64,000 nucleotides of DNA, from NCBI GenBank assembly GCA_028819235.1, contig JAPPMC010000194.1, forward strand, positions 3,913 through 67,912, in the 5' to 3' direction. A model generated the notes under the pieces. The model was given only the letters and a program-made list of their open reading frames with translations, was not told the DNA's origin and did no database searches. Source of the DNA: Bryobacterales bacterium (GTDB taxonomy: Bacteria; Acidobacteriota; Terriglobia; Bryobacterales; UBA6623). Positions within the stretch are counted from its first letter, which is position 1. Every line of letters starts with the position of its first letter. Below are positions 1 to 64,000 of this stretch, in pieces. A program made the translations under genes and the position numbers.

Positions 1-274
1 GGGCCCGCGACTTGAATATTTCTCGATAGGCGGGCCGCACGGTGCGACCTTCGAGCTGGCCCTTCACGATGCCGAGGCCCTCAGCGATCTCGTCGGGCTC
101 AACGCTCGCACAGTAGCGACCCAGCAGGAATTCGACGACGTAGGTCGGCACAGGGTACTGCCGAGCGTACTGCCGCACCAGATCCTTGCGAACCAAATAG
201 CCGGGGAAGGCCTCGTCGGCTGTGCGGTCTAGGTCGTCGAGGTGGAAGCCATCTGTGGGTACGAATTCGGTCAC
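1..274 (-). CDS. brxL: BREX Lon-like protease BrxL, N-terminal part (gene continues past the window start)
   Basis: Reverse translation from GTG at 272-274 gives VTEFVPTDGFHLDDLDRTADEAFPGYLVRKDLVRQYARQYPVPTYVVEFLLGRYCASVEPDEIAEGLGIVKGQLEGRTVRP... This matches the conserved BrxL N-terminus (F-x-G-x-VVRKDL ... VP-x-YV-x-E-[YF]-LLG-x-YCAS ... VRP). The start overlaps the pglZ stop as GTGA. It sits in the canonical position after pglZ. Confidence 0.85.
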   Translation of the reverse strand, partial: MTEFVPTDGFHLDDLDRTADEAFPGYLVRKDLVRQYARQYPVPTYVVEFLLGRYCASVEPDEIAEGLGIVKGQLEGRTVRPAYREIFKSRA

Positions 275-2613
275 GAGGTGGAGTCTCCCTTGCGGGTAGC
301 GCGTTGCGCAAGGATGCGACCGTCGGGAGCGTAGACGACAACGACGAGTGCGGCGTCTTCTTGGTCGTCAGCGGTGAGCACCAGCTTCACGACCCCGTTC
401 TCGTCAGGTGCCTTGGAGGCCAACACGACCGATTCGCCCGCAGGACCTCCCAAGCGAAGGTCGACCGTGACATCTCGCCCGCCAGCTTCAACAGTGACGC
501 TGCACCGCATCCTCGTCCAATGTACGGACTGGATCCTAGCCCGAACAGGTCCTCTTGCGCTAGCCTCAGCCTTGGCTGTCACGCGGATTTCCGGGATCAG
601 GCACTCCTGCACACTCAGGCCGCCATGCGCGTACTCCGGTCGCTTGCTGAAGCAGGCGATACCACTCGGCGAAGCAAACTCCTCGTACGTATTCCAGTGC
701 CACGGCCAACACGGCACGTCTGGCCGGGCCCTAGGAGCGAGCACGGCACACCTAGCCCATTTTGATGCCGTGAGGTGCTTCGAAAGCGGAACCATCGGGA
801 GCCCATTGGGCAGGAGCAGCCACCCGTGGTCGGTGACGATGCGGATTGACCGCCAGCCGACTTCGATGAGTCTGACTACCTGGCGGACAAGACTACGGAG
901 CTCTTGGTCGACGAGCCTCGAAAACTCCACCGAATCATGGTGGTGCCCGTGTCGGTCGATACTGCCGGCTTCCAGCCAACCGCGTGCAGTGGGCGCCGGC
1001 CTGAAATCAGGGCTTTGGTCCCCGACGACTACGTAACCCTTCTCCCTCATGGATTCACGCAGGACAGGGGCCGTAATCGGGCGGGAGGAGCCGCGCAAGA
1101 CAGGTTGGAAGTCTGCGCCAAGCTGATCGCCTGCGATCCCGCCCGCAACAGGAGTGACAGCGGGCTTGGCGGTAGCAGTCACCGTCGGGATCGCGGCCCA
1201 GCGAGGCAGAACGTCGGCATTCAGTTCGTGGTCCTCGATGCAAGTCGCGAGGCGGCGCCCCAATTCGTAGCGGAGCCCGTCGACGAAGAGGATGCACTCA
1301 TTCTCATCGGCAAGTGTTCCTACTCGTGGCTCCCTCGACGGGTGAGCACGAACGGCTCGCTGGAAGGCTTGGGCCGACTCGCGTAGCCAAGGCTCGTGCA
1401 GATGGCGAATGGCTGACTTGATGACTGCCTCATGTCCCTCAGGAGTTAGCGCGAGAGCTTCACGGGCTGCCTGGTCGGCCTGCCAGCCGCGCTCGGCGTA
1501 GACTCTCGCTATGTCGTCGGGTGTTTGGCCGCCCATGCTCTTTGCGCTTGCCTCGGCCAGACACGCAAGGGGACGGAGCACCGTCGCAAAAGGTGAGCGT
1601 CCCATCCTCGCCCAGACCCAGCGCCGACGCGACGCGTGCTCCTCTTCGAGGTTCTGGACCTTCCGGCAAGCTGCGGCGTGCGTCAGATTGGGCAACTCAG
1701 CCACAGCGTTCTGTAGGGATGCTTCCTCCTGGTCGTTGATATCGGGCCAACGATCGGGACGCTCGGGTAGGAGCACATCGCTAGATCGGCTGCGCCTGAG
1801 CACATCCGGAACCTGCTGGAAGTGGGCGGGCATCTCTTCGAAACGCGACCAGACATCGCGCCACCGACCCTGTCCTTCGGCCATCCTCCTGCCGGCCTCG
1901 ACGTCGATGCCGGTATCCGGGTCGAATCGGAGCTTTCGTTTCGCCTCGTCGCGGAAGGCATCCCAACGGTTGTCGTCCATCGAATTGCGCGTTGCTGTCG
2001 GGTCGCCCAGCCAGAGCAGCATGTCGCGCTCGACCTTGACCCCGAGGAACCGGTTGAAGTCGCTGGCATCGAGACGGCCGTGCAGATCGCTCGAAGAATC
2101 CGTGAATACCTTTTCGATCGCCCGGAGAAGCGCCGCCCTAGTTGCCCCATCGCTTGCGATGTCGAGACCGGGGCCAGCAGGTACACCGTCGGGCCCGAGC
2201 CTGAGGAATGCGCGCACATTCCAGTCGCGACCATTGGGATGATGCCAAACAACGCCCCTATACATGAGCTCAACGAGTGGACGCAGAGCTTCTGGACAGT
2301 CCTCTCCCGCACGAAGCTGTCCACGCTTCACGCCCGGCAAGTAGATGATGGGAGGATGATCGGCCGGGACGTACGGGGAGTCGATCGTACGGTCCACCAT
2401 GCACCGCAGCCAAATGGCGGGCCCCGTGCGGTCGTCGGGGTGGAACTCGCCTAGGACGAGCAACTCGGGGATGTGGGAACGGGCAATGGGGATCAATCCA
2501 TCCCACTCGCGTCGGTAATCTGGCCAGAGAATGGCGCAGGGCGACACCCGGTCCCCAGACACGCCGGCTTTGGCGCGGATGGCGGCGGCGAAGAGGTCGA
2601 GAGGCGTAGTCAC
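271..2613 (-). CDS. pglZ: BREX alkaline-phosphatase-superfamily protein PglZ
   Basis: 780-aa ORF. N-terminus ILWPDYRREWDGLIP is PglZ-like. The PglZ domain motifs FVDGLRYELGRRL and VTDHGWLL are present. It lies between pglX and brxL. Confidence 0.9.
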   Translation of the reverse strand: MTTPLDLFAAAIRAKAGVSGDRVSPCAILWPDYRREWDGLIPIARSHIPELLVLGEFHPDDRTGPAIWLRCMVDRTIDSPYVPADHPPIIYLPGVKRGQLRAGEDCPEALRPLVELMYRGVVWHHPNGRDWNVRAFLRLGPDGVPAGPGLDIASDGATRAALLRAIEKVFTDSSSDLHGRLDASDFNRFLGVKVERDMLLWLGDPTATRNSMDDNRWDAFRDEAKRKLRFDPDTGIDVEAGRRMAEGQGRWRDVWSRFEEMPAHFQQVPDVLRRSRSSDVLLPERPDRWPDINDQEEASLQNAVAELPNLTHAAACRKVQNLEEEHASRRRWVWARMGRSPFATVLRPLACLAEASAKSMGGQTPDDIARVYAERGWQADQAAREALALTPEGHEAVIKSAIRHLHEPWLRESAQAFQRAVRAHPSREPRVGTLADENECILFVDGLRYELGRRLATCIEDHELNADVLPRWAAIPTVTATAKPAVTPVAGGIAGDQLGADFQPVLRGSSRPITAPVLRESMREKGYVVVGDQSPDFRPAPTARGWLEAGSIDRHGHHHDSVEFSRLVDQELRSLVRQVVRLIEVGWRSIRIVTDHGWLLLPNGLPMVPLSKHLTASKWARCAVLAPRARPDVPCWPWHWNTYEEFASPSGIACFSKRPEYAHGGLSVQECLIPEIRVTAKAEASARGPVRARIQSVHWTRMRCSVTVEAGGRDVTVDLRLGGPAGESVVLASKAPDENGVVKLVLTADDQEDAALVVVVYAPDGRILAQRATRKGDSTS

Positions 2614-2732
2614 TTTGCCCGGTGTTCTCGGAGAAAATGTACCAAGAAATGTCTCATGGTCATTTATTGGTACATTTCGGGTGGCGAAATGTCCGAAGTT
2701 GGGCAGCTTCGGTACATTTATCGATCCCCTAC

Positions 2733-4445
2733 CTAAGCCTGCAAGGGGCCAGTGTAGACGTACCTTGCCCCTCTCCCGTGGCCTTCGATCCGCACGTGAC
2801 CCTCGTCTGCCAACTCGTGCATCAGTCGGTTCACCCGCCTCCTGTCCAACAAGGTGATCTCGCGCACATCCGCATTGGCAGGAGGCGGCTCGCCTCGGAC
2901 CGCGCGTGTCCTAAGCGCCTCTAGGATCCGCAGCTTCGCGGTTTCTCGGTCGACCTTGCCCGATGCAACGCTGGAGAGTCTCGCACGCGTTTCCAAGTTT
3001 AGGGTCCAGTAGCGCTCGGACTGTGAGCCTCCCCGCTTCAGGTAGCCCATCTCTGTCTCCATCGACACGAGAAGAGAACGTGCCTCCGGTTCCCGACGGT
3101 GGCAGAGACGGGCCGCAAAGCCTGCATCGATCTCTGTCTCGTTCAGCAGGTGTGTTAGGACAAGCAGATGATCCGCCGCAAGCGCAACTCCTCTTGCCGC
3201 CTCGTTTGCTACGAACGTACGCATTGGGACGGAAACCTCGGCGGCTCGAAACGTCACCCGCACCGAATCACCCTCATCCACGATCAGGGGAGCTGGCTTC
3301 CCCTCCGTCAGGAGAGAAGAGAAGATGCGCTCCATCCCAAGGTTGCTGCGGTTGACCAGACGCAGTCGCATCAGAGCGGCAACCAAGCAGGGGTTCCGAC
3401 TGACAGGCTGGTGGTGTAGGATGTTGTCGGGAGTAATACCGCCAACGAATCCTCCTGGGCTGCTGATCTCGATTCGGTCGGAGTATTGCTTGACCAATCG
3501 AGGGCTGCCTCTGCGGAAGTCTCCGTGGCAGAATGCGTTCAGGAGCGCTTCGCGGAGCGCGATCTCAGGATAGGTACGGTACTCGAAGTGATGGAGTCCC
3601 TGCCGAACGGTCTCAATGGGGTTGTCAGCCATGATCAGGTCGACGATGCGGTCCAACGATACTGTGATCGCTTGGCGTCCGTCGTCGCGGTCGGAATAGT
3701 CGGTGGGCGAAACCATGCGGAGGTGTGTCCACGCAAAGTTTGGGATGTGTTGTCGAATGGATTGAGGTGACCCAGCCAAGAGGACGGCGGCTCGGGTGGG
3801 ACGCCCCTCGCGCACGACACCGATCGCTTCAAGCAGGTCGGTATCGTTTAGGCGGACCATGTCCGAGGGTGCCCGTTCGAGCCGAGAAGCGACCCGGAGT
3901 GACTCCATGGCCACCGGGGAGACAATCCGTGGCAGGGGCTCATCGACCATGGCAGATGTAAAGTCGTTGTCGCCGAACTGATCGAGCAGTCTGCGCCGGA
4001 CGGTCCCAGTGAGGGGCTTGCAGTCCTTTCCGATGCGTACCGTTCCACGACCCGCAGTGTCGGTGTAGGGTGGCATTCCGGGGTGAACGTGCATCAGGAT
4101 CAGCCGCCTCGTACCTTCTGGGACTGAGACTTCCTCGAAGACGGGCGTCAGACGCGGATCGGTGCCATCGTAGACGCCTAGCATCAACCGATTGACGGAA
4201 ACGTGGTGCGGAACTCCTACGACGGCGTGGCCACGGCCAACCACCTTGTCCCGTACGCCGAAGACGACTGTTCCGCCTCCTCCGTTTGCCATGCACACTG
4301 CTGCGGAGACCGCCAGCCGGACAGACTGGTGATCGCTTCGGGCGTCCCATTCCTTGAAATCGAGTCTCTGATCCTCTAGCGCGTCCGCGGGCTCACGGTC
4401 GAGCTCGTCCAGGAGTCTCACGACGTCGTAGCGGGACATGGGCAT
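2733..4445 (-). CDS. AlbA_2 (Schlafen-like) + HATPase_c_4 + C-terminal wHTH protein; putative DNA-binding, ATP-binding regulator or effector embedded in the BREX locus
   Basis: AlbA_2-type motif: EDQRLDFKEW...AAVCMANGGGGTVVFGVRDK. HATPase_c_4-type motif: LREALLNAFCHGDF...YSDRIEISSPGGF...SRNPCLVAALMRLRLVNRSNLGMERIF. The C-terminus LDRRRVNRLMHELADEGHVRIEGHGRGARYVY looks like a wHTH. I chose ATG 4445 (MPMSRYDVV...) because the longer ORF to 4730 would overlap pglX and its extension is Arg/Pro-rich junk. Confidence 0.75.
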   Translation of the reverse strand: MPMSRYDVVRLLDELDREPADALEDQRLDFKEWDARSDHQSVRLAVSAAVCMANGGGGTVVFGVRDKVVGRGHAVVGVPHHVSVNRLMLGVYDGTDPRLTPVFEEVSVPEGTRRLILMHVHPGMPPYTDTAGRGTVRIGKDCKPLTGTVRRRLLDQFGDNDFTSAMVDEPLPRIVSPVAMESLRVASRLERAPSDMVRLNDTDLLEAIGVVREGRPTRAAVLLAGSPQSIRQHIPNFAWTHLRMVSPTDYSDRDDGRQAITVSLDRIVDLIMADNPIETVRQGLHHFEYRTYPEIALREALLNAFCHGDFRRGSPRLVKQYSDRIEISSPGGFVGGITPDNILHHQPVSRNPCLVAALMRLRLVNRSNLGMERIFSSLLTEGKPAPLIVDEGDSVRVTFRAAEVSVPMRTFVANEAARGVALAADHLLVLTHLLNETEIDAGFAARLCHRREPEARSLLVSMETEMGYLKRGGSQSERYWTLNLETRARLSSVASGKVDRETAKLRILEALRTRAVRGEPPPANADVREITLLDRRRVNRLMHELADEGHVRIEGHGRGARYVYTGPLQA

Positions 4446-4668
4446 GTGCTTCAGGCTTCCGGGTCCAAAACAAGCCCGCGATGGAACGATTGGGTCAGAA
4501 TGCCAACGGCTTGGCAATGAGCCCACTCCCGGCGCGATGCGGGGAAGAACGCGTTGTCCTGTCGCAACCGATGGCATTTTGTGAAGCGTTTCGCGCCTCG
4601 TCCGAATAGAGAATGCTCGCGCTCGACCAAGATTCGCGAATCGTGACTTGCACGGCCAGTGGGTCCCG

Positions 4669-7600
4669 TCACGCGATCCCCGCCATCTGCCGGGCCTCGC
4701 GCTTCGCCGATCGCGTGTAGTGCAGGTCATTCCAGCGGTTCCCGTCGAACTTTGCGTCCTCTGACGCCATGTAGTCCGTCCGCGTGTCGGCGTTGGCCGT
4801 GCCGGGACACCGCCAGAACCACGGATATTCTTCGCGCGACCGCGGTTCCTGCGGTTCGTTCCCGCGGTCCTTGCCCCACTTGACGGTTGGCTTCCAGCGC
4901 AGAATCCCGGCCCCAGCGCGTCCGCCCTTTCGCAGCCGGGCGCGCATGAAGGGACGTATGTTCAGCCGCACGCCGTCGTCGAGGTCGGGCACCCACCCGA
5001 TCGCTTGCGCGTGTAAAGGTTTCCAGCGCACGAACAGGTCGAGACGAGGCTCGCCTTCCAAGATGCGTTCGAGTTGCTGTTGCAGGTCGAGCGCGTGCGC
5101 AAGGCGGGCGTCGGCCCCGGCTGTGCCATCGCCTTGGCCAACGCGCTGCCGGTGGATCCAGTCGTTCAGGTAGGCGTATGTGAGTGTTTCAAGTGTTCGC
5201 CTCCCTTCGCCTCCGGGACCCGCGAGTCTGTGGTAGTTGACTAGCGCGTGGAAGCCGTCCTTCCGCCCGTCCCAGACGTGCCAAATGAATGGGCGGTTCT
5301 GGAAGAGCTTGCAGTGCTCCGCGAAGAAGCGGTCCGCAAGCCAGACTTCAAGCGAAGGGGGCGACTTTCTGTTCGGGGTGTTGGCCTCCAGCAGTCGGCG
5401 CTCGGTGGCTGTGGACCACTCGTCACCGTAGGCACAGATGAGTAAGGCGCGCAGGCGGTCGGCGGCGCTCACCTCGCCCCTGGCGGGCGAGAGACAGACG
5501 ATGCCATCGGAGTCGGCGAAGTCGTCATAGGCGTCGCAGCGCTTGACGAGGGCGCGTTGCTCGGGAGCCAAGCGCATTGCGGGATCGAGTTCGGCGGGCC
5601 AGCGATACCCGAGTAGACGAGCGACTGCGACATGAAGAACGGTGCCATCGAATCGGAAGGCACCGCTTGCAGTCCGCTTGGCGTCTTCGTCCCAGACGAC
5701 GGTCCGGCACGGATCTCCGTGGAAGATCCACTGAGTGGGATCGTTGGAGTAGGGCTCGGGGAGACCATTGGGATAGCGCTCGAAGGCCACCTTAGTCCAA
5801 TGGTCGAGGTCAAAGGGAACCTTTACGAGGGTGGCGGCCGTGATCTTCAGTGCCTGATCAATCTTCCGGAGTGTCGTTTGGTGCTCTCCAGATTCACAGA
5901 AGCACAGAATCGCGGAGATGTGCGATTTGGTTCTTGGAGCTAGGACACCCGCGTTGTCGTCGAAGGCCTCACCACCATAGGCATACGGCGTCAAAGTTCC
6001 GGTCTTCCTGACGGCTACGCCGTCCCGTCCCATGACACTCTGACCGTGGAGCCTGCATCCCCGCATGGATCGCAGCTCAGGATCGTCGAGTGGAACCTTG
6101 AGGAGCAATGATCGTCCAGTCCACAGCGATCGCGTATCCTCACTGGGGGAGTCGAGCCACGGCACAGAGTCGACCGTTGGACGCTCTAGCTCCCAAAACT
6201 CGAGGAGAAACCGAGGACGATCCCCCGTAGTACTGCCCTTACCGTAATCGGCAATCGCCGACAGAGGCGGATAGTCTTCAAGTGGCTCCAAGAGAACGCG
6301 GGAATCCGGATTCCTGAGCTGCCCCGCTTGGCGCGATGGCACAACCTCTGACCCATGCCCCAATAGCCGAGCCTTCTCCACGGCCCGAATCGGCCGCTGT
6401 CCACGTGGTGCCGACACGTCCAGCCCCACCATCATTTGTCTGGGCGCGGGCCGCCCCGCCGACAGAATTATCAGCGCAACGTTGACGACCTCACCACTGA
6501 TCGTCTCGAACGCACCCGGCCCCAACCGCGCCACCACGTTCCACGTCCGTTGACTCAGCAGCCGTTCCCGCAACTTCCGATAGGTCTTCAGAAAGAGCCA
6601 GTTCTGGGGCGTAACCAGCGCTTGTGTGCCGCGGTCACCCAGCCAGCTAAAGATCCGCGAGAGGAAGACTGTCGCGATATCCCCCTTCGCGTCTCCATGG
6701 TTAGTCTCGGCGAAGTTGCGGAGTCCGCCACTCTGCTTGCCCCGCGCCAAGAAGGGGACATTGGTGACGACCAATGTGAATCGGCCCGCTAGGATCTCGG
6801 CCGCGCGCGCCATTCCGGCCGCCGCAACCGCGCGTTCGTTTCGACCTCGAACTTTCTGTTTTCGTCCGACCACCGCTGTGAGCAGCTTCTTCAGGTCGTC
6901 GTAGCCCGCGTGGTAGAGGTCGGCCTTGACGGCTTCCGGGGCGATCAGCGATCCTAACTCGCGCGCTTGGCTAAAGAGGCGGTACAATCGGCGCATTCCA
7001 TCACGCATTGGTCTGCGTCCAAGCGTCTCTTCGGCACTCAAGAGAAATCGTTTGGGATTCTCGGCAACCTCTGAAGCACTCTCGAGATCGTCCGCGAGCC
7101 TGATCCAACCGTCCTCTCTCCCCTCGGGCGCGATACCGCAGCACGCGATGTTTAACTCGGGAAGCTCGATCTGCTCGTCGGCCATCCGCCACGCGGTGAG
7201 TGCAAGATTGAAGGCTGCGATCTGTGTGCAACGTGGATCGAGCTCTAGGCCGAAGAGGTTGTCTTGGAGCACTGCGAGGACGGCCTTCGTGGGCGCAAGT
7301 CCCTCCTCCTCAATGCGAAGTCGCACTATGAGCTCAAAGGTTTCAACCAGAAAGTGACCACTCCCACAGCACGGATCTAGAATCCTAAGCTCGCGCACCT
7401 CACGGGGCCAATCCGCGAACGTTCCTGCAGCCGGACGCCAAGGGCCTGACCGCTTGTCGCCCTCGTCTCCCTCCGCCTCGGTTCGTATGAAGCGCAAGTA
7501 GGTGAAGTCGTATCCGCCTCCAGTTCCGAGCCGCATCCGCTTCCGCAGCGCAATCTCGTCTGGGGCCGAGGTTGCGAGCGCGGGGTCGCCGGCCAGCACC

Positions 7601-8340
7601 TTGCCTGCCCACCACGCGCCCAAAGTGTTGTGCAACAAGAAGAGCACCATATAGCGCTCGGTGAAAAGCTGGGTCACGGCGGGAAGTTCGTCCGCGCCGA
7701 TCTTCGCTCCGCTCTTGTTGACGCGGTCCTTCTCAGCGGAGCGCCAGTATTGGTACGTCCAGCCGAGCGAGTCGTGCGCCGTGAAGACCTGGGAGGGAAG
7801 AGACTCGAGGAGATTCTCCAGCTTCTGTCCGGTTTCGGGTGGGAGCGATAGGTCGAGGACCGGATCGTCGGCGGCGAAGATCTCTGGCAACATCACCTGT
7901 GCCCATTTGCCGGCCAGATCCCAAGCTTCGCGGCCCTCTTCGCGGGCTAGCTCCTGGCACTCCTCCAAGGAGACGGCTACCCCATACTCCGGCGCGATGA
8001 GCAGTTCGTTTTCTGCAAGAAACCGTGCGAAGAGCATCCTGTGCCAGTGTTCGTACGCGGTCTCGTGGGCGAGTCGCCTGACTTCTTGGGAGTCCTTGGA
8101 GACACCCATCCTGTCGCCTGCTTGACGGCCCCTCGCCCGCAGCGCGTTGCGAAGGTCTATATCTCGTTGCGACATGTGGCCATGCGGCTTGGGTTCACCA
8201 ACGGCCAACGTGGCGAGAGCCTCGGTGGCACCGGCTTCAGCCACACGCCGCGCCTCCTGAATCACCGCGCCAAGGCGAGTGCGGAGATCGGGGCCGAGAG
8301 AGGGAGGGATGACGGTCATCGGAAACTGCTCCGTGCTCAT
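4669..8340 (-). CDS. pglX: BREX N6-adenine DNA methyltransferase PglX
   Basis: About 1220 aa. The N-terminus has AYEHWHRMLFARFLAENELLI, typical of PglX. SAM motif I is ILDPCCGSGHFLV. Motif IV region is LVVTNVPFL (see finding). It sits between brxC and pglZ. The start is uncertain (ATG 8370, 8340 or 8319). Confidence 0.9.
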   Translation of the reverse strand: MSTEQFPMTVIPPSLGPDLRTRLGAVIQEARRVAEAGATEALATLAVGEPKPHGHMSQRDIDLRNALRARGRQAGDRMGVSKDSQEVRRLAHETAYEHWHRMLFARFLAENELLIAPEYGVAVSLEECQELAREEGREAWDLAGKWAQVMLPEIFAADDPVLDLSLPPETGQKLENLLESLPSQVFTAHDSLGWTYQYWRSAEKDRVNKSGAKIGADELPAVTQLFTERYMVLFLLHNTLGAWWAGKVLAGDPALATSAPDEIALRKRMRLGTGGGYDFTYLRFIRTEAEGDEGDKRSGPWRPAAGTFADWPREVRELRILDPCCGSGHFLVETFELIVRLRIEEEGLAPTKAVLAVLQDNLFGLELDPRCTQIAAFNLALTAWRMADEQIELPELNIACCGIAPEGREDGWIRLADDLESASEVAENPKRFLLSAEETLGRRPMRDGMRRLYRLFSQARELGSLIAPEAVKADLYHAGYDDLKKLLTAVVGRKQKVRGRNERAVAAAGMARAAEILAGRFTLVVTNVPFLARGKQSGGLRNFAETNHGDAKGDIATVFLSRIFSWLGDRGTQALVTPQNWLFLKTYRKLRERLLSQRTWNVVARLGPGAFETISGEVVNVALIILSAGRPAPRQMMVGLDVSAPRGQRPIRAVEKARLLGHGSEVVPSRQAGQLRNPDSRVLLEPLEDYPPLSAIADYGKGSTTGDRPRFLLEFWELERPTVDSVPWLDSPSEDTRSLWTGRSLLLKVPLDDPELRSMRGCRLHGQSVMGRDGVAVRKTGTLTPYAYGGEAFDDNAGVLAPRTKSHISAILCFCESGEHQTTLRKIDQALKITAATLVKVPFDLDHWTKVAFERYPNGLPEPYSNDPTQWIFHGDPCRTVVWDEDAKRTASGAFRFDGTVLHVAVARLLGYRWPAELDPAMRLAPEQRALVKRCDAYDDFADSDGIVCLSPARGEVSAADRLRALLICAYGDEWSTATERRLLEANTPNRKSPPSLEVWLADRFFAEHCKLFQNRPFIWHVWDGRKDGFHALVNYHRLAGPGGEGRRTLETLTYAYLNDWIHRQRVGQGDGTAGADARLAHALDLQQQLERILEGEPRLDLFVRWKPLHAQAIGWVPDLDDGVRLNIRPFMRARLRKGGRAGAGILRWKPTVKWGKDRGNEPQEPRSREEYPWFWRCPGTANADTRTDYMASEDAKFDGNRWNDLHYTRSAKREARQMAGIA

Positions 8341-9196
8341 TTCATTATGACGCTCCACTGATCCCGCCAAGTGCTTCGAAGAGTCGCCTACAGCGGTGAT
8401 GCTGATCGTTGACGCTCGCCTGATCGAGCCGTCTCAGCAACACACCGGCGTGCCTGATCTAGTGATAGACGTATCTACCCTTGGTAGTTTGCTTACAAGC
8501 AAGATCGACGCTTGCCTTCAGTTCCTTGCCAGTGCCTTCAGGTCTGCAACAATCCAAGTCGCGAAGACCTGGACGACGAAAGTCTACCGATCCGGGGGGG
8601 CGGTTGGCGCAGCTATGGCGCCACGTAGGGTGGGCTGGCTCGCAAGCCCGACGCGACCTGGCCAGTCAGACTTCTAGTCACCCGAGGACTAGAGGGTATC
8701 GGAGAGTTTCTTTGAGTCTTTACCGTGCATGGCACGGCTGCGGTGAGTGTAGGCCGGATGCCGGTGTAGTTCAAACGGCTCTATCGCTGCCCCGAGCGCA
8801 GCTCCCCGCCGTTCACCCAAGGCCGGATCCGTCCCGCCGACCAACGTTCCCTATCACTGTAAACCTTGATAGTGAACCGTAATGGAACTCAGCAAACCCC
8901 GACAAGACCGATTGCCCCCTAACTGGATTCGCGTGCCCGCAGGCCGTGGGCCCACCTCGGGTGCGGAGTTCCGTGACGATCCCGCTCGGCGTCGTGTTCA
9001 GATGCCTCTCGGGGTATGACCGGCGGATGGAAAACGGGATCAGAGCACATTCGGTCGGCTTTGACGGAGGAAGGCCGCCACAACCGGGGAGTGTGGCCGG
9101 GCGTTCCTTGACTTGATGCAAGTGCGGTACAATGGCGGCTCCAACCAGCGAGAAGCGCTGGATCCGCCTCCATGAAATACAGATTTCCACAAACAT

Positions 9197-11458
9197 TCAT
9201 CTTTGCTGCCAAGTCGCAACTTCGACCATTGCAGTATAGTGATCCTTGTTGGCCTCTTCGATCAATCGCAAGAGTTCTCTCAAGACGGTCCGTCCCTCGG
9301 CAAGTGCTGTCAGGTCATGTCCGGAATCCAGTACGCCCATGCCGTGAGAATGTGTATGCAGAAACCGTATGATTCGATGATTCCTCGACTCGCTAAGGCC
9401 CAATCTGCACAGCTTTTTCCATAACGAACCGCGTACATGAGGTTGGTGAAATTCAAGAAACGCCTCCAATACGCGTCTCGCCATATTTGGCATGAAATAA
9501 TTTCCTTCAAGTCCTCGATCTTCATCGCTCGTTGCAGCAGAATAAATGCGAGAGAACAAGTACTGGTACTCGGATCCATAGTTCCTTAGCAAGGAATCAA
9601 GCGGTTGTATAGAACTACTTCGAATACCGTTGACTCTTACTGATTCAAGTAGAAAGAATTGGGCTGGTTTTTGACCAGTTTTCCGATTGCGTTTCTTGAC
9701 ACGATGAAACCAATTACGAGTTTGCTTGAACAACGAGAAATTGTGGGTGAAAAGAAACAACTGCCCTGCAATCTCTGTTCGCTGGCGAATAAACCCAAAT
9801 GCCGAGAAGAGTGCGTTCGCATCAAGGCTCGACACAGGATCGTCCAGCACGACTATACCGTTTGAAATATTGAACCGCCGATCTTCCAGCGACTTCAAGA
9901 AGTACAACAGGGCGACTGCCGTACGCTCACCTTCACTCAAAGATCTTGCAACACGACCTCCACGTGTGAGCGAATATCCGGTCTCCTTAGTTTCCAAACT
10001 AAGATCGGAGTGGCCGAGATAACTGTGCAGATCGTCATTCAACTCTTCTGCGGGACGACGGTGCTCCAGTATTTCTAGTTCTAGCTCGTCAATTCTGTCG
10101 TCGAGACTCTTCACTAGGAGTTCCTTCTTCTCGCGCTTTGCGGTTGCATTGCTCGCAAACTCCGATAGGTGAACGAAGCTCTTCAGATTCTCCGCAACAA
10201 TGTCGTCAGCCAATTGAACCCTTGCGTCATTCACACGGTCTCCGAAGTTATCGCAAGCAGTGTTGTGTCTTTGAATTACCGAGTTGATGCGATGAATCGC
10301 CTCGTCATCCACTATTGGCGTCTTAAGATCGGAGTGTACTGCCTCGAATAGATGATTTTTCTTGGATTTCAACAGTTTAATAGACCTTTCGAGGAATTCC
10401 CGAACGATATTCAACATATTAATAAACTCTTTCTCCGCACTATCGTAGGTCGACGAAAGATCATCATAAAGCTGTGCCTCATTCGGAAGGTGTTGATCGG
10501 TCGACCCCTTGAGCACTGCGATACGTTTGATTGATCGATCGATTAATGCTATATGTTTCTTGTACGTTTCGCTAAAGTGAGCCTCTAGCTCATCTAAGCG
10601 TTGCTTTGACAGTGGTTGATCACAGAACTGGCATTGCTCAGCACTTCTCTCCTTGTGCAACGCCAAACCTTCGCGTGTCCAGTCGGAGAGCTCGGCATCG
10701 TGAGTCAATGCATTGATCGTCACGGAACTAATCGTCGTCATCAAGAGTCTTGAGACGTGTTCAACTATCGCCTCGAAATTCGGTAGAGTGTAGCTGATTT
10801 CATTGATTTTATTCTTCAATGTCGCCACTTGCCGATTCTGCAGAGCTGTCCGATCGCGCGTGGACAAGCGGCAGCTAGCAGCATTACCGTCATTGACCAT
10901 GGTCATCGCCCTATTCTTGAAGTGCGTTTTGTTGTAGTTGTTGTACTTATTCGAACCACTGGAACTCAGCATATTCTTGACTTGCCTTGCATTGTCGATA
11001 CAGAATTGGTCGATGCTCTTGACAGCACGTGTCTCTTCATCTCGTGTCGACCGAAGTTTGCTCCGTGCCTCAGACACTTGCTTCTTGAGGCCGCTGATTT
11101 GCTTCTGCGTTTTGACGCTCTCAGCGCCGAGAACTACAATAGAATCGATATGTTCACCGTGGGTTGCGAACACGTTCTCTCGAACGAAGTCTCGGTTGAA
11201 GACTCGAACATCATACTGACCTACAGCAAACTCTTTGTTTCTAACCTCACGATCGTTGATTCTTAGCGAAACCTCTCCTAAGGCTGGAATCTCACCCTGT
11301 TCAAGGCAACGAAACAGTCTGCTGATCGTTGTCTTCCCAGTTCCATTCCAGCCATATATTAGGTTATACTGACTGAACTCGTGCAAGTGTTGTGGCCAAT
11401 TGAAGTCTCGGAACACCCCAAAGTTACGTAAACGCGATATCTTCGAAATTGTGGTCAT
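9197..11458 (-). CDS. AAA_13-family ABC-type ATPase, RloC/PrrC-like putative anticodon nuclease
   Basis: 753 aa. Walker A is YGWNGTGKTT. A long coiled-coil insert carries CQFC (CxxC, as in the RloC zinc hook). ABC signature is LSEGERTAVALLYFL and Walker B/D-loop is IVVLDDPVSSLD. The C-terminal region ARRVLEAFLEF...RFLHTHSHG reproduces the R-x3-E ... H spacing of the PrrC/RloC nuclease triad. The gene is visibly AT-richer than its flanks. Confidence 0.7.
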   Translation of the reverse strand: MTTISKISRLRNFGVFRDFNWPQHLHEFSQYNLIYGWNGTGKTTISRLFRCLEQGEIPALGEVSLRINDREVRNKEFAVGQYDVRVFNRDFVRENVFATHGEHIDSIVVLGAESVKTQKQISGLKKQVSEARSKLRSTRDEETRAVKSIDQFCIDNARQVKNMLSSSGSNKYNNYNKTHFKNRAMTMVNDGNAASCRLSTRDRTALQNRQVATLKNKINEISYTLPNFEAIVEHVSRLLMTTISSVTINALTHDAELSDWTREGLALHKERSAEQCQFCDQPLSKQRLDELEAHFSETYKKHIALIDRSIKRIAVLKGSTDQHLPNEAQLYDDLSSTYDSAEKEFINMLNIVREFLERSIKLLKSKKNHLFEAVHSDLKTPIVDDEAIHRINSVIQRHNTACDNFGDRVNDARVQLADDIVAENLKSFVHLSEFASNATAKREKKELLVKSLDDRIDELELEILEHRRPAEELNDDLHSYLGHSDLSLETKETGYSLTRGGRVARSLSEGERTAVALLYFLKSLEDRRFNISNGIVVLDDPVSSLDANALFSAFGFIRQRTEIAGQLFLFTHNFSLFKQTRNWFHRVKKRNRKTGQKPAQFFLLESVRVNGIRSSSIQPLDSLLRNYGSEYQYLFSRIYSAATSDEDRGLEGNYFMPNMARRVLEAFLEFHQPHVRGSLWKKLCRLGLSESRNHRIIRFLHTHSHGMGVLDSGHDLTALAEGRTVLRELLRLIEEANKDHYTAMVEVATWQQR

Positions 11459-11639
11459 GTCAATTCCGGGAGAATGCGGGTGCGAAACTCGAAGTCCCTA
11501 TTGTCAGGACCGAACTGAGACCAATGCAATGTGGGCGCTGCAGAAAGTAGGACAGCCGTCTTCTCAGACCAGAAGTCAAGATCACAAAGCCGGGTCGATC
11601 CCTAGGACACAGTGACACTCCAGAATACTGAGGTCAGCA

Positions 11640-12015
11640 CGACAGCCCTATAGCTGGAAAGAATGCTATGCACTGCACAGGACGAATATAACATTTCAGC
11701 CCAAGCGAGTACAAGGAATTGTGCCGGAGGAGAAACAGAGTTCCGGGCAACGAACATGGCGGAAGGTGCCTCTGGGCCCAATCTTGCGTATTCGTGACGA
11801 GTAGCGAGCCTGCCCCCGTCTTTGCGTCTGACCGAGATGGAACCTGTTGGCTGTGCCCTAGTGAGAGCATTCGATGCGAGGAGTCTCTCAGAAGCGTTCC
11901 GCCTTCTAACCGTCCGCTTGAATCATCGGAGACAACCGTCCATTCCCTGACGCACGGCAGCCTTGGCGTCGGCACTGTGAACCGGTTGCTCCATGTAGAT
12001 CGCGACGCCCTTCAC
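11640..12015 (-). pseudogene. Possible decayed remnant of a DUF4276-like partner gene downstream of the AAA_21-like ATPase
   Basis: A GTG at 12013-12015 overlaps the ATPase stop (GTGA) and opens VKGVAIYMEQPVHSADAKAAVRQGMDGCLR*, ending at the stop at 11923. From memory, DUF4276 N-termini look like x-I-Y-V-E-G-G-G-D-S...L...CR-x-GF. A shifted frame further on reads GSLLVTNTQDWAQRHL (compare LLVDSE...W.HL). This is tentative. Confidence 0.25.
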
Positions 12016-13192
12016 GGGTTTGCCCCTAGCTCTCCCATCCGCCAAACGTCCCCGAGACGGTAGTCGTAAAGCCACCCGGCCAGCCGCTGTGGATCCAAAC
12101 GTCGTAGCTTCGTCGATGCGCCGGGTCGCTCACAAATGACGATAACGGCTGGCAGATCGGTCAATGCGGAAACCAGGGCATCGGAGTGCGTGGTCACCAA
12201 TAGTTGCGTCCGGTGTGATGCCTCGACGAAGATCTCGGCCAACAGCGGCAAGGCATCCGGGTGAAGCCCCAGTTCCGGATTCTCAATGCAGAGCAGAGGT
12301 GGCGGTGCAGGCGAGAGCAGAGCCGCCAGCAGTGCCACGAACCTCTTCGTGCCGTCCGAGAGGCGGGTCGCGGGGATGGGCGCTTTGAAGCCGTGCTCGA
12401 AGAAACAGAGCTGCGCCGAGCCACCGCAAACTCGGATGGACATGCGTTCGAACCTAGGAAAGAACTGCTTCAGCAGGGTATTGACACGTTCTTCGCCCGA
12501 GTGCCTCATCTGGTTGAGAACCATGTTCAGATTGCTGCCATCCGGAAGCAGCCGGTCTTCGGGAAGGTCAGCTCTCTGCGGATCGCGGGTAGGTGTGTGA
12601 CGCCCGACGGTCCACTCGTCAAACATCAGGATGCTGGAGAACGTCTGCCGGATCTCGGTGACCTCTGGATGCTGATCCAGATCCTTGCGCTGCGCGAGTA
12701 CGGACTGATCTGATGGCAGGGTTTGCCGCTCAATAGCTCTCTCATGCCTTTCGGCTCCAACGGTCCGTACGCTGGTGACTGGGTGTCCGCGATGGTGGTG
12801 GCAGTAGAGACAGGCGCCATCAACGTCGTCGCGGCTCGGGCCTCGTTCGGCCTCCTCAACCACTTCGTCGAGGATTTCCAACCGTCTGTGAACAGACGCA
12901 AAGCTCAGTCGGTACCTAATGAATTGGCCGTTGTTGCGTTCCAAGACGGTCTCGATCTCGGCGGAGTCCGCTGGGGGGTGCCCTTCCACAGCCACTCAAG
13001 GGATCCGCCTCCCTTCCGTACAGCCGCATCTAAGTCGTTCGGAGTCGCCGCCAGCAGGCCGAACGCCTCGAGCAGATTCGACTTCCCCGCTGCGTTCGGG
13101 CCGATCAGCACATTCAATGACCGCAACTCGAACGGGTCGGATCCCGGTGCAAATGACAGGAAACCGTCAAGACGGATTGATCGGAACCTCAT
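12012..13192 (-). pseudogene. AAA_21/AAA_15-type (RecF/SMC-like) ATPase, reading frame broken in a C6 tract
   Basis: N-terminal frame (from ATG 13192): MRFRSIRLDGFLSF...LNVLIGPNAAGKSNLLEA (Walker A)...SLEWLWKG. The C-terminal frame (ORF 12012-12995) continues ADSAEIETVLE...ATRLSDGTKRFVALLAALLSP (signature-like)...PLLCIENPELGLHPD (Walker B)...LVTTHSD. The frames switch at G6 on the plus strand (C6 coding), 12973-12978. One extra C would join them into about 393 aa. Confidence 0.8.
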
Positions 13193-13328
13193 CGAAGTGC
13201 TCCCCTCGTCGTTTACCGCACCCATGCCGCCGCGGCGCAGTCATCCGTGTCCTGCAGCGGTATGCGTCCTTCGCCATGCACCCCAGGATTCCTGATCCCG
13301 AGAGTTGCCGACCATGTGCAATTCGCTC

Positions 13329-16300
13329 CTATTCCAGGATCACGGGGCCTGTGCGGACTGCGGCCATGAGCTGCCTCTCGTGTTCGGCGAGCCACTTCCG
13401 TACGGCCTTCTCGTCGTCTAATGTCCCTCGCCTCAAACGGACGAGTTTAACTCTGCCATCTGGGCCGGGCCCCCTCTTTGCAGCCTCGGCCAACGCCCTG
13501 CTCTCGCGAACCGGTACGGCGTCGATTTGGGACCGCCACGCGGCCAGCCCGCGCACGTTGAGTTCCGCCCGGAGATTCTCGTTCGTCCCTACTCGAAGCT
13601 CCCGAGGCGAGGTGAGACCAACCTTCCGCAGAATCCCTGCCTGATCACGGGCACTTACCTTCCGCCAAGTGGAATCGTTAGCGAGCCGTTCGGTCGCGGT
13701 CTTCACAGTGGACGCCAGCTGGTCGTGCAATTTGCTGAGCTCCTGTCGCAGAGCATTTGCTAAGCGAGTCACGCATGGCCGAACGTGGTTGGTGTCGTCG
13801 AGCAGAGAGCGCTGGTTTCGGATAGCGGATAGCTGTTCGCCAACCTCCGCGGCGACCTTCGTGAGATCTCCCTCGGCATGTCTGTGGAGCCTGTTGGCCA
13901 ACTCCCAGACCTGCACGCGGTTTCTGGCGCGCTCACCGAGCCTCTTCCAATCCTCCACTGACTGCTCAAGCCGCTCTCTTTCCTTGAGAATCTCGGCCAA
14001 TTGCTCATTCCCCGCCAACCCGGACAGGTCCATGAGGAACGTCGTCTCCGGCACGGGCGGCAACGGGGAATTCCCGCCGGCACTGTGTGCCAGTTCACGG
14101 CAGGCCTTTAGGAAGTCGGGTGCCTTCGCGGCTTCCTCGCCGCGCCTGACCGAGAGACGTGCAAGGTCCCTGAAGAGCCCACGGATCCGGAGCCGTTGTG
14201 GGGTCGTCAGCCGAACCTTCTCGGGAAGGAAGTGGGCCGTGCGGATTGTCTGCTGCGTTAGGTGTCCCGCCCGCACGGGCAAACCATTGCGCTCCGCCTT
14301 GAGGTGGTCATCCTTGACCAACCCCGCGAGCGAGGCGTGGATCGCATCTTGGGGCCATCCGTAGGGGACGGTGGTCAGCGCGTCCTGCACCTGCTTCCCT
14401 CTGGTTCCCGCTCCGACCTTCAGCAGCACTTCCTTCGCGACCGGATGGTCCGTCAAATCCCCTTCCCACCCGACCACGTCGAAGGGCGTTCCAGCCCCTT
14501 CCCGGATGCGCTTGAAAGCGGTGGCCCATCGCCGATGGTCGCCTTCGCCGAATCGCGGGAAGAGCCGCGCGAGCGACGACTTAGCACCGGACGAGACTTT
14601 CGAACCCAAACTTTCGCCGTACTCCTCCCCGCCTCCACCCCGGAAAACCCGGGCCGCACGCACGATCTCTTCGACGATCCGGTCCATCGCGGCCTCGGCA
14701 CTCTCGAGACGACTGCGCATGCCCTCCATCGCAACCTGCCCTTCCTGCGAAGCGGGCACGCCACGCGATTCCAGCACCTTCCGGGCAGCCTCAGCGCTCT
14801 CGATGTGGCCGCGAAGGTCCTGGGCACCGCGCTTCGGCAGGTAGACATGCAGGAGGGCGTCTTCCAGTCCACGCTTGCTCGCCTCGGCGAGAACTGTCGC
14901 CACAGTGCACGACCATCCATCGCGCACCCAGACACAGACGGAATCGTCGGCACACCGGCGCTGCTCCCCTGCGTCCGGCTTGTCCATGCCGAAGTGCGGT
15001 GTCAGCGTGCGCGGCACCTTAGACTCTCCTTGAAGGAGGCGAATTCCCCTGAGTTCCCGCAGAACGGCACTGCTCACCGCGTTGTCAAGACGCGATGCAA
15101 TCTCCACCTCGCTCCGTCGCAGCCGTGTCCGTTCCTCCCGAAACGCCCTCTCCCACTCGGCGCCTTCTCGCGTCTGGATGCGATACTCGTCGCCAATCTT
15201 CATCAGGACGCCTTCGTCGCCGAGCGCCTCCAGCGTCCGCGCGACTCCGTTTCGGAATCTCCCAGAATCCAACCTGATGTCGGCTAGGAGAAGATCGGCC
15301 AGCGTGGTCGCATCGGCGCGCACGCCGCTGTCCGCTCCCCCCTCCCGGGGCAGCTTGCCGATCAGAAAGACCACACCGCAGAGGTCAGCCTTCAACCTGC
15401 CGCCCTCTGTGCCATCGTCGAGCTTCCGGATCCGGGTGTTGATCTCATTCAGCAATACGCTAGAACCGACCAGATCCTGGGCCAAGGCGCGGAATAGGTC
15501 GCTCGCGGGAATCACGCAGCCGACCGGTCGTTTGGCTATCCCGTGCAACGAATCGTGAAGGATGCGGAGTTGCGACCGAAGCTGACTCCTGGTACCGGAC
15601 GGGTCGGTGGTCTGAAAGCACGCCTCCCAAAAGCGCCGACGGGTGCGCAGGAGGGGATAGTCCCCCACATCAAGCCGTTTGTCCTCCGCTCTCACGGCGA
15701 GCCGAGTGGCTTGCAGGTGACGCGACACTTCTCCCGCGTGCCGCTCGAGTATGCCGTGGACCGCCGGCGCGGCAGACGGCTTCTTCCTTAGCAGCACGTC
15801 ACGCGTCACGGCTTCGACCTCGGCGTCGGCGAGCTGCACGGTGACACGGAAACGATCCGTGAGCCACGCAAGCGCAGCGTTACCGCCCGCTAGCGCTGAC
15901 TGGCCCGACGCAACCAGCAGCACCCGGCTGTCCAACTGCGATTGCAACGCTTCGGCGAGCTCCGTCACGATCTGCGCGCGGTCTCCGGCTTCGTTGATGT
16001 ACTGCTGAACTTCGTCGAGCACGACGACAGTGGGCGGAATCGGTCCGCCGTCGGGAGCCAATACCTCCCTAGCCGTATCAATGAACTGCTTTGTGCTGAG
16101 GTCGGACTTCAGTAGCGGAAACTGCTGCACAAGAAGTTGCCGCGCTCTGATCACATCCGCCGCGAATCCAGGTACGGCCGTCAGCACTGCCTCCGCGATC
16201 ACCGGGCTGACGTAGAGGTTGTTCAGCTCACCCTCCCACGACTTGCCGGCCTCTTCGACGCTGCCACGCACATCGTCCAGCAGCCCTTCGCCGCGCAACC

Positions 16301-16823
16301 AGAGGCAGAACCGTGCCTGCGCGTACTGTTCGGGGAGTCCGGCAGCCCGGAGCACGATCGAGAGCACAGACAGGCGCACATGGCCTACGTTGCCTCCAAG
16401 AAGCGATCCTGCGGCAGCCACTGGTTTGCAGCCGAGCCGCCGACACCGCATGTCGAGTTCTCGTAACGCGTCGCGAACGGTCGTAGGAAGTCGGTCGGCT
16501 ACGAGGCCACGCGCCGTCTGGCCGTCATCGAACGGGGTATTCACCCAGAGATGCGCGAGCATCTTCAGAAGGTGCGACTTTCCGCTACCGAAGAAGCCGC
16601 TTACCCAGACGGCGTCTTGGCGTGAAGATTCGAAGTTTGTGAGATATCGCTCTAGGATCCGCTCTAGGGCGTCTGCGAACTGGCCCTTGCAGACGAAGGT
16701 CTCCAGTTCGGCGCGCAGCTCCTGCATGACCCGCTCGTCCCGCCCGTGAGTGATCCGGGCTTGGCCGTTGTTCGCAAGGCTGGTAGACAACGGGTCGCGA
16801 TCAAGAACCTCGTGAATCTTCAT
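13329..16823 (-). CDS. brxC: BREX P-loop ATPase BrxC/PglY
   Basis: About 1165 aa. P-loop GFFGSGKSHLLKML lies about 85 aa from the N-terminus, and size and position are typical of BrxC. I chose ATG 16823 (MKIHEVLDRDPL), 5 nt after the brxB stop; the alternative is ATG 16841. Confidence 0.9.
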   Translation of the reverse strand: MKIHEVLDRDPLSTSLANNGQARITHGRDERVMQELRAELETFVCKGQFADALERILERYLTNFESSRQDAVWVSGFFGSGKSHLLKMLAHLWVNTPFDDGQTARGLVADRLPTTVRDALRELDMRCRRLGCKPVAAAGSLLGGNVGHVRLSVLSIVLRAAGLPEQYAQARFCLWLRGEGLLDDVRGSVEEAGKSWEGELNNLYVSPVIAEAVLTAVPGFAADVIRARQLLVQQFPLLKSDLSTKQFIDTAREVLAPDGGPIPPTVVVLDEVQQYINEAGDRAQIVTELAEALQSQLDSRVLLVASGQSALAGGNAALAWLTDRFRVTVQLADAEVEAVTRDVLLRKKPSAAPAVHGILERHAGEVSRHLQATRLAVRAEDKRLDVGDYPLLRTRRRFWEACFQTTDPSGTRSQLRSQLRILHDSLHGIAKRPVGCVIPASDLFRALAQDLVGSSVLLNEINTRIRKLDDGTEGGRLKADLCGVVFLIGKLPREGGADSGVRADATTLADLLLADIRLDSGRFRNGVARTLEALGDEGVLMKIGDEYRIQTREGAEWERAFREERTRLRRSEVEIASRLDNAVSSAVLRELRGIRLLQGESKVPRTLTPHFGMDKPDAGEQRRCADDSVCVWVRDGWSCTVATVLAEASKRGLEDALLHVYLPKRGAQDLRGHIESAEAARKVLESRGVPASQEGQVAMEGMRSRLESAEAAMDRIVEEIVRAARVFRGGGGEEYGESLGSKVSSGAKSSLARLFPRFGEGDHRRWATAFKRIREGAGTPFDVVGWEGDLTDHPVAKEVLLKVGAGTRGKQVQDALTTVPYGWPQDAIHASLAGLVKDDHLKAERNGLPVRAGHLTQQTIRTAHFLPEKVRLTTPQRLRIRGLFRDLARLSVRRGEEAAKAPDFLKACRELAHSAGGNSPLPPVPETTFLMDLSGLAGNEQLAEILKERERLEQSVEDWKRLGERARNRVQVWELANRLHRHAEGDLTKVAAEVGEQLSAIRNQRSLLDDTNHVRPCVTRLANALRQELSKLHDQLASTVKTATERLANDSTWRKVSARDQAGILRKVGLTSPRELRVGTNENLRAELNVRGLAAWRSQIDAVPVRESRALAEAAKRGPGPDGRVKLVRLRRGTLDDEKAVRKWLAEHERQLMAAVRTGPVILE

Positions 16824-16828
16824 GCTTG

Positions 16829-17383
16829 TCAAGGAATCCACTCCCCATGTAGCGTGATAGGCTGCGCCAAGTAGCTCCAGCCATCCCGCGCATCCAGAAG
16901 CCGGTAGTTGTTGTCGTTCTTCGTGCCCGGAAAGAACACGGCCAGACGGCCGCGGATCTGGGACTCGACCGATTGAATGAGGTCAGAGACGTGAATGAAC
17001 CCATAGAGGGAGGCCGTGCCGAATAGAGCCACTACGGAGTTGTCATCCGCGATGTCGAGCGCATCCTTGAGCCGCTCCGCCGCGAACTCACGGAAATCGC
17101 TCTGAAGCGCGCCTTCGAGCAGCTCGGGCTCCTCAAAGTACGCGTCCCGGTACTCGTGGCTCCCCATCCACTCGGCGAACCAGCGGGTGGCGTCTGCTTG
17201 CACCCACCCATGCCCTTCGTCGCGCGTCGCCTGCTCGAACTCTTCGATCCGAGCACGCAGGTCGCGCTCGCGTTCCTTCTTGTAGACCACCATCATCACC
17301 CGCTCCGCTCCCGCAAGAGTGGGCGGCCAAGGGGCACCTATGTGATGCCTATAGATTCTTGACAGTTCGCTGACTTGATTCAA
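16829..17383 (-). CDS. brxB: BREX protein BrxB (DUF1788)
   Basis: DUF1788-like sequence: ...IGAPWPPTLAGAERVMMVVYKKERERDLRARIEEFEQATRDEGHGW ... FFPGTKNDNNYRLLDARDGWSYLAQPI. The likely TTG start at 17383 overlaps the brxA stop as TTGA; the longer ORF to 17473 overlaps brxA. Confidence 0.85.
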   Translation of the reverse strand: MNQVSELSRIYRHHIGAPWPPTLAGAERVMMVVYKKERERDLRARIEEFEQATRDEGHGWVQADATRWFAEWMGSHEYRDAYFEEPELLEGALQSDFREFAAERLKDALDIADDNSVVALFGTASLYGFIHVSDLIQSVESQIRGRLAVFFPGTKNDNNYRLLDARDGWSYLAQPITLHGEWIP

Positions 17384-18300
17384 GGTTGGAATTCCGGATC
17401 CAAGGCTAGCGCGGACGCTTCGACCACGTTTCCGGCGGCACGAAGGCGTATTAGTCCCAATCGGCTGGCGCAAGTCGCGTAGTCGAGCATCGCGCCTCCG
17501 CGTACATCGAGCACTGCCGCCCAGCGCGAGTCGATCAGGCGATGGCCCGCCAGCCCCTCCGCCTCACCCAGCCAGAGTGCCAGCGAGACCGCCGCCGGGG
17601 TCGGCGAGATCAAGCGCCGGAACTTGCGCATTCGGCCTTCGAGGTGGCCCGACTGCGTCCACGAAGTCGCAGCATTGATCGCTATCTTGTTGAGCGTGGC
17701 GTCGTTGAAGCGCGGACCCGTCTGATCCCGGATCCAATTAGCGAGCTCCGTCCGCACGAGTTCCTCCCCGATCGACAGCGCCAGCACGGGCCCCGCCGTT
17801 AGCCGGAGAAGCGGATCGCGGGCAAGCGCCGTGAGGATTCCCAGCAGGGCGCGGCCGCCGGAATCCGCAGGCTCGAACGCCCACAGGCGTCGCAGCACAC
17901 GGAAGAGGGGCACTTCGGGATCAAGCGCATAGAGCTGAGTCAAACACTGACCGGTGGTCAGCCGCGTGCTGCGGGTCGACTTTGCAAGGAGGTTCTCCTG
18001 TACGATCGCGGTCCTGTAGTCGGCGCGGGACGCGCTCGCAGGGAGCGCGTCGAGGAGCTCTGAGAGCTCCCGCAGCATGATGGACCTTGAACTCTGGGTA
18101 CCACGCGCGCCGAAACGGAAGCCTGCGCGTTCGAGAGCCGCAGTGCGGCGAACGGACAAATCGGCAGCGGACCCGAGGCTCAATCTCCCGCTCACCCCCT
18201 GCCGAAAGCCGACCTCCGGGGATCCGGTAGGCCCCGCCGTTCGCCGGTCCGCGGGGCGAAGAGAGTCGGCTGAATGTCCCTCTTGGGCGATTCCGGTCAT
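17380..18300 (-). CDS. brxA: BREX protein BrxA (DUF1819)
   Basis: The core MLRELSELLDALPASASRADYRTAIVQENLLAKSTRSTR resembles BrxA (MLRET...IVEENLLQKRS). It is the first gene of the brxABC block. The true start is probably internal, because the ORF has a roughly 60-75-aa Arg/Gly-rich N-terminal extension. Confidence 0.75.
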   Translation of the reverse strand: MTGIAQEGHSADSLRPADRRTAGPTGSPEVGFRQGVSGRLSLGSAADLSVRRTAALERAGFRFGARGTQSSRSIMLRELSELLDALPASASRADYRTAIVQENLLAKSTRSTRLTTGQCLTQLYALDPEVPLFRVLRRLWAFEPADSGGRALLGILTALARDPLLRLTAGPVLALSIGEELVRTELANWIRDQTGPRFNDATLNKIAINAATSWTQSGHLEGRMRKFRRLISPTPAAVSLALWLGEAEGLAGHRLIDSRWAAVLDVRGGAMLDYATCASRLGLIRLRAAGNVVEASALALDPEFQP

Positions 18301-18657
18301 GCGAGCACAGATGAGGCCGCCCCCCGTTCAATACGAGGAAGAGCGCGGAGGGAATAATACCAATCTGGCAGCCCCGGACGGGACCAGCGCTTGAATGCAG
18401 ATCGGGGCTGCGGTTGAGGCAAGGCAGGGCGGGCATGCAGGACAGCAGAGTCAGAGGATCTGCGCAGCCGGCGCGAACGCGCCCTCACACAAATCGCAGA
18501 TCGGACCCGCTGAGCATGATGTCTTGGCTGGCGAACGGCCGATTGATGGTGTCGAGTATCGCCGTAGCGGCGATCGCCATTCCGACGATTTCCCAATACG
18601 ATCCGCCGAAGTCTGGTTCGGGCTGTTGATCCCCAATCGCGCCGAATGCGCCAAACT

Positions 18658-21087
18658 TCACCGCTGGACATCGGCCAGCAGCCAGCCTTCCGGATCGATC
18701 TGCACCGAGGATGCCGGGTTACGCAGAACGATCGGGACTCGCACCTCGTCCTCGTCCTCGCCCACAGTGACGGTCTTGACCAGCGACCTTGTCGGAAGTG
18801 TGTGCACCTCGACAGGCACCTCCATGGGGAAGTAGTCGTCCACTCCGGACTGTGAGACCCGCATCTCGAACTGGTGCCGCCCGCCCCGCTCGGACTGGTC
18901 CCAGCGGACCCTCAGCCTTGGGATACCGGTGCCGTACACCCACTGGTCGAAGAAGTCCCTCAACTCCGGGTCGCGGTGTCCGTCCGGCACTGACTCCGCG
19001 ACGAGCGCGCGAAACGCCTCGGTTGTGACCGGCTCTCCGGCGAACCGCACGCACAGCTGGCGCAGCATCTTGAAGAACGCCTCGTCGCCCACGATGCCGC
19101 GCAGCATGTGGATGATCCAAGCGCCCTTCTCGTAGACGATTACGCGGTGGGCATAAGGGAGTTTGGCGGTACGGAGGCGACGTCCGAGCACGATTGGGCC
19201 GGAACTCTCGATCGATTCCCCGTCCACTTTCCTCATCAGGTTCGTACGGAACTCGGCCAGCACGCTGTTACGTTCGGGAATACCAGACTGATGCTCCAGC
19301 CACAGGATCGAGGAATAAGTCGCTAGCGCCTCCATGATCCAGCCATCCCGCTCCAAGATTGAGTTGACCACGTTCCCCCACCACTGGTGTGCGATCTCGT
19401 GCGGACGCATCAGGTCCACGAAGAAGCGCTGGGCATCCTCCGCGAGGCCGCTCAGCGGCTGGTCGCCCCGCTCGAAGTAGCTCAGAGTGGACGCGAACAC
19501 CAGCCCGGGAAAGCCCTGCCCGAAACCCCCGGGCACAGGAGAGATGACCGTCACGGGCATCGCGGGATCGCCGAAGCGGCTCCGAAAGTACCGGAACGCC
19601 TCAGCGCTCTCGTCGGCGACTCTCTCGATGTCCTCCGCAGGGCTTGCAACGGGTGTGGCCGGGAGCACTAGTACGGGCTGTTCGTTGCGGTTGCGGCGTC
19701 GAGAGCTGACGACCGACGGAGGGAGCAGCACTGGTGTTCGAGGCGGCTGCAGCCGCTCCTCTACCGTCTTGTTGGCTCGCACTTCAATACGGAATCCGTC
19801 CACTTCTCGCACCGCGGATGCAAAGTCTCCCAAGTTGAAGCCTGCGATGCGGATGGGCTTGCCGCTAGTGAACCGTGACACACGCATTCCCTCGTCCAGC
19901 GCGTCGTCCACGCGCGTTCCGGTCGCGACCAGCTCCAGCCCGGCGGGATAGCGGAACGAGAGATCGAAGACCGCATCCTCGATACCCAGCCGCGGGTACC
20001 AATTGCCCCGATCCCCGACGTAGTAGACTCCCTGGCCCGCTTCGGAGACGACCCGGCCCTGATACTCGAAGGCGATCGTGTGCTCGCCGGGGGCCGCCAA
20101 ACCTGGCGGAAGAAGGACGACCACCAAGACATCCTCGGGGCGTGTCTGCGGACCGCGCGAGGGACGCTGCTGCTGCAGGAAGTCGACATCGGACCCATTG
20201 ACCCTGACGGCAGTCACCTCAAGCCTGTTCGAGATCTCGAACGCGAGCGCCGGTTGGCCTCTCCCCATTAGGACGAGAGCGGCCTCAGCCCTGACTTGCA
20301 TGTGCAGGTCCGTACCCAAACGGGTCTGAATGCGGTAGCGGTCGAGCCGTGCACTAGCGGGCCGGGGAGACCACCTGCTCAGCCGCGAAGACCGGCTCTC
20401 GAAGCGCAGCCAGGTCTCGTAGACCTCGCGGCCCCCATACCTCACCATCTGGCCCGCCACCACCTGCTCTGGCAGGCTGCGATCCACGACTACGTCGAAC
20501 CGCCCATGTTTCGCGCCGCGAATCGCGCTGGCGAAGAAGCCGGTGTCGCCGTCCGTGCCCGAATAGAGGTCGACAAGCACACGCGACGATGAACCGTCGA
20601 TCAGGTTTCGCATCACGACCGACCACCTGGGCGCGATCCTCGCGCCTTCCCCAAGATCTGGCCGAGTCCCCGGGGAGGCCGCCAAGGCAGCTTCCAGCGC
20701 CTCGTGGGTGTCGTCCGTAAAGAACAGCATTGCGCTGCGAAACTTCTCGGTGAGGATCGTCTCTCCCAAGAACCGTGCGGCCGACTGGCGCTCGGCAGCT
20801 GTCGGCGGGATGAGGAGCACCTCTCCCAGGTCTGTCGAACGGGTGGCCACGAACAGGGCTGCGATGACCCGGCCAAGGACGGGCTTGGCAAAGATCAGGT
20901 GCCCGTCGGTGAAGTAGAGCTTGACGTCCTCCCGCTCAAGAAAGACGTCCCGGACGCGGTAGCAGCGCTCGGCATCCAGCTCGAGCATCCGCACCGACGC
21001 CAAGTCCTGGTCCGCTTGGAACGCGGCCAACCAAACAACGGCGCCGAGAACGGCTACTACAAGTCGCAATCCCATGGGAACGCTCAA
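18658..21087 (-). CDS. Secreted M1-family zinc aminopeptidase
   Basis: 809 aa. N-terminal signal-like MGLRLVVAVLGAVVWLAAFQA. HEIAHQWWGN (HExxH) is followed about 19 aa later by WIMEALATY (third zinc ligand Glu). Confidence 0.85.
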   Translation of the reverse strand: MSVPMGLRLVVAVLGAVVWLAAFQADQDLASVRMLELDAERCYRVRDVFLEREDVKLYFTDGHLIFAKPVLGRVIAALFVATRSTDLGEVLLIPPTAAERQSAARFLGETILTEKFRSAMLFFTDDTHEALEAALAASPGTRPDLGEGARIAPRWSVVMRNLIDGSSSRVLVDLYSGTDGDTGFFASAIRGAKHGRFDVVVDRSLPEQVVAGQMVRYGGREVYETWLRFESRSSRLSRWSPRPASARLDRYRIQTRLGTDLHMQVRAEAALVLMGRGQPALAFEISNRLEVTAVRVNGSDVDFLQQQRPSRGPQTRPEDVLVVVLLPPGLAAPGEHTIAFEYQGRVVSEAGQGVYYVGDRGNWYPRLGIEDAVFDLSFRYPAGLELVATGTRVDDALDEGMRVSRFTSGKPIRIAGFNLGDFASAVREVDGFRIEVRANKTVEERLQPPRTPVLLPPSVVSSRRRNRNEQPVLVLPATPVASPAEDIERVADESAEAFRYFRSRFGDPAMPVTVISPVPGGFGQGFPGLVFASTLSYFERGDQPLSGLAEDAQRFFVDLMRPHEIAHQWWGNVVNSILERDGWIMEALATYSSILWLEHQSGIPERNSVLAEFRTNLMRKVDGESIESSGPIVLGRRLRTAKLPYAHRVIVYEKGAWIIHMLRGIVGDEAFFKMLRQLCVRFAGEPVTTEAFRALVAESVPDGHRDPELRDFFDQWVYGTGIPRLRVRWDQSERGGRHQFEMRVSQSGVDDYFPMEVPVEVHTLPTRSLVKTVTVGEDEDEVRVPIVLRNPASSVQIDPEGWLLADVQR

Positions 21088-21200
21088 CTCCGATTCTATT
21101 GTCGGGCCTCCACTGCACCGCCTTGCAACCGCAAGGTGGGACGCGGCGTCTGACAGAGTGAGGCTGGCGGGAACGATCCGCCGGCCGGGGAGGAGACAGG

Positions 21201-22244
21201 ATGACGAGGACTCGTGCCGCCATTGCCATCGCCGCTACCTGGTTGCTTGCAGGCCCGACGCTGGGCCAAGCCAAGGTCGAGGTTCCGCCGGAACCGGAGA
21301 AGCCGGCCATCCGGAGTGAAAAGGACGATGTTTCCAAGATCGGCGATCGGGGCGTCGGCAAGGGAGTCAACTTCTACAGCCTCGAGAAGGAGATCGCGCT
21401 TGGCAAGCAGCTGGCAGCGGATATCGAGAAGAACTCCAAGATCGTCGAAGATCCGGTGATCGCCGAGTACGTGAACCGGCTCGGCCAGAACCTTGCACGG
21501 AATTCGGACGCCAAGGTCCCGTTCACGATCAAGGTGATCGATTCCGAGGAAGTCAACGCATTTGCCCTGCCGGGAGGCTACTTCTACGTCAACAGCGGCC
21601 TGATCAAGCTGGCTGAGAGCGAGGCCGAACTCGCGGGAGTGATGGCGCACGAGATAGCGCATGTCGCCGCCCGCCACGGCACACGGAACGCAACGCGCGC
21701 ACAGCTGGTGCAGTACGCCACGATCCCGCTGTTGTTCATCGGCGGCTGGGCCGGATACGGGATCCAGCAGGCTGCAAACTTCGCCATACCCATGACGATG
21801 CTCAAGTTCTCAAGGGACTTCGAGAGGCAAGCGGACTTCCTGGGAGTCCAGTACCTGTACAACTCCGGTTACGACCCGACGTCGATGGTCGAGTTCTTCG
21901 AGCGGCTGCACGCCATGCGCAAGCGCGACAAGAGCGCGATCGCCAAGGCATTCAGCTCACACCCAATGACCGGGAGCCGTATCCGAGACGTTCAGAAGAC
22001 GATTGACCGCATCCTTCCGCAGCGTGAGATGTACACGGTCTCGAGCAGTGAGTTTGACGAAGTCAAGGCCCGTTTGGTCCAGCTGGACGGACGCAAGAAG
22101 CCGGAAGCGCTGGACCCAAACCGTCCGACACTGAAGCGAAAGAGCAGCGACGAGCCGATCATCCTCCCTGAGGAGGACGACGCCGAGGCAGATGGCGAGG
22201 TTGAGGACGAGCGTCCGAAACTGCGCCGCCGCACTGAGACATGA
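21201..22244 (+). CDS. Secreted M48-family zinc metalloprotease
   Basis: Signal-like N-terminus MTRTRAAIAIAATWLLAGPTLGQA. It has AFALPGGYFYVNSGL, then MAHEIAHVAARH (HExxH), then the FSRDFERQADFLG pattern typical of M48 (BepA/Ste24-like). Confidence 0.85.
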   Translation: MTRTRAAIAIAATWLLAGPTLGQAKVEVPPEPEKPAIRSEKDDVSKIGDRGVGKGVNFYSLEKEIALGKQLAADIEKNSKIVEDPVIAEYVNRLGQNLARNSDAKVPFTIKVIDSEEVNAFALPGGYFYVNSGLIKLAESEAELAGVMAHEIAHVAARHGTRNATRAQLVQYATIPLLFIGGWAGYGIQQAANFAIPMTMLKFSRDFERQADFLGVQYLYNSGYDPTSMVEFFERLHAMRKRDKSAIAKAFSSHPMTGSRIRDVQKTIDRILPQREMYTVSSSEFDEVKARLVQLDGRKKPEALDPNRPTLKRKSSDEPIILPEEDDAEADGEVEDERPKLRRRTET

Positions 22245-23135
22245 CGCCTTCGGCCCCAGCAGACAGGTTCGGGCCTTGCCGACCGACCACTGCAGGCCAC
22301 AGGCTGACCTTGGGGCCGCGCTCCTGCGCGGCCCCTTAGCCGAATCCGCCGCACGCCGATGTCCGCCCGCTGCCGGATCGGGGGCCGAACCGAAAGGCTC
22401 CACCTCCTGCCCGAGGGTGATCACCGAACATCAAGGCCCCACGGGTCCGTGGCGGCCCGGCTCCGGTCGAGACCACAGCCAGGGCCCAATGCGCGGCTGC
22501 CTGTCGCGACGGTGTAACAGCGCATATGCGGTGGCACACGTGAGCCGGCAAGAGACGTACACACCGGTAATCGAGACCCACGGCTTGGGAAAGCTCTCTG
22601 GGGCGATGACAGTACCGTGCAGTAAGGGCAACAACGCGTACTCCGCCTACGCTGCGCACCATCTGCTGTCGAACACTTGCCCTAATGTCCGGAAAGTTTC
22701 GGATGTGCTCTCATCGGTGCGCTGACCGGACATACGGTCAGGCTCGCGTTGTGCAGCTCAGACTGATCCGGAGGGTCGGCGAGCAGTTCCGCTTCGTGGT
22801 CCTAGATCTGTAGACGGCCCGCCCTAAGGGCGGGTGGAATGCCCAAGCCAGTTCGGCGGCGGGCATTACGCAAATTTGTGTCAGTGTAGGTCAACAGAGA
22901 CGAACTTGCGTGAGGCGCCACTCTCGCCACCCGCGTTCCACCCCGGCCCCTCAATTGGGCTTGTATGTTGCATACTATTTGCGGAAAGAGCGCAACTCTC
23001 TCGACCGTCCTCGAACTCCCTTCGCCTTACGGCCCACACAGAGGTTGTCCGCCTCCACCGTGACCGAGGGCTGCTCTCGTCCTTGACGCACCATCGCCCA
23101 GGCCGGTTAGCCCTGACACATTGGCAGGGGCGGCG

Positions 23136-23996
23136 TCAGTTCCGCTGCAGGCGCTCCTCCAACCGCCCGAGTGCCTCCCTCGTCTGGGACAGGTCCGCCA
23201 GCAATTCGGCCCGGGTCGGGGAAGCCGCGATCTCCTGCTTCCGGTCGTGCTTGGCCTCCTCCAAGCTGTTGATTACCACGGCGACGAACAGGTTGAGCAC
23301 GACGAAGGTTTCCACGACCACGAAACTGACGAAGTACACCCACGCCCACCAGTGGTGTTCGAGCGCGGCGTACATGATGTCGGTCCAGTCTTCCAGAGTG
23401 GCGATACGGAACAGCGACAGCAGCGAGATGCCGAGCGTGCGCCAGTGGTCGGGGTCCAACTCGCGGAACAGGTGGTAGCCGGCCACTCCGTAGACGTAGA
23501 AGACGATCGACATCAACGCGAGCACGTTGAACATCCCGGGCACGGAGCGGATCAGCGTGGAGACGATGAGCTGCAGCTCCGGCAGGGCCGACATGAGCCG
23601 TAGTACCCGGAACAGGCGGACGAGGCGCGCGAGGGTCGCCAGCCCGCCTGTGCTCGGGACCAAGCTGACGACAATGACCGCGAAGTCGAACATGTTCCAG
23701 GGGTCGGCGAAGTAGTCCCGCAGTCGGGGCCACACCGCCGCCATCTTGATCAGGGCCTCAACGACGAACATGGCGAGGAAGGCCTTGCTGGCCAGATCGA
23801 AGGCTCCGGCGAATCGCGCGGCCAACGCGACCGACGTATCGAGGCCGATGACGACGGCGTTGACGGTGATGGCGGCGGTAACGCCGTGGCCGAACCACGC
23901 GGCACGCACCGTTCGGCGAGCCCACACGACAAGTCGACCGTGAGACCCGGACGGGGGTCCGGTCGCCCTCATGGGATGGCCTGCTTGAGTGTCCAT
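23136..23996 (-). CDS. Single-domain voltage-gated cation channel (BacNav/NaChBac family)
   Basis: S4 has four Arg at 3-residue spacing (LARLVRLFRVLRLM). The pore loop is LFRIATLEDWTDIMY. The C-terminus has a coiled-coil-like tail ELLADLSQTREALGRLEERLQ. The start is uncertain (ATG 23996 or 23972; the ORF extends to 24131). Confidence 0.85.
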   Translation of the reverse strand: MDTQAGHPMRATGPPSGSHGRLVVWARRTVRAAWFGHGVTAAITVNAVVIGLDTSVALAARFAGAFDLASKAFLAMFVVEALIKMAAVWPRLRDYFADPWNMFDFAVIVVSLVPSTGGLATLARLVRLFRVLRLMSALPELQLIVSTLIRSVPGMFNVLALMSIVFYVYGVAGYHLFRELDPDHWRTLGISLLSLFRIATLEDWTDIMYAALEHHWWAWVYFVSFVVVETFVVLNLFVAVVINSLEEAKHDRKQEIAASPTRAELLADLSQTREALGRLEERLQRN

Positions 23997-24512
23997 TGCA
24001 TCCAGTATCGCGATATCGGACGTGTCAGGAGGAGGGGTGAACCGAGCCGTGCCTAGCCGTGATGGAACTAGCTGGCAGCAAGAACAGTAGATCAAGCGGT
24101 TCCGCGTGGCGACTTGGGCCGACCCTGCCAAGTAGCGGAGGCAGACGATTCCGTCGCGCTATCGCAAGCTTGTTACGTATGCGTGACAAGCCCGTTCGGT
24201 TTCGAATCGGACTTCGGACTTGACCTGAGTGTTGGCGTAATCTCGTCCGAAGAGCCCAACCACCAGCAATTGTTGAGCCTGAAGTCGATCAAAGAGCCCT
24301 GGTTCGGGACATCTATTGAGCAATTGCTCTCTGCGATTCCTGCAGGGCTGCGACTACGCAGCCAGAGTCGACGATTTTCACCGCCGCGTTCCGCAAACTG
24401 CTTGCGCCAACGTACGCGCGGCCAATGCATGTCTCAGAGTTGGCCGAACCACCAATCCCGGCTCCGGAGCCCGATGCTCTGTCACCCATTAGTGCAACTT
24501 AGTTGCGATAGT

Positions 24513-26975
24513 ATGATGGATACCATGACGAGCCTTGGCCGATCCAACCGGCAGAGCCGAGCCTTGGTGAAGAAGGTGTCCGGGGGAATGGCGCTTCTTC
24601 GAGAGGGAGTGCTTCCAGTTGCAGCCAAAGAGGCTCGCCGCCTACTGCCACTGCTGGTCGTCGCCGGCAGTCTGCTCCAAGCACGGGACGTCACGGGCGA
24701 AGTGACCGGGCCGGACGACCTACCGATCCCTGGCGCCATCGTGGAAATCGTGGGGGGCCGAGGATCCGCGATGTCGGACCATCGTGGCCAGTACCGGCTA
24801 GCCAACGTCAACGACAATGCCCTGACTTTGAGGGCCTCCGCTGACGGGTTCAACTCCGTCGATGTGGATGTGCCGCCAAGTGCGGCGGAAGTCCCGATCC
24901 GACTGACCGAACTGAGGAGCAGCAGCACATCCATTCAGGTTGTCGCAGCGGCTACAGATTTGCGCACGGCGATCCCCGGTTCCCTGCAGATCCTGACCAA
25001 GCAGGAACTGGTCGCCACCAAGCCTGTTGACGCCAACGAAGTCCTGCGACGCGTGCCCGGCCTGACCGTGCGGGAGGACTCAGGGCCTATGGCCATGCGT
25101 CTGAACGTCGGGATCCGAGGCCTCAACCCGAACCGCAGCCGCAAGGTGCTCATGCTCGAGGACGGCGTCCCGATCGCGCTGGCGCCCTACGGAGAGCCGG
25201 ACATGTACTATTCCCCACCCATCGAGCGCATGAGCCGGATCGAAGTGCTGAAGGGAAGCGGCCAGATCGCCCATGGCCCCCAAACAGTGGGCGGCGTCAT
25301 CAACTTCGTAACGCCCGACCCGCCTTCAAGACTGCATGGCGAGTTCGATTTCGAAGCCGGGCAGAGGGGCCTGTTCGTCGGCCAGGGGTCGATCGGCTCG
25401 AGCCATCGGGAAGACTCGATCGGCTGGATCGTGAACTACCTCCACAAACAGGGCGACGGTTGGCGGGAGTTCTTCTTCGACATTGAGGACGTCCAAGTGA
25501 AACTCAACCTGCGCAGAGGCGATCGCCATTCCCTAGCGATCAAGGCAGGCCTCTACGACGAGAATTCGAATTCGACCTATCTCGGACTGACAACACCGAT
25601 GTTTCTCAGGGATCCGGGCCAGAATCCGGTTCCTTCAGACGCGCTCGATGTGGAGCGCCGCTCGGGAATGGTTTCGCACGCATTCACTGTCAGCCCGAAG
25701 GCCGTTGTCAGCAGCCAAGCCTTCCTGTACACGACGAAGCGGTTCTGGGGACGCCAGGACTTTGACCGGGCCGATCGGGGACGGCGCTATCTCTCCGTGG
25801 AAGGAGATCCCAGCATGTCAGGCGGAGCAATCTACCTGCGCGACTCCGCCGGCAACCGCAACAGGAGCTTCAACGTATTCGGGGCTCAGTCGGCCTTGGG
25901 GCTTGAGCATGGTCTGGGCCAGCTCGACATTGGAGCGAGGTACCTCTACGAACGAGCCCACGATCGGCGTGTGAACGGCGACACATTCGACGCCCGGGCC
26001 GGAAGGATCCGCGATGACGAGTTCCGCTACGGCCGCGCGCTTGCGGGATACGCGCAGAACCGCTTCCGGCTCGGCTCGCGGGCCACGCTGACGCCTGGCC
26101 TCCGATTCGTCCACTACAACCAAGGGCGGCACATCACGCGAAAGGCGATACGAGGTGTCCCAACTAACGTCGACATTCGGAAGGACAACGGGGTGGTGGC
26201 GGTCATACCTGGCCTTGGATTCTCCCTGCGGGCTTCGGGAGACGTGACAGTCTTCACGGGTGTGCACCGCGGCTTCGCCCCGCCAGGCACGAAGGTGGCC
26301 ATCACCAGCGACGGGGAAAACCTCGATCTCGATGCCGAACTCTCCTGGAACTATGAGGCAGGCGTTCGGGTGGGCGGGGGCCGTGCGCTCTCTGGTGAAC
26401 TCACGTTCTTTCGCATGGACTTCTCCAACCAGATCATCACCGCCGCCGAATCGGGCGGGGCGACGACCACGCTCACGAACGGCGGGGCGACGTTGCACCA
26501 AGGCTTTGAGAGCACATTTCAGGTGCGCTGGGATCAGGTCTTCGGCCTCGGTCCCTGGCGGGTCCACTCAAGAATCCAGCACATGTACCTCCCGGAGGCA
26601 AGATTTACAGAGAACAACCTGTACGGCGGGAACCGCTTGCCCTATGCACCAGAGCAGACGGTCAGTGTGCTGACAGGGCTGAGCCGGTACGGCGGTCTCA
26701 ACCTGCAGTTTGAGGTGAGTGCGAGCGGCAGCCAGTTCGCCGACAACTGGCAGACGATGGCGGCGTCGGTCGACGGGACGCTGGGCCTGATTCCGGCCTA
26801 TCGGATCGCCAATCTGACGGCGGGGTACGAACTGCGCCGGGAGCGCTGGGTGCTTGAGCCCTACTTCACTGTCAAGAATGCATTCAACGCGATCTACATT
26901 GCATCGCGGGCGCCGCAAGGAATTCAGCCCGGGATGTTCCGGCAGGCGAACGGCGGCCTCCGCATCCGCTTCTAG
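24513..26975 (+). CDS. TonB-dependent receptor with N-terminal CarboxypepD_reg-like domain
   Basis: VTGEVTGPDDLPIPGAIVEIVGG...YRLANV (carboxypeptidase-regulatory-like). The plug is VLRRVPGLTVRED...IEVLKGSGQIAHGPQTVGGVINFVT. It has a long beta-barrel and a terminal ...GGLRIRF. The start is uncertain (ATG 24513 or 24588; the ORF opens at 24114). Confidence 0.85.
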   Translation: MMDTMTSLGRSNRQSRALVKKVSGGMALLREGVLPVAAKEARRLLPLLVVAGSLLQARDVTGEVTGPDDLPIPGAIVEIVGGRGSAMSDHRGQYRLANVNDNALTLRASADGFNSVDVDVPPSAAEVPIRLTELRSSSTSIQVVAAATDLRTAIPGSLQILTKQELVATKPVDANEVLRRVPGLTVREDSGPMAMRLNVGIRGLNPNRSRKVLMLEDGVPIALAPYGEPDMYYSPPIERMSRIEVLKGSGQIAHGPQTVGGVINFVTPDPPSRLHGEFDFEAGQRGLFVGQGSIGSSHREDSIGWIVNYLHKQGDGWREFFFDIEDVQVKLNLRRGDRHSLAIKAGLYDENSNSTYLGLTTPMFLRDPGQNPVPSDALDVERRSGMVSHAFTVSPKAVVSSQAFLYTTKRFWGRQDFDRADRGRRYLSVEGDPSMSGGAIYLRDSAGNRNRSFNVFGAQSALGLEHGLGQLDIGARYLYERAHDRRVNGDTFDARAGRIRDDEFRYGRALAGYAQNRFRLGSRATLTPGLRFVHYNQGRHITRKAIRGVPTNVDIRKDNGVVAVIPGLGFSLRASGDVTVFTGVHRGFAPPGTKVAITSDGENLDLDAELSWNYEAGVRVGGGRALSGELTFFRMDFSNQIITAAESGGATTTLTNGGATLHQGFESTFQVRWDQVFGLGPWRVHSRIQHMYLPEARFTENNLYGGNRLPYAPEQTVSVLTGLSRYGGLNLQFEVSASGSQFADNWQTMAASVDGTLGLIPAYRIANLTAGYELRRERWVLEPYFTVKNAFNAIYIASRAPQGIQPGMFRQANGGLRIRF

Positions 26976-27545
26976 CCAGTCGAGCAAGTTGTTGCTGCGG
27001 CAGTGGGCAAGAGGCCGCGCGTCAGATGGGTCGCAAGATTCGGGCGGACTGTCACACGAACTGATCGCTGCAGAGGGGACACGAAGCAGGCCCGGCGCGG
27101 TCTGATTGACATCTAGCAAACCAAGGGCGTCGAAGGTTGATCCACCGAGCCTGGAGTACCGGGCACTACGCTTCGAGGCAGCCAAGGAGGTGAGATGTAA
27201 GAGCGCCAGCACAACTCAACGCTAGGTCATGGCACCTTGTGTGGGAAGGGACGTATCAAAGCAGGAAGCAGTACTGAGGACATTGCCCCGGGTCGGCCGA
27301 ACTAGGGGCCCGCCCTGAGTACGCGGGGAGAGCGGCTGTGCCGGCAGCCGGAGAACGGGTTCCGCCACGGAATGCCGTCTTTGAGGGACGGATCGTGCTG
27401 GAATGGACGAGGACTTGTTGGTGGCCGTGACTCGTCGACAGCCTTGGCTGCCCGGTCGTGGCCGAAGCACGACGTTGGCACCCGGATCAAAAATGCCAGA
27501 ATCCAGAATGATCCCCATAAGGACCGTCTCGAACGAGACCTTCGA

Positions 27546-28223
27546 ATGAGCCACTCCGTCCGTCAGCACCTCGGCGTTGAGATCGAAGCGTATGACGCTG
27601 CGATTCGCCGGTTCATTCCGGGATACGAGGAAATGCTGTCCATCGCTGCCTTGGAGGCCGTCCGGGACGGCCCGGGGCTGGTCTTGGATCTGGGTGCCGG
27701 CACGGGTGCCCTCTCTGAGGCGATCCTGTTGGCCAGCCCCGATGCCGAGGTTGGCCTGATCGACGTCGACACGGAGATGCTGTCCCGAGCCCGCTCTCGG
27801 CTGGAACCTTTCGGCAGCCGCGCTCGCTTTCTGGAGCAGTCGTTCCTGGAGCCGCTGCCTTCGTGTGGAGGCATCGCGGCAGCGCTGGCCCTGCACCACA
27901 TCCCGACCATGGCCGCCAAGCGGGCACTGTACCGCAGGGCACAGGAGGCCCTCGGGCCTGGAGGAGTGTTCGTCAACGCCGACGCGGCCGTTCCGGCCGA
28001 GGCAAAGCCAAGAGAAGCCATACTTCGCATGTGGGTCGAGCACATGGCCTCGAATGGCATCACCGAGGAAGAGGGCTACCGGAACTTAGAGCAGTGGGCC
28101 GAAGAAGATACGTATTTCCCCCTTGAAGAAGAGCTCTCGGCCGTGGCGGACGCGGGACTCGAGCCCGAATGTGTGTGGTCCCAGGGTCCCATCTCAGTGG
28201 TGGTGGGCCGCAAGCAGCGCTGA
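27546..28223 (+). CDS. Class I SAM-dependent methyltransferase
   Basis: From ATG 27546: MSHSVRQHLGVEIEAYDAAIRRFIPGYEEML... with motif I VLDLGAGTGALSEAIL and GGVFVNAD. The region upstream of 27546 in the ORF is not protein-like. Confidence 0.8.
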   Translation: MSHSVRQHLGVEIEAYDAAIRRFIPGYEEMLSIAALEAVRDGPGLVLDLGAGTGALSEAILLASPDAEVGLIDVDTEMLSRARSRLEPFGSRARFLEQSFLEPLPSCGGIAAALALHHIPTMAAKRALYRRAQEALGPGGVFVNADAAVPAEAKPREAILRMWVEHMASNGITEEEGYRNLEQWAEEDTYFPLEEELSAVADAGLEPECVWSQGPISVVVGRKQR

Positions 28224-28295
28224 CGGCCCAAGGGCGTGACGATTCCGGGGAGCGGACGGCATGGGCCGATGGGCCCAGCTTCGCCGCCGGTTGAT

Positions 28296-30803
28296 CTACT
28301 CCCAGTCCACCCAGACCGGACTGACCCAGGCGTACTGCTGGTCGGCTCGGCGGACGCGCAGATAGCAGTAGCTGGGCCTGCCGTCGGGCCGCGGCCCCGA
28401 CCGGTCAAGAAACTCGAACTCGGTGGCCTCGCCCTCAGCCCGTGTGGCGTGGACTACCTTGTGGTCCTTGACCACCTCGATCAGTTCTGCCGGCGTCCCG
28501 CTCTCAACCCGGACCTGAATTAGCAGCGGATCAGCCCTGCCCACGTTGACCGAAGTCCCGATGAAGGCACCGTTCACCCTGAAATCGATCAGGAAGCGGC
28601 CGCCGGTCGAAGCGAAGACCCTTCTCGAGCGAATCGCTTCAAAAACCCCGTCACGAGTCAGATCCTTCACGTAGGCTCCTGTGATCCCGTTGTCCTCGCC
28701 CGTGCCCATCCAGTGCGAGTCGCCTGACCCGACGAAGCCGATGCGATACCCGCGCTCCAAGGCCTCCCAAACCGCCGACACCGGGCCCTGGTCCTTGAAC
28801 TCGACGGCCTCCTCCCGGGCCTCGCGCCACGCGGAAGTGATCTCGAAGACCGGCTGGAGTTCGGAGTCGTAGCCAGTCCAGTCGTTGTGGTGCGGCTGCA
28901 GGATGACGTCCCAAGGGCGGATTAGCGAGAAGAGCTTGAATACCGTGTTCGAGGTGACGGTCGTCGACCGGAAGATGGGAGCGTTGTCATTGCGGAAGTA
29001 CATCGCGCGGTGGCCGCCGCGCTCGTCTTGACTCTCGGTGGTCCACTCCCACCCACTTAGTGCGACTCGCCCCGGCGCCTCCTCGTAGACCCCTGCGAGG
29101 GCCTGCACTTCCGCCCACTCGGACTGGGTGAGGAAGTCGGGAGTGAAGTCGTGGTTCGACGAGGCCACGAAGTCCATGCCTGTGACGAACAGGCCGTGCG
29201 CGTAGTACATGTCGAAGGTACCGATGCCGTCGTTCTCGGTGTGGCCGTGCATGTCGCCCCAGACCAAGCGGTATCGCTCACCGCCAACATCGAGCGACCT
29301 TGGACTCTCTCGGATGTATTCGCGCGGTCGCAGCGCCTGAATGGGACCCTGCTCGTCTATGACTTCAGCGAACCGGGCCCGCCGCTCATCCAGGTCAATG
29401 CGGTGCGAGTATATGTCGGCTCCGTAACCTCCCGGCCTTTGGGTGATGTCGAACGCCCATAGGCGGTCAGCAATGTGCCGACGCCTCGGCACCTCATACG
29501 CGGTCCAGAGCCATCCGCCCCCGTCGTCGAGCGCTGTGACAAGCTGGTTTGCGAGGGGCACTTGGTAGGGTCCCCTCCCGCTTGACGCAAGATCGACGCC
29601 CGTCCGGACGGACGGCAGCTGGAAGGCGGTATACGGATTGGGGTCATGGAAGAGCAGCTTGGGCTCGGACCACTTTCCTGCCCTGAGCACGCGCCCGGAG
29701 AAGGAAACGCTGGACATGCGACCGCCTCCGAGCCAGAAGAGCCACATGTCGCCGTTCTGGCGCGAGAGCAGCTGGGGGTATCGCTCCTCGCTCATGGCGT
29801 GGGCCGCCCAATACGGCGAATGCCGGGTGAGGCGGCCGGGATCCGCCGATTGCTCGAACGGCGACGGCGCCCACTCCCAGCCGTTATCGCCCAGTACCTT
29901 CGCAAAGATGCTCCGGCCGCGGTATGCGAACCGCCCGCCCACGGTCTCCCGCCGCTCCCACGCCACCCAGACCCGACCGTCTGGGCCGCGCGCTTGGGAC
30001 GGTGCCGTGTCCCATAGCCGCGAAGACGTCAGCCGCTCGACGGGCCCTCCCGCCGAGCGCGCGTAGACGTCGTAATTGCCGTCTCTTTCTTCGTCCCACG
30101 CAACCCTCCACGCCCCGTCCCCCAACGCTAGGATGTGCGGGCGAAAGCAACGACCTTCACCGTCGTCCAGACGAATGGGCTGTCCCCACCCGTCTCCATC
30201 CAGGACGAGTGCATTGAGTTCGATGCGGGGAGGGGCCAACTTGCGGATGACAGCGACACCCTGCCCCGAAGGCAGCGGAGCCGCACGTATCTCAAGCGCT
30301 CCGGCCGTTCCCGGGATTTCGCGCTCCGGAGACCACGAGCGCCCATCGTGCACCCTCTCAAATGCGGCCCAAGCCCCCCTCCGGCGTGCCGTCCAAACGA
30401 CCCGAAGCTCATTCCCACGAGCGATCAGCGCCGGGCGGTGGTTCACTCCGGGCACTTCGCTCACGGTTACCTCGTCATGCCAGTCGCGCCCGTCGAAGCG
30501 GCGTGCGAAGACCGAGTCCTGTCCGTCGTCTGGCCAGCTCCAAGCAGCGATGTCGGGATCTTCAACGGGCCACTTCTCGGTCTTCGGCCGACACGATGTC
30601 CACGCGATCCACACCGACCCGTCGTCCAAGCGCGCGATTGCGGGCCGCTCGGCGTTTTCGATCGTGTCCGCCGTGATCTTGCTTGGAAACGTCATCGGAA
30701 CAGGGAGCCAATTGCGCGATGGCTCCGAGGGAGGCTCGTAGAACTGTCCCGGGAGACCCGCGATCAGCACGGGTAGGAGCGCGGCAAGTCGGAGATGTCC
30801 CAT
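28296..30803 (-). CDS. Secreted protein: N-terminal Trp-rich beta-propeller/BNR-like repeats + C-terminal PHP/CehA-McbA-like metallohydrolase domain
   Basis: 835 aa with a signal-like N-terminus. Repeats recur as VWIAWTS, LRVVWTA, WRVAWDE and VWVAWER. The C-terminal half has WGDMHGHTENDG, FVASSNHDF and GFVGSGDSHW, and ends YCYLRVRRADQQYAWVSPVWV. It is a paralogue of 32728-35226. Confidence 0.6.
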   Translation of the reverse strand: MGHLRLAALLPVLIAGLPGQFYEPPSEPSRNWLPVPMTFPSKITADTIENAERPAIARLDDGSVWIAWTSCRPKTEKWPVEDPDIAAWSWPDDGQDSVFARRFDGRDWHDEVTVSEVPGVNHRPALIARGNELRVVWTARRRGAWAAFERVHDGRSWSPEREIPGTAGALEIRAAPLPSGQGVAVIRKLAPPRIELNALVLDGDGWGQPIRLDDGEGRCFRPHILALGDGAWRVAWDEERDGNYDVYARSAGGPVERLTSSRLWDTAPSQARGPDGRVWVAWERRETVGGRFAYRGRSIFAKVLGDNGWEWAPSPFEQSADPGRLTRHSPYWAAHAMSEERYPQLLSRQNGDMWLFWLGGGRMSSVSFSGRVLRAGKWSEPKLLFHDPNPYTAFQLPSVRTGVDLASSGRGPYQVPLANQLVTALDDGGGWLWTAYEVPRRRHIADRLWAFDITQRPGGYGADIYSHRIDLDERRARFAEVIDEQGPIQALRPREYIRESPRSLDVGGERYRLVWGDMHGHTENDGIGTFDMYYAHGLFVTGMDFVASSNHDFTPDFLTQSEWAEVQALAGVYEEAPGRVALSGWEWTTESQDERGGHRAMYFRNDNAPIFRSTTVTSNTVFKLFSLIRPWDVILQPHHNDWTGYDSELQPVFEITSAWREAREEAVEFKDQGPVSAVWEALERGYRIGFVGSGDSHWMGTGEDNGITGAYVKDLTRDGVFEAIRSRRVFASTGGRFLIDFRVNGAFIGTSVNVGRADPLLIQVRVESGTPAELIEVVKDHKVVHATRAEGEATEFEFLDRSGPRPDGRPSYCYLRVRRADQQYAWVSPVWVDWE

Positions 30804-31400
30804 ATGCCGGTGATTGTAACGGCGAAACCTGCGGCCCGGCGCTCAAGGGGCACACTTTGCGGTCTGGGAGAACGCGCCTACAATGCCTCTCGACGATCTA
30901 CGACGCCCTGGCCCCGCTGGCGAGCAACAGAGTTAATGACATGGGCTAACGGTCGATGTCGCAGTCTCGACCTTTGGGCCGCCTTGACATCGGCAAGGCC
31001 AACGGGCTGGAGCGACCGAGTGCAGTCCTGCGCTTTCCCTTGCAGGTCTCCCGCAATCCCCTCGACAGCGAGGAAGTGGATCTCTGCTTGCCGCACTCTA
31101 GGAGCGGTTCTTGCGTTGAAGGTGGCTGCCTAAGCCGCTGCGGCAGGCAGCGGCTGTGACTGGGCGACGGTTTCGGGCCGGTCGATTCGGGATGATGTGT
31201 GGACCGGAGGGAGACGATTCTCCAGGGTCAGTGCGGCTGCGTGGGCCTCCAGCCGCTGGATTGGGACACCCGGGCCTTGCAGCAAGGCCTCGATGATTGT
31301 CAGGGCAGGATGGCAAGCCGGTGGAATGAGCGAGTCCGGCTGCGGACTTCCCGCTCGCCCGGGTCGCCTAAGGGCTTCCTTGGGCAAAGGGGGCTCGACG

Positions 31401-32390
31401 CTAGGGATTTCGCCTCGTCGGACGGGCTTGGCCGCTAAGGTCTCGGAGTTGCTGCTCCAGCATCTGGATTCTCTTCTCCGCCACGCTCGCCCGATCCTGC
31501 GCGGCCCTCGCTTCCTCCTGCGCGGCTCTCGCTTCGTCCTTCGCAGCCCTCGCTTCGTCCTTGGCAGCCCTCGCTTCGTCCTTGGCGGCCCTCGCTTCGT
31601 CCCTTGCGGCGGTCAGCTGCTCCTTCGCGACCTTGGCCCGATCCTCTGCGACGCTCGCCCGATCCTCCGCAAGCCTCCGCCGACGCTCGGGTCCCTCCAG
31701 CGCACCGTCGAACTCTTCCCCTGTCTCCGGGTCGCGAATCACCAGCACCGTCGCCCCGTTCCGACTCTCGGCGCGCAGGTCCAATCCCAGCACCCTGCTC
31801 CGCAGGTACCCGACCCCGCCCGTGCCTTCGACCTCCTCCACCCAGCGATAGCGGTGCCCCTTGGCGCGGTAGCCTTCCAACGGCGCCTCCAGGATTGTCC
31901 CTTGCGGGTCGAGCCGCCAGTACTCGAGAACACCGATGCTGGCGTACTTCCGCGCTTTGTCCAGCGCGTCTCTGTCTGCGGTCGACGGCGACGCCACCTC
32001 CAGGACAAAGTCCGGGGCCTTGCGTTCCTCCCAAACCTTGTACGAGCTGCGCTCCCTCCCACGCTCCACGCCGAAGACCACCAGCACGTCCGGCTGCAGC
32101 CAAGTCTCCTCGTCTCCGTGCTCGAAGTACACCGCCAACTCCATGGCCACCAGCACATCGTCGCGCTTCCTGAAATGCTGCCGCAACGCCGTCCTGGCCT
32201 GCGCGACAGCGTCACCGTGCCAGAGGCTCTGCGCGATCCAGTGCCTGCCCGGGTACTCGAGCGCGTCGGGCTCGCTTGCCACCGCTCCGGCCACCGGCGC
32301 GGGCACTGCCGAGTATTGTGTCGAACCAGACGCCACTGCCAAGACACCGGAGCCAGCTTCACGCCAGCTCCTTTCCACGCCAGCATACAA
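31401..32390 (-). CDS. Uma2-family (DUF820) PD-(D/E)XK endonuclease with C-terminal heptad-repeat tail
   Basis: Uma2 hallmarks: LQPDVLVVFGV...KAPDFVLEVASPSTADRDALDKARKYASIGVLEYWRLDP. The C-terminus is (DEARAAK)n, a coiled-coil-like array. Confidence 0.8.
   Translation of the reverse strand: MYAGVERSWREAGSGVLAVASGSTQYSAVPAPVAGAVASEPDALEYPGRHWIAQSLWHGDAVAQARTALRQHFRKRDDVLVAMELAVYFEHGDEETWLQPDVLVVFGVERGRERSSYKVWEERKAPDFVLEVASPSTADRDALDKARKYASIGVLEYWRLDPQGTILEAPLEGYRAKGHRYRWVEEVEGTGGVGYLRSRVLGLDLRAESRNGATVLVIRDPETGEEFDGALEGPERRRRLAEDRASVAEDRAKVAKEQLTAARDEARAAKDEARAAKDEARAAKDEARAAQEEARAAQDRASVAEKRIQMLEQQLRDLSGQARPTRRNP
31498..31602. repeat. Five tandem copies of a 21-bp unit (consensus ttggcRgccctcgcttcgtcc), in frame within the Uma2 gene tail
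   Basis: Read directly. Units start at 31498, 31519, 31540, 31561 and 31582 with 1-3 mismatches. They encode DEARAAK/EEARAAQ heptads on the minus strand. Confidence 0.9.
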
Positions 32391-32727
32391 CCTCGGTGAG
32401 TAAGAGCGGCCTTGCCGAGCACGGGGGCCGCTGTCCCTTGACCGCGTGCGACTGACTACGGATGACGAACAATGACGCCATGCGGGGCTCAGACACTCTA
32501 CCTGCGGCTAGGTCTGGCTTCGGAACGTCCTAGGCCCAAGAGTCACACGCCATCTGCGATAAGGCCTGACTCCACCGACAATGCCCGTCGCCCCTTCGAT
32601 GGCCGGAGATGTGGAACACGGGCAGCAAGGGTGGCGGCCAGCCGACACTGCACGCTCCGGGCAACATTGCTGTGCCGGTCAGCCTCTCCGGCAATCTGGA
32701 GTCGGTGCCGCGAGGCAGCCCGACAGG

Positions 32728-35226
32728 TTACTTGGGCCTGTAATTCACCCAGATCGGCGAGGCCCAAGCCATTTGCCCGTCTTCCTGCTGGATCCGGACG
32801 TAGTAGTAACTCTCACCGGGCTGCGCATCCCCGTCCCTGTAAACGAAGGAAACGGACCTGTCCGAGGGACCAGCTTCATATACGTATGCGTTGTTCTTGA
32901 TGATCTGGATCTTGTGGATCGGACCCGTTCCGCGCACGGCCACTTGGACGGCCGGCGACTCTCGAGTCGTGACCGAATCGCCCATAATGGCATCGCCGAC
33001 CCTCACGTCAACCACGATGTTGTCTGTGGCGGCATAGGCGTGGCGCTGCTGTAGCGCGCGGAAGATCGCCTCGCGGGTAGGCTCTTCAGCGTAGACGGCT
33101 GCATAGGAGATGTGGGTTGAGCGGTGGTCCGACGAGGCGATGAAGCCGATCTTGTAACCCTTGGCAAGAGCGCTTTGGGCGAATCCGGCCGAGTGCCGTT
33201 CGGACGAGGCGGCCCGCGGAGCACCGAAGGCCTCGTAACTCAGCCGGCACCCTTGGTAGATCTCGAGGAGTGGCTCTAGAGCTGGGTCGTTGAAGGCGAA
33301 GTTGGTACCGCCGCCCGCAGCTGTCGTGTGTGGGATGCTCAACACCTGCTGTCCTCGCAGGCGCTCCCACAGGCGCAGCTCTTCTGGCTCCCTTGGGAAG
33401 TCTTCGCTCTCGCGATTACGGTCGATCGTTCGGTTTAGCGCAGGAGCGCCCCGCTCAAGGTGGATGATGTTGCGGTGCCCGTATGGCCAGCGGATGGAGC
33501 GCTCGTACCCGAACAGTGGTGCGAGGCGTCCTCGCACGTAGAAGGCGTCGGCGAGCTTCTGAGTGCGCCACCAGTCGTATCCCCGATCTTCGGGGTCGTC
33601 CTTTAGGCCGTTAGCCCCGTAGTAATGGTCCGTGCTGGCGATGAAGTCCAGCTCGGCGGCGTCTAGGGCGTAGCGGTACAAGTCCCACAGGGTCCCGTCG
33701 AATCCGCCGTCAGCGCTGATCTCGGTGTGCCGGTGGAGATCTCCCCAATAGAGCTGGTAGCGCTTGGACCCTGCGGCCACGGACCTGCGCCGGTCGGGCC
33801 AGGCCGTCCTCTGGTACGGCCGTCCCTCGGTGACGGGTTCGGCGAGCACCAACCGCTGTTGGGCCGGGGCCGACGCCCCACCTTCCGCGACCCGAATCTT
33901 CCCGAGGGAGCGAACGTTGTGCGGAACCACGGGCTCGTCTGGCTGCCAGCGGTCGTCGGAGGGATAGGCAATCCAGAGCTGCCCGCCTGGGTCTCGCGCC
34001 ACTGCGATCCGCTGGTCGTTGCTGCCGGCGCTGTGCTGCACTCGCTGCGGTTCCGTCCAGCGGTCATCGCTGTAGACCATGGAGTGAATGTTCCACGCCG
34101 CGGGGCGTTCCTTCATGCTTCCCCCATCGTCTCGGGGCACCCAGCGGCGGAGAAACAGCCGCGGAGATCCGCCCGAGTCAATGACCATCTGCGGGACTTC
34201 GTAGGAAAGGGCAAACTGCGGATCCATGGAATCCTCGAGACCGCCGGCGGGGGCCCACCGCCGCCCGCCAGCGAACACCGCGACACCAATCTTCTGCGTG
34301 TAGCGCATGCTGACCAGCTGGCCAACCGATCCATCAACGCTCCAAGGAGGCGGCGGCCCCCAATCTCCCCGCCTAGCCTCCCTTGACCAAATGGGCTGGT
34401 CCAGCCCCCAGCCCGGACCTTGGTCATCCCATGCGATCCAAGCACGGCCCTCGCCGTCCACGGCGACTGACGCCCGGGCTTCGAACCGTGGCGAGTCGGT
34501 AATCGGGTGTTCCCGAGACAGGAGGCCGTCGCTCAGGATCCTGAGGTAGACGTCATAGTCTCCGTGGCGGTAGGTGTCGTACACGATGAAGAGGCGTCCC
34601 TCGGCGTCTAGCGCCGCGTCCGGGCGCCAGTCATTGGCCTCGTGCGAAGTGATGGGCACGGTTTGGGACCAGCGAGTACCGTCGTGGGCCTTGATGTAGA
34701 TGTTCGAATCGCCGGAGCGGAACGACTGCCAAACCAGAAACAGATTTCCCCGCGCATCCGCCAGCAATCGGGGGTGGAAGTCGGACTGGGGATCTGAGGT
34801 CAGGCGCTCCACGGCCGTCCACTGCCCTGACCGCCAGGCCCGCGCGTACAGGTCGAAGTTTCCGTCGACCTGAGCCGCCCATACGACCCACACTCGTCCA
34901 TCGGGCCTGACCGCCAACTCGGTCTGAAGGTAGTCTCCGGGTCCGGTACTGACGGTCATCGGCTCCTCCCACTGAGAACCGGATCGACGGCGGACCTTGA
35001 CCTCGTCAGATCCTGAGCCGTCATACTCGATCCAGGCGACCCAGAGATCGCCATTCCGGGCAAAGTCCGCAGACGGCCAGTCGGAGTGCCTATGGGGATC
35101 TGAGACTACGACCGGGGCGGCGGTCAGGATTTGTGCCGCCAAGCCCGCGCAAGTGACGGCTGTCGCGATCGCACGTGCGACCGCAGGTCCGAAGGCGCGC
35201 GCTGGGAGTGGGGCGAATTGGCGCAT
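32728..35226 (-). CDS. Secreted protein: beta-propeller/BNR-like repeats + PHP/CehA-McbA-like metallohydrolase domain (paralogue of 28296-30803)
   Basis: 832 aa. Repeats: LWVAWIE, VWVVWAA, LFLVWQS, AWIAWDD. The C-terminal half has YWGDLHRHTEISADGG, FIASTDHYYG and GFIASSDHRSTH, and ends YYYVRIQQEDGQMAWASPIWV. Confidence 0.6.
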   Translation of the reverse strand: MRQFAPLPARAFGPAVARAIATAVTCAGLAAQILTAAPVVVSDPHRHSDWPSADFARNGDLWVAWIEYDGSGSDEVKVRRRSGSQWEEPMTVSTGPGDYLQTELAVRPDGRVWVVWAAQVDGNFDLYARAWRSGQWTAVERLTSDPQSDFHPRLLADARGNLFLVWQSFRSGDSNIYIKAHDGTRWSQTVPITSHEANDWRPDAALDAEGRLFIVYDTYRHGDYDVYLRILSDGLLSREHPITDSPRFEARASVAVDGEGRAWIAWDDQGPGWGLDQPIWSREARRGDWGPPPPWSVDGSVGQLVSMRYTQKIGVAVFAGGRRWAPAGGLEDSMDPQFALSYEVPQMVIDSGGSPRLFLRRWVPRDDGGSMKERPAAWNIHSMVYSDDRWTEPQRVQHSAGSNDQRIAVARDPGGQLWIAYPSDDRWQPDEPVVPHNVRSLGKIRVAEGGASAPAQQRLVLAEPVTEGRPYQRTAWPDRRRSVAAGSKRYQLYWGDLHRHTEISADGGFDGTLWDLYRYALDAAELDFIASTDHYYGANGLKDDPEDRGYDWWRTQKLADAFYVRGRLAPLFGYERSIRWPYGHRNIIHLERGAPALNRTIDRNRESEDFPREPEELRLWERLRGQQVLSIPHTTAAGGGTNFAFNDPALEPLLEIYQGCRLSYEAFGAPRAASSERHSAGFAQSALAKGYKIGFIASSDHRSTHISYAAVYAEEPTREAIFRALQQRHAYAATDNIVVDVRVGDAIMGDSVTTRESPAVQVAVRGTGPIHKIQIIKNNAYVYEAGPSDRSVSFVYRDGDAQPGESYYYVRIQQEDGQMAWASPIWVNYRPK

Positions 35227-35430
35227 GAGTGTTCAGTGAAGGCCCGGAACTACATGAAGCCCAAAGTTCTGCCGGATGGCTCGGAGCCGTGCCAAGTCGC
35301 GAAAGGGGCTGGCGACTCAGCAAACGTGGCGGAGGTGGGCAGTTGAGACCGAGCAAGAACACGATATCAACGATCGGGCAAGCCGGGCGGGCTCCAAGAC
35401 AGTCCGACAGTTCGACATCAAATCGGCGGA
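35071..35430. repeat. Copy A of a ~360-bp dispersed direct repeat (5' end plus upstream region of the 832-aa hydrolase gene)
   Basis: 35071-35225 aligns nearly base for base with 38324-38480 (agacggccagtcggagtgcctatg...gggcgaattg). Patchy similarity continues upstream (gcaagaacacgatatca at about 35352 versus about 38606). Confidence 0.8.
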
Positions 35431-35755
35431 GGTCTGCGGAGCCCCACTCGCCGGGCACTTACCATTCCTCCGGGAAGGGCCTCTCCTGGGAACAGGCCGT
35501 CGGGAACGCTGTCTGTGCGGATGCCGCGGCAACCGCCCCACAAGAGTCAATGCACACGACGCCATCCCTCGACAATCGGCCGCTTGTATCAAGCCTGTCG
35601 CGCCATTGTCATCACACTCCCCAGACGGTAACCGACCTCGCCGGTGCCGTCTCCTCGCGGCAGAGTGCATCCTGCGCCCACGAGATGCCATCGCGAAGGT
35701 CGAAGACGATGGGGTGCCCTGAGTCCGCCCGGTAGCGGTCCATGTATCGCACAAG

Positions 35756-36232
35756 CTAGGCGGTCCACTCCGCCACCAAGCTCTTGAGGCGGCGCCCGCT
35801 TAGCAACACCTTGCATCCGACGACGTACCGGAGGGTTGGCCCGTCGGCGACAGGCCAGCGGGTGGAAGGGTCGGTCCGCCCACGACCCAAACCATACTCA
35901 CGGTCGACATGCCCGACACTGTCGATCACACCTTTCAGAAAGGCCTGCAAGTCCAGTTGGGGCCCGGCCTATACGTACCGGAACTGCTTGTCGAGTGTTC
36001 GGAATGCTCGCTGAAGAACTGCTGAGAATGCTCGATCAGCAAACTGAGTCGGAGCGACCCGTCCGGGTTGCGATACCGTGCAGGGTCCACTGGCAACCTC
36101 TCCCGAAGAGCGAGTCTGAGCTACCGCGCTACAACCTCGCGGAAGATCGGGTTGGCGATCCGGATTGGCGGATCTTGCGAAATAGGGCCGAGTTCGCCCA
36201 CGTAGTCACTGATTTCCGGTAATCGTGGCATG
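35756..36232 (-). pseudogene. Broken C-terminal fragment of an ATPase-associated PD-(D/E)XK-family protein
   Basis: Three frame-shifted pieces on the minus strand: MPRLPEISDYVGELGPISQDPPIRIANPIFREVVAR*; then ...YRNPDGSLRLSLLIEHSQQFFSEHSEH...; then QLDLQAFLKGVIDSVGHVDREYGLGRGRTDPSTRWPV...GCKVLL. These resemble the conserved IANPIYREV ... LQAFL ... REYGLGRGRTDL ... E-x-K tail of a recurrent AAA-ATPase/PD-(D/E)XK family. No N-terminal ATPase part is present. Confidence 0.55.
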
Positions 36233-36269
36233 CGGAGGCGGAGGCGTAGACGTGACAGCCGCATTTCAG

Positions 36270-36345
36270 GATATCTGCATATGCCAGAGGCATCCTATTT
36301 CTGACTTTAGGATGTACAGATATACTGCTTCACATCGCAGATATC
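36270..36345. promoter_or_regulatory. AT-rich spot with a perfect 9-bp inverted repeat (gatatctgc ... gcagatatc) and a third half-site
   Basis: gatatctgc at 36270-36278 and gcagatatc at 36337-36345. cagatat also occurs at 36317-36323. The surrounding ~110 bp (36240-36350) is far AT-richer than the rest of the window. It directly abuts the truncation point of the pseudogene fragment. Confidence 0.3.
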
Positions 36346-36931
36346 ATTCATGATGTGTCGCTCAGGCTCCGGTCAGAGGGTCTGGCGGGGCGTTGCGCTG
36401 GCCCGCGGCTGCCCGAATCGGACACGGTAACGCCTGCCTTGGCCGGGGCTCCGCTGGCTACATCGCCTGTCGCTTTTTTGGCGCTGGGAGCGGTGGCCTG
36501 CGGAGCCCGAATCCGAAATCGGGCCGATTTGCGCTGGCCCGATTCAAGGTCACGTCCCAAGTTGCTGGCGGGTCTTGGCGAGCGCGGTGCCACCAGAATC
36601 GCCACGACTGGCGCTGGAAGACTTCCCAAGTGCGATCCGAACCAGACCGCGCCGACCACGGCAGCCCGAATCGACCGTAGGCAGGGGCCGGCGGGCGGCT
36701 AGGCCCTGAGTGTCGCGCCGGTCGCCCCCGGCGGCCGGGCTCAATCGCCGCGTGCCCCCTCCCCTCCAAGAGTCCGCCCCAGTTGCTCGAGCGGGAAGTT
36801 GAAGGCAGTGGTCACTCTTGAAGTTCGCTTCGAACGGCCCCCCGCTCAACCCCATCCTCAGCTGCCTCGTCGCCAGAAGCGCGACACACCTTGTTCGACG
36901 ATTGCCAGGAATCAGAGACCGGGGCAGCCAA

Positions 36932-37549
36932 TCAGTGGCGTAATCCCCCGCGACCCGCGTTGCGGCCTTCCAAGTGCCCGTAGCGGTTGTCGCCGTCCAT
37001 GGAGCGGTCGGCAGGCCAGAGGCGAGCCAAGATGCCCGCTGCATTCTGAAAATTCTTCCGCCGCGGAGGGGCGTCAGGGAAGACTTGGTCATGCAGGTCC
37101 CAGACCTGCCTGGCCTCGTGCAACTCCAAGCGCTCCGCCAGAAACGCAATATCCCCGGCGTCCTTGGGCCGTCCGGCGCGCACCTTCATGGCCAGAAGGT
37201 GTTTGGCGGAAGCGCCCGTCACGGTCAGGTTGCGGTCCGCATACACCGTCTGGGCCAAGTGATCGGTGCGGCGGGGCACGGCCATTACCGCTTGCTCATT
37301 CAGCCATGTAGAGGGCCAGCGATGCCGATACGCGATTTTGCTCACCGCCTCCATGAGGTGGCCGTGCCCGGCCTCCACGACGGCATCAATGTCGACCGTT
37401 AACCGACGATTGTCGAAGCCGAGCGCGATGGCCGCGCCGCCGATTATGTAGATGTGCGCCCGCGCTCGGCGGAACCGTAACTCTTCGGACAATTCACGAA
37501 AGGCGGCCTCCAGGGTATCGACGGAAAACGGCTCCATACTCGCGCTCAC
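36932..37549 (-). CDS. Nucleotidyltransferase-fold protein (DUF6036 / AbiEii-like minimal NTase)
   Basis: MEPFSVDTLEAAFRELSEELRFRRARAHIYIIGGAAIALGFDNRRLTVDIDAVVE... (GG-x-A...T-x-DID pattern), then HLLAMKVRAGRPKDAGDIAFLAERL. This is typical of small NTase proteins from toxin-antitoxin-like pairs. Confidence 0.55.
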   Translation of the reverse strand: MSASMEPFSVDTLEAAFRELSEELRFRRARAHIYIIGGAAIALGFDNRRLTVDIDAVVEAGHGHLMEAVSKIAYRHRWPSTWLNEQAVMAVPRRTDHLAQTVYADRNLTVTGASAKHLLAMKVRAGRPKDAGDIAFLAERLELHEARQVWDLHDQVFPDAPPRRKNFQNAAGILARLWPADRSMDGDNRYGHLEGRNAGRGGLRH

Positions 37550-38102
37550 CCTCTCGCTCCCCGAACTCGCTTCCCCCGATGATCACGCCGTGCCGGAGGA
37601 AGGCTCCTGGAGTCTCGGCGTAGTCCCAGATGCGAAACCCGCCGAAGACGGGCAGCGGCACCCAGATCATGTCCAGGAATCGCCGTGGATCGTCGCACCA
37701 CGGCGGCACGGGATGGTCGTGCGTGATGGCTATGTGCTCCGCCGTGGCCGCCAGCAGCGCGTCCCAATTGGTGTGCGTGAGCCGGGGCGGCCTGCGGAGG
37801 GCGAATTCCTGCCTGTCCCGCGTGGACTGGTGGAACCGGCGCGGCAGGTCGGAGATCAGCATGCGGTAGCGCTCGTCGTCGTCCCGACCGTTCTCGATGC
37901 AGCCGACGTATTCTGCGACGTGCCAGTGAGGCTGGGGAGGCAGCGGCCTCCCACGGGAGTCACGCCCCGCAGCAAGATCGGCCGTGAGCTTGGCTGAGCG
38001 CTCAGCAGCGCGCCGGATGAGAGCCTCCATGCTGCGGCGCTCCTCGCCGACACCCCCGGCTCGGTCAGTTCCCGCCATGCTGCGACGTGTCCAGTATGGC
38101 AA
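37494..38102 (-). CDS. Hypothetical protein, upstream overlapping partner of the NTase-like gene
   Basis: 202-aa ORF with reasonable composition (…FALRRPPRLTHTNWDALLAATAEHIAITHDHPVPPWCDDPRRFLD…). Its 3' end overlaps the NTase ORF by about 44-56 nt. I recognised no domain. The likely start is internal (MEALIRRAAERS). Confidence 0.4.
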   Translation of the reverse strand: MPYWTRRSMAGTDRAGGVGEERRSMEALIRRAAERSAKLTADLAAGRDSRGRPLPPQPHWHVAEYVGCIENGRDDDERYRMLISDLPRRFHQSTRDRQEFALRRPPRLTHTNWDALLAATAEHIAITHDHPVPPWCDDPRRFLDMIWVPLPVFGGFRIWDYAETPGAFLRHGVIIGGSEFGEREGEREYGAVFRRYPGGRLS

Positions 38103-38323
38103 AGGGGCCCGCCGTGCTTCCAGGGATCCAAGAGCGAGTGATCACCGGGATGGCGAAAGCCCGCACTCACGCTCCCGCTCGCGCCCCACTTGGCGGATCA
38201 AGTGTACGAGACCCCTCGGATCCGACACGAGTGGCTTGCCACTAAAGCACAGCCCCCCAGCGACTGGCCGGCGGGCACGGTGAGAATGACGTTGTTGCGT
38301 CCGATCCGGCGTATCGGCACCTC

Positions 38324-38509
38324 AGACGGCCAGTCGGAGTGCCTATGCGGATCTGAGACTACGACCGGGGCGGCGGTCAGGAGTCGCGCCGCCAGGCCCG
38401 CGCAAGTGACGGCTGTCGCGATTGCACGGTTGACCGCAGGCCCGAGGGCGCACGCTGGGAGGGGGGGCGAATTGATGGATGGCTGTTCAGCGAACGCTTG
38501 GCCCGACAT
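38324..38509 (-). pseudogene. Truncated duplicate of the 5' end (signal-peptide region) of the 832-aa hydrolase gene
   Basis: ORF 38198-38509 reads ...PLPACALGPAVNRAIATAVTCAGLAARLLTAAPVVVSDPHRHSDWPS, versus MRQFAPLPARAFGPAVARAIATAVTCAGLAAQILTAAPVVVSDPHRHSDWPS at 35226. Similarity stops abruptly at 38324. The original ATG is lost. Confidence 0.8.
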
Positions 38510-38690
38510 GCGCCCAACGAGTTAGCGGATTGGTCCGAGTCCGGCCAAGGCACAGACGGCGCTGGCGCCTCACCAACCCCGGCGGGCGTGGGCCGTCCAG
38601 CCCAAGCAAGAACACGATATCAGCGGTCGAGCACTCAGTCCCGCTTCCGAGAGGTCCAAAGGCGCAACATCAGATAGGCCGAGGTCGGCA
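38324..38690. repeat. Copy B of the ~360-bp dispersed direct repeat
   Basis: See copy A (35071-35430). Both copies have the same orientation and are separated by about 2.9 kb. Confidence 0.8.
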
Positions 38691-38713
38691 AGACAGACCG
38701 CTGAGACTCCCGT

Positions 38714-39454
38714 CTAGCATGTTCGGGGACAGCGCGGGCGTCGTCCGCAAGACCCTGAGAGCCCTCCAGATCTTTGCGAGACATCCTCAACACGGGTGTT
38801 CTCCTGATCGGGAACATCGGCATCCTGCCTGTGCCAGCTAGCGTCCGCGCGAGGCCACTGATGAGGACGGGCCATCACAGGGGCTTTCGCAACATCGAAG
38901 ACGTAGTCAATGAAGCGCTTGGCCCTCTCCGAATCATGCGTCCGCGTCCCTTGGCTGGATTGACCGCGTGGGACGTCGGGGCGCAAGTTGCTAGGGATTC
39001 GCAGCGGCTCGGCCCCGAAGTAGGCGAACCGCGTCGCGATCAAGGCATACATCCCTCCTAGGTCACGAGCCTTCTCACTGGCTCCGTGATGGCCGTTGGG
39101 CAACTGCTCGAATTCATTCGTGTCGGTAGCGTGCGGAACAAGGGGTCTGTAGATGTTGTCTCCGCACCTGTACACTTTCGCGACCGGATCATTGCGAGGG
39201 ATTCTGGACTGGAACCGACCATCACGGAAGTAGTCCGCCAAGGCGACTTTCTCGTCGACCTGCATCAGGAACACGAGTCTCTCCTCGCCAGGAGGGTGAC
39301 CGCAGAGAGCCTTGGAAGTGAACCCGGCAACCCAGTCGCCTTCGCACTTGCTCCTACGGATCCCTGGCTTGCAAGTCGCGAGCGTCAGGAAGCCCCAGAA
39401 CGGATTCGGAGCGAATCCGCTGTCATGTGTCATTTTGTACGCAAACAGCCGCAT
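38714..39454 (-). CDS. Conserved hypothetical protein with N-terminal Y-x-M-T-H-D-S-G-F-A-P-N-P-F ... T-L-A-T-C-K-P motif (possibly Nmad2-like)
   Basis: From ATG 39454: MRLFAYKMTHDSGFAPNPFWGFLTLATCKPGIRRSKCEGDWVAGFTSK... I recall this GFAPNPF/CTLAxCKPxIR signature from a widespread phage- and island-associated family, which I believe is the nucleotide-modification-associated domain 2. The upstream part of the ORF (to 39658) is not protein-like. Confidence 0.55.
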   Translation of the reverse strand: MRLFAYKMTHDSGFAPNPFWGFLTLATCKPGIRRSKCEGDWVAGFTSKALCGHPPGEERLVFLMQVDEKVALADYFRDGRFQSRIPRNDPVAKVYRCGDNIYRPLVPHATDTNEFEQLPNGHHGASEKARDLGGMYALIATRFAYFGAEPLRIPSNLRPDVPRGQSSQGTRTHDSERAKRFIDYVFDVAKAPVMARPHQWPRADASWHRQDADVPDQENTRVEDVSQRSGGLSGSCGRRPRCPRTC

Positions 39455-39828
39455 CGTCCTCGCGCGCTCTCCATGCGCGGTCTGCACCTCAGGATGCGCC
39501 GTTGCATGTCGGAATGCAAACCGGGCCTGAAGCGCCTCCAAGTCGTGGTCGGCGTGCCCGTCTCTCCAATCCAACCCTTGAATCCTTGGGAACGTACGAC
39601 GAAAGCACCCCCCAACTGCTCCATACACCTCGGAGGCACACGGTGGCCCTCCAACCACTCACGCGGTCCACGGGCACTCGCGCTGGGCTCTTGCGGCTGA
39701 TTCTCAGGTTTCACCGGAGCCGTCAATCGCCAAGACCACTCAGACGCCGGCGGCGCTGGCTTTCTCTGGCAACTAGCTCGACGACGTCGCTGTGAACACT
39801 GCGATTGCGCCCATCCAAGTGGCTGGCA

Positions 39829-41028
39829 TTATCCGTCGCGATGCAATTCAAGGCGGTGGATACGAACCAACGGCAATGCTGTGATCTTCTCTGCCAACTG
39901 GTACTCCAAGTCCCCGGGATAGACGACCCAGAGATGCCGGAGCCCCAGATCCTTGATGGCAACGCGCATGGACTTCGTGGTCCGGGGCGCGTCCGTGCAC
40001 TTGAACTCGAAGCCCCACCTGTGTCCTCGCCGCAGCAGCAGCAGGTCGAGTTCTGCTCCGCGCTGCGTCCGGTAGTAGTACGCCTGAGGTTGTCCATGGG
40101 CAATGAGCACCTGTTCCAATGCGAACCCCTCCCAACTCGCCCCATAGTGCGGATGCATTGCGAGTTCGTCCAAATCTTCCAGCCCGAGCAAGTAATGCAG
40201 AACACCGCTGTCGCGCAGGAAGACCCTCGGCGACTTGACGAGCCGTTTGCCGAGGTTCTCGAACCACGGCAGCAGCACCCGGGCCATGAAAGTACCAGCA
40301 AGGAGGTCGCGGTAGCGGTTTGCAGCGGCCGGCCTCACATCCATTGATCGGGCGACGGCAGAGGCGTTCCAGACCTGTCCGTGCCGGTGGGCGAGCATGC
40401 GCCAGAACCGGTTCAAGTTCTCGGGTGGCACGCGCGGGGCGAGGCTTGGGATGTCCCTCTCAACGAACGTGCGACTGAACGACTCCATCCAGCGGACCCA
40501 AGACGCCGAAGACGATGCGAGAAAGGCCCGCGGGAACCCGCCTCTCATCCACAGCTTGTCTTGGCTCTCTGGACCGACCTCGGCCAACGACAGCCCGGCG
40601 ACGTCCAGGAAGCGAACCCGCCCTGCAAGCGACTCCGACAGGCCCTTCACCAAGTCCGAGGACGCGCTGCCGAGCAGCAGGAAGACGCAGCGCCGGGCAG
40701 GATCGTCGCAGATCGGCCGCAGCACCTCGAACAGCCGCGGGAGGCGCTGCACTTCATCCAACACGACCAAGCCCTCTCGACGACGGAGGAGTCGGTCTGG
40801 CGTAGCGGAGAGCGCCGTGCGGGCGGCGTACTCCTCAAGATCGAACACTGTCGTCGGGCCCTCCCACTCGGAGGTCAAGAGCCTCGCCAAGGTGGTCTTA
40901 CCAACTTGGCGGGCACCGAGCACGGCAACAGCCGGAAACTCCTCAAGCCCTTGGCGGATCTGGTGCATCCGTGTTGGCCGCGGCACTAATTGTTGGATAT
41001 TCACTAGGTGAGCGATAATATACGACAA
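39829..41028 (-). CDS. AAA+ ATPase of the AAA_14/DUF4143 type
   Basis: 399 aa. Walker A VAVLGARQVGKTTLARLL and Walker B LVVLDEVQRLP. The C-terminal half (…FENLGKRLVKSPRVFLRDSGVLHYLLG…GASWEGFALEQV…YYRTQRGAELDLLL) is typical of DUF4143. Confidence 0.8.
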   Translation of the reverse strand: MSYIIAHLVNIQQLVPRPTRMHQIRQGLEEFPAVAVLGARQVGKTTLARLLTSEWEGPTTVFDLEEYAARTALSATPDRLLRRREGLVVLDEVQRLPRLFEVLRPICDDPARRCVFLLLGSASSDLVKGLSESLAGRVRFLDVAGLSLAEVGPESQDKLWMRGGFPRAFLASSSASWVRWMESFSRTFVERDIPSLAPRVPPENLNRFWRMLAHRHGQVWNASAVARSMDVRPAAANRYRDLLAGTFMARVLLPWFENLGKRLVKSPRVFLRDSGVLHYLLGLEDLDELAMHPHYGASWEGFALEQVLIAHGQPQAYYYRTQRGAELDLLLLRRGHRWGFEFKCTDAPRTTKSMRVAIKDLGLRHLWVVYPGDLEYQLAEKITALPLVRIHRLELHRDG

Positions 41029-41221
41029 TAATAGGACATCAACCTATTCGTTCTGGGTACTTCCCTTCGATTCAGCGCGAGATGGCTCGGGAGTGGGCGC
41101 CTTCGAACTCCCGGTCGTTACGTGAGACTTCCAGGCACGCAGGGCGGCGCGAGCGTACAGGCTTCCGACCCGACCGCGTGGCCGAGGCATGCACCGCAAA
41201 GGGCGCGGGCTGTATGGCAGT

Positions 41222-42586
41222 TCAGCGGCCGAGCCACTTCAACGTGTCATTGAGCGCGAGCTCTAACCGATCAAGAATCAGCCCGATCTCACTCTCTCCG
41301 ATCACCAGTGGTGGGGAGAAAGCCATCGTGTCCCCCAGCGCCCGCACGATCAGGCCGCGCTTGATCGCAAACGCCATGCATTGCAGTCCAACCTTCTTGC
41401 CGGGGTCGAATGGCTCTTTGGTGGCCTTGTCCCGAACCAGTTCGACAGCCCCGACCAAGCCGACGCCACGCACTTCCCCGACTAGCGGATGGCCCTCGAA
41501 GCGGCTGCGCAGGCCGTCCTGCAGACGAGGCGCCAAACGCCGGACCCGCTCCACGATGTCCAGCTCCTCGTAGATCTTTAGGCACTCCAAGGCTACGGCG
41601 GCGCTTAGCGGGTGGCCGCTGTACGTGAAGCCATGCGCAAAGTAGCCGATGTCGACGCTGCCCTCGCGCAAGACCCGGTACACACGCTCGTTGACGACCA
41701 CGGCCGAGATCGGCGCATACCCCGCGGACAGCTGCTTGGCCATGGTGAGAACGTCCGGGCGAATGCCGAACGTCTGCGAGCCCCACATGTTGCCCGTGCG
41801 GCCAAAGCCACAGATCACCTCGTCGGCGATGAAGAGCATGTCGTGCTTGTCGGTAACCTGTTGGATCTTCTCGAAGTAACCGCGCGGGGGCAGGAGTACG
41901 CCTCCAGCCCCCATCATCGGCTCCGCAATCATCGCTGCAACAGTGTCCGGCCCCTCGTCGAGAATCTGCGTGTCCAGCTCTTCTGCGAGCCTTGATGAGT
42001 AAGCCTCCTCTGACTCTCCGGGCAGCGCGCCGCGATAGTAGTGCGGCCGCGAAGCATGGATGACGTTGGCGATGGGTAGGTCGAACTTCAGGTGGTTGCG
42101 GAAGATTCCCGTCAGGCTGGCGGCGGCGACCGTCGACCCGTGAAAGCCGTCGACGCGGGCAACGATCTTCTTCTTGGCGGGCCTTCCCAAGGCATTGTTG
42201 TAGAACCAGACCATCTTGACGACGGTGTCGGCCGCTTCCGAGCCGGAGTTGGCGAAGAAGACCTTCGACATCGGCACTGGAGCAAGGTCAAGGATTCGCC
42301 GGGCGAGCTCGATGGCCGGCGAGTGGCTGCGCGAGCCAAACAGGTGCATGTACGGCAGCCGCAGGAGCTGGCGATAGGCAGCCTCGGCCAGTCTGGGCTC
42401 GTTGAACCCGAGCGAGGCGCACCACAGGCCCGACGCTGCTTCGATGTATTCGTTCCCGTTCTGGTCCGAGACGCACGCCCCCCGCCCCTCCTGGATCACC
42501 AACGGTCCCTGCCGCTCATGGGTGGCCGGGTCGGTGAACGGGTGCAGAAGGGAAGCAACGTCCAGGACTGTGGTGGCTTTGGGCAT
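41222..42586 (-). CDS. Class III (omega-type) pyridoxal-phosphate aminotransferase
   Basis: …EAASGLWCASLGF…FFANSGSEAADTVVKM…FIADEVICGFGRTGNMWG…TMAKQLSAGYAPISAV… The start is ATG 42586 (MPKATTVLD) or 42619. Confidence 0.85.
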   Translation of the reverse strand: MPKATTVLDVASLLHPFTDPATHERQGPLVIQEGRGACVSDQNGNEYIEAASGLWCASLGFNEPRLAEAAYRQLLRLPYMHLFGSRSHSPAIELARRILDLAPVPMSKVFFANSGSEAADTVVKMVWFYNNALGRPAKKKIVARVDGFHGSTVAAASLTGIFRNHLKFDLPIANVIHASRPHYYRGALPGESEEAYSSRLAEELDTQILDEGPDTVAAMIAEPMMGAGGVLLPPRGYFEKIQQVTDKHDMLFIADEVICGFGRTGNMWGSQTFGIRPDVLTMAKQLSAGYAPISAVVVNERVYRVLREGSVDIGYFAHGFTYSGHPLSAAVALECLKIYEELDIVERVRRLAPRLQDGLRSRFEGHPLVGEVRGVGLVGAVELVRDKATKEPFDPGKKVGLQCMAFAIKRGLIVRALGDTMAFSPPLVIGESEIGLILDRLELALNDTLKWLGR

Positions 42587-42667
42587 CTTGAGCGAGTGTA
42601 ACCCGCCTCGGCGGACCAAGACGCCCTTGGGGTTGGAACGGAGCCTTCGTCAAGGCTCGAGCGCGCC

Positions 42668-43501
42668 TTATTCCGCGATCCGGGCGCGTTCAAGGACGGC
42701 GCGGGCCTCGCGCACTGCCGGATAGTCCTCCAGCGCCCCGCCGACGCTGTAGACACCACCCCCATGCTCACGGAAGCGTCGGAGGACCGATCGCGCAGCT
42801 GCAACTTCGCCGTCGGAAGGCTGGTAGGCCTGGTTGATCAGGGGTACCTGCGAGGGATGGATCGCCGCTTGGCCCGTGAATCCCGCACGGCGCCCGCGAC
42901 CGGCCGCCTCTTGCACAGCTTCCGCATCGCGGAACTGCATCAACGGGGAGTCGAACACTTCCCTCCCGTATGCCCGTGCCGCGTTGACCACTTGCCCGCG
43001 TGCGAACACCAGTTCCGGCTCGCCTGGCGAACGCTGGATCCGAGTTGCCGCTGAGTAGTCCTCGGCACCGAACATGAGAGCCACGACGCGCTCCGAGCAG
43101 GCTGCAATGGCAGGTGCGTTCTGGACTCCGAGCGGCGACTCCAGCAACGGAAGGATGGGGATGTCGGCGGGCAGTCTTGAGAGGATGCGCCGCACTTCTT
43201 CCTCGGTCTCGCATTTCGGGACCACAATGCCGTCTGGCGAGATGGTCGACGCGGCGGCACAGTCCCGGGCGACCCATTCCGAGCCCGACGTGTTGACACG
43301 CAAGAGCACGGGGCGACCGCGGCCAGCCAAAGATGGGAAGGCCCGAGCCGTGACAGCGCGGGCGTCAGCCTTGCACGGCTCGGCGACAGCGTCCTCCCAG
43401 TCCACGATGAGAGCGTCCGCCGGAATCTGGCCAGCGCGGGCGAGCTTCCTTGCGCTGTCCCCGGGAACATAAAGGACGCTTCGGATCAAGGATAGGTCCA
43501 T
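42668..43501 (-). CDS. HpcH/HpaI aldolase / CitE-like acyl-CoA lyase family protein
   Basis: MDLSLIRSVLYVPGDSARKLARAGQIPADALIVDWEDAVA…LLRVN…IVVPKCET…LLESPLGV…MFGAEDY are CitE/malyl- or citramalyl-CoA-lyase-like motifs. Confidence 0.8.
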   Translation of the reverse strand: MDLSLIRSVLYVPGDSARKLARAGQIPADALIVDWEDAVAEPCKADARAVTARAFPSLAGRGRPVLLRVNTSGSEWVARDCAAASTISPDGIVVPKCETEEEVRRILSRLPADIPILPLLESPLGVQNAPAIAACSERVVALMFGAEDYSAATRIQRSPGEPELVFARGQVVNAARAYGREVFDSPLMQFRDAEAVQEAAGRGRRAGFTGQAAIHPSQVPLINQAYQPSDGEVAAARSVLRRFREHGGGVYSVGGALEDYPAVREARAVLERARIAE

Positions 43502-43688
43502 CTAGTGGTCCGTCACCGTCTCTGCCTCGGATAGATCGACTTGAGTCTACAGCGGGTTCCAGCTACGGTCATCCTCCCGCCAGAGGATGGAGTCGGAGAG
43601 CAATGATCGACTCGATCCGTTGCCCGCTCGCGTCAACGGGTTCGAGAGACACGCTGCGACCGGCCATCGAACCGACCAGCATTCCATA

Positions 43689-44201
43689 ATGTGCAATGTG
43701 TGCCCGTCGGCGCCGGCGTGCCCACGTGAGGGGATTGCATTGCCATACGGCCGCTACTTCGAAGACTTCGAGGTAGGGCAGGAATTCCGGCACTGGCCGG
43801 GAAGGACGATATCGGAGGCGGACGACACTTGGTTCTCCCTGCTGACGATGAACCAGCACCCCGTTCACATCGACGCGCACTACGCGGCGGGGACCCAGCA
43901 CGGGCAGCGGCTGGTCGTCGGGCCGCTGGTCTTCAGCATCGTCGTTGGGATGAGCGTCGCCGACATCAGCGGCAAAGCGATCGCCAATCTGGACTACAGC
44001 GAAGTGAAGCACGTCCGCCCCGTCTTCCATGGGGACACAATCTATGCCGAGAGCCGAATCGCGGGGCTGCGTGAGTCGCGCACCAAGCCCGACAGGGGAC
44101 TTGTCTACGTCGAGAGCCGGGGACTCAACCAGCGCAACGAGACAGTGCTAACCCTGAAGCGGACCGTCCTCGTGCCCAAGCGCGGGGCCTCCGGCACATG
44201 A
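43689..44201 (+). CDS. MaoC-family (R)-specific enoyl-CoA hydratase/dehydratase
   Basis: YFEDFEVGQEFRHWPGRTISEADDTWFSLLTMNQHPVHIDAHYAAGTQHGQRLVVGPLVFSIVVG… is a hot-dog fold MaoC signature. The start is uncertain (the ORF opens at 43587). The stop overlaps the next gene's start as ATGA. Confidence 0.8.
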   Translation: MCNVCPSAPACPREGIALPYGRYFEDFEVGQEFRHWPGRTISEADDTWFSLLTMNQHPVHIDAHYAAGTQHGQRLVVGPLVFSIVVGMSVADISGKAIANLDYSEVKHVRPVFHGDTIYAESRIAGLRESRTKPDRGLVYVESRGLNQRNETVLTLKRTVLVPKRGASGT

Positions 44202-45361
44202 CCCCAAGCCTGACCCCGGAACAGCGATCCATTCGCCGGGCAGTCCTTGAGGTGTGCGCTGACTTCCCCGGGGAATACTGGCGCGATCTTGACGAGCGGC
44301 GGGCCTATCCTTCCGAACTCGTGCGCGCGCTAACCGAGGGCGGATGGCTGGCGGCGCTCATCCCGGAGCGCTATGGCGGAGCCGAGATGGGGATTCTCGA
44401 GGCCAGCCTGATCATGGAGGCCATCAACGCATCCGGCGGGAACGCCGCCGCCTGCCACGCCCAGATGTACATCATGGACGTGATCACGCGGCACGGGAGC
44501 GAGGAGCAGCGCCAGCGCTACCTTCCGGCGCTGGCGGCCGGACGGCTGCGCCTTCAGGCCTTTGCGGTCACCGAGCCGACGACCGGGTCGGACACGACCC
44601 AGCTGCAGACCAAGGCCCGGCTTCACGGGGACATGTACGTGGTCCACGGACAGAAAGTGTTTACGTCACGCGTCGAGCACTCGGACCTCATGCTGCTGCT
44701 TGTGCGCACAACTCCCGCGGACGAGGTGGAGAAGAAGACCGACGGCATCTCAGTACTTCTTGTCGACCTGCACGAGGCCCGCGGACGCGGACTCGAGGTG
44801 CGACCGCTTCGGACGATGCTCAACCACCACACCTGCGAGGTCTTCCTGGACGGGCTCGAAGTCCCCGCCAAGAACCTCATTGGGCGCGAGGGCGCCGGCT
44901 TCCGGGCGCTGCTGGACGGACTGAACGCCGAACGGATCCTGATCGCGGCCGAGTGCATCGGGGACGGAGATTGGTTCTTGAAGACAGGCTGTCGGTACGC
45001 CCGGGAGCGGGTCGTGTTCGGCCGTCCCATCGGGCAGAATCAGGGCATCCAGCTGCCTCTCGCCCTAGCGCACGCCCACGTGCGGGCCGCAGACCTGATG
45101 CGCTTCCACGCTGCGAGGCTGTACGACTCGGGCCAGCCGTGCGGAGCGCAGGCCAACATGGCCAAGCTGTTGGCAGCGGACGCATCTTGGGAAGCCGCGA
45201 ACGCTTGCCTACAGACCCACGGAGGCTTCGGCTTCGCGACCGACTATGACGTCGAGCGCAAGTTCCGGGAGACCAGGCTTTACCAAGTCGCCCCGGTCTC
45301 GACCAACCTCATCCTGACCTATCTGGCGGAGAGGGAGCTCGGCTTGCCTCGGTCCTACTGA
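44198..45361 (+). CDS. Acyl-CoA dehydrogenase family protein
   Basis: 387 aa. …RLQAFAVTEPTTGSDTT…VHGQKVFTS…ERILIAAECIG…RVVFGRPIGQNQGIQ…THGGFGF…RETRLYQVAP. Confidence 0.85.
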   Translation: MTPSLTPEQRSIRRAVLEVCADFPGEYWRDLDERRAYPSELVRALTEGGWLAALIPERYGGAEMGILEASLIMEAINASGGNAAACHAQMYIMDVITRHGSEEQRQRYLPALAAGRLRLQAFAVTEPTTGSDTTQLQTKARLHGDMYVVHGQKVFTSRVEHSDLMLLLVRTTPADEVEKKTDGISVLLVDLHEARGRGLEVRPLRTMLNHHTCEVFLDGLEVPAKNLIGREGAGFRALLDGLNAERILIAAECIGDGDWFLKTGCRYARERVVFGRPIGQNQGIQLPLALAHAHVRAADLMRFHAARLYDSGQPCGAQANMAKLLAADASWEAANACLQTHGGFGFATDYDVERKFRETRLYQVAPVSTNLILTYLAERELGLPRSY

Positions 45362-47088
45362 AGGGCTTGCTCGACCGCGGCGTCAAGGCGTCGCAGGGCT
45401 TGGACGGCATTCCCGCCGGTGTCGAGCCGCAGAGCACGACGCCCGAGGCGGCAGAGCACGGCAAAGTCTCCGAGGGCCTGAGCCTCCTTGACTGTGCCGA
45501 AGTCGAGATCGCGACCGGGGGCGGCCAGCTGGGGCCCGGCGACGCCTCCGATCTGCAGGAAGACGCCGGTGTTTGGCCCGCCCTTGTGCATCTGGCCCGT
45601 GGAATGCAGGAATCGAGGGCCGAACCCGCATGTGGCCGCCACCCTCGAGTGCCTGGCGACCCTTGAGCGGATCCGCTCCGCGAGGGCTACGGTCTCCGGC
45701 GTCCGGTTGACGTACGCCAGCAGGGCAAAGTAGTCGCCCTTCCGCAAGCTGGCGACCAGTTCTTGCAGAGCTGCGGGAACACTGCTGGGCGCGTCGGTCG
45801 GGCTGGCGGCGCTCAGCAGCGCCGGACTTGCGTGCAATGCGGCCCATTCGGTTCGCAGCCATGGCTGCCCGATTGGAAGCGAGCCCCTGGCCTCGTAGGC
45901 CTCGGCGACCTCGCGTGTCGCGGCCTTGCTGGACTCCACGTCGGGCTGGTCGAACGGATTGATGCCCAGAACAGCCCCCGCCACCGCAGTGGCGAATTCC
46001 CACCTGAAGAACTCCTGCCCCAGACTCGCCATGTCTCGCACGCGAACTCTGATGACCGGGTGGCCCGCCGCCCGCAGTTCGTCCAGCGCTGATTTCTGGA
46101 CGGAGCCTCCTTCCGAGGCTAGTTGGACGCTCGCAAAGATGCAGTCATCCCCATGGTCGGAGGGCCTCAGGGAAGCGCCGTCAACTGGTAGGATGCCACG
46201 GCCCAGTTTTCCGGTCGACTCTGCGATGAGCTGTTCGACCCAGGCTCCGAGTGGAGCGATGCCTGGCGAGCAGGACAGGCACAGCTTGTCGCGTCCCGCG
46301 ACTGCGGCGGCCCCCAATGCGAGCCCCAGGCGCAATCCTGGATTCGCCTCGACCGGGGACGCGGGCCGGCACTCGGCCTGCATTGCGCTCGCGCCCTTGA
46401 GGATGCGGGGGACATCCAGCCCCATCGCAGCGGCTGGCACCATCCCAAAGTTCGAGAGAGCGGAATAGCGGCCGCCGATGGACGGCTTGCCGTGAGAGAC
46501 ACGCCAGAACGCGCGCTTGCGGGCTACAGCCCCCAGCCTAGAGCCTGGGTCGGTGATCGCTACAAATCTCGAGCCAGCCCGCACTGCGCCGATCCGCCGG
46601 GATACCAACCCGAAGAAGAATTCCGTGAGCAGCGAAGTCTCCAAGGTCGAACCGGACTTGCTGGCCGAGAGGAAGAGCGTCGACTCGATCTGGATCGAAC
46701 CAATACAGTCCTGTATCTGCTGGGGGTCTGTGGAGTCGAGAATGCGGAAGTCGGGAAAGCCCTCCACCCGCCCGAAGCATTCACGCAACACTTCCGGGCA
46801 GAGGCTTGAGCCACCCATTCCGAGCAACACGGCATCTGTGAATCGTCCGCGGACATCTGAGGCAAGCTCCTCAAGCCTCTCCGTAGCTGCCGCCAGTTCG
46901 GTGGCGATAGTGAGCCACCCGAGCCAGTCGCCCTCGTCAGCCGAAGTCCAAAGAGTAGCGTCGCCGCGCCAAAGGCGTCCCAGATTGTCGGAGGCCGCCC
47001 ACTGCTCGGTCAGGTCGCGGACCGCGACCTCCAGCCTAGGGGGCAAGAACTCGTCCTGGGGATTGATTGTGAGCATAGGAGGTCTCAT
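45355..47088 (-). CDS. pgi: Glucose-6-phosphate isomerase
   Basis: 577 aa. LWRGDATLWTSADEGDWLGWL…LLGMGGSSLCPEV…FLSASKSGSTLET… is the pattern of long-form bacterial PGI. It converges on the acyl-CoA dehydrogenase gene with a 7-bp overlap. Confidence 0.8.
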   Translation of the reverse strand: MRPPMLTINPQDEFLPPRLEVAVRDLTEQWAASDNLGRLWRGDATLWTSADEGDWLGWLTIATELAAATERLEELASDVRGRFTDAVLLGMGGSSLCPEVLRECFGRVEGFPDFRILDSTDPQQIQDCIGSIQIESTLFLSASKSGSTLETSLLTEFFFGLVSRRIGAVRAGSRFVAITDPGSRLGAVARKRAFWRVSHGKPSIGGRYSALSNFGMVPAAAMGLDVPRILKGASAMQAECRPASPVEANPGLRLGLALGAAAVAGRDKLCLSCSPGIAPLGAWVEQLIAESTGKLGRGILPVDGASLRPSDHGDDCIFASVQLASEGGSVQKSALDELRAAGHPVIRVRVRDMASLGQEFFRWEFATAVAGAVLGINPFDQPDVESSKAATREVAEAYEARGSLPIGQPWLRTEWAALHASPALLSAASPTDAPSSVPAALQELVASLRKGDYFALLAYVNRTPETVALAERIRSRVARHSRVAATCGFGPRFLHSTGQMHKGGPNTGVFLQIGGVAGPQLAAPGRDLDFGTVKEAQALGDFAVLCRLGRRALRLDTGGNAVQALRRLDAAVEQALQ

Positions 47089-47564
47089 AGGGAGCCCGCC
47101 GCCGGCAGGAAAGCTGTCGCCGGCGGGTAGAAGGGAAATACTGCGGGGATCGCCGCGCGGAGGCTGTCCGCCGGCCCAGATCGCAATCGTAGCAATCGGA
47201 CGGAGTCGGGGCGACCTTGCCGGTCACTTGCATATGGCCGGGCAATCGGGTCTCTTCGGCTCGACGGTGAAGCCTCGTACGGCGTGACGCGCAGGCCACA
47301 GGCGCCGACCTGTTCGACATCACGGGCTGGCGGGGAGTGCAACTCTTGCAGCCTGACGACCGTCAGATTGGACTGAGGTGTTCCGCAAACGGTGAGAGAG
47401 CGCTTTCGCGAAGGTTTGAGCCATTGCGGTGATCCGTACGTACGTGGACGGGCGACTCGCGTGGAGCTGCGAGCATTCCGGCGGGGGAAGGCTGGCCCAC
47501 CTAGCTCCCGAACCAACGCGGCCCAGACGATTTGGGCGGTTGAAGTAACTGCGAGGAAACAAAG

Positions 47565-49700
47565 ATGAACTGGACCGCTCTGTGCCCAACGTTGGCACTC
47601 GTTCTATCGTCGCTGCCGATTGCGATGGTGGCACCTCGGGCGATTGGGCAAGATCCAGGAGGGTCCGAGGAGGCGGGATCGAGGCCTGTGCTCACTGCAG
47701 GAGCGCCTAAACCTCGAACCTCATTGGATGCTGAGGCCTTGGAAGCGATTCGGACGGCCGCAGTGAACGGTGAAGCCAATGCCCAGCGAGTACTGGGCAT
47801 CGCGTACCAAGAAGGCCGGCTCCTGCCGCAGGACCATGTCCAATCCGCCGGCTGGTACCGCAAGGCTGCTGACCAGGGTGACGCGACAGCACAATTGCTG
47901 CTCGGTGCGCTGTACGACACCGGCTTGGGTGTTCCGGAGGACCATGTGGAGGCGGCGCAATGGTATCGCAAGGCAGCTGATCAGGCTCACGCAATAGCCC
48001 AATGGACCATCGGGTCCATGTACCACCGGGGTCGGGGAGTCCAGCAGAACGATGCGGAAGCGTTGGAGTGGTTTCGCAAGGCTGCCCATCAGGGGAACCG
48101 GGGAGGCCAAATCGCCGTCGGCATGCTGTACGAGCGCGGTCAAGGGGTAGCGGAGGATTCCGTTCGCGCATTGGCTTGGTATGGGATTGCCGCCAGTCAG
48201 GGCTCCAAAGTGGCGGCGAGATTCAAGGACCGTCTTCAGGAGCGTATGACCGCCGAGCAAATTGCCGAGGCACAGAGTCTCGGCGCCGAGTTGTCGGAGC
48301 AGATCGGTCAGGGCCAGTCGGGACCTCGAGAGATTGGAAGGGATCCGAGACCGACTTCGCAAGCGCGATCAATGGTCGTGTTGAGGGCAGGAACGCCCAA
48401 CCTTCGAACGTCCTTCGATGCAGAGGCCGTGGAATCGATTCGGGAGGGCGCAGTGAACGGTGAAGTTAGGGCCCAGCGGAGGCTCGGCATCGCATACCAA
48501 GAAGGACGGGTCCTGCCGAGGGACCATGCCCAATCTGCTCTCTGGTACCGCAAGGCCGCCGATCAGGGGGATGCGACAGCACAATGGCTGCTCGGTGCCT
48601 TGTACGACAGCGGCCAGGGTGTGCCCGAGGACCATGTGGAGGCGGCGCTTTGGTATCGCAAGGCCGCCGATCAGGGGCTTGCACAAGCCCAGTGGACCGT
48701 CGGATCCATGTACCAGCGAGGCCGTGGGGTTGCAAAGAACGATGCGGAGGCCGCGGAGTGGTTTCTCAAGTCTGCCCTTCAGGGGAACCGAGGAGGCCAG
48801 GCCGCCGTCGGCATCATGTACGAGCGGGGTCAAGGTGTAGCTCAAGATCTCGTTCGCGCCTTGGCTTGGTACGAGATTGCCATCAGTCAGGACTCCAAGG
48901 TGGCTGCCAGGTACAAGGACGAGCTCCAGGAACGCATGACCGCCGAGCAGATTGCCGAGGCGCGGAGTCTGAGCGCCGCGCTGTCGGAGCAGATCAGTCA
49001 GGGCCAGTCGGCACGTCGAGTGGTTGGAGTGAATCCGAGACCGGCTTCGCAAGCGCGATCAATGAATGTGCTGAGGGCAGGAACGCCCAACCTTCGAACG
49101 TCCTTCGATGCAGAGGCCTTGGAATCGATTCGGGCGACCGCCGAGAACGGTGAAGCTAGGGCCCAGCGGAGCCTCGGCATCGCATACCAGGAAGGCCGGG
49201 TCCTGCCGAGGGACCATGCCCAATCCGCGCTCTGGTACCGCAAGGCCGCTGATCAGGGGGACGCGACAGCACAATGGCTGCTCGGTGCCCTGTACGACAG
49301 CGGCCAAGGAGTGACCGAGGACCATGTGGAGGCGGCGCTATGGTATCGCAAGGCCGCCGATCAAGGTCTCGCGGTAGCCCAGTGGACGATTGGATCCATG
49401 TATCAGCGGGGCCGTGGGGTTCCGCAGAGTGATGCTGAGGCTGCGGAGTGGTTTCTCAAGGCTGCCCATCAGGGGAACCGAGGAGGTCAGATCGCCGTCG
49501 CCATCATGTACGAGCGTGGTCAAGGGGTAGCCCAAGATTCGGTTCGCGCCTTGGCTTGGTACGACATTGCCGCCAGTCAGGACTCCAACGTGGCAGCCAG
49601 ATTCAAGGATGAGCTGCGGGAACGCCTGACCAGCGAGCAGATTGCAGAGGCGCGTAACCTCAGCGCCGCGTTGTCGGAGCAGATCAGCCAGGACGAGTGA
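47565..49700 (+). CDS. Secreted Sel1-like repeat (SLR/TPR-family) protein, internally triplicated
   Basis: Signal-like N-terminus MNWTALCPTLALVLSSLPIAMVAP. It has many AQxxLGxxYxxGxGVxxDxxxAxxWYRKAADQG repeats and three ~230-aa super-repeats. Confidence 0.9.
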   Translation: MNWTALCPTLALVLSSLPIAMVAPRAIGQDPGGSEEAGSRPVLTAGAPKPRTSLDAEALEAIRTAAVNGEANAQRVLGIAYQEGRLLPQDHVQSAGWYRKAADQGDATAQLLLGALYDTGLGVPEDHVEAAQWYRKAADQAHAIAQWTIGSMYHRGRGVQQNDAEALEWFRKAAHQGNRGGQIAVGMLYERGQGVAEDSVRALAWYGIAASQGSKVAARFKDRLQERMTAEQIAEAQSLGAELSEQIGQGQSGPREIGRDPRPTSQARSMVVLRAGTPNLRTSFDAEAVESIREGAVNGEVRAQRRLGIAYQEGRVLPRDHAQSALWYRKAADQGDATAQWLLGALYDSGQGVPEDHVEAALWYRKAADQGLAQAQWTVGSMYQRGRGVAKNDAEAAEWFLKSALQGNRGGQAAVGIMYERGQGVAQDLVRALAWYEIAISQDSKVAARYKDELQERMTAEQIAEARSLSAALSEQISQGQSARRVVGVNPRPASQARSMNVLRAGTPNLRTSFDAEALESIRATAENGEARAQRSLGIAYQEGRVLPRDHAQSALWYRKAADQGDATAQWLLGALYDSGQGVTEDHVEAALWYRKAADQGLAVAQWTIGSMYQRGRGVPQSDAEAAEWFLKAAHQGNRGGQIAVAIMYERGQGVAQDSVRALAWYDIAASQDSNVAARFKDELRERLTSEQIAEARNLSAALSEQISQDE
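47674..49700. repeat. About 2.9 tandem copies of a ~690-bp unit inside the Sel1-repeat gene
   Basis: gcgcgatcaatg(g/a)…ctgagggcaggaacgcccaaccttcgaacgtccttcgatgcagaggcc occurs at 48364 and 49054, a 690-bp period. Copies 2 and 3 are near-identical over long stretches. Copy 1 (from about 47674) is more diverged. Confidence 0.9.
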
Positions 49701-50009
49701 GGACCTCTAGAGGTCAAGGTCGTCGGGCGATCGAAACGGGGTTGGCCCCATGTTGGCTAGAGAAGACGCCACCGGCGAGGCTACAGCATCGTCACCGATT
49801 CGCCCGTCGATAGCGGGGAATCTCGATCGTTTCGTCGCTATGTCGGACGCGGTTGCGGGCTGGTCCGGACGCTGCAGCGACCTCAGCAGGTCTGCCGATA
49901 GGATGTTCGAGCCAACATCGTCCGACTTACTTGTCCCTTGCCAGTTGCTGCCCCTTGGTTTGGGACTGCCCCGCAGCCGGTTGCTTGCGGGAATTCGCGC
50001 TGACCCACT

Positions 50010-51101
50010 ATGAGTGCATCAACGCCCCGAACGAAGGCATCTTGTCCTGCGTCTACGCGGTCGGCTCGCTGCGACAGCTCGCGTTCCGCTGTCGTGAGGG
50101 TAGCAGCGGGACTCTTGATCCTCGCCGCGACAAGTACTGCCCAGGTCTCCGAGCCAGCGAACGCAGACCCCCGCCTAATCATCAAGGCCGAATCGAACCT
50201 CGTTCTCGTGCCTCTTCATGTGTCGAAGGGAAGGAATGCGGTGGCCGGACTCGGCCCCGAGGACTTTGAGGTGTTCGAAGACGGGATACGCCAAGAAATC
50301 GCCTTCGTCGAGACCTCCGGCGCTCAGGGCGAAGCGATCTCGCAGCGGCGCAGCGTACCGAAAGAGATCATCTTCCTGATTGACGTCAGCATCAGCGTAT
50401 CTAGGTGGAGGCTGTTGGACGACCAAGCGATCCGCAAGGGTATCCTCGACGCCTTGACTGAGGACTTTCTAGTTTCAGTGTACGGGTTCGGGATCACCCT
50501 CAAGCAGTACGCCGCACCGACTCGCGATCCCGCCGAACTGGTACGAGCCCTCTACCAGCTGGCCTTGTCCAGGGAAGGCCAAAGCCGTGTCTACCAGTCT
50601 GTGTTCCATGTGCTTCACCACGCAGCAGCGAGGGGAGGGAACGCCAGACGGAGGCTGTTCGTCTTCTCGGACGGATTGGACACCACCAGATTCAAACCGG
50701 ACCGGGTGGTGCAAACGGCCAGGACGTTGGGGATTTCCATCAATCCCGTAACGGTTGCCGGTCCAGAAGTGTCTCATATTCCCACAGGACCCAAGCGGAT
50801 CGACCAGAGCATCTCCAAGCGCCGCGCCGCGCTATCCAGAATGGACTACGACGCCCATACCGGCCAGTTCCAAAGCCTTGGTCGGCGGACGGGCGGACGC
50901 AAGTACGAAATCGACTTGATGGACTGGAGATCGCTATCCCGCGTTACAGAGTCGGTTGCGGAACTGGCCCGGACCGAGTATGTCGTAGGCTACTACCCCG
51001 GCCTGATCGACGACGAGATGACGACGCACGAGGTGAAGGTGCTGCTGAAAGACAAGAGGACCGGCACGCTGCGGGGCGGGAGGCGCCTTGTCGCTCACTG
51101 A
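50010..51101 (+). CDS. VWFA-related acidobacterial-type domain protein (TIGR03436-like)
   Basis: …IIKAESNLVLVPLHVSKGRNAVAGLGPEDFEVFEDGIRQEIAFVE… followed by a VWA-like core (IFLIDVSISV…FVFSDGLDT). The start is uncertain. Confidence 0.75.
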   Translation: MSASTPRTKASCPASTRSARCDSSRSAVVRVAAGLLILAATSTAQVSEPANADPRLIIKAESNLVLVPLHVSKGRNAVAGLGPEDFEVFEDGIRQEIAFVETSGAQGEAISQRRSVPKEIIFLIDVSISVSRWRLLDDQAIRKGILDALTEDFLVSVYGFGITLKQYAAPTRDPAELVRALYQLALSREGQSRVYQSVFHVLHHAAARGGNARRRLFVFSDGLDTTRFKPDRVVQTARTLGISINPVTVAGPEVSHIPTGPKRIDQSISKRRAALSRMDYDAHTGQFQSLGRRTGGRKYEIDLMDWRSLSRVTESVAELARTEYVVGYYPGLIDDEMTTHEVKVLLKDKRTGTLRGGRRLVAH

Positions 51102-51492
51102 ATCGCCGCGAGCCACCGAACCCGGCCCTGCGTTGGGAGATCAACTACCCCGCAAGCGGCAAGCACACCGCTACCCCGACTCATAGCCGAAACCGCCGAC
51201 CGACTGCTGGCGACCTAATTCGGAGTCGATCTGGGGTGGTCTGTGCCGTTCTCCCGCACCAAGTACGCCATCAGGCACACATCGAAGAAACACTCTGATC
51301 CCGGACGCCGGGCGATCAGGCATGGCATGGAAGGATAGAGAAAGCAGATCGGCGCTAGAGACCTAAGCACGCCAAGCCGTTCCGATCCGGCTGATAGCGT
51401 CGCCCAACTGCTGAAGATCGGAGGACAGCTCTAGCTCGGCGCCCGGGACCACAAGAAGGCTGGGCGCGCGGAGCATGCTCTAAGCCAACGCT

Positions 51493-53013
51493 TTATAGGG
51501 TCCGGGTCGCCCCTTCGTCTGTAATCGATTGCAAGAGGTCCCTGAGACGACTCACAACATCGGGATGTTGCCTGAACAGGTTGTTCCGCTCGCCAATGTC
51601 ATTCTCCAGATCGTACAGCTGCCCTTTCGGATCATCAGGGCCGGGACTCTTCTCCTGTGCCCTCCAGTGCGCGTAACCGAAACTCCCCTGACCATCGATG
51701 AGCTTCCACTTTCCTTCGCGCACCGCACGCTTTCCCGTGCCACCGGCCGTGACGACCAGAGAAGGACGTAGGGGTGACTGATACTCCTCTCCCAACAGTG
51801 CGGGCAGGATGTTGAAGCTGTCAGGACCTGCGCCCTGCGAGAGCTTTTGCCCGGTCAAGGCCGCGAGCGTGGCGAGCATGTCATTCAGGCTGATCATTTC
51901 CGAAGAGCGTGCGCCCTCTTCGATCCTGCCCGGCCACCGCGCGAGGAAGGGCACCCTGTGGCCACCCTCGTAGAGATCGCCTTTCCGGCCTTGCATCACA
52001 GGACCCATCGGCCGGTGACCCTCCTCGTCGCTGCGAGACGCTCCGTTGTCGCTGGTGAAGATTACGAGCGTGCCTTCCGCCAACCCTAACCGGTCAAGCG
52101 CCGTCAGCACCTCCCCCACTGACCAGTCCAGCTCGTGGATTGAGTCTCCGCGGGCGCCAATCGGACTGGTGCCATCGAAACGGGGGTGATGCTCGTTCGG
52201 TATGTGCGGCTGATGTGGTGCGTAATACAAGAAGAACGGCTCCCGCTTCCCGGCAAGCTGCTCCAACTGATTCACGGCTTTGGCGGTCAGCTGATCACCC
52301 AGATCCTCGTGTCTCCAGCGGGCGCCGTCACCTCCCTCCATAGCTCCGTAGTTCTCCGACTCCATGCTGCCGATTGGACTGTCCTCCCGTAGACCTTCGA
52401 CACGGTGGTTCTCCACCAGCACGTACGGCGGGAAGCTATTGGCGACCGGGATTCCATAGAAGTAGTCGAATCCGACCTCGAGCGGGCCAGGCTTTAGCTC
52501 TCCGTTCCAGTCCGGCCCGCCAGTCCGACTGCTCCATGCGTTCGGCGGACCTTGCCGGTCTCGGGCGAAGTCGTCCTCGCGGCCGAAGCCCAAGTGCCAC
52601 TTGCCAACGAGCGAGGTGTTGTACCCGGCCGCCTTGAGCAAGGATGCCAAAGTCATGCGACCTGCCTCGATCAACAGTGGAGCGTCTGTGCTTAGGGCGC
52701 TGTACTTCAGCCATGTCCGCCAGGAATAACGGCCCGTCAGGAGTCCGTAGCGAGTCGGCGTGCATGTTGACGCATCGGTGTGAGCGTCAGTAAACTGCAT
52801 TCCCTCGGTGGCCAAGCGGTCGATGTTGGGAGTCCGCACCAGTGTTGCACCGTAAGAGCTGAGGTCGCCATACCCCAGATCGTCTGCGAGGATCAGCACA
52901 ATGTTCGGATCGCCCGGAGCTGGCCCCGGCGCACATGCCGACGCCAAGAATGCGGCCGCGAAGACCACCCCCGTCCCGGGTGCGCGCATTAGGCCGCCAG
53001 ATTGCCGCCCCAA
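51493..53013 (-). CDS. Arylsulfatase (Cys-type formylglycine sulfatase family)
   Basis: NIVLILADDLGYGDLSSYGA…STCTPTRYGLLTGRY (the C-x-P-x-R formylglycine motif)…GKWHLG…FTSDNG. Confidence 0.9.
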   Translation of the reverse strand: MGRQSGGLMRAPGTGVVFAAAFLASACAPGPAPGDPNIVLILADDLGYGDLSSYGATLVRTPNIDRLATEGMQFTDAHTDASTCTPTRYGLLTGRYSWRTWLKYSALSTDAPLLIEAGRMTLASLLKAAGYNTSLVGKWHLGFGREDDFARDRQGPPNAWSSRTGGPDWNGELKPGPLEVGFDYFYGIPVANSFPPYVLVENHRVEGLREDSPIGSMESENYGAMEGGDGARWRHEDLGDQLTAKAVNQLEQLAGKREPFFLYYAPHQPHIPNEHHPRFDGTSPIGARGDSIHELDWSVGEVLTALDRLGLAEGTLVIFTSDNGASRSDEEGHRPMGPVMQGRKGDLYEGGHRVPFLARWPGRIEEGARSSEMISLNDMLATLAALTGQKLSQGAGPDSFNILPALLGEEYQSPLRPSLVVTAGGTGKRAVREGKWKLIDGQGSFGYAHWRAQEKSPGPDDPKGQLYDLENDIGERNNLFRQHPDVVSRLRDLLQSITDEGATRTL

Positions 53014-53079
53014 GCAGGCCCCCTCCCGAAGCTCGTGGCCGCCATCGAGATGGATGCCTCTTCGGGCAACACCGAACGC

Positions 53080-54342
53080 TCAGAGCTCGGCTAGAGTTCC
53101 CGTGCTAGAGCCGAACTGATCCGTCTCGACCCCCAACCGCTGCAGCATGCTGACGTACAGATTGCAGAGCGGCGTGTTGTTGTCAAGGTTGTAAGCCATA
53201 TGTCGCCCGTGGCGGAAGCCACCCCCTGCGAGGATGATCGGCAGGTTGCGCGTGTCATGGATATTCGCGTCGCTGAGGTTGCTGCCGTACAGCGTCATGG
53301 TGTTGTCGAGCAGCGTGCCGTCTTCCTCTTCGACAGAGTCCAGCGAGCCGAGCAGGTCTCCCAGCATGCGCATCTGTTCGATCTCGATTTCTTCGAGCTG
53401 CGTCAGCTTCACTTGGTCCATGCTGTGGTGCGTCAGGCCGTGGTACCAGGGGTATTGCTTTCCGTTGGGCAGCGTGAGGCCTGGCGTCGTCGTACCCGCG
53501 ATGAACAACGTGACCAACCGCGTGGAGTCCGTCTCAAGCGCCAGCCTCACCATGCGGTACATCAGGTCCAGCTTCTTGATGTAGTCATACTTCGTCGGCG
53601 GGTCGACCGGGACCTCAAGACTGGTCTGCGGCTTCGGCTTTCGCTCCCATTCCCGCTGATCCGCTAGGCGGTTTTCCAAGTCCCGCACTGCCGTCTGGTA
53701 CTGGTCCAAGCGCCGCTGGTCACGGGAACCGAGCCTCGACTGGAAGTCGCGGGCCTGTCGGGAAACAGCGTCGAGGACGCTGCCGCGGTGACGCAGCCGG
53801 GTCACCTCTCGCTCGACTGTCTCCGAATCCCCCTGCAAGAACATCTTGCGGAACAGAGCCGACGCGCTCTCTATCGCGGGAATCTCTACGCCCGACCGTG
53901 TGAACGAGAGGCTCTTCGGGTGGTTCACGGCCAGGGGCAGCGCCGGGAAGCGCGTCAGGTGCCCGATTTCGCTCGCCGCGACCTGATCGACTGAGATCGT
54001 ATTCCTGAACGATAGGCGTCCCGGGTGGGGTGCCGACGTCAGAAAGCTCTGGTCCGACTTGTGAGAGCCGTCGACTTCCGGGTGCGAGAGTCCGCTGAAG
54101 ACCGTGAATCGCTCTCGGTGCTGGGACAGCAACTCGAGATACGGGGACGCCTTGTAGTCACGGCCCTCGCCCGTGGGGGAGAACAGCGAAGGGATGAAGC
54201 CGAGATCTTGGCAGATCATCAGCATGCGCAGCGGAGTCTTGCGCGTGGAATTGGCTGCGGATTTGAACCAAGGCAGGCCCAGAGCGACAGCCCCGGCCTT
54301 CAGCAATCTGCGCCGTGGAATGGCTCTGCGGCTCTCTCTCAT
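53080..54342 (-). CDS. DUF1552 family protein with twin-arginine-type signal
   Basis: MRESRRAIPRRRLLKAGAVALGLPWF… It has the size and the C-terminal …LPIILAGGGFRHG… pattern of DUF1552, and sits directly downstream of a DUF1592-type gene, which is the usual pairing. I chose ATG 54342 to avoid a 32-nt overlap. Confidence 0.7.
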   Translation of the reverse strand: MRESRRAIPRRRLLKAGAVALGLPWFKSAANSTRKTPLRMLMICQDLGFIPSLFSPTGEGRDYKASPYLELLSQHRERFTVFSGLSHPEVDGSHKSDQSFLTSAPHPGRLSFRNTISVDQVAASEIGHLTRFPALPLAVNHPKSLSFTRSGVEIPAIESASALFRKMFLQGDSETVEREVTRLRHRGSVLDAVSRQARDFQSRLGSRDQRRLDQYQTAVRDLENRLADQREWERKPKPQTSLEVPVDPPTKYDYIKKLDLMYRMVRLALETDSTRLVTLFIAGTTTPGLTLPNGKQYPWYHGLTHHSMDQVKLTQLEEIEIEQMRMLGDLLGSLDSVEEEDGTLLDNTMTLYGSNLSDANIHDTRNLPIILAGGGFRHGRHMAYNLDNNTPLCNLYVSMLQRLGVETDQFGSSTGTLAEL

Positions 54343-54355
54343 GCGTTCCCCCTCG

Positions 54356-57028
54356 TCACTTGCTCCGGAACAGTGGGCTCTGGACAATCTCGTGGACTAT
54401 TGTACGAACTCCATACTCGGAGCCGACGCTTCGATCCAGTATCGCGGCGATTTCTTCCCGGTCGGAAAAGCGGACGCGGGCCCCCGTCGCGTATACCGTC
54501 AGTTGCTCGGCGAGGTTCTGGGCAATCTTGCGCTCGTCGGCGAGCAACAGGGCCTTGTAGCCGTGGATGTCGCGGAAGGCCCTCCCGTCGCGAAGCTGGC
54601 CGCTCGCATCGACCGCCTTGCCGATGTAATACACGAAGTTGTTGCCACTCCTGCCACGGCCCTCCACGCGCTCACCCTCCCCGAGACTGCGGTAATTCTC
54701 GCGCCACGCTCCCATGACGTCGAAATTCTCAAGCGCCAGGCCGGGCGGATCAATGCGCGCGTGGCAGGCAGCGCATGCCCGGTCGTCACGGTGCCGCGCG
54801 AGCAACTCGCGAATGGTCGTCGCCCCGCGTGTGTCAGGCTCGACCGCGGGAATGCCCGGCGGAGGCGGCGGCGGCGGCTCGCCCTCGATGCGCTCCTTGA
54901 CCCATGTGCCGCGGACTACCGGCGATGTGCCCGCTCCGTTAGCCGTGATCTTGAGCACGGAAGCCTGGGTGAGAATGCCGCCGTGAGGATTCCCGTCCGG
55001 GAGCGGCGTGCGGCGGAGAGCGGGCCCCCTGATGCCCTCAACGCCGTAGTGGTTGGCGAGCCTCTCGTTCAGAAAGGTGTAGTCGGAATCCACTACGTTG
55101 CGGGCCGGCAGGTCCCTTGCCACGAGGTCCGCGAAGAACAGCTGCGTCTCGGCCACCATCGAGTCAACGAGCCAGTCGTCCCCGGCGTACTCGGGGAACA
55201 GGGTGCGGTCTGGCTCGGTGAAGCGGATCTCATCCAGGCCCAGCCAGTCATTCAGGAAGCCGTGAAGGAATCGATCGGACCGGCCGAGATCGAGAAGCCG
55301 GTCAACCTGATCTCGCAGCACCTCCGAATCCCCCAGCTGGCCAGCGCTGGCCATGGCGAGCAATTCCTCGTCCGGGCCAGCATCCGTCAGGAACAGCGCC
55401 AGCCTTTCTGCCAAGCCATAGTCGTCGAGCTTTCCCGGATCCTGGCTCAGGAACAGGAACCGCGGCGAGGACAGCACGGCGGCGTAAGTCGTGATCATCG
55501 CCTCCGTGAACGGGACGCCCTCCGCCAGCAGGCCGTCGGCGATCGCGAAGAAGCCCTCGGCCTCTCGCTTGTCGAGCGGGTACCGATACGCCCGGTCCAT
55601 GAATTCCCGCAGCAGAGCCGCTGCGTCTCCCCTTGGGTCTCGCGAGATGGCCTCGACCCGTTGAACACCCTCGACCTGCCGGAAGGGGAGATCTCCGAAC
55701 AGCGCTCCGTAACTCGCGGGAGGCCACTGCTCCACGAGCGGCCCCTCAATCTCGACCCAGTGGAACGCCACGCCCGGGAAACCGTCGGGATCGAATTGCT
55801 GGATTGTCTCGGGCAGGGCCGGAACCATCGGCCTGGGAAGCCCGATCGTGTCCGGCCGCAGAATCTCGCCCCGCCGCAAGTACGCCCCGAACTGTAGCGT
55901 TCGGGGCCGGTCGGGAGGCGCTTCGACCGTCGCGAGGAACCGCACATGATCGGTGGTTGGATTCACGGAACCCTCGGCGCCACCCCCGGTGTACATCGCG
56001 TAGAACGAGACTGGCTCGGGGCGCTTGCCCTCATAGACGCGGTCGGCCACGGGCTCCAGGAAGTCCCACTTTCCGGTAGGGTCCCCTTCGGGGAAGAACC
56101 TCGGGTTGGGGCCGGGTTCTGCCATGTCCGTCTGTCTCAGCACTGAGCGCAGCTTCACACGCACGCGGTAGTCGCCGCTGTACTCCACGCGGCCCTGATT
56201 GAAGTTGTACTGGTACGGCTGGTAGGGCCCGCGAAAAATCGCGACTGACTCGCTCTCCCTCTTCTTAGGATCCGCCGCTCCGACGGTGCGAGCTTCGAGC
56301 TCTTTTTCCCATGAGTGCTCTTCGTTGACTACCAGGCCGTCGAGCGCCAACCACCAGCGGTTCCACAGGCTGTTGCCATTCAGGGCCACCATGCCCTTCT
56401 GAGCGCGCGCGTAGTGGCGGGAGACCTTCGCCGCTGGACGCTCGGCCGGGAACTCCAAAGCTAGCCGCAGGGCCATCTCGGCAGCGTCGAGGTAGGCGTT
56501 GACCTGCACGCCTGAAATGTCCAGCGCCTCGCCGACCTTTGCAAAGCCGTGCACTTCGCCGTCTCGGGGCAGCACTTGGACGACGTTCAAGTAGCGCAGG
56601 CGCAGCAGGTCCTGCAGCGTGTTCTGGTACTCGACGCGATTCAGCCGCCGAATCGATGCGCGCCCGTCCCGGCCGGTCTCATCGGCCTCAAGAGAGATGA
56701 CTGCCCGCGAGAGCTCCCCAACCAACGTCTCGCGGTCCGCCACCGAGATCAAGCCCGGAACAGGCGGCATCTCACCCTTCGAGACGCGGTCATGCACGAG
56801 CACCCAGCGCTGCCGATTGTCGAGATCGGCAATGTCCCATTCGAGCTCTTGGAGATTGAGGCCCGCCTCGGCCACAGATCCGCCGTGGCAGCCGACGCAG
56901 GAACTGTCGAGGACGGCCCGGATGCCCTGGTGGTTCGCTGCCGCGAGAATGGCCGGCGCGCACAGGAAGAATGAGGCCGCCAGCAATCGGCGGCGATCAG
57001 CACGGTAGCGCTTGCGACTGCCGGTCAT
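54356..57028 (-). CDS. DUF1592/DUF1588/DUF1585-type protein with two CxxCH haem-binding motifs
   Basis: About 890 aa from ATG 57028 (MTGSRKRYRADRRRLLAASFF…). It has CVGCHG near the N-terminus and CAACHARIDPPGLALENFDVMGAWRE near the C-terminus, plus …DSDYTFLNERLANHYG. The start overlaps the upstream sulfatase stop as ATGA. Confidence 0.75.
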   Translation of the reverse strand: MTGSRKRYRADRRRLLAASFFLCAPAILAAANHQGIRAVLDSSCVGCHGGSVAEAGLNLQELEWDIADLDNRQRWVLVHDRVSKGEMPPVPGLISVADRETLVGELSRAVISLEADETGRDGRASIRRLNRVEYQNTLQDLLRLRYLNVVQVLPRDGEVHGFAKVGEALDISGVQVNAYLDAAEMALRLALEFPAERPAAKVSRHYARAQKGMVALNGNSLWNRWWLALDGLVVNEEHSWEKELEARTVGAADPKKRESESVAIFRGPYQPYQYNFNQGRVEYSGDYRVRVKLRSVLRQTDMAEPGPNPRFFPEGDPTGKWDFLEPVADRVYEGKRPEPVSFYAMYTGGGAEGSVNPTTDHVRFLATVEAPPDRPRTLQFGAYLRRGEILRPDTIGLPRPMVPALPETIQQFDPDGFPGVAFHWVEIEGPLVEQWPPASYGALFGDLPFRQVEGVQRVEAISRDPRGDAAALLREFMDRAYRYPLDKREAEGFFAIADGLLAEGVPFTEAMITTYAAVLSSPRFLFLSQDPGKLDDYGLAERLALFLTDAGPDEELLAMASAGQLGDSEVLRDQVDRLLDLGRSDRFLHGFLNDWLGLDEIRFTEPDRTLFPEYAGDDWLVDSMVAETQLFFADLVARDLPARNVVDSDYTFLNERLANHYGVEGIRGPALRRTPLPDGNPHGGILTQASVLKITANGAGTSPVVRGTWVKERIEGEPPPPPPPGIPAVEPDTRGATTIRELLARHRDDRACAACHARIDPPGLALENFDVMGAWRENYRSLGEGERVEGRGRSGNNFVYYIGKAVDASGQLRDGRAFRDIHGYKALLLADERKIAQNLAEQLTVYATGARVRFSDREEIAAILDRSVGSEYGVRTIVHEIVQSPLFRSK

Positions 57029-58623
57029 CGGCTGCGTCCTTCCGTCCTGATCCGGCGCAGCGCCTCTTGAAGCCTCAGGGCAGTCTCGCGCTCTTGGGCG
57101 TATAGGTCCCGCGTCTCGCCGAGATCCTCGTCCAAGTTGTAGAGCTGCGGCGGGGCCCCAACCTCCGCTTCGCCGTCCTGGTACCCGCCCCCTCCTTGGC
57201 CGTCGATGAGTTTCCACGGCCCTTTGCGGATCGCGAGCATGCCGTTGCCACCACTGTGCATCACCCTGGGACGACCAGCAGATTTGTCAAGCGTGCCACC
57301 GACGAGCGCTGGAAGCACGTTGAAGCTGTCAGGCCCGGCTCCCTGAGGCACTTCTACGCCGGCCACGGCGGCAAATGTTGCCATCATGTCGGCCAGCGTG
57401 ACGGTCTCGGCCGAGCGCGTCCCGGCCTTGATCTTTCCCGGCCAGCGGGCAAGGAACGGAACGCGGTGCCCGCCCTCCCAGATATCCCCCTTGCCACCGC
57501 GGAGGACGGGGCCGTTGGCGCGGTGATCGACAGCGGGCACGGCGTACGCCGTCTCGCCGTCTCCGTATCCGGCACCAAGTTGCGCCCTGCTGGACTCCGG
57601 GGCCGTGAGCCCGCCGTTGTCACTCGAGAAGATCACCAGCGTGCTTGCCGCCAGACCGAGGCGATCAAGGGCATCAAGAATCTCGCCAACGGACCAGTCG
57701 AGCTCCGCGATGAAATCGCCATACGTGCCGAATTCACTGGCCCCCCTGAAACGGGCATTCGGGGTGAATGGCCTGTGGGGCTGGTGGGGGGCATAGTACA
57801 GGAAGAATGGCTGCCGCCGCTTCGCGAGGATCTCCAATTGGGAGACGATCTTCGCGGTCAGGTCCACTGCCAGGGAGTGGTCATTCCAGCGCGCTGCCGT
57901 GCCACCTTCCATAATTCCCAAGTAGCGGGATTCCATCTTGACGATCGGATCGGCCGGATCCAGGCCGACCACCCGGTGATTCTCGACAAAGACGTACGGT
58001 GGATAACTGTTGACGATCGGGAGCCCGTAGAAGTAGTCGAAGCCAACTTCGAGCGGTCCTGGCCTTAGCTCCCCGTTCCAGTCTGGGCCGCCTGTCCGGC
58101 TCCGCCAGGCATTGGGCGTGCCCTGTCCCTCCCGGTTCTTGTGATAGCCCTCTTCCCGGCCAAAGCCCAAGTGCCACTTGCCGATGTGGGCCGTGAAGTA
58201 GCCGGCGGACTGCAGAAGGGACGCGACCGTCGGGCGGCCTTCTTCGATCAGCAACGGCCCGTCCGAGCTGAGGGCGCTTCGTGTCAGCCACGTCCGCCAG
58301 CAGTAGCGTCCCGTCAGGAAGCTGTAGCGGGTCGGGGTACAGACGGAGGAAGGGCTGTGGGCATCAGTGAAGAGCACGCCCTCTTCGCCCAGGCGGTCAA
58401 TGTTCGGGGTTCGGATTGCCGTCGCGCCGTAAGAGCTGAGGTCCCCGTACCCCAAGTCGTCGGCAAGGATGAAGACGATGTTGGGACGAGACGGAACACC
58501 GCAGGCCGCCGAGACGGCACCCGCTGCGACGGCCAGCGTCAGCAGGAATCCCGCGCGCGGGGTCTGCGACAGCCTTCGGCTGCCACCATCCAGAGCCGCA
58601 TCCCTCATGCGCATCTCCTCCAA
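57025..58623 (-). CDS. Arylsulfatase (Cys-type), paralogue of 51493-53013
   Basis: NIVFILADDLGYGDLSSYGA…SVCTPTRYSFLTGRY…GKWHLG…FSSDNGG. Confidence 0.9.
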   Translation of the reverse strand: MEEMRMRDAALDGGSRRLSQTPRAGFLLTLAVAAGAVSAACGVPSRPNIVFILADDLGYGDLSSYGATAIRTPNIDRLGEEGVLFTDAHSPSSVCTPTRYSFLTGRYCWRTWLTRSALSSDGPLLIEEGRPTVASLLQSAGYFTAHIGKWHLGFGREEGYHKNREGQGTPNAWRSRTGGPDWNGELRPGPLEVGFDYFYGLPIVNSYPPYVFVENHRVVGLDPADPIVKMESRYLGIMEGGTAARWNDHSLAVDLTAKIVSQLEILAKRRQPFFLYYAPHQPHRPFTPNARFRGASEFGTYGDFIAELDWSVGEILDALDRLGLAASTLVIFSSDNGGLTAPESSRAQLGAGYGDGETAYAVPAVDHRANGPVLRGGKGDIWEGGHRVPFLARWPGKIKAGTRSAETVTLADMMATFAAVAGVEVPQGAGPDSFNVLPALVGGTLDKSAGRPRVMHSGGNGMLAIRKGPWKLIDGQGGGGYQDGEAEVGAPPQLYNLDEDLGETRDLYAQERETALRLQEALRRIRTEGRSR

Positions 58624-58651
58624 GAGGACCTGTGCTGTCTCGCGCCGATCG

Positions 58652-61600
58652 CTAGAAATCGTAGCGCAGGGCCACTTGGACTACCCTCGATCCCCCCGCT
58701 CTAGTGATCCTTCCAAACGCGGGAGACCTCAAGTTACCGATCGGGTTGCCGAGATTCGGCCGGTTCAGCAGGTCGTAGAACTCACCGCGAAGCTCGACCG
58801 TGTGACCTTCAGCCCACATCGGAAAGCGCTTCTGGACGGCCAGCGTAGTCACGACGTCCCCAGTCCCGGTGATGATGTTCCGACCGGCGTTTCCGAACTG
58901 GCCCTCCTTGCCCGGCCCCGCGTTCCGCGTGAACGCCGTCGTGTCGAAATAGCGCGCGATCGTCTCGCCGCGGGAGCGCCCGCCGGGAAGCTTCCACTCG
59001 CCGACCACATCAGGCCGCTGGGGCCCGAGGTTCCGCCCCGCGCCGACAAGCGCGTAGTCCCTCCCGGATACGACGCTCAGCGGAATGCCGCTGAGCAGCC
59101 GGACGATACCAGACAACCGCCAGCCTCCGGCAATCGCATTCAGCGCGGGGTGCCAGCCTCCGCCGATCCTCCGGCCGTGCCCGAATGGCAGATCCAAGAT
59201 GCCGTTCATGGAAAAGATGTGCTTCTGGTCAAAGTCGGAGCGGGCCTTCTCGCCCGCGTGGGGGTCGAACGGATTCTGCGGGCCGGTCTGCCCGGGCACT
59301 GACCGCGACCGGTCATCAAGCGACTTGCCGAAAGAGTAGGAAGTCTGCAGGGTGTAGCCTCGCGCAAAGCGCTTCTGAAGCAGCAGTTGCAGGGCGTTGT
59401 AGGTGGAGTTTCCGTCTGCGTGCAGTGACGACACCGAGCCGTAGTACTCGGTCTGGAACTGCCGGCGCTGCTGAATGTTCCTGGCGGTCGCACCGGGCTG
59501 CCAGAGAGCCATGTTGGCCTCGCGCGGATAGTTCAGCTTGTGGGAGTTCTTTCCGACGTAGGCCACTTGGAGAAACCAGTCGTCGCCCAGCTGCTGCTGG
59601 ATGTTGAGGTTCCACTGCTGCACATACGCGTCGCGAAAGTCGGGACTGATTGCGTACTGACGAACCGGGTTCGCGTAGTTGAAGGTGTCCTGAGAATAGG
59701 GGAATGGGTCGGACGAGGCGCTCCACGGGTCGTTGAAGCTGGGCGGAGCTGCGAGAAAGACCGACAGAAGGAAGGGCTGGCTCGCGTGCGACACGGCCGA
59801 CTGGTTGTAGCCGATATAGGCGTAGAAGACGCCGTACGCAGCGCGCACCGAGGTCTTTCCATTCCCTGACACATCCCACGCCATGCCCACCCGGGGCGCA
59901 AGATTGTTCATATCGGTGTTCACGAGGCCACGCGCTACGCCCTGATCGCCGGGATAGACCGTGCCGGGGGCCGCTTCGGGAAAGACTGTTGATTGCTGGC
60001 AGTTCCCAAAGCACGGCGCTGCGGGGCGAATCGTCGATTGAAAGTCGAACTTCTGAGCCCACGGCGGCTGCACTTCGTAGCGCAGGCCAAGATTCAGGGT
60101 GAGGCGTGGCGACACCTTGAAGTCGTCTTGGACGAAGAAATGGTAGTTGCTGGTGAATGTGTCGTTATGGATCGTGCTCTGGGCGCGGAGATTGGACGGC
60201 TTGCCCAGCATGTAGTCCGCCGCGGCCAGCTCCGTGAAGTTTCCGTTGAACGTGAAGACTCCAGCGCTGCGAAACTGCGCGGTCTCACCCCCGACCAGCT
60301 GATACGTCTCGGCTCCGATCTTCAGGGCGTGCCTTCCCTTGATCCAAGACACCTTGCCTCCAATCTGTAGCGTCTTGTCGGGGCGCCGGGCCGGGAACGA
60401 GCCCGCGGCGAATCCCCGCCCCACGATGTTCACCTCCGGCGTGGCCGTGACCGGCCCGTCGTAGTTGAAGTTGCCACCTAGGTCTCGGGGCGACTGGCCC
60501 TGCCTGGGGCTTGTCGACTCTGCCGTCACGGTCGTGTAGCTGACGCGAAACTCGCCCAAGGACGTTGGGCTGAAATTGTGGGTGCTCGCGCCCGTGTAGC
60601 TGTCCACAACGCTGAACACCGATCCGACGAGCCCGGGACTGATGCCGCCCCTGTAGTCGCTGATGTCCTTGTTCCGGTAGTAGCGGAAGGTGGCGCGATG
60701 CCCTGCACTGAAGTTGTGATCTCCCTTAAGGGTGAATTGGTCGGAATCGCTCGGCCTTGGCCGCAACTCAATCGAGCGGCCGTCCGGCTGGTTCGGGAGT
60801 GGGAGGTACTCCCTGGCGTAGTTGACGGCCATGGGGTCGAAGCGGCTAGCGGGAATCCTGTTCTGCGCGAACGGCATCCCCGTGTCCGGGTCCAGCACGG
60901 CCGCCGACGCCGAGGAAAAGTCGCCATCTCTTTCGGCCGACGAGATGGGAAAGCTGGTGATGACCGACTGTTGCCTGATCCTAAGCCCCTGATAGGAGCC
61001 AAACAAGAATGTCTTGTTGCGCACGATCGGCCCGCCAAGCTTGCCGCCGAACTGGTTCTGCCGCAGCAGCGGCTTGCTGGGCGCGAAGAATGTCCGGGCG
61101 TTAAGCGCATCGTTCCGGAGGAACTCCCAAACGCCGCCGTGGAGGTCGTTCGTCCCGGATTTCGTGACTGCCGTAAAGACGCCGCCCGAGGCCCTTCCGT
61201 GCTCGGCGCTATAGGTGTTGGTGATGGCGCGGAACTCCCCAAGGCTGTCGGGGGAGGGCAGGTTCTGCGACCGATTCCACATCCCTCCCGAGAGAGAAGC
61301 ACCGTCCAGCAGCACGTTGTTCTCGTTGATCCTGCTCCCGGAAACGCTGAACGTGTTGCCGCCGCGACCGTCAGGGATGGTCGTTCTCAAGACGCTTCTC
61401 CCCACGCCGGGCAGCAGGGTCGCCAACTGCAGAACGTTGCGGCCGTTGAGAGGCAAGTTCTGCACTCGGTCGTTGTCCATGGTTGCGCCGAGCATGGTTT
61501 CGCGGGTGTCGACCCGAATCGCGTCGGCCGCCACTTCCACGATCTCGGTGACCGACCCGACCGTCATCTCAACATCTGCGCGACTGTTCTGCGCGACGCT

Positions 61601-61927
61601 CACCTCGATCTCCGACCGGGAGTAGGCCGAGAATCCCTCGGACCTGACGGTCAATTGGTAGGTGCCGGTCGGCAGGGCGTTGAATATGTAGAATCCGGTC
61701 TCGTCGGTCGCGGTCTCACGCAGCACGCCGGTACCCACGTTCTCTGCGGTCACGTCCGCGGCGACGATCGCGGCACCACTCGGGTCGGCCACCTGTCCCA
61801 GAATCGTCCCAGTGGTCTGAGCAACCGCCGGCCCGGCCAGGGCCAGTGCGGAGCAGAGTGCCGCAAGAAAGGCGAAGCGCACTCTGAGCCCACTACGCCA
61901 ATTAGAGCTCCAACTTATGGCAAACAT
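58652..61927 (-). CDS. TonB-dependent receptor, Oar-like with CarboxypepD_reg N-domain
   Basis: From ATG 61927: MFAISW…LALAGPAVAQTTGTILGQVADPSGAAIVAADVTAENVGTG…YQLTVRSEGF. Then the plug (…LPLNGRNVLQLATLLPGV…) and the terminal …VVQVALRYDF. The ORF extends to 62215, but that extension is not signal-like. Confidence 0.85.
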   Translation of the reverse strand: MFAISWSSNWRSGLRVRFAFLAALCSALALAGPAVAQTTGTILGQVADPSGAAIVAADVTAENVGTGVLRETATDETGFYIFNALPTGTYQLTVRSEGFSAYSRSEIEVSVAQNSRADVEMTVGSVTEIVEVAADAIRVDTRETMLGATMDNDRVQNLPLNGRNVLQLATLLPGVGRSVLRTTIPDGRGGNTFSVSGSRINENNVLLDGASLSGGMWNRSQNLPSPDSLGEFRAITNTYSAEHGRASGGVFTAVTKSGTNDLHGGVWEFLRNDALNARTFFAPSKPLLRQNQFGGKLGGPIVRNKTFLFGSYQGLRIRQQSVITSFPISSAERDGDFSSASAAVLDPDTGMPFAQNRIPASRFDPMAVNYAREYLPLPNQPDGRSIELRPRPSDSDQFTLKGDHNFSAGHRATFRYYRNKDISDYRGGISPGLVGSVFSVVDSYTGASTHNFSPTSLGEFRVSYTTVTAESTSPRQGQSPRDLGGNFNYDGPVTATPEVNIVGRGFAAGSFPARRPDKTLQIGGKVSWIKGRHALKIGAETYQLVGGETAQFRSAGVFTFNGNFTELAAADYMLGKPSNLRAQSTIHNDTFTSNYHFFVQDDFKVSPRLTLNLGLRYEVQPPWAQKFDFQSTIRPAAPCFGNCQQSTVFPEAAPGTVYPGDQGVARGLVNTDMNNLAPRVGMAWDVSGNGKTSVRAAYGVFYAYIGYNQSAVSHASQPFLLSVFLAAPPSFNDPWSASSDPFPYSQDTFNYANPVRQYAISPDFRDAYVQQWNLNIQQQLGDDWFLQVAYVGKNSHKLNYPREANMALWQPGATARNIQQRRQFQTEYYGSVSSLHADGNSTYNALQLLLQKRFARGYTLQTSYSFGKSLDDRSRSVPGQTGPQNPFDPHAGEKARSDFDQKHIFSMNGILDLPFGHGRRIGGGWHPALNAIAGGWRLSGIVRLLSGIPLSVVSGRDYALVGAGRNLGPQRPDVVGEWKLPGGRSRGETIARYFDTTAFTRNAGPGKEGQFGNAGRNIITGTGDVVTTLAVQKRFPMWAEGHTVELRGEFYDLLNRPNLGNPIGNLRSPAFGRITRAGGSRVVQVALRYDF

Positions 61928-62487
61928 GCTAGTCTTCCTCCCGCTTCCCGGATTGACGCCAAAACCCCGCTCGACTGCCGGCGGCAATCCCCACACCTCG
62001 GCGCGATTCGCCACGCGACAGAAGGATTGACTGTTGCAAGCAGCGCTCGGCGCTTCTGTTCTGGCCCGATCCAATGGTCTGACCATCTGCCCACAAACGA
62101 TAACAGCCGCTGGCAAGGCTGTCAACCTCCTTCGCCCCGGTCCGCCCAAGAATCGGGCCGCCACGCTGCGACATGGCAATCGAGCTGTCTGAGCGCAGCT
62201 GCAGCTGCCGGTCAATTCGCTCTCTTGGAGATCCGCTGCGAAAGCTAGGACGGCACCTTACATTCAGGGGCTAGGCGCGAGGAACCGGCCTACGACCGTT
62301 CCGTAAGGCCCCAATTGGAGCGCTTCCCAACAAGAGTCCCGATTTCTGGCGGGCACATAAGAGGCGGGCTCGTCTCAGACCAAGAGCTTCGCCACAGTCG
62401 GCCGGGGCCTGAGGCCTGCCAGACCTAGGGACAGGTGCCGAAATCTTGACAAGGCCCGGGGCCCCTGATAGCATTTGGTCTGTTGGT

Positions 62488-63315
62488 ATGACCAATTTTG
62501 GACAAGCGGAAGCAAAGTCCCGCTTGGAGGCGATTGTGCGGCGTACCGGCGATTACGAACTGGGCTTCCCTCCCGGGGTCCGCGTTCGGGTCTACGCCTC
62601 GGGCCGGACAGGGGCGCGCGGTTTGACCACGGCGGCCGCCGTCTTCGATCCCGGGATGGCGCTCGACTTTCACCGGCACGATTGCGGCGAGGCGATCACC
62701 GTTCTGGAGGGGACGCCCACCGTTCTGGTGGAAGGCCGCCCGCACACGCTTGGGCGACTTGACTGCGTGTACGTGCCGGGTGGGGTCTTGCACGCGGTGC
62801 AAAACGATTCGGCGACCGAAGCCCGCATCCACTCGGCCTTTGCCTCGCCAAACCCGCAGCGCACATTCGCGGAGATGGGGGAGCTGCCGGATTCGGGATC
62901 GCGGGGCGTTGGCTGCCCGGTCCCGGAGGCTGTGTCCCGCTTCGGGTTGTCATCCGGGTACGAGCTTGCTCCGGGAACGGACTTTCACGACCTCTTCGCT
63001 GCCCGCCTTGGGTCGTCGGGCATCTGCGGTGGTTTCGGGATGTTCCAGCCGGGCAGCGGGCTGCCTTGCCACTTTCACGAGTACGACGAATCGATCACGA
63101 TTGTGGCCGGGCACGCCGTGTGCCAGGTCGAGGGGCGGCACTACGAGGTTGGGCTGATGGACACCGCGGTGATCCCGGAGGGCCTGGCCCACCGATTTGT
63201 CAACAGGAGGGACTCGCCAATGGGAATGATCTGGGTGTACGCGGGAGACGAGCCTCGCCGAGTCTTGGTTGACAATACGCGGTGCTCCGGCGCAATTGGC
63301 ATAGCGTCCGAATAG
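62488..63315 (+). CDS. Bicupin (two cupin_2-like domains) protein
   Basis: Two modules: …LDFHRHDCGEAITVLEGTPTVLVEGRPHTLGRLDCVYVPGGVLHAVQN and …GLPCHFHEYDESITIVAGHAVCQVEGRHYEVGLMDTAVIPEGLAHRFVN. It is divergent from the receptor operon. Confidence 0.75.
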   Translation: MTNFGQAEAKSRLEAIVRRTGDYELGFPPGVRVRVYASGRTGARGLTTAAAVFDPGMALDFHRHDCGEAITVLEGTPTVLVEGRPHTLGRLDCVYVPGGVLHAVQNDSATEARIHSAFASPNPQRTFAEMGELPDSGSRGVGCPVPEAVSRFGLSSGYELAPGTDFHDLFAARLGSSGICGGFGMFQPGSGLPCHFHEYDESITIVAGHAVCQVEGRHYEVGLMDTAVIPEGLAHRFVNRRDSPMGMIWVYAGDEPRRVLVDNTRCSGAIGIASE

Positions 63316-63420
63316 GCGAGCATGCCATCGCCGGGGGGTCTGTTAGGATGGCCGCAGCGGGTCACCTCTTGGCCTTGCAGGGAAAGTCACGAGACGGTCG
63401 GGAGTTCTGTCTAGGCAGAG

Positions 63421-64000
63421 ATGGGAAGTGCCTCACCTCTCGAGCCGGTCAAGCGCCGGACTCTCACGGTTGAAATCTGCGAGAGACTGACCAGCTTCAT
63501 CGTCCGCGGCGAGTGGGCCGTCGGAATGAAGCTACCGCCGGAGCGGGATCTCACGAGTCAGCTGGGGGTCGGTCGATCGAGCATCCGCGAGGCGCTGAAG
63601 GCCCTCGAAGTTATGGGCCTAGTGGAGTCCCGCCCGGGCAACGGCACTTATGTCTGCGATCGGTCCCGGTTCTTTTCAGGCCCGCTGCTGTGGGCGATCA
63701 CCAGCAATGCGGACGGTGAGGTGCGGGAGCTGATCGAGGCTCGCCGCGTGATCGAGACTGAGCTTTGCGGCCTCGCCGCGGAGCGCGCGACCGCGGACGA
63801 TCTCAAGAGGATGGGGCATCTGCTGGACGAGATGGAGGCTGGCTTGGACGACCAAGATCGGTTTCTCTCGGCAGATCTCGATTTCCACTTGGCGGTGGCG
63901 CAGAGTGCCCATAACCGCATTCTGATGAATGCGCTAGAGATGATTCGCAATCTGATGCGGCAGTGGATCCGGCAAGCCTTGCTGGTCCCGGCAGTGCCAG
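63421..64000 (+). CDS. GntR/FadR-family transcriptional regulator (partial, runs off the window end)
   Basis: Translation from ATG 63421 is open to the window end: …LPPERDLTSQLGVGRSSIREALKALEVMGLVESRPGNGTYV (GntR wHTH), then an FCD-like region: ELIEARRVIETELCGLAAERAT…DLDFHLAVAQSAHNRIL. It is absent from the ORF track because it has no stop. Confidence 0.85.
   Translation, partial: MGSASPLEPVKRRTLTVEICERLTSFIVRGEWAVGMKLPPERDLTSQLGVGRSSIREALKALEVMGLVESRPGNGTYVCDRSRFFSGPLLWAITSNADGEVRELIEARRVIETELCGLAAERATADDLKRMGHLLDEMEAGLDDQDRFLSADLDFHLAVAQSAHNRILMNALEMIRNLMRQWIRQALLVPAVP

What the first reader, a model, noticed from the sequence alone, without database searches (positions are those of the whole stretch)
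1..18300. Type 1 BREX locus split open by accessory genes at two internal junctions
All six type 1 BREX genes can be read on the minus strand in canonical order (brxA, brxB, brxC, pglX, pglZ, brxL). Translational-coupling overlaps are present: TTGA at 17380-17383 and GTGA at 271-274. However, brxC and pglX are separated by about 5 kb holding two unrelated ATPase genes, one of them broken, plus long non-coding gaps. pglX and pglZ are separated by an AlbA_2/HATPase_c_4 gene. BREX loci are known to host nested defence genes. This particular combination (RloC/PrrC-like + AAA_21-like + Schlafen-like AlbA_2) inside one BREX operon is not an arrangement I know to be characterised. I recognised no BrxR-type regulator upstream.
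Basis: partly seen in the sequence, partly recalled or inferred. Interest (0 to 1): 0.65.

Follow-up and report, generated by a model that had tools for sequence, protein, structure and literature searches.

The report
BREX operon hosting nested defence genes
A type 1 BREX anti-phage operon from a sponge-associated bacterium carries extra defence genes at two internal junctions, which is a published habit of BREX loci; one newcomer landed inside an older, now dead insert, and a Schlafen-type gene is followed by what look like its own DNA-binding sites.

Summary
[quoted passage not shown] Profile HMMs confirm each one, and the claimed start/stop overlaps are there. brxL is cut by the window edge but is called at 691 aa on the source contig.

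The "non-coding gaps" are not empty:
- **brxC|pglX junction:** it once held a HEC-01 pair, an ABC ATPase plus a DUF4276/TOPRIM protein. The ATPase now has a 1-nt deletion. The TOPRIM gene is split by a 3.3-kb block that carries a low-GC gene meeting all the sequence criteria of RloC. A 71-75% identical locus has the intact pair and no RloC.
- **pglX|pglZ junction:** it holds an intact prokaryotic Schlafen-GHKL-double-wHTH gene.

In 80 related loci both junctions vary. AlbA_2-type genes occupy the second junction in 25 of 69 loci.

Embedding of these families in BREX is already published (Payne 2024, Went 2024, NAR 2026), so this is a new member of a known kind.

One point I did not find described. 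Just after the Schlafen gene sits a phased array of AATG-core sites. The base after AATG tracks one recognition-helix residue of the last wHTH in 16 loci, and two predictions made before fetching the loci held (one fully, one for the first base only).

The parts
1..274 (-). brxL, first 91 codons only (cut by the window start). Its GTG start overlaps the pglZ stop (GTGA 274->271).
   Evidence: Pfam BrxL_N 5.3e-19 and PADLOC BrxL 1.1e-26. Called at 691 aa with BrxL_ATPase on the source contig.
271..2613 (-). pglZ, 780 aa, intact.
   Evidence: PADLOC PglZ 2.9e-238 over profile 15-773 of 774. NCBIfam BREX-1 PglZ type B, 763 bits against a cut-off of 400.
2635..2719 (.). Array of AATG-core half-sites between the Schlafen gene stop and the pglZ start. 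It has three exact AAATGTACC copies (2635+, 2669-, 2711-) and three degenerate copies, with neighbouring sites 12 bp apart.
   Evidence: The same layout occurs 3' of homologous genes in at least 12 other loci. The base after AATG follows a recognition-helix residue.
2733..4445 (-). Prokaryotic Schlafen gene, 570 aa. Domains: AlbA_2/Slfn nuclease with an Ex4DxK motif, a GHKL-like HATPase_c_4, and two C-terminal winged-helix domains. Intact.
   Evidence: Pfam SLFN_AlbA_2 1.2e-13 and HATPase_c_4 2.3e-18. E24-x4-D29-x-K31 is nearly invariant in 43 homologues. AlphaFold pLDDT 86 with two wHTH at residues 424-482 and 500-564. Foldseek hits: 3LMM, SLFN11/13/5 N-domains, MarR.
4669..8370 (-). pglX methyltransferase, intact (1233-aa maximal ORF; 1216 aa in the source gene call).
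   Evidence: PADLOC PglX E=0 over profile 4-1122 of 1125. Pfam Eco57I, N6_Mtase and MmeI_Mtase.
8363..8601 (-). 3' remnants of HEC-01B (DUF4276/TOPRIM-like). HMM positions 112-137 and 160-212 are present, with a frameshift, an internal deletion of about 58 nt and in-frame stops.
   Evidence: hmmsearch with a profile built from 5 HEC-01B homologues. tblastn. DNA alignment to L085.
8602..11874 (-). Inserted block of about 3.27 kb that replaces about 54 codons of HEC-01B. It contains the RloC-like gene, with about 416 nt of 5' flank and about 595 nt of 3' flank that have no recognisable coding.
   Evidence: GC is 0.42-0.52 across 9100-11700, against about 0.62 around it. The block is absent from L085, where 471 bp stand in its place. 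No hits were found for the flanks.
9197..11458 (-). RloC-family anticodon-nuclease gene (PADLOC PDC-S06, Pfam AAA_13), 753 aa, intact.
   Evidence: AAA_13 8.7e-148. PDC-S06 1e-237 over profile 2-737 of 740. Invariant Walker A, CxxC (C276/C279), LSEGE, Walker B and R661-x3-E665-x39-S704-H705, matching the RloC definition in PMC2610378. Homologues are named 'wobble nucleotide-excising tRNase'.
11875..12042 (-). 5' remnant of HEC-01B (HMM positions 2-57) with an in-frame stop. It overlaps the HEC-01A stop, as in intact pairs.
12012..13192 (-). HEC-01A (AAA_21 / OLD-type ABC ATPase) pseudogene. A 1-nt deletion near 12980 separates the Walker-A part (13192->~12980, GPNAAGKSN) from the 327-aa ORF at 12995->12012.
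   Evidence: PADLOC HEC-01A 2.2e-108, with the profile starting only at position 75 of 393. The N-terminus lies in another frame. The single-base gap is seen against the intact L085 gene. A second assembly gives the same sequence.
13329..16841 (-). brxC, 1170 aa, intact. Walker A GFFGSGKSH.
   Evidence: PADLOC BrxC E=0 over profile 1-1145 of 1146. NCBIfam BREX_BrxC 647 bits against a cut-off of 400.
16829..17383 (-). brxB, 184 aa from TTG at 17383. It overlaps the brxA stop (TTGA) and the brxC start.
   Evidence: PADLOC BrxB 2.4e-68 over profile 3-181 of 184. The overlaps were read directly. BrxB is 184 aa in L086 and L094.
17380..18300 (-). brxA. The ORF runs to 18300. The profile match starts at ORF residue 52, so the true start is probably near 18150.
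   Evidence: PADLOC BrxA 7.9e-84 over profile 4-246 of 259. The source gene call is 232 aa.

Best explanation
This is an intact type 1 (PglZ type B) BREX operon. Its two internal junctions, brxC|pglX and pglX|pglZ, act as landing sites for second-line defence cassettes. The locus records at least three successive acquisitions.

1. A HEC-01 pair was embedded between brxC and pglX. It consists of an OLD-type ABC ATPase and a DUF4276/TOPRIM nuclease, and is PARIS-like in architecture.
2. A foreign, low-GC block carrying an RloC-family anticodon nuclease later inserted into the TOPRIM gene. HEC-01 has since decayed, with a 1-nt deletion in the ATPase and stops and deletions in the TOPRIM remnants.
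3. A Schlafen-GHKL-2xwHTH gene sits between pglX and pglZ, with its own 3' array of AATG-core sites.

Shown: the anatomy, the intactness of the genes, the insertion relative to a close relative, the variability of both junctions, and the catalytic motifs.

Inferred from characterised relatives: BREX gives first-line, methylation-based exclusion. RloC and the Schlafen protein are latent tRNases that shut down translation when infection proceeds or BREX is blocked. This is by analogy with PrrC released when EcoprrI is inhibited, PARIS triggered by Ocr, RloC responding to DNA damage, and pSlfn proteins cleaving tRNA. Tight overlaps (brxA/B/C, pglZ/brxL) and a single shared strand suggest co-transcription, with the inserts riding on BREX transcription.
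For: BREX identity and integrity.

Nested insertion:
- HEC-01B profile positions 2-57 lie at 12042->11875, and positions 112-212 at 8601->8363.
- L085 is collinear with the window at 71-75% nucleotide identity. It has an intact 391-aa HEC-01A and an intact HEC-01B (249 bits, profile positions 1-216). Only 471 bp stand where the window has about 3.5 kb.
- GC drops to 0.42-0.52 over 9100-11700.
- The 1-nt deletion in HEC-01A was located against L085.
- A second assembly of the same run is identical.

RloC criteria are met. The Schlafen motif and fold are confirmed, using the motif definition.

Junction variability: 41 of 72 loci have inserts of 0.13-9.3 kb at the first junction, and 50 of 69 have gaps of 0.2-9.1 kb at the second. 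The cargo includes HEC-01, Dsr1, ThsB-TIR, PDC-M28, PDC-M38/AbiL, RmrA-like and DRT-nitrilase families.

Close homologues of the Schlafen gene also lie in or beside BREX or type I RM loci; one of those sampled (L093) does not. An RloC homologue lies inside a type I RM locus.

Literature on embedding and backup defence.
Against: - There are no expression or functional data; no RNA run holds the stretch.
- HEC-01 gave no defence in the only published test.
- RloC is reported as only rarely linked to R-M loci, so functional coupling to BREX is an analogy.
- No target-site duplication, terminal repeats or recombinase explain how the RloC block entered.
- Intergenic gaps of 224 and 119 bp around the Schlafen gene, and more than 800 bp before pglX, could break the operon into separate transcripts.
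- The sigma-70 and terminator scans were uninformative.
Confidence: 0.72

Rival explanations
1. The junctions are merely permissive sites. Insertions there do not kill BREX, so mobile defence genes pile up. The cargo works, or decays, independently of BREX, with no sensing or regulatory link.
For: The cargo at the same junctions is very heterogeneous across 80 loci. HEC-01 has been allowed to decay here. The same Schlafen subfamily and RloC relatives also occur in type I RM loci and in non-BREX islands.
Against: AlbA_2-type genes occupy the pglX|pglZ junction in 25 of 69 loci. Most sampled close homologues sit in or beside BREX-type or type I RM loci; one does not. Several start 3-8 nt after the upstream BREX gene or overlap its end, which implies co-expression. 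The literature reports recurrent, non-incidental linkage.
Confidence: 0.25
2. The Schlafen-GHKL-wHTH protein is mainly an in-operon transcription regulator of the distal BREX genes (pglZ-brxL here). It would stand in for the missing BrxR, rather than act as a suicide tRNase.
For: It has two C-terminal wHTH domains. A phased array of sites lies directly before the next BREX gene in many loci. Site sequence covaries with a recognition-helix residue. No BrxR lies upstream.
Against: The nuclease motif Ex4DxK is nearly invariant in the family, so the RNase is under selection. The array follows the gene in non-BREX contexts as well, so it is a feature of the cassette rather than of BREX. The two roles are not exclusive.
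Confidence: 0.3
3. The BREX system is itself on the way out. The insertions are polar and have uncoupled pglX and pglZ-brxL from the brxA promoter, so the locus is a decaying island.
For: Two pseudogenes lie inside it. Long untranslated stretches precede pglX. Some relatives have pglX split into two ORFs.
Against: All five complete BREX ORFs in the window are full length against their profiles, with motifs intact. brxL is called full length on the contig. Relatives with larger inserts also keep all genes.
Confidence: 0.1
4. The low-GC block is a metagenome assembly chimera.
For: There is a sharp GC change, and only one sample holds the contig.
Against: The block is flanked on both sides by the two halves of the same gene, in the same orientation. 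A chimeric join would not return to that gene. An independent assembly gives the identical sequence with no joints.
Confidence: 0.03

Closest known systems
Salmonella Typhimurium D23580/LT2 BREX (StySA) island with embedded PARIS (ariA/ariB)
   Same: It is a type 1 BREX with an OLD-type ABC ATPase + TOPRIM pair nested inside the operon, transcribed from the brxA promoter (PMC11341690).
   Different: Here the ATPase/TOPRIM pair is HEC-01 (DUF4276), not AriAB, and it is dead. Two further cassettes, RloC and pSlfn, are present.
EcoprrI-PrrC, and RloC (Davidov & Kaufmann 2008)
   Same: It is an anticodon nuclease with an ABC ATPase head embedded in a methylation-based defence locus. The window protein meets the RloC sequence definition: size, CX2C, and R-x3-E-x36-52-(S)H.
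   Different: The host locus is BREX, not type I R-M. RloC was reported as rarely R-M-linked. Best homologues are only 54% identical. Activity is untested.
PADLOC 'guilt-by-embedding' families HEC-01 and PDC-S06 (Payne et al. 2024 preprint)
   Same: Both ATPase genes match these models nearly end to end. [quoted passage not shown]
   Different: This locus shows one embedded family inserted into another. HEC-01 was inactive in their assay and is a pseudogene here.
BREX-associated Schlafen + minimal His-kinase + wHTH proteins (NAR 2026, PMC12839542); pSlfn HisKinase-HTH class (Nat Microbiol 2026, PMC13056530)
   Same: Same domain architecture and same linkage to BREX core loci. The Ex4(E/D)xK motif is present.
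   Different: My term searches of those two papers found no cis-element or DNA target. The characterised pSlfn proteins have Ig-like or DUF262 sensors, not GHKL-wHTH.
pEFER BREX with BrxU, and BrxR (WYL) regulators
   Same: An accessory defence gene sits inside a type 1 BREX locus, and the system is controlled by a DNA-binding protein.
   Different: No GmrSD and no WYL protein are present here. If any in-locus regulator exists, it is the wHTH part of the Schlafen protein.

Membership tests
BREX type 1 | brxA, brxB, brxC, pglX, pglZ and brxL in this order on one strand | tested here: met
   PADLOC, Pfam and NCBIfam hits for all six, in order, on the minus strand. Overlapping start/stop codons at three junctions.
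BREX type 1 | PglZ of the BREX-1 type, above the curated cut-off | tested here: met
   NF033450 BREX_PglZ_1_B, 763 bits against a cut-off of 400.
BREX type 1 | PglX N6-adenine methyltransferase, full length | tested here: met
   PADLOC PDLC02528 E=0 over profile 4-1122 of 1125. Pfam Eco57I and N6_Mtase. DPCCGSGHF and NVPF motifs seen in the translation. NCBIfam BREX_1_MTaseX reaches only 314 bits against a cut-off of 500, so it belongs to a divergent clade of PglX.
BREX type 1 | Complete BrxL (Lon-like) | tested here: inconclusive
   Only 91 codons are in the window (BrxL_N). The source contig has a 691-aa gene call with BrxL_N and BrxL_ATPase, but I did not read that sequence.
BREX type 1 | Site-specific methylation and phage exclusion | not testable with these tools
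   No long-read or functional data are available.
RloC anticodon nuclease | ABC ATPase motifs (Walker A, signature, Walker B/D-loop, switch His) | tested here: met
   GWNGxGKTT, LSEGE, VLDDP-SSLD and THN are invariant in 19 homologues.
RloC anticodon nuclease | CX2C zinc hook in a helical insert that splits the ATPase head | tested here: met
   C276 and C279 are invariant and lie between Walker A (residues 36-44) and the signature motif (507-511). The coiled coil itself was not computed.
RloC anticodon nuclease | C-terminal Arg-X3-Glu-X36-52-His triad, often with Ser before His; size 658-897 aa | tested here: met
   R661, E665, S704 and H705 are all invariant, with a 39-residue spacing. The protein is 753 aa.
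RloC anticodon nuclease | Excision of the tRNA wobble nucleotide | not testable with these tools
   This needs a biochemical assay.
HEC-01 (ABC ATPase + TOPRIM/DUF4276) | Intact HEC-01A and HEC-01B genes side by side | tested here: not met
   Both are recognisable (2.2e-108 for A; remnants at 33 and 27.5 bits for B). A has a 1-nt deletion. B is split by 3.27 kb and carries stops. They are relics, not a working system.
Prokaryotic Schlafen, HisKinase-HTH class | Slfn/AlbA_2 domain with Ex4(E/D)xK | tested here: met
   SLFN_AlbA_2 1.2e-13. E24-DQRL-D29-F-K31 is nearly invariant in 43 homologues.
Prokaryotic Schlafen, HisKinase-HTH class | GHKL/His-kinase-like domain followed by HTH | tested here: met
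   HATPase_c_4 2.3e-18. The model has two wHTH domains. Foldseek hits MarR, SelB wHTH and PDK/BCKDK kinases, plus the full-length structure 3LMM.
Prokaryotic Schlafen, HisKinase-HTH class | tRNA cleavage and phage defence | not testable with these tools
BrxR-type (WYL) regulator upstream of brxA | A WYL/HTH gene next to brxA | tested here: not met
   No Pfam hit for any ORF of at least 110 aa in 17.9-18.8 kb. The upstream neighbours are M1 and M48 peptidases.

The most novel reading that the evidence does not exclude
The roughly 572-aa Schlafen-GHKL-2xwHTH proteins embedded in BREX and type I RM loci may bind a phased array of AATG-core half-sites through the recognition helix of their last winged helix. 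The sites come in pairs 12 bp apart, typically ordered <-<- ->-> <-<-. The array sits immediately 3' of the protein's own gene and 5' of the next gene of the host system.

The cassette would thus bring its own operator. The protein would be a locus-tethered sensor/regulator that gates the distal BREX genes (here pglZ-brxL), or is held inactive on DNA, in addition to being a tRNase.

Support:
- The helix residue in ...V-x-R... predicts the base after AATG in 14 of 14 loci that fall in the four classes seen more than once: N->T, R->CG, K->G, F->CT. Two further loci have singleton residues: V with T and Y with CG (16 loci in all).
- Two predictions were made before the loci were fetched. The F-class one held for both bases (CT). 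The K-class one held for G only.
Probability: 0.4. Interest if true: 0.6.

Novelty: new member of a known kind. Interest (0 to 1): 0.38.

Why it matters
As a BREX locus with embedded defence genes it adds one well-resolved example to a phenomenon already catalogued at scale. It shows two things clearly.

- **Turnover inside the operon.** A newer abortive-infection gene (RloC) inserted into, and outlived, an older one (HEC-01), while the BREX frame stayed intact. A close relative preserves the earlier state.
- **Both internal junctions are hot spots.** In this PglZ-type-B clade, more than half of the related loci carry cargo at each junction.

The more useful lead is the AATG array behind the Schlafen gene. 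If the wHTH domains bind it, this would give the most common uncharacterised class of bacterial Schlafen proteins a concrete DNA target. It would also give a simple recognition code that can be tested by swapping residues, and a possible mechanism for how an embedded cassette talks to its host defence operon.

Tried and rejected
- **Rfam** (gathering threshold) on 1-24 kb: no hit. No tRNA lies near the locus.
- **Repeat search** on 8200-13400 for target-site duplications or terminal inverted repeats around the RloC block: only short, chance-level matches. No recombinase or transposase is in the block.
- **Flanks of the block and other spacers** (8602-9196, 11459-11874 and others): tblastx and blastn against the 80 loci and the window found nothing. 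Their ORFs have no Pfam or NCBIfam hits.
- **Sigma-70 promoter and terminator scans:** counts were at the shuffle level, so they are uninformative.
- **Metagenome scan with the Schlafen protein:** only 3 loci. The viral-contig scan found none.
- **RNA-seq runs:** none could be listed, so co-transcription could not be tested.
- **RNA-hairpin reading of the array.** The window and L085 fold well (z = -3.7). However, the linker of the stem is mismatched in L086, and in L088 the arms are not complementary in hairpin register. L007 has mostly same-strand repeats about 21-22 bp apart. I therefore rejected this in favour of protein-binding sites.
- **Other readings of the array.** I considered integron attC-like and dif-like sites, because the element lies 3' of the cassette and some half-sites resemble TGCGCATAA. 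No GTTRRRY/RYYYAAC cores are present and the spacing does not fit dif. These are not supported.
- **Source taxon.** Assigning the locus to Acidobacteriota is not supported by the nearest BREX relatives. I did not determine the host taxon independently.

Full report
**1. What is in the sequence**

ORF listing and profile searches show a minus-strand gene row.
- brxA: ORF 17380-18300, PADLOC 7.9e-84.
- brxB: 16829-17383, PADLOC 2.4e-68.
- brxC: 13329-16841, PADLOC E=0, NCBIfam 647 bits against a cut-off of 400.
- pglX: 4669-8370, PADLOC E=0.
- pglZ: 271-2613, NCBIfam 'BREX-1 PglZ type B', 763 bits against a cut-off of 400.
- brxL: the first 91 codons, 2-274, BrxL_N.

GTGA lies at 274->271 and TTGA at 17383->17380. 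The brxB/brxC junction has a further TTGA at 16832->16829.

brxL is cut by the window start. The source contig is a 79.6-kb scaffold of a sponge metagenome. It has a 691-aa gene call there with BrxL_N and BrxL_ATPase.

Upstream of brxA lie M1 and M48 peptidase genes. No ORF there has a Pfam match, so no BrxR-type regulator is present.

**2. The junction between brxC and pglX**

The anatomy is more specific than that.

*HEC-01A.* The 327-aa AAA_21 ORF (12012-12995) matches PADLOC HEC-01A at 2.2e-108, but only from profile position 75. The missing N-terminus, with the Walker A motif GPNAAGKSN, lies just upstream in another frame, starting at an ATG at 13192. Alignment with the intact gene of a close relative places a single-base deletion near 12980.

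*HEC-01B.* In related loci HEC-01A is followed by a gene of about 218 aa. That gene is Pfam DUF4276 and PADLOC HEC-01B (3.2e-61). A profile built from five of these finds its pieces in the window:
- positions 2-57 at 12042->11875;
- positions 112-137 at 8601->8524;
- positions 160-212 at 8527->8363.

The pieces carry a frameshift, in-frame stops and an internal deletion of about 58 nt.

*The inserted block.* Between the two halves lie 3.27 kb (8602-11874). GC falls to 0.42-0.52 over 9100-11700, against about 0.62 around it. The block carries one intact gene, 9197-11458.

*The earlier state.* Locus L085 comes from a 7-Mb genome. It is collinear with the window at 71-75% nucleotide identity from brxC to brxL. 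It has an intact 391-aa HEC-01A and an intact HEC-01B (249 bits over profile positions 1-216). It has 471 bp where the window has about 3.5 kb. The block is therefore an insertion into HEC-01B, which is itself embedded in BREX.

*Reliability.* An independent assembly of the same run is identical across 8200-13400. The block is also flanked by two halves of one gene. Both points argue against a chimera.

*Open point.* I found no target duplication, terminal repeats or recombinase. How the block entered is unknown.

**3. The inserted gene is an RloC**

It matches Pfam AAA_13 end to end (8.7e-148) and PADLOC PDC-S06 (1e-237). Several homologues carry the IMG name 'wobble nucleotide-excising tRNase'.

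Against the published definition of RloC (PMC2610378) it has:
- the ABC ATPase motifs;
- an invariant CxxC at 276-279, between Walker A and the signature motif;
- R661-x3-E665-x39-S704-H705;
- a size of 753 aa.

The best homologues are only 54% identical, so no donor can be named. One homologue sits between hsdS and hsdR of a type I R-M locus. Another sits next to an IS3 transposase on a conjugative element. Activity is inferred, not shown.

**4. The junction between pglX and pglZ**

The gene at 2733-4445 (570 aa; the longer ORF is an artefact of an upstream in-frame start) has SLFN_AlbA_2 and HATPase_c_4 domains. The Schlafen catalytic motif Ex4(E/D)xK is present as E24-DQRL-D29-F-K31. It is nearly invariant in 43 homologues.

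An AlphaFold model (pLDDT 86) shows two C-terminal winged-helix domains. Foldseek finds the uncharacterised full-length structure 3LMM, the N-domains of SLFN11, SLFN13 and SLFN5, MarR regulators and GHKL kinases.

The family is large and well conserved. At least 1,467 proteins score E<=1e-20, many of them 56-64% identical across phyla.

**5. Relatives**

I anchored on PglX and fetched 80 loci. The junction gaps are as follows.

| Junction | Loci scored | Compact | Remainder |
|---|---|---|---|
| brxC\|pglX | 72 | 31 (<50 bp) | 41, gaps of 0.13-9.3 kb |
| pglX\|pglZ | 69 | 19 (<150 bp) | 50, gaps of 0.2-9.1 kb |

The cargo is a catalogue of defence genes: HEC-01A/B, Dsr1-like SIR2, 8xMP + ThsB-TIR, PDC-M28B/C, PDC-M38A/AbiL, RmrA-like HTH-M78, DRT-nitrilase fragments, and a TrlF/Ppl-like ATPase.

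AlbA_2-related genes are the commonest occupant of the second junction, in 25 of 69 loci, and occur at the first junction in 3. HEC-01A homologues are at the first junction in 13 loci and at the second in 2. No other locus has the RloC.

Eight close homologues of the Schlafen protein were looked up in their own contigs. They lie:
- between pglX and pglZ of type 1 BREX (3);
- directly after a DUF6079-type BrxC and before an N6_N4 methyltransferase, with PglZ on the one locus that extends far enough (2);
- just upstream of a PglX-like methyltransferase gene and a PglY-type BrxC gene (1);
- before a type I hsdM (1);
- in a non-BREX helicase island (1).

The Schlafen gene is nevertheless a recurrent companion of BREX rather than a random passenger.

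**6. What is already known**

- Payne et al. [quoted passage not shown] HEC-01 is an ABC ATPase plus TOPRIM pair that gave no protection in their assay.
- Went et al. (PMC11341690) found genes between BREX components in about 7,000 of about 9,000 genomes where pglZ and pglX co-localise. They also studied PARIS embedded in Salmonella BREX.
[quoted passage not shown] It reports OLD-ABC-linked nucleases in at least 1,242 taxa. It interprets both as backup effectors.
- pSlfn proteins with other sensor domains cleave tRNA and protect against phage (PMC13056530).

The phenomenon and each family are therefore published. The particular combination, and the insertion of one embedded gene into another, are new instances.

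**7. Mechanism**

*Shown:*
- The six BREX genes are present and apparently intact.
- Two cassettes are intact (RloC and pSlfn) and one is dead (HEC-01).
- The order of events at the first junction is known.

*Inferred:*
- BREX acts first, by methylation-based exclusion.
- RloC and pSlfn are latent tRNases that stop translation if infection proceeds or BREX is inhibited.
- These inferences rest on analogy with PrrC/EcoprrI, PARIS/Ocr and characterised pSlfn proteins.
- RloC may have taken over the role of the decayed HEC-01 pair.
- Co-transcription is suggested by the shared strand and the overlaps. It could not be tested, because no RNA run could be listed.

**8. An unplanned finding**

The 119-bp spacer between the Schlafen stop and the pglZ start holds three exact copies of AAATGTACC and three degenerate copies.

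*The same element recurs elsewhere.* The 200 nt after the stop codon of every close homologue examined are rich in AATG/CATT cores. In the first 11 distinct loci the count of WATG/CATW is 3-13, and 10 of the 11 have 6 or more. In random 200-nt segments of the same loci the count is 1.39 +/- 1.53, with a 95th percentile of 4. Five loci fetched later show the same.

*The layout is conserved.* Pairs of sites lie 12 bp apart, typically ordered <-<- ->-> <-<-. This holds from Gemmatimonadota-like to Bacillota loci, and in BREX type 1, BREX type 3-like, type I RM and non-BREX contexts. AlbA_2 paralogues of other subfamilies on the same contigs lack the array.

*RNA hairpin is unlikely.* In L088 the arms are not complementary in hairpin register, and in L086 the linker is mismatched. 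An RNA hairpin is therefore a poorer explanation than protein-binding sites.

*The sites track the protein.* The bases after AATG differ between loci. They follow one residue of the predicted recognition helix of the last wHTH (...V-x-R...), as shown below.

| Helix residue | Bases after AATG | Loci |
|---|---|---|
| N | T | 5 of 5 |
| R | CG | 4 of 4 |
| K | G | 3 of 3 |
| F | CT | 2 of 2 |
| V | T | 1 (singleton) |
| Y | CG | 1 (singleton) |

Two of these loci were fetched after the prediction was written down. P0101 (K class) was predicted to show GC and gave G with a variable second base. P0047 (F class) was predicted to show CT and gave CT at three sites.

*Caveat.* Relatedness of the cassettes inflates such an association, so this is a lead and not a proof. 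I did not find it described in my term searches of the two papers read on these proteins.

**9. Verdict**

The locus is a new member of a known kind. It is of modest interest as a clean record of turnover inside a BREX operon. The possible operator of the BREX-associated Schlafen proteins is a more interesting side lead.

Noticed in passing
window 2635-2719; also L085:10741-10830, L086:10729-10815, L088:8753-8845, L090:10720-10815, L092:10723-10810, L093:10010-10070, L097:7726-7850, L099:1913-1965, L023:19226-19430: A phased array of AATG-core half-sites lies directly 3' of the ~572-aa Schlafen-GHKL-2xwHTH genes. The bases after AATG follow one recognition-helix residue of the last wHTH (N->T, R->CG, K->G, F->CT). 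Two predictions made before fetching held, one fully and one for the first base only.
   Followed up: yes
L010:15381-15640: This locus has two different arrays behind its Schlafen gene. AATGCGCG sites lie next to the gene and match its R-type helix. AATGTATC sites lie nearer pglZ. This may be the footprint of an earlier cassette that was replaced.
   Followed up: no
L085:5129-8777 and L086:5371-8995 (compare window 4669-8370): In the two closest relatives pglX is called as two ORFs (764 aa plus 461 or 436 aa), split at the same place. PADLOC has separate models for the two halves (PDLC02535, PDLC02534). The window has one fused ORF.
   Followed up: no
window 5859-6365 (PglX residues ~668-837): This is the only part of the BREX row that does not align at DNA level with L085. 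It is a divergent segment inside pglX at the place where the relatives' gene is split. It may be a swapped target-recognition region and hence a different BREX motif.
   Followed up: no
L012, L017, L027, L029, L035, L049, L051, L060, L067 (between pglX and pglZ): A recurrent two-gene cassette is present. An 880-960-aa TrlF-family/Ppl-like ABC ATPase (NCBIfam TrlF_fam_ATP 4.6e-98) is always followed by an AlbA_2-related gene that ends just before pglZ.
   Followed up: partly
window 8602-9196 and 11459-11874: The flanks of the RloC gene inside the inserted block have no recognisable coding, repeats or homologues. The 3' flank has host-like GC (~0.6), unlike the gene itself.
   Followed up: partly
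L001, L003, L008: The closest PglX relatives (63-76% identity) show no brxA, brxB or brxC within 10 kb upstream of pglX. Either they carry very large inserts or they are partial BREX loci.
   Followed up: no
window 57255-57351: ARAGORN calls a 97-nt tRNA-Trp with the anticodon at position 40. That is unusually long for a bacterial tRNA.
   Followed up: no
window 4446-4668: The 224-bp spacer before the Schlafen gene holds three AATG cores of another type (two AATGCCA, one AATGAGCC). This could be a second, different site set. The same spacer length occurs in L085.
   Followed up: no
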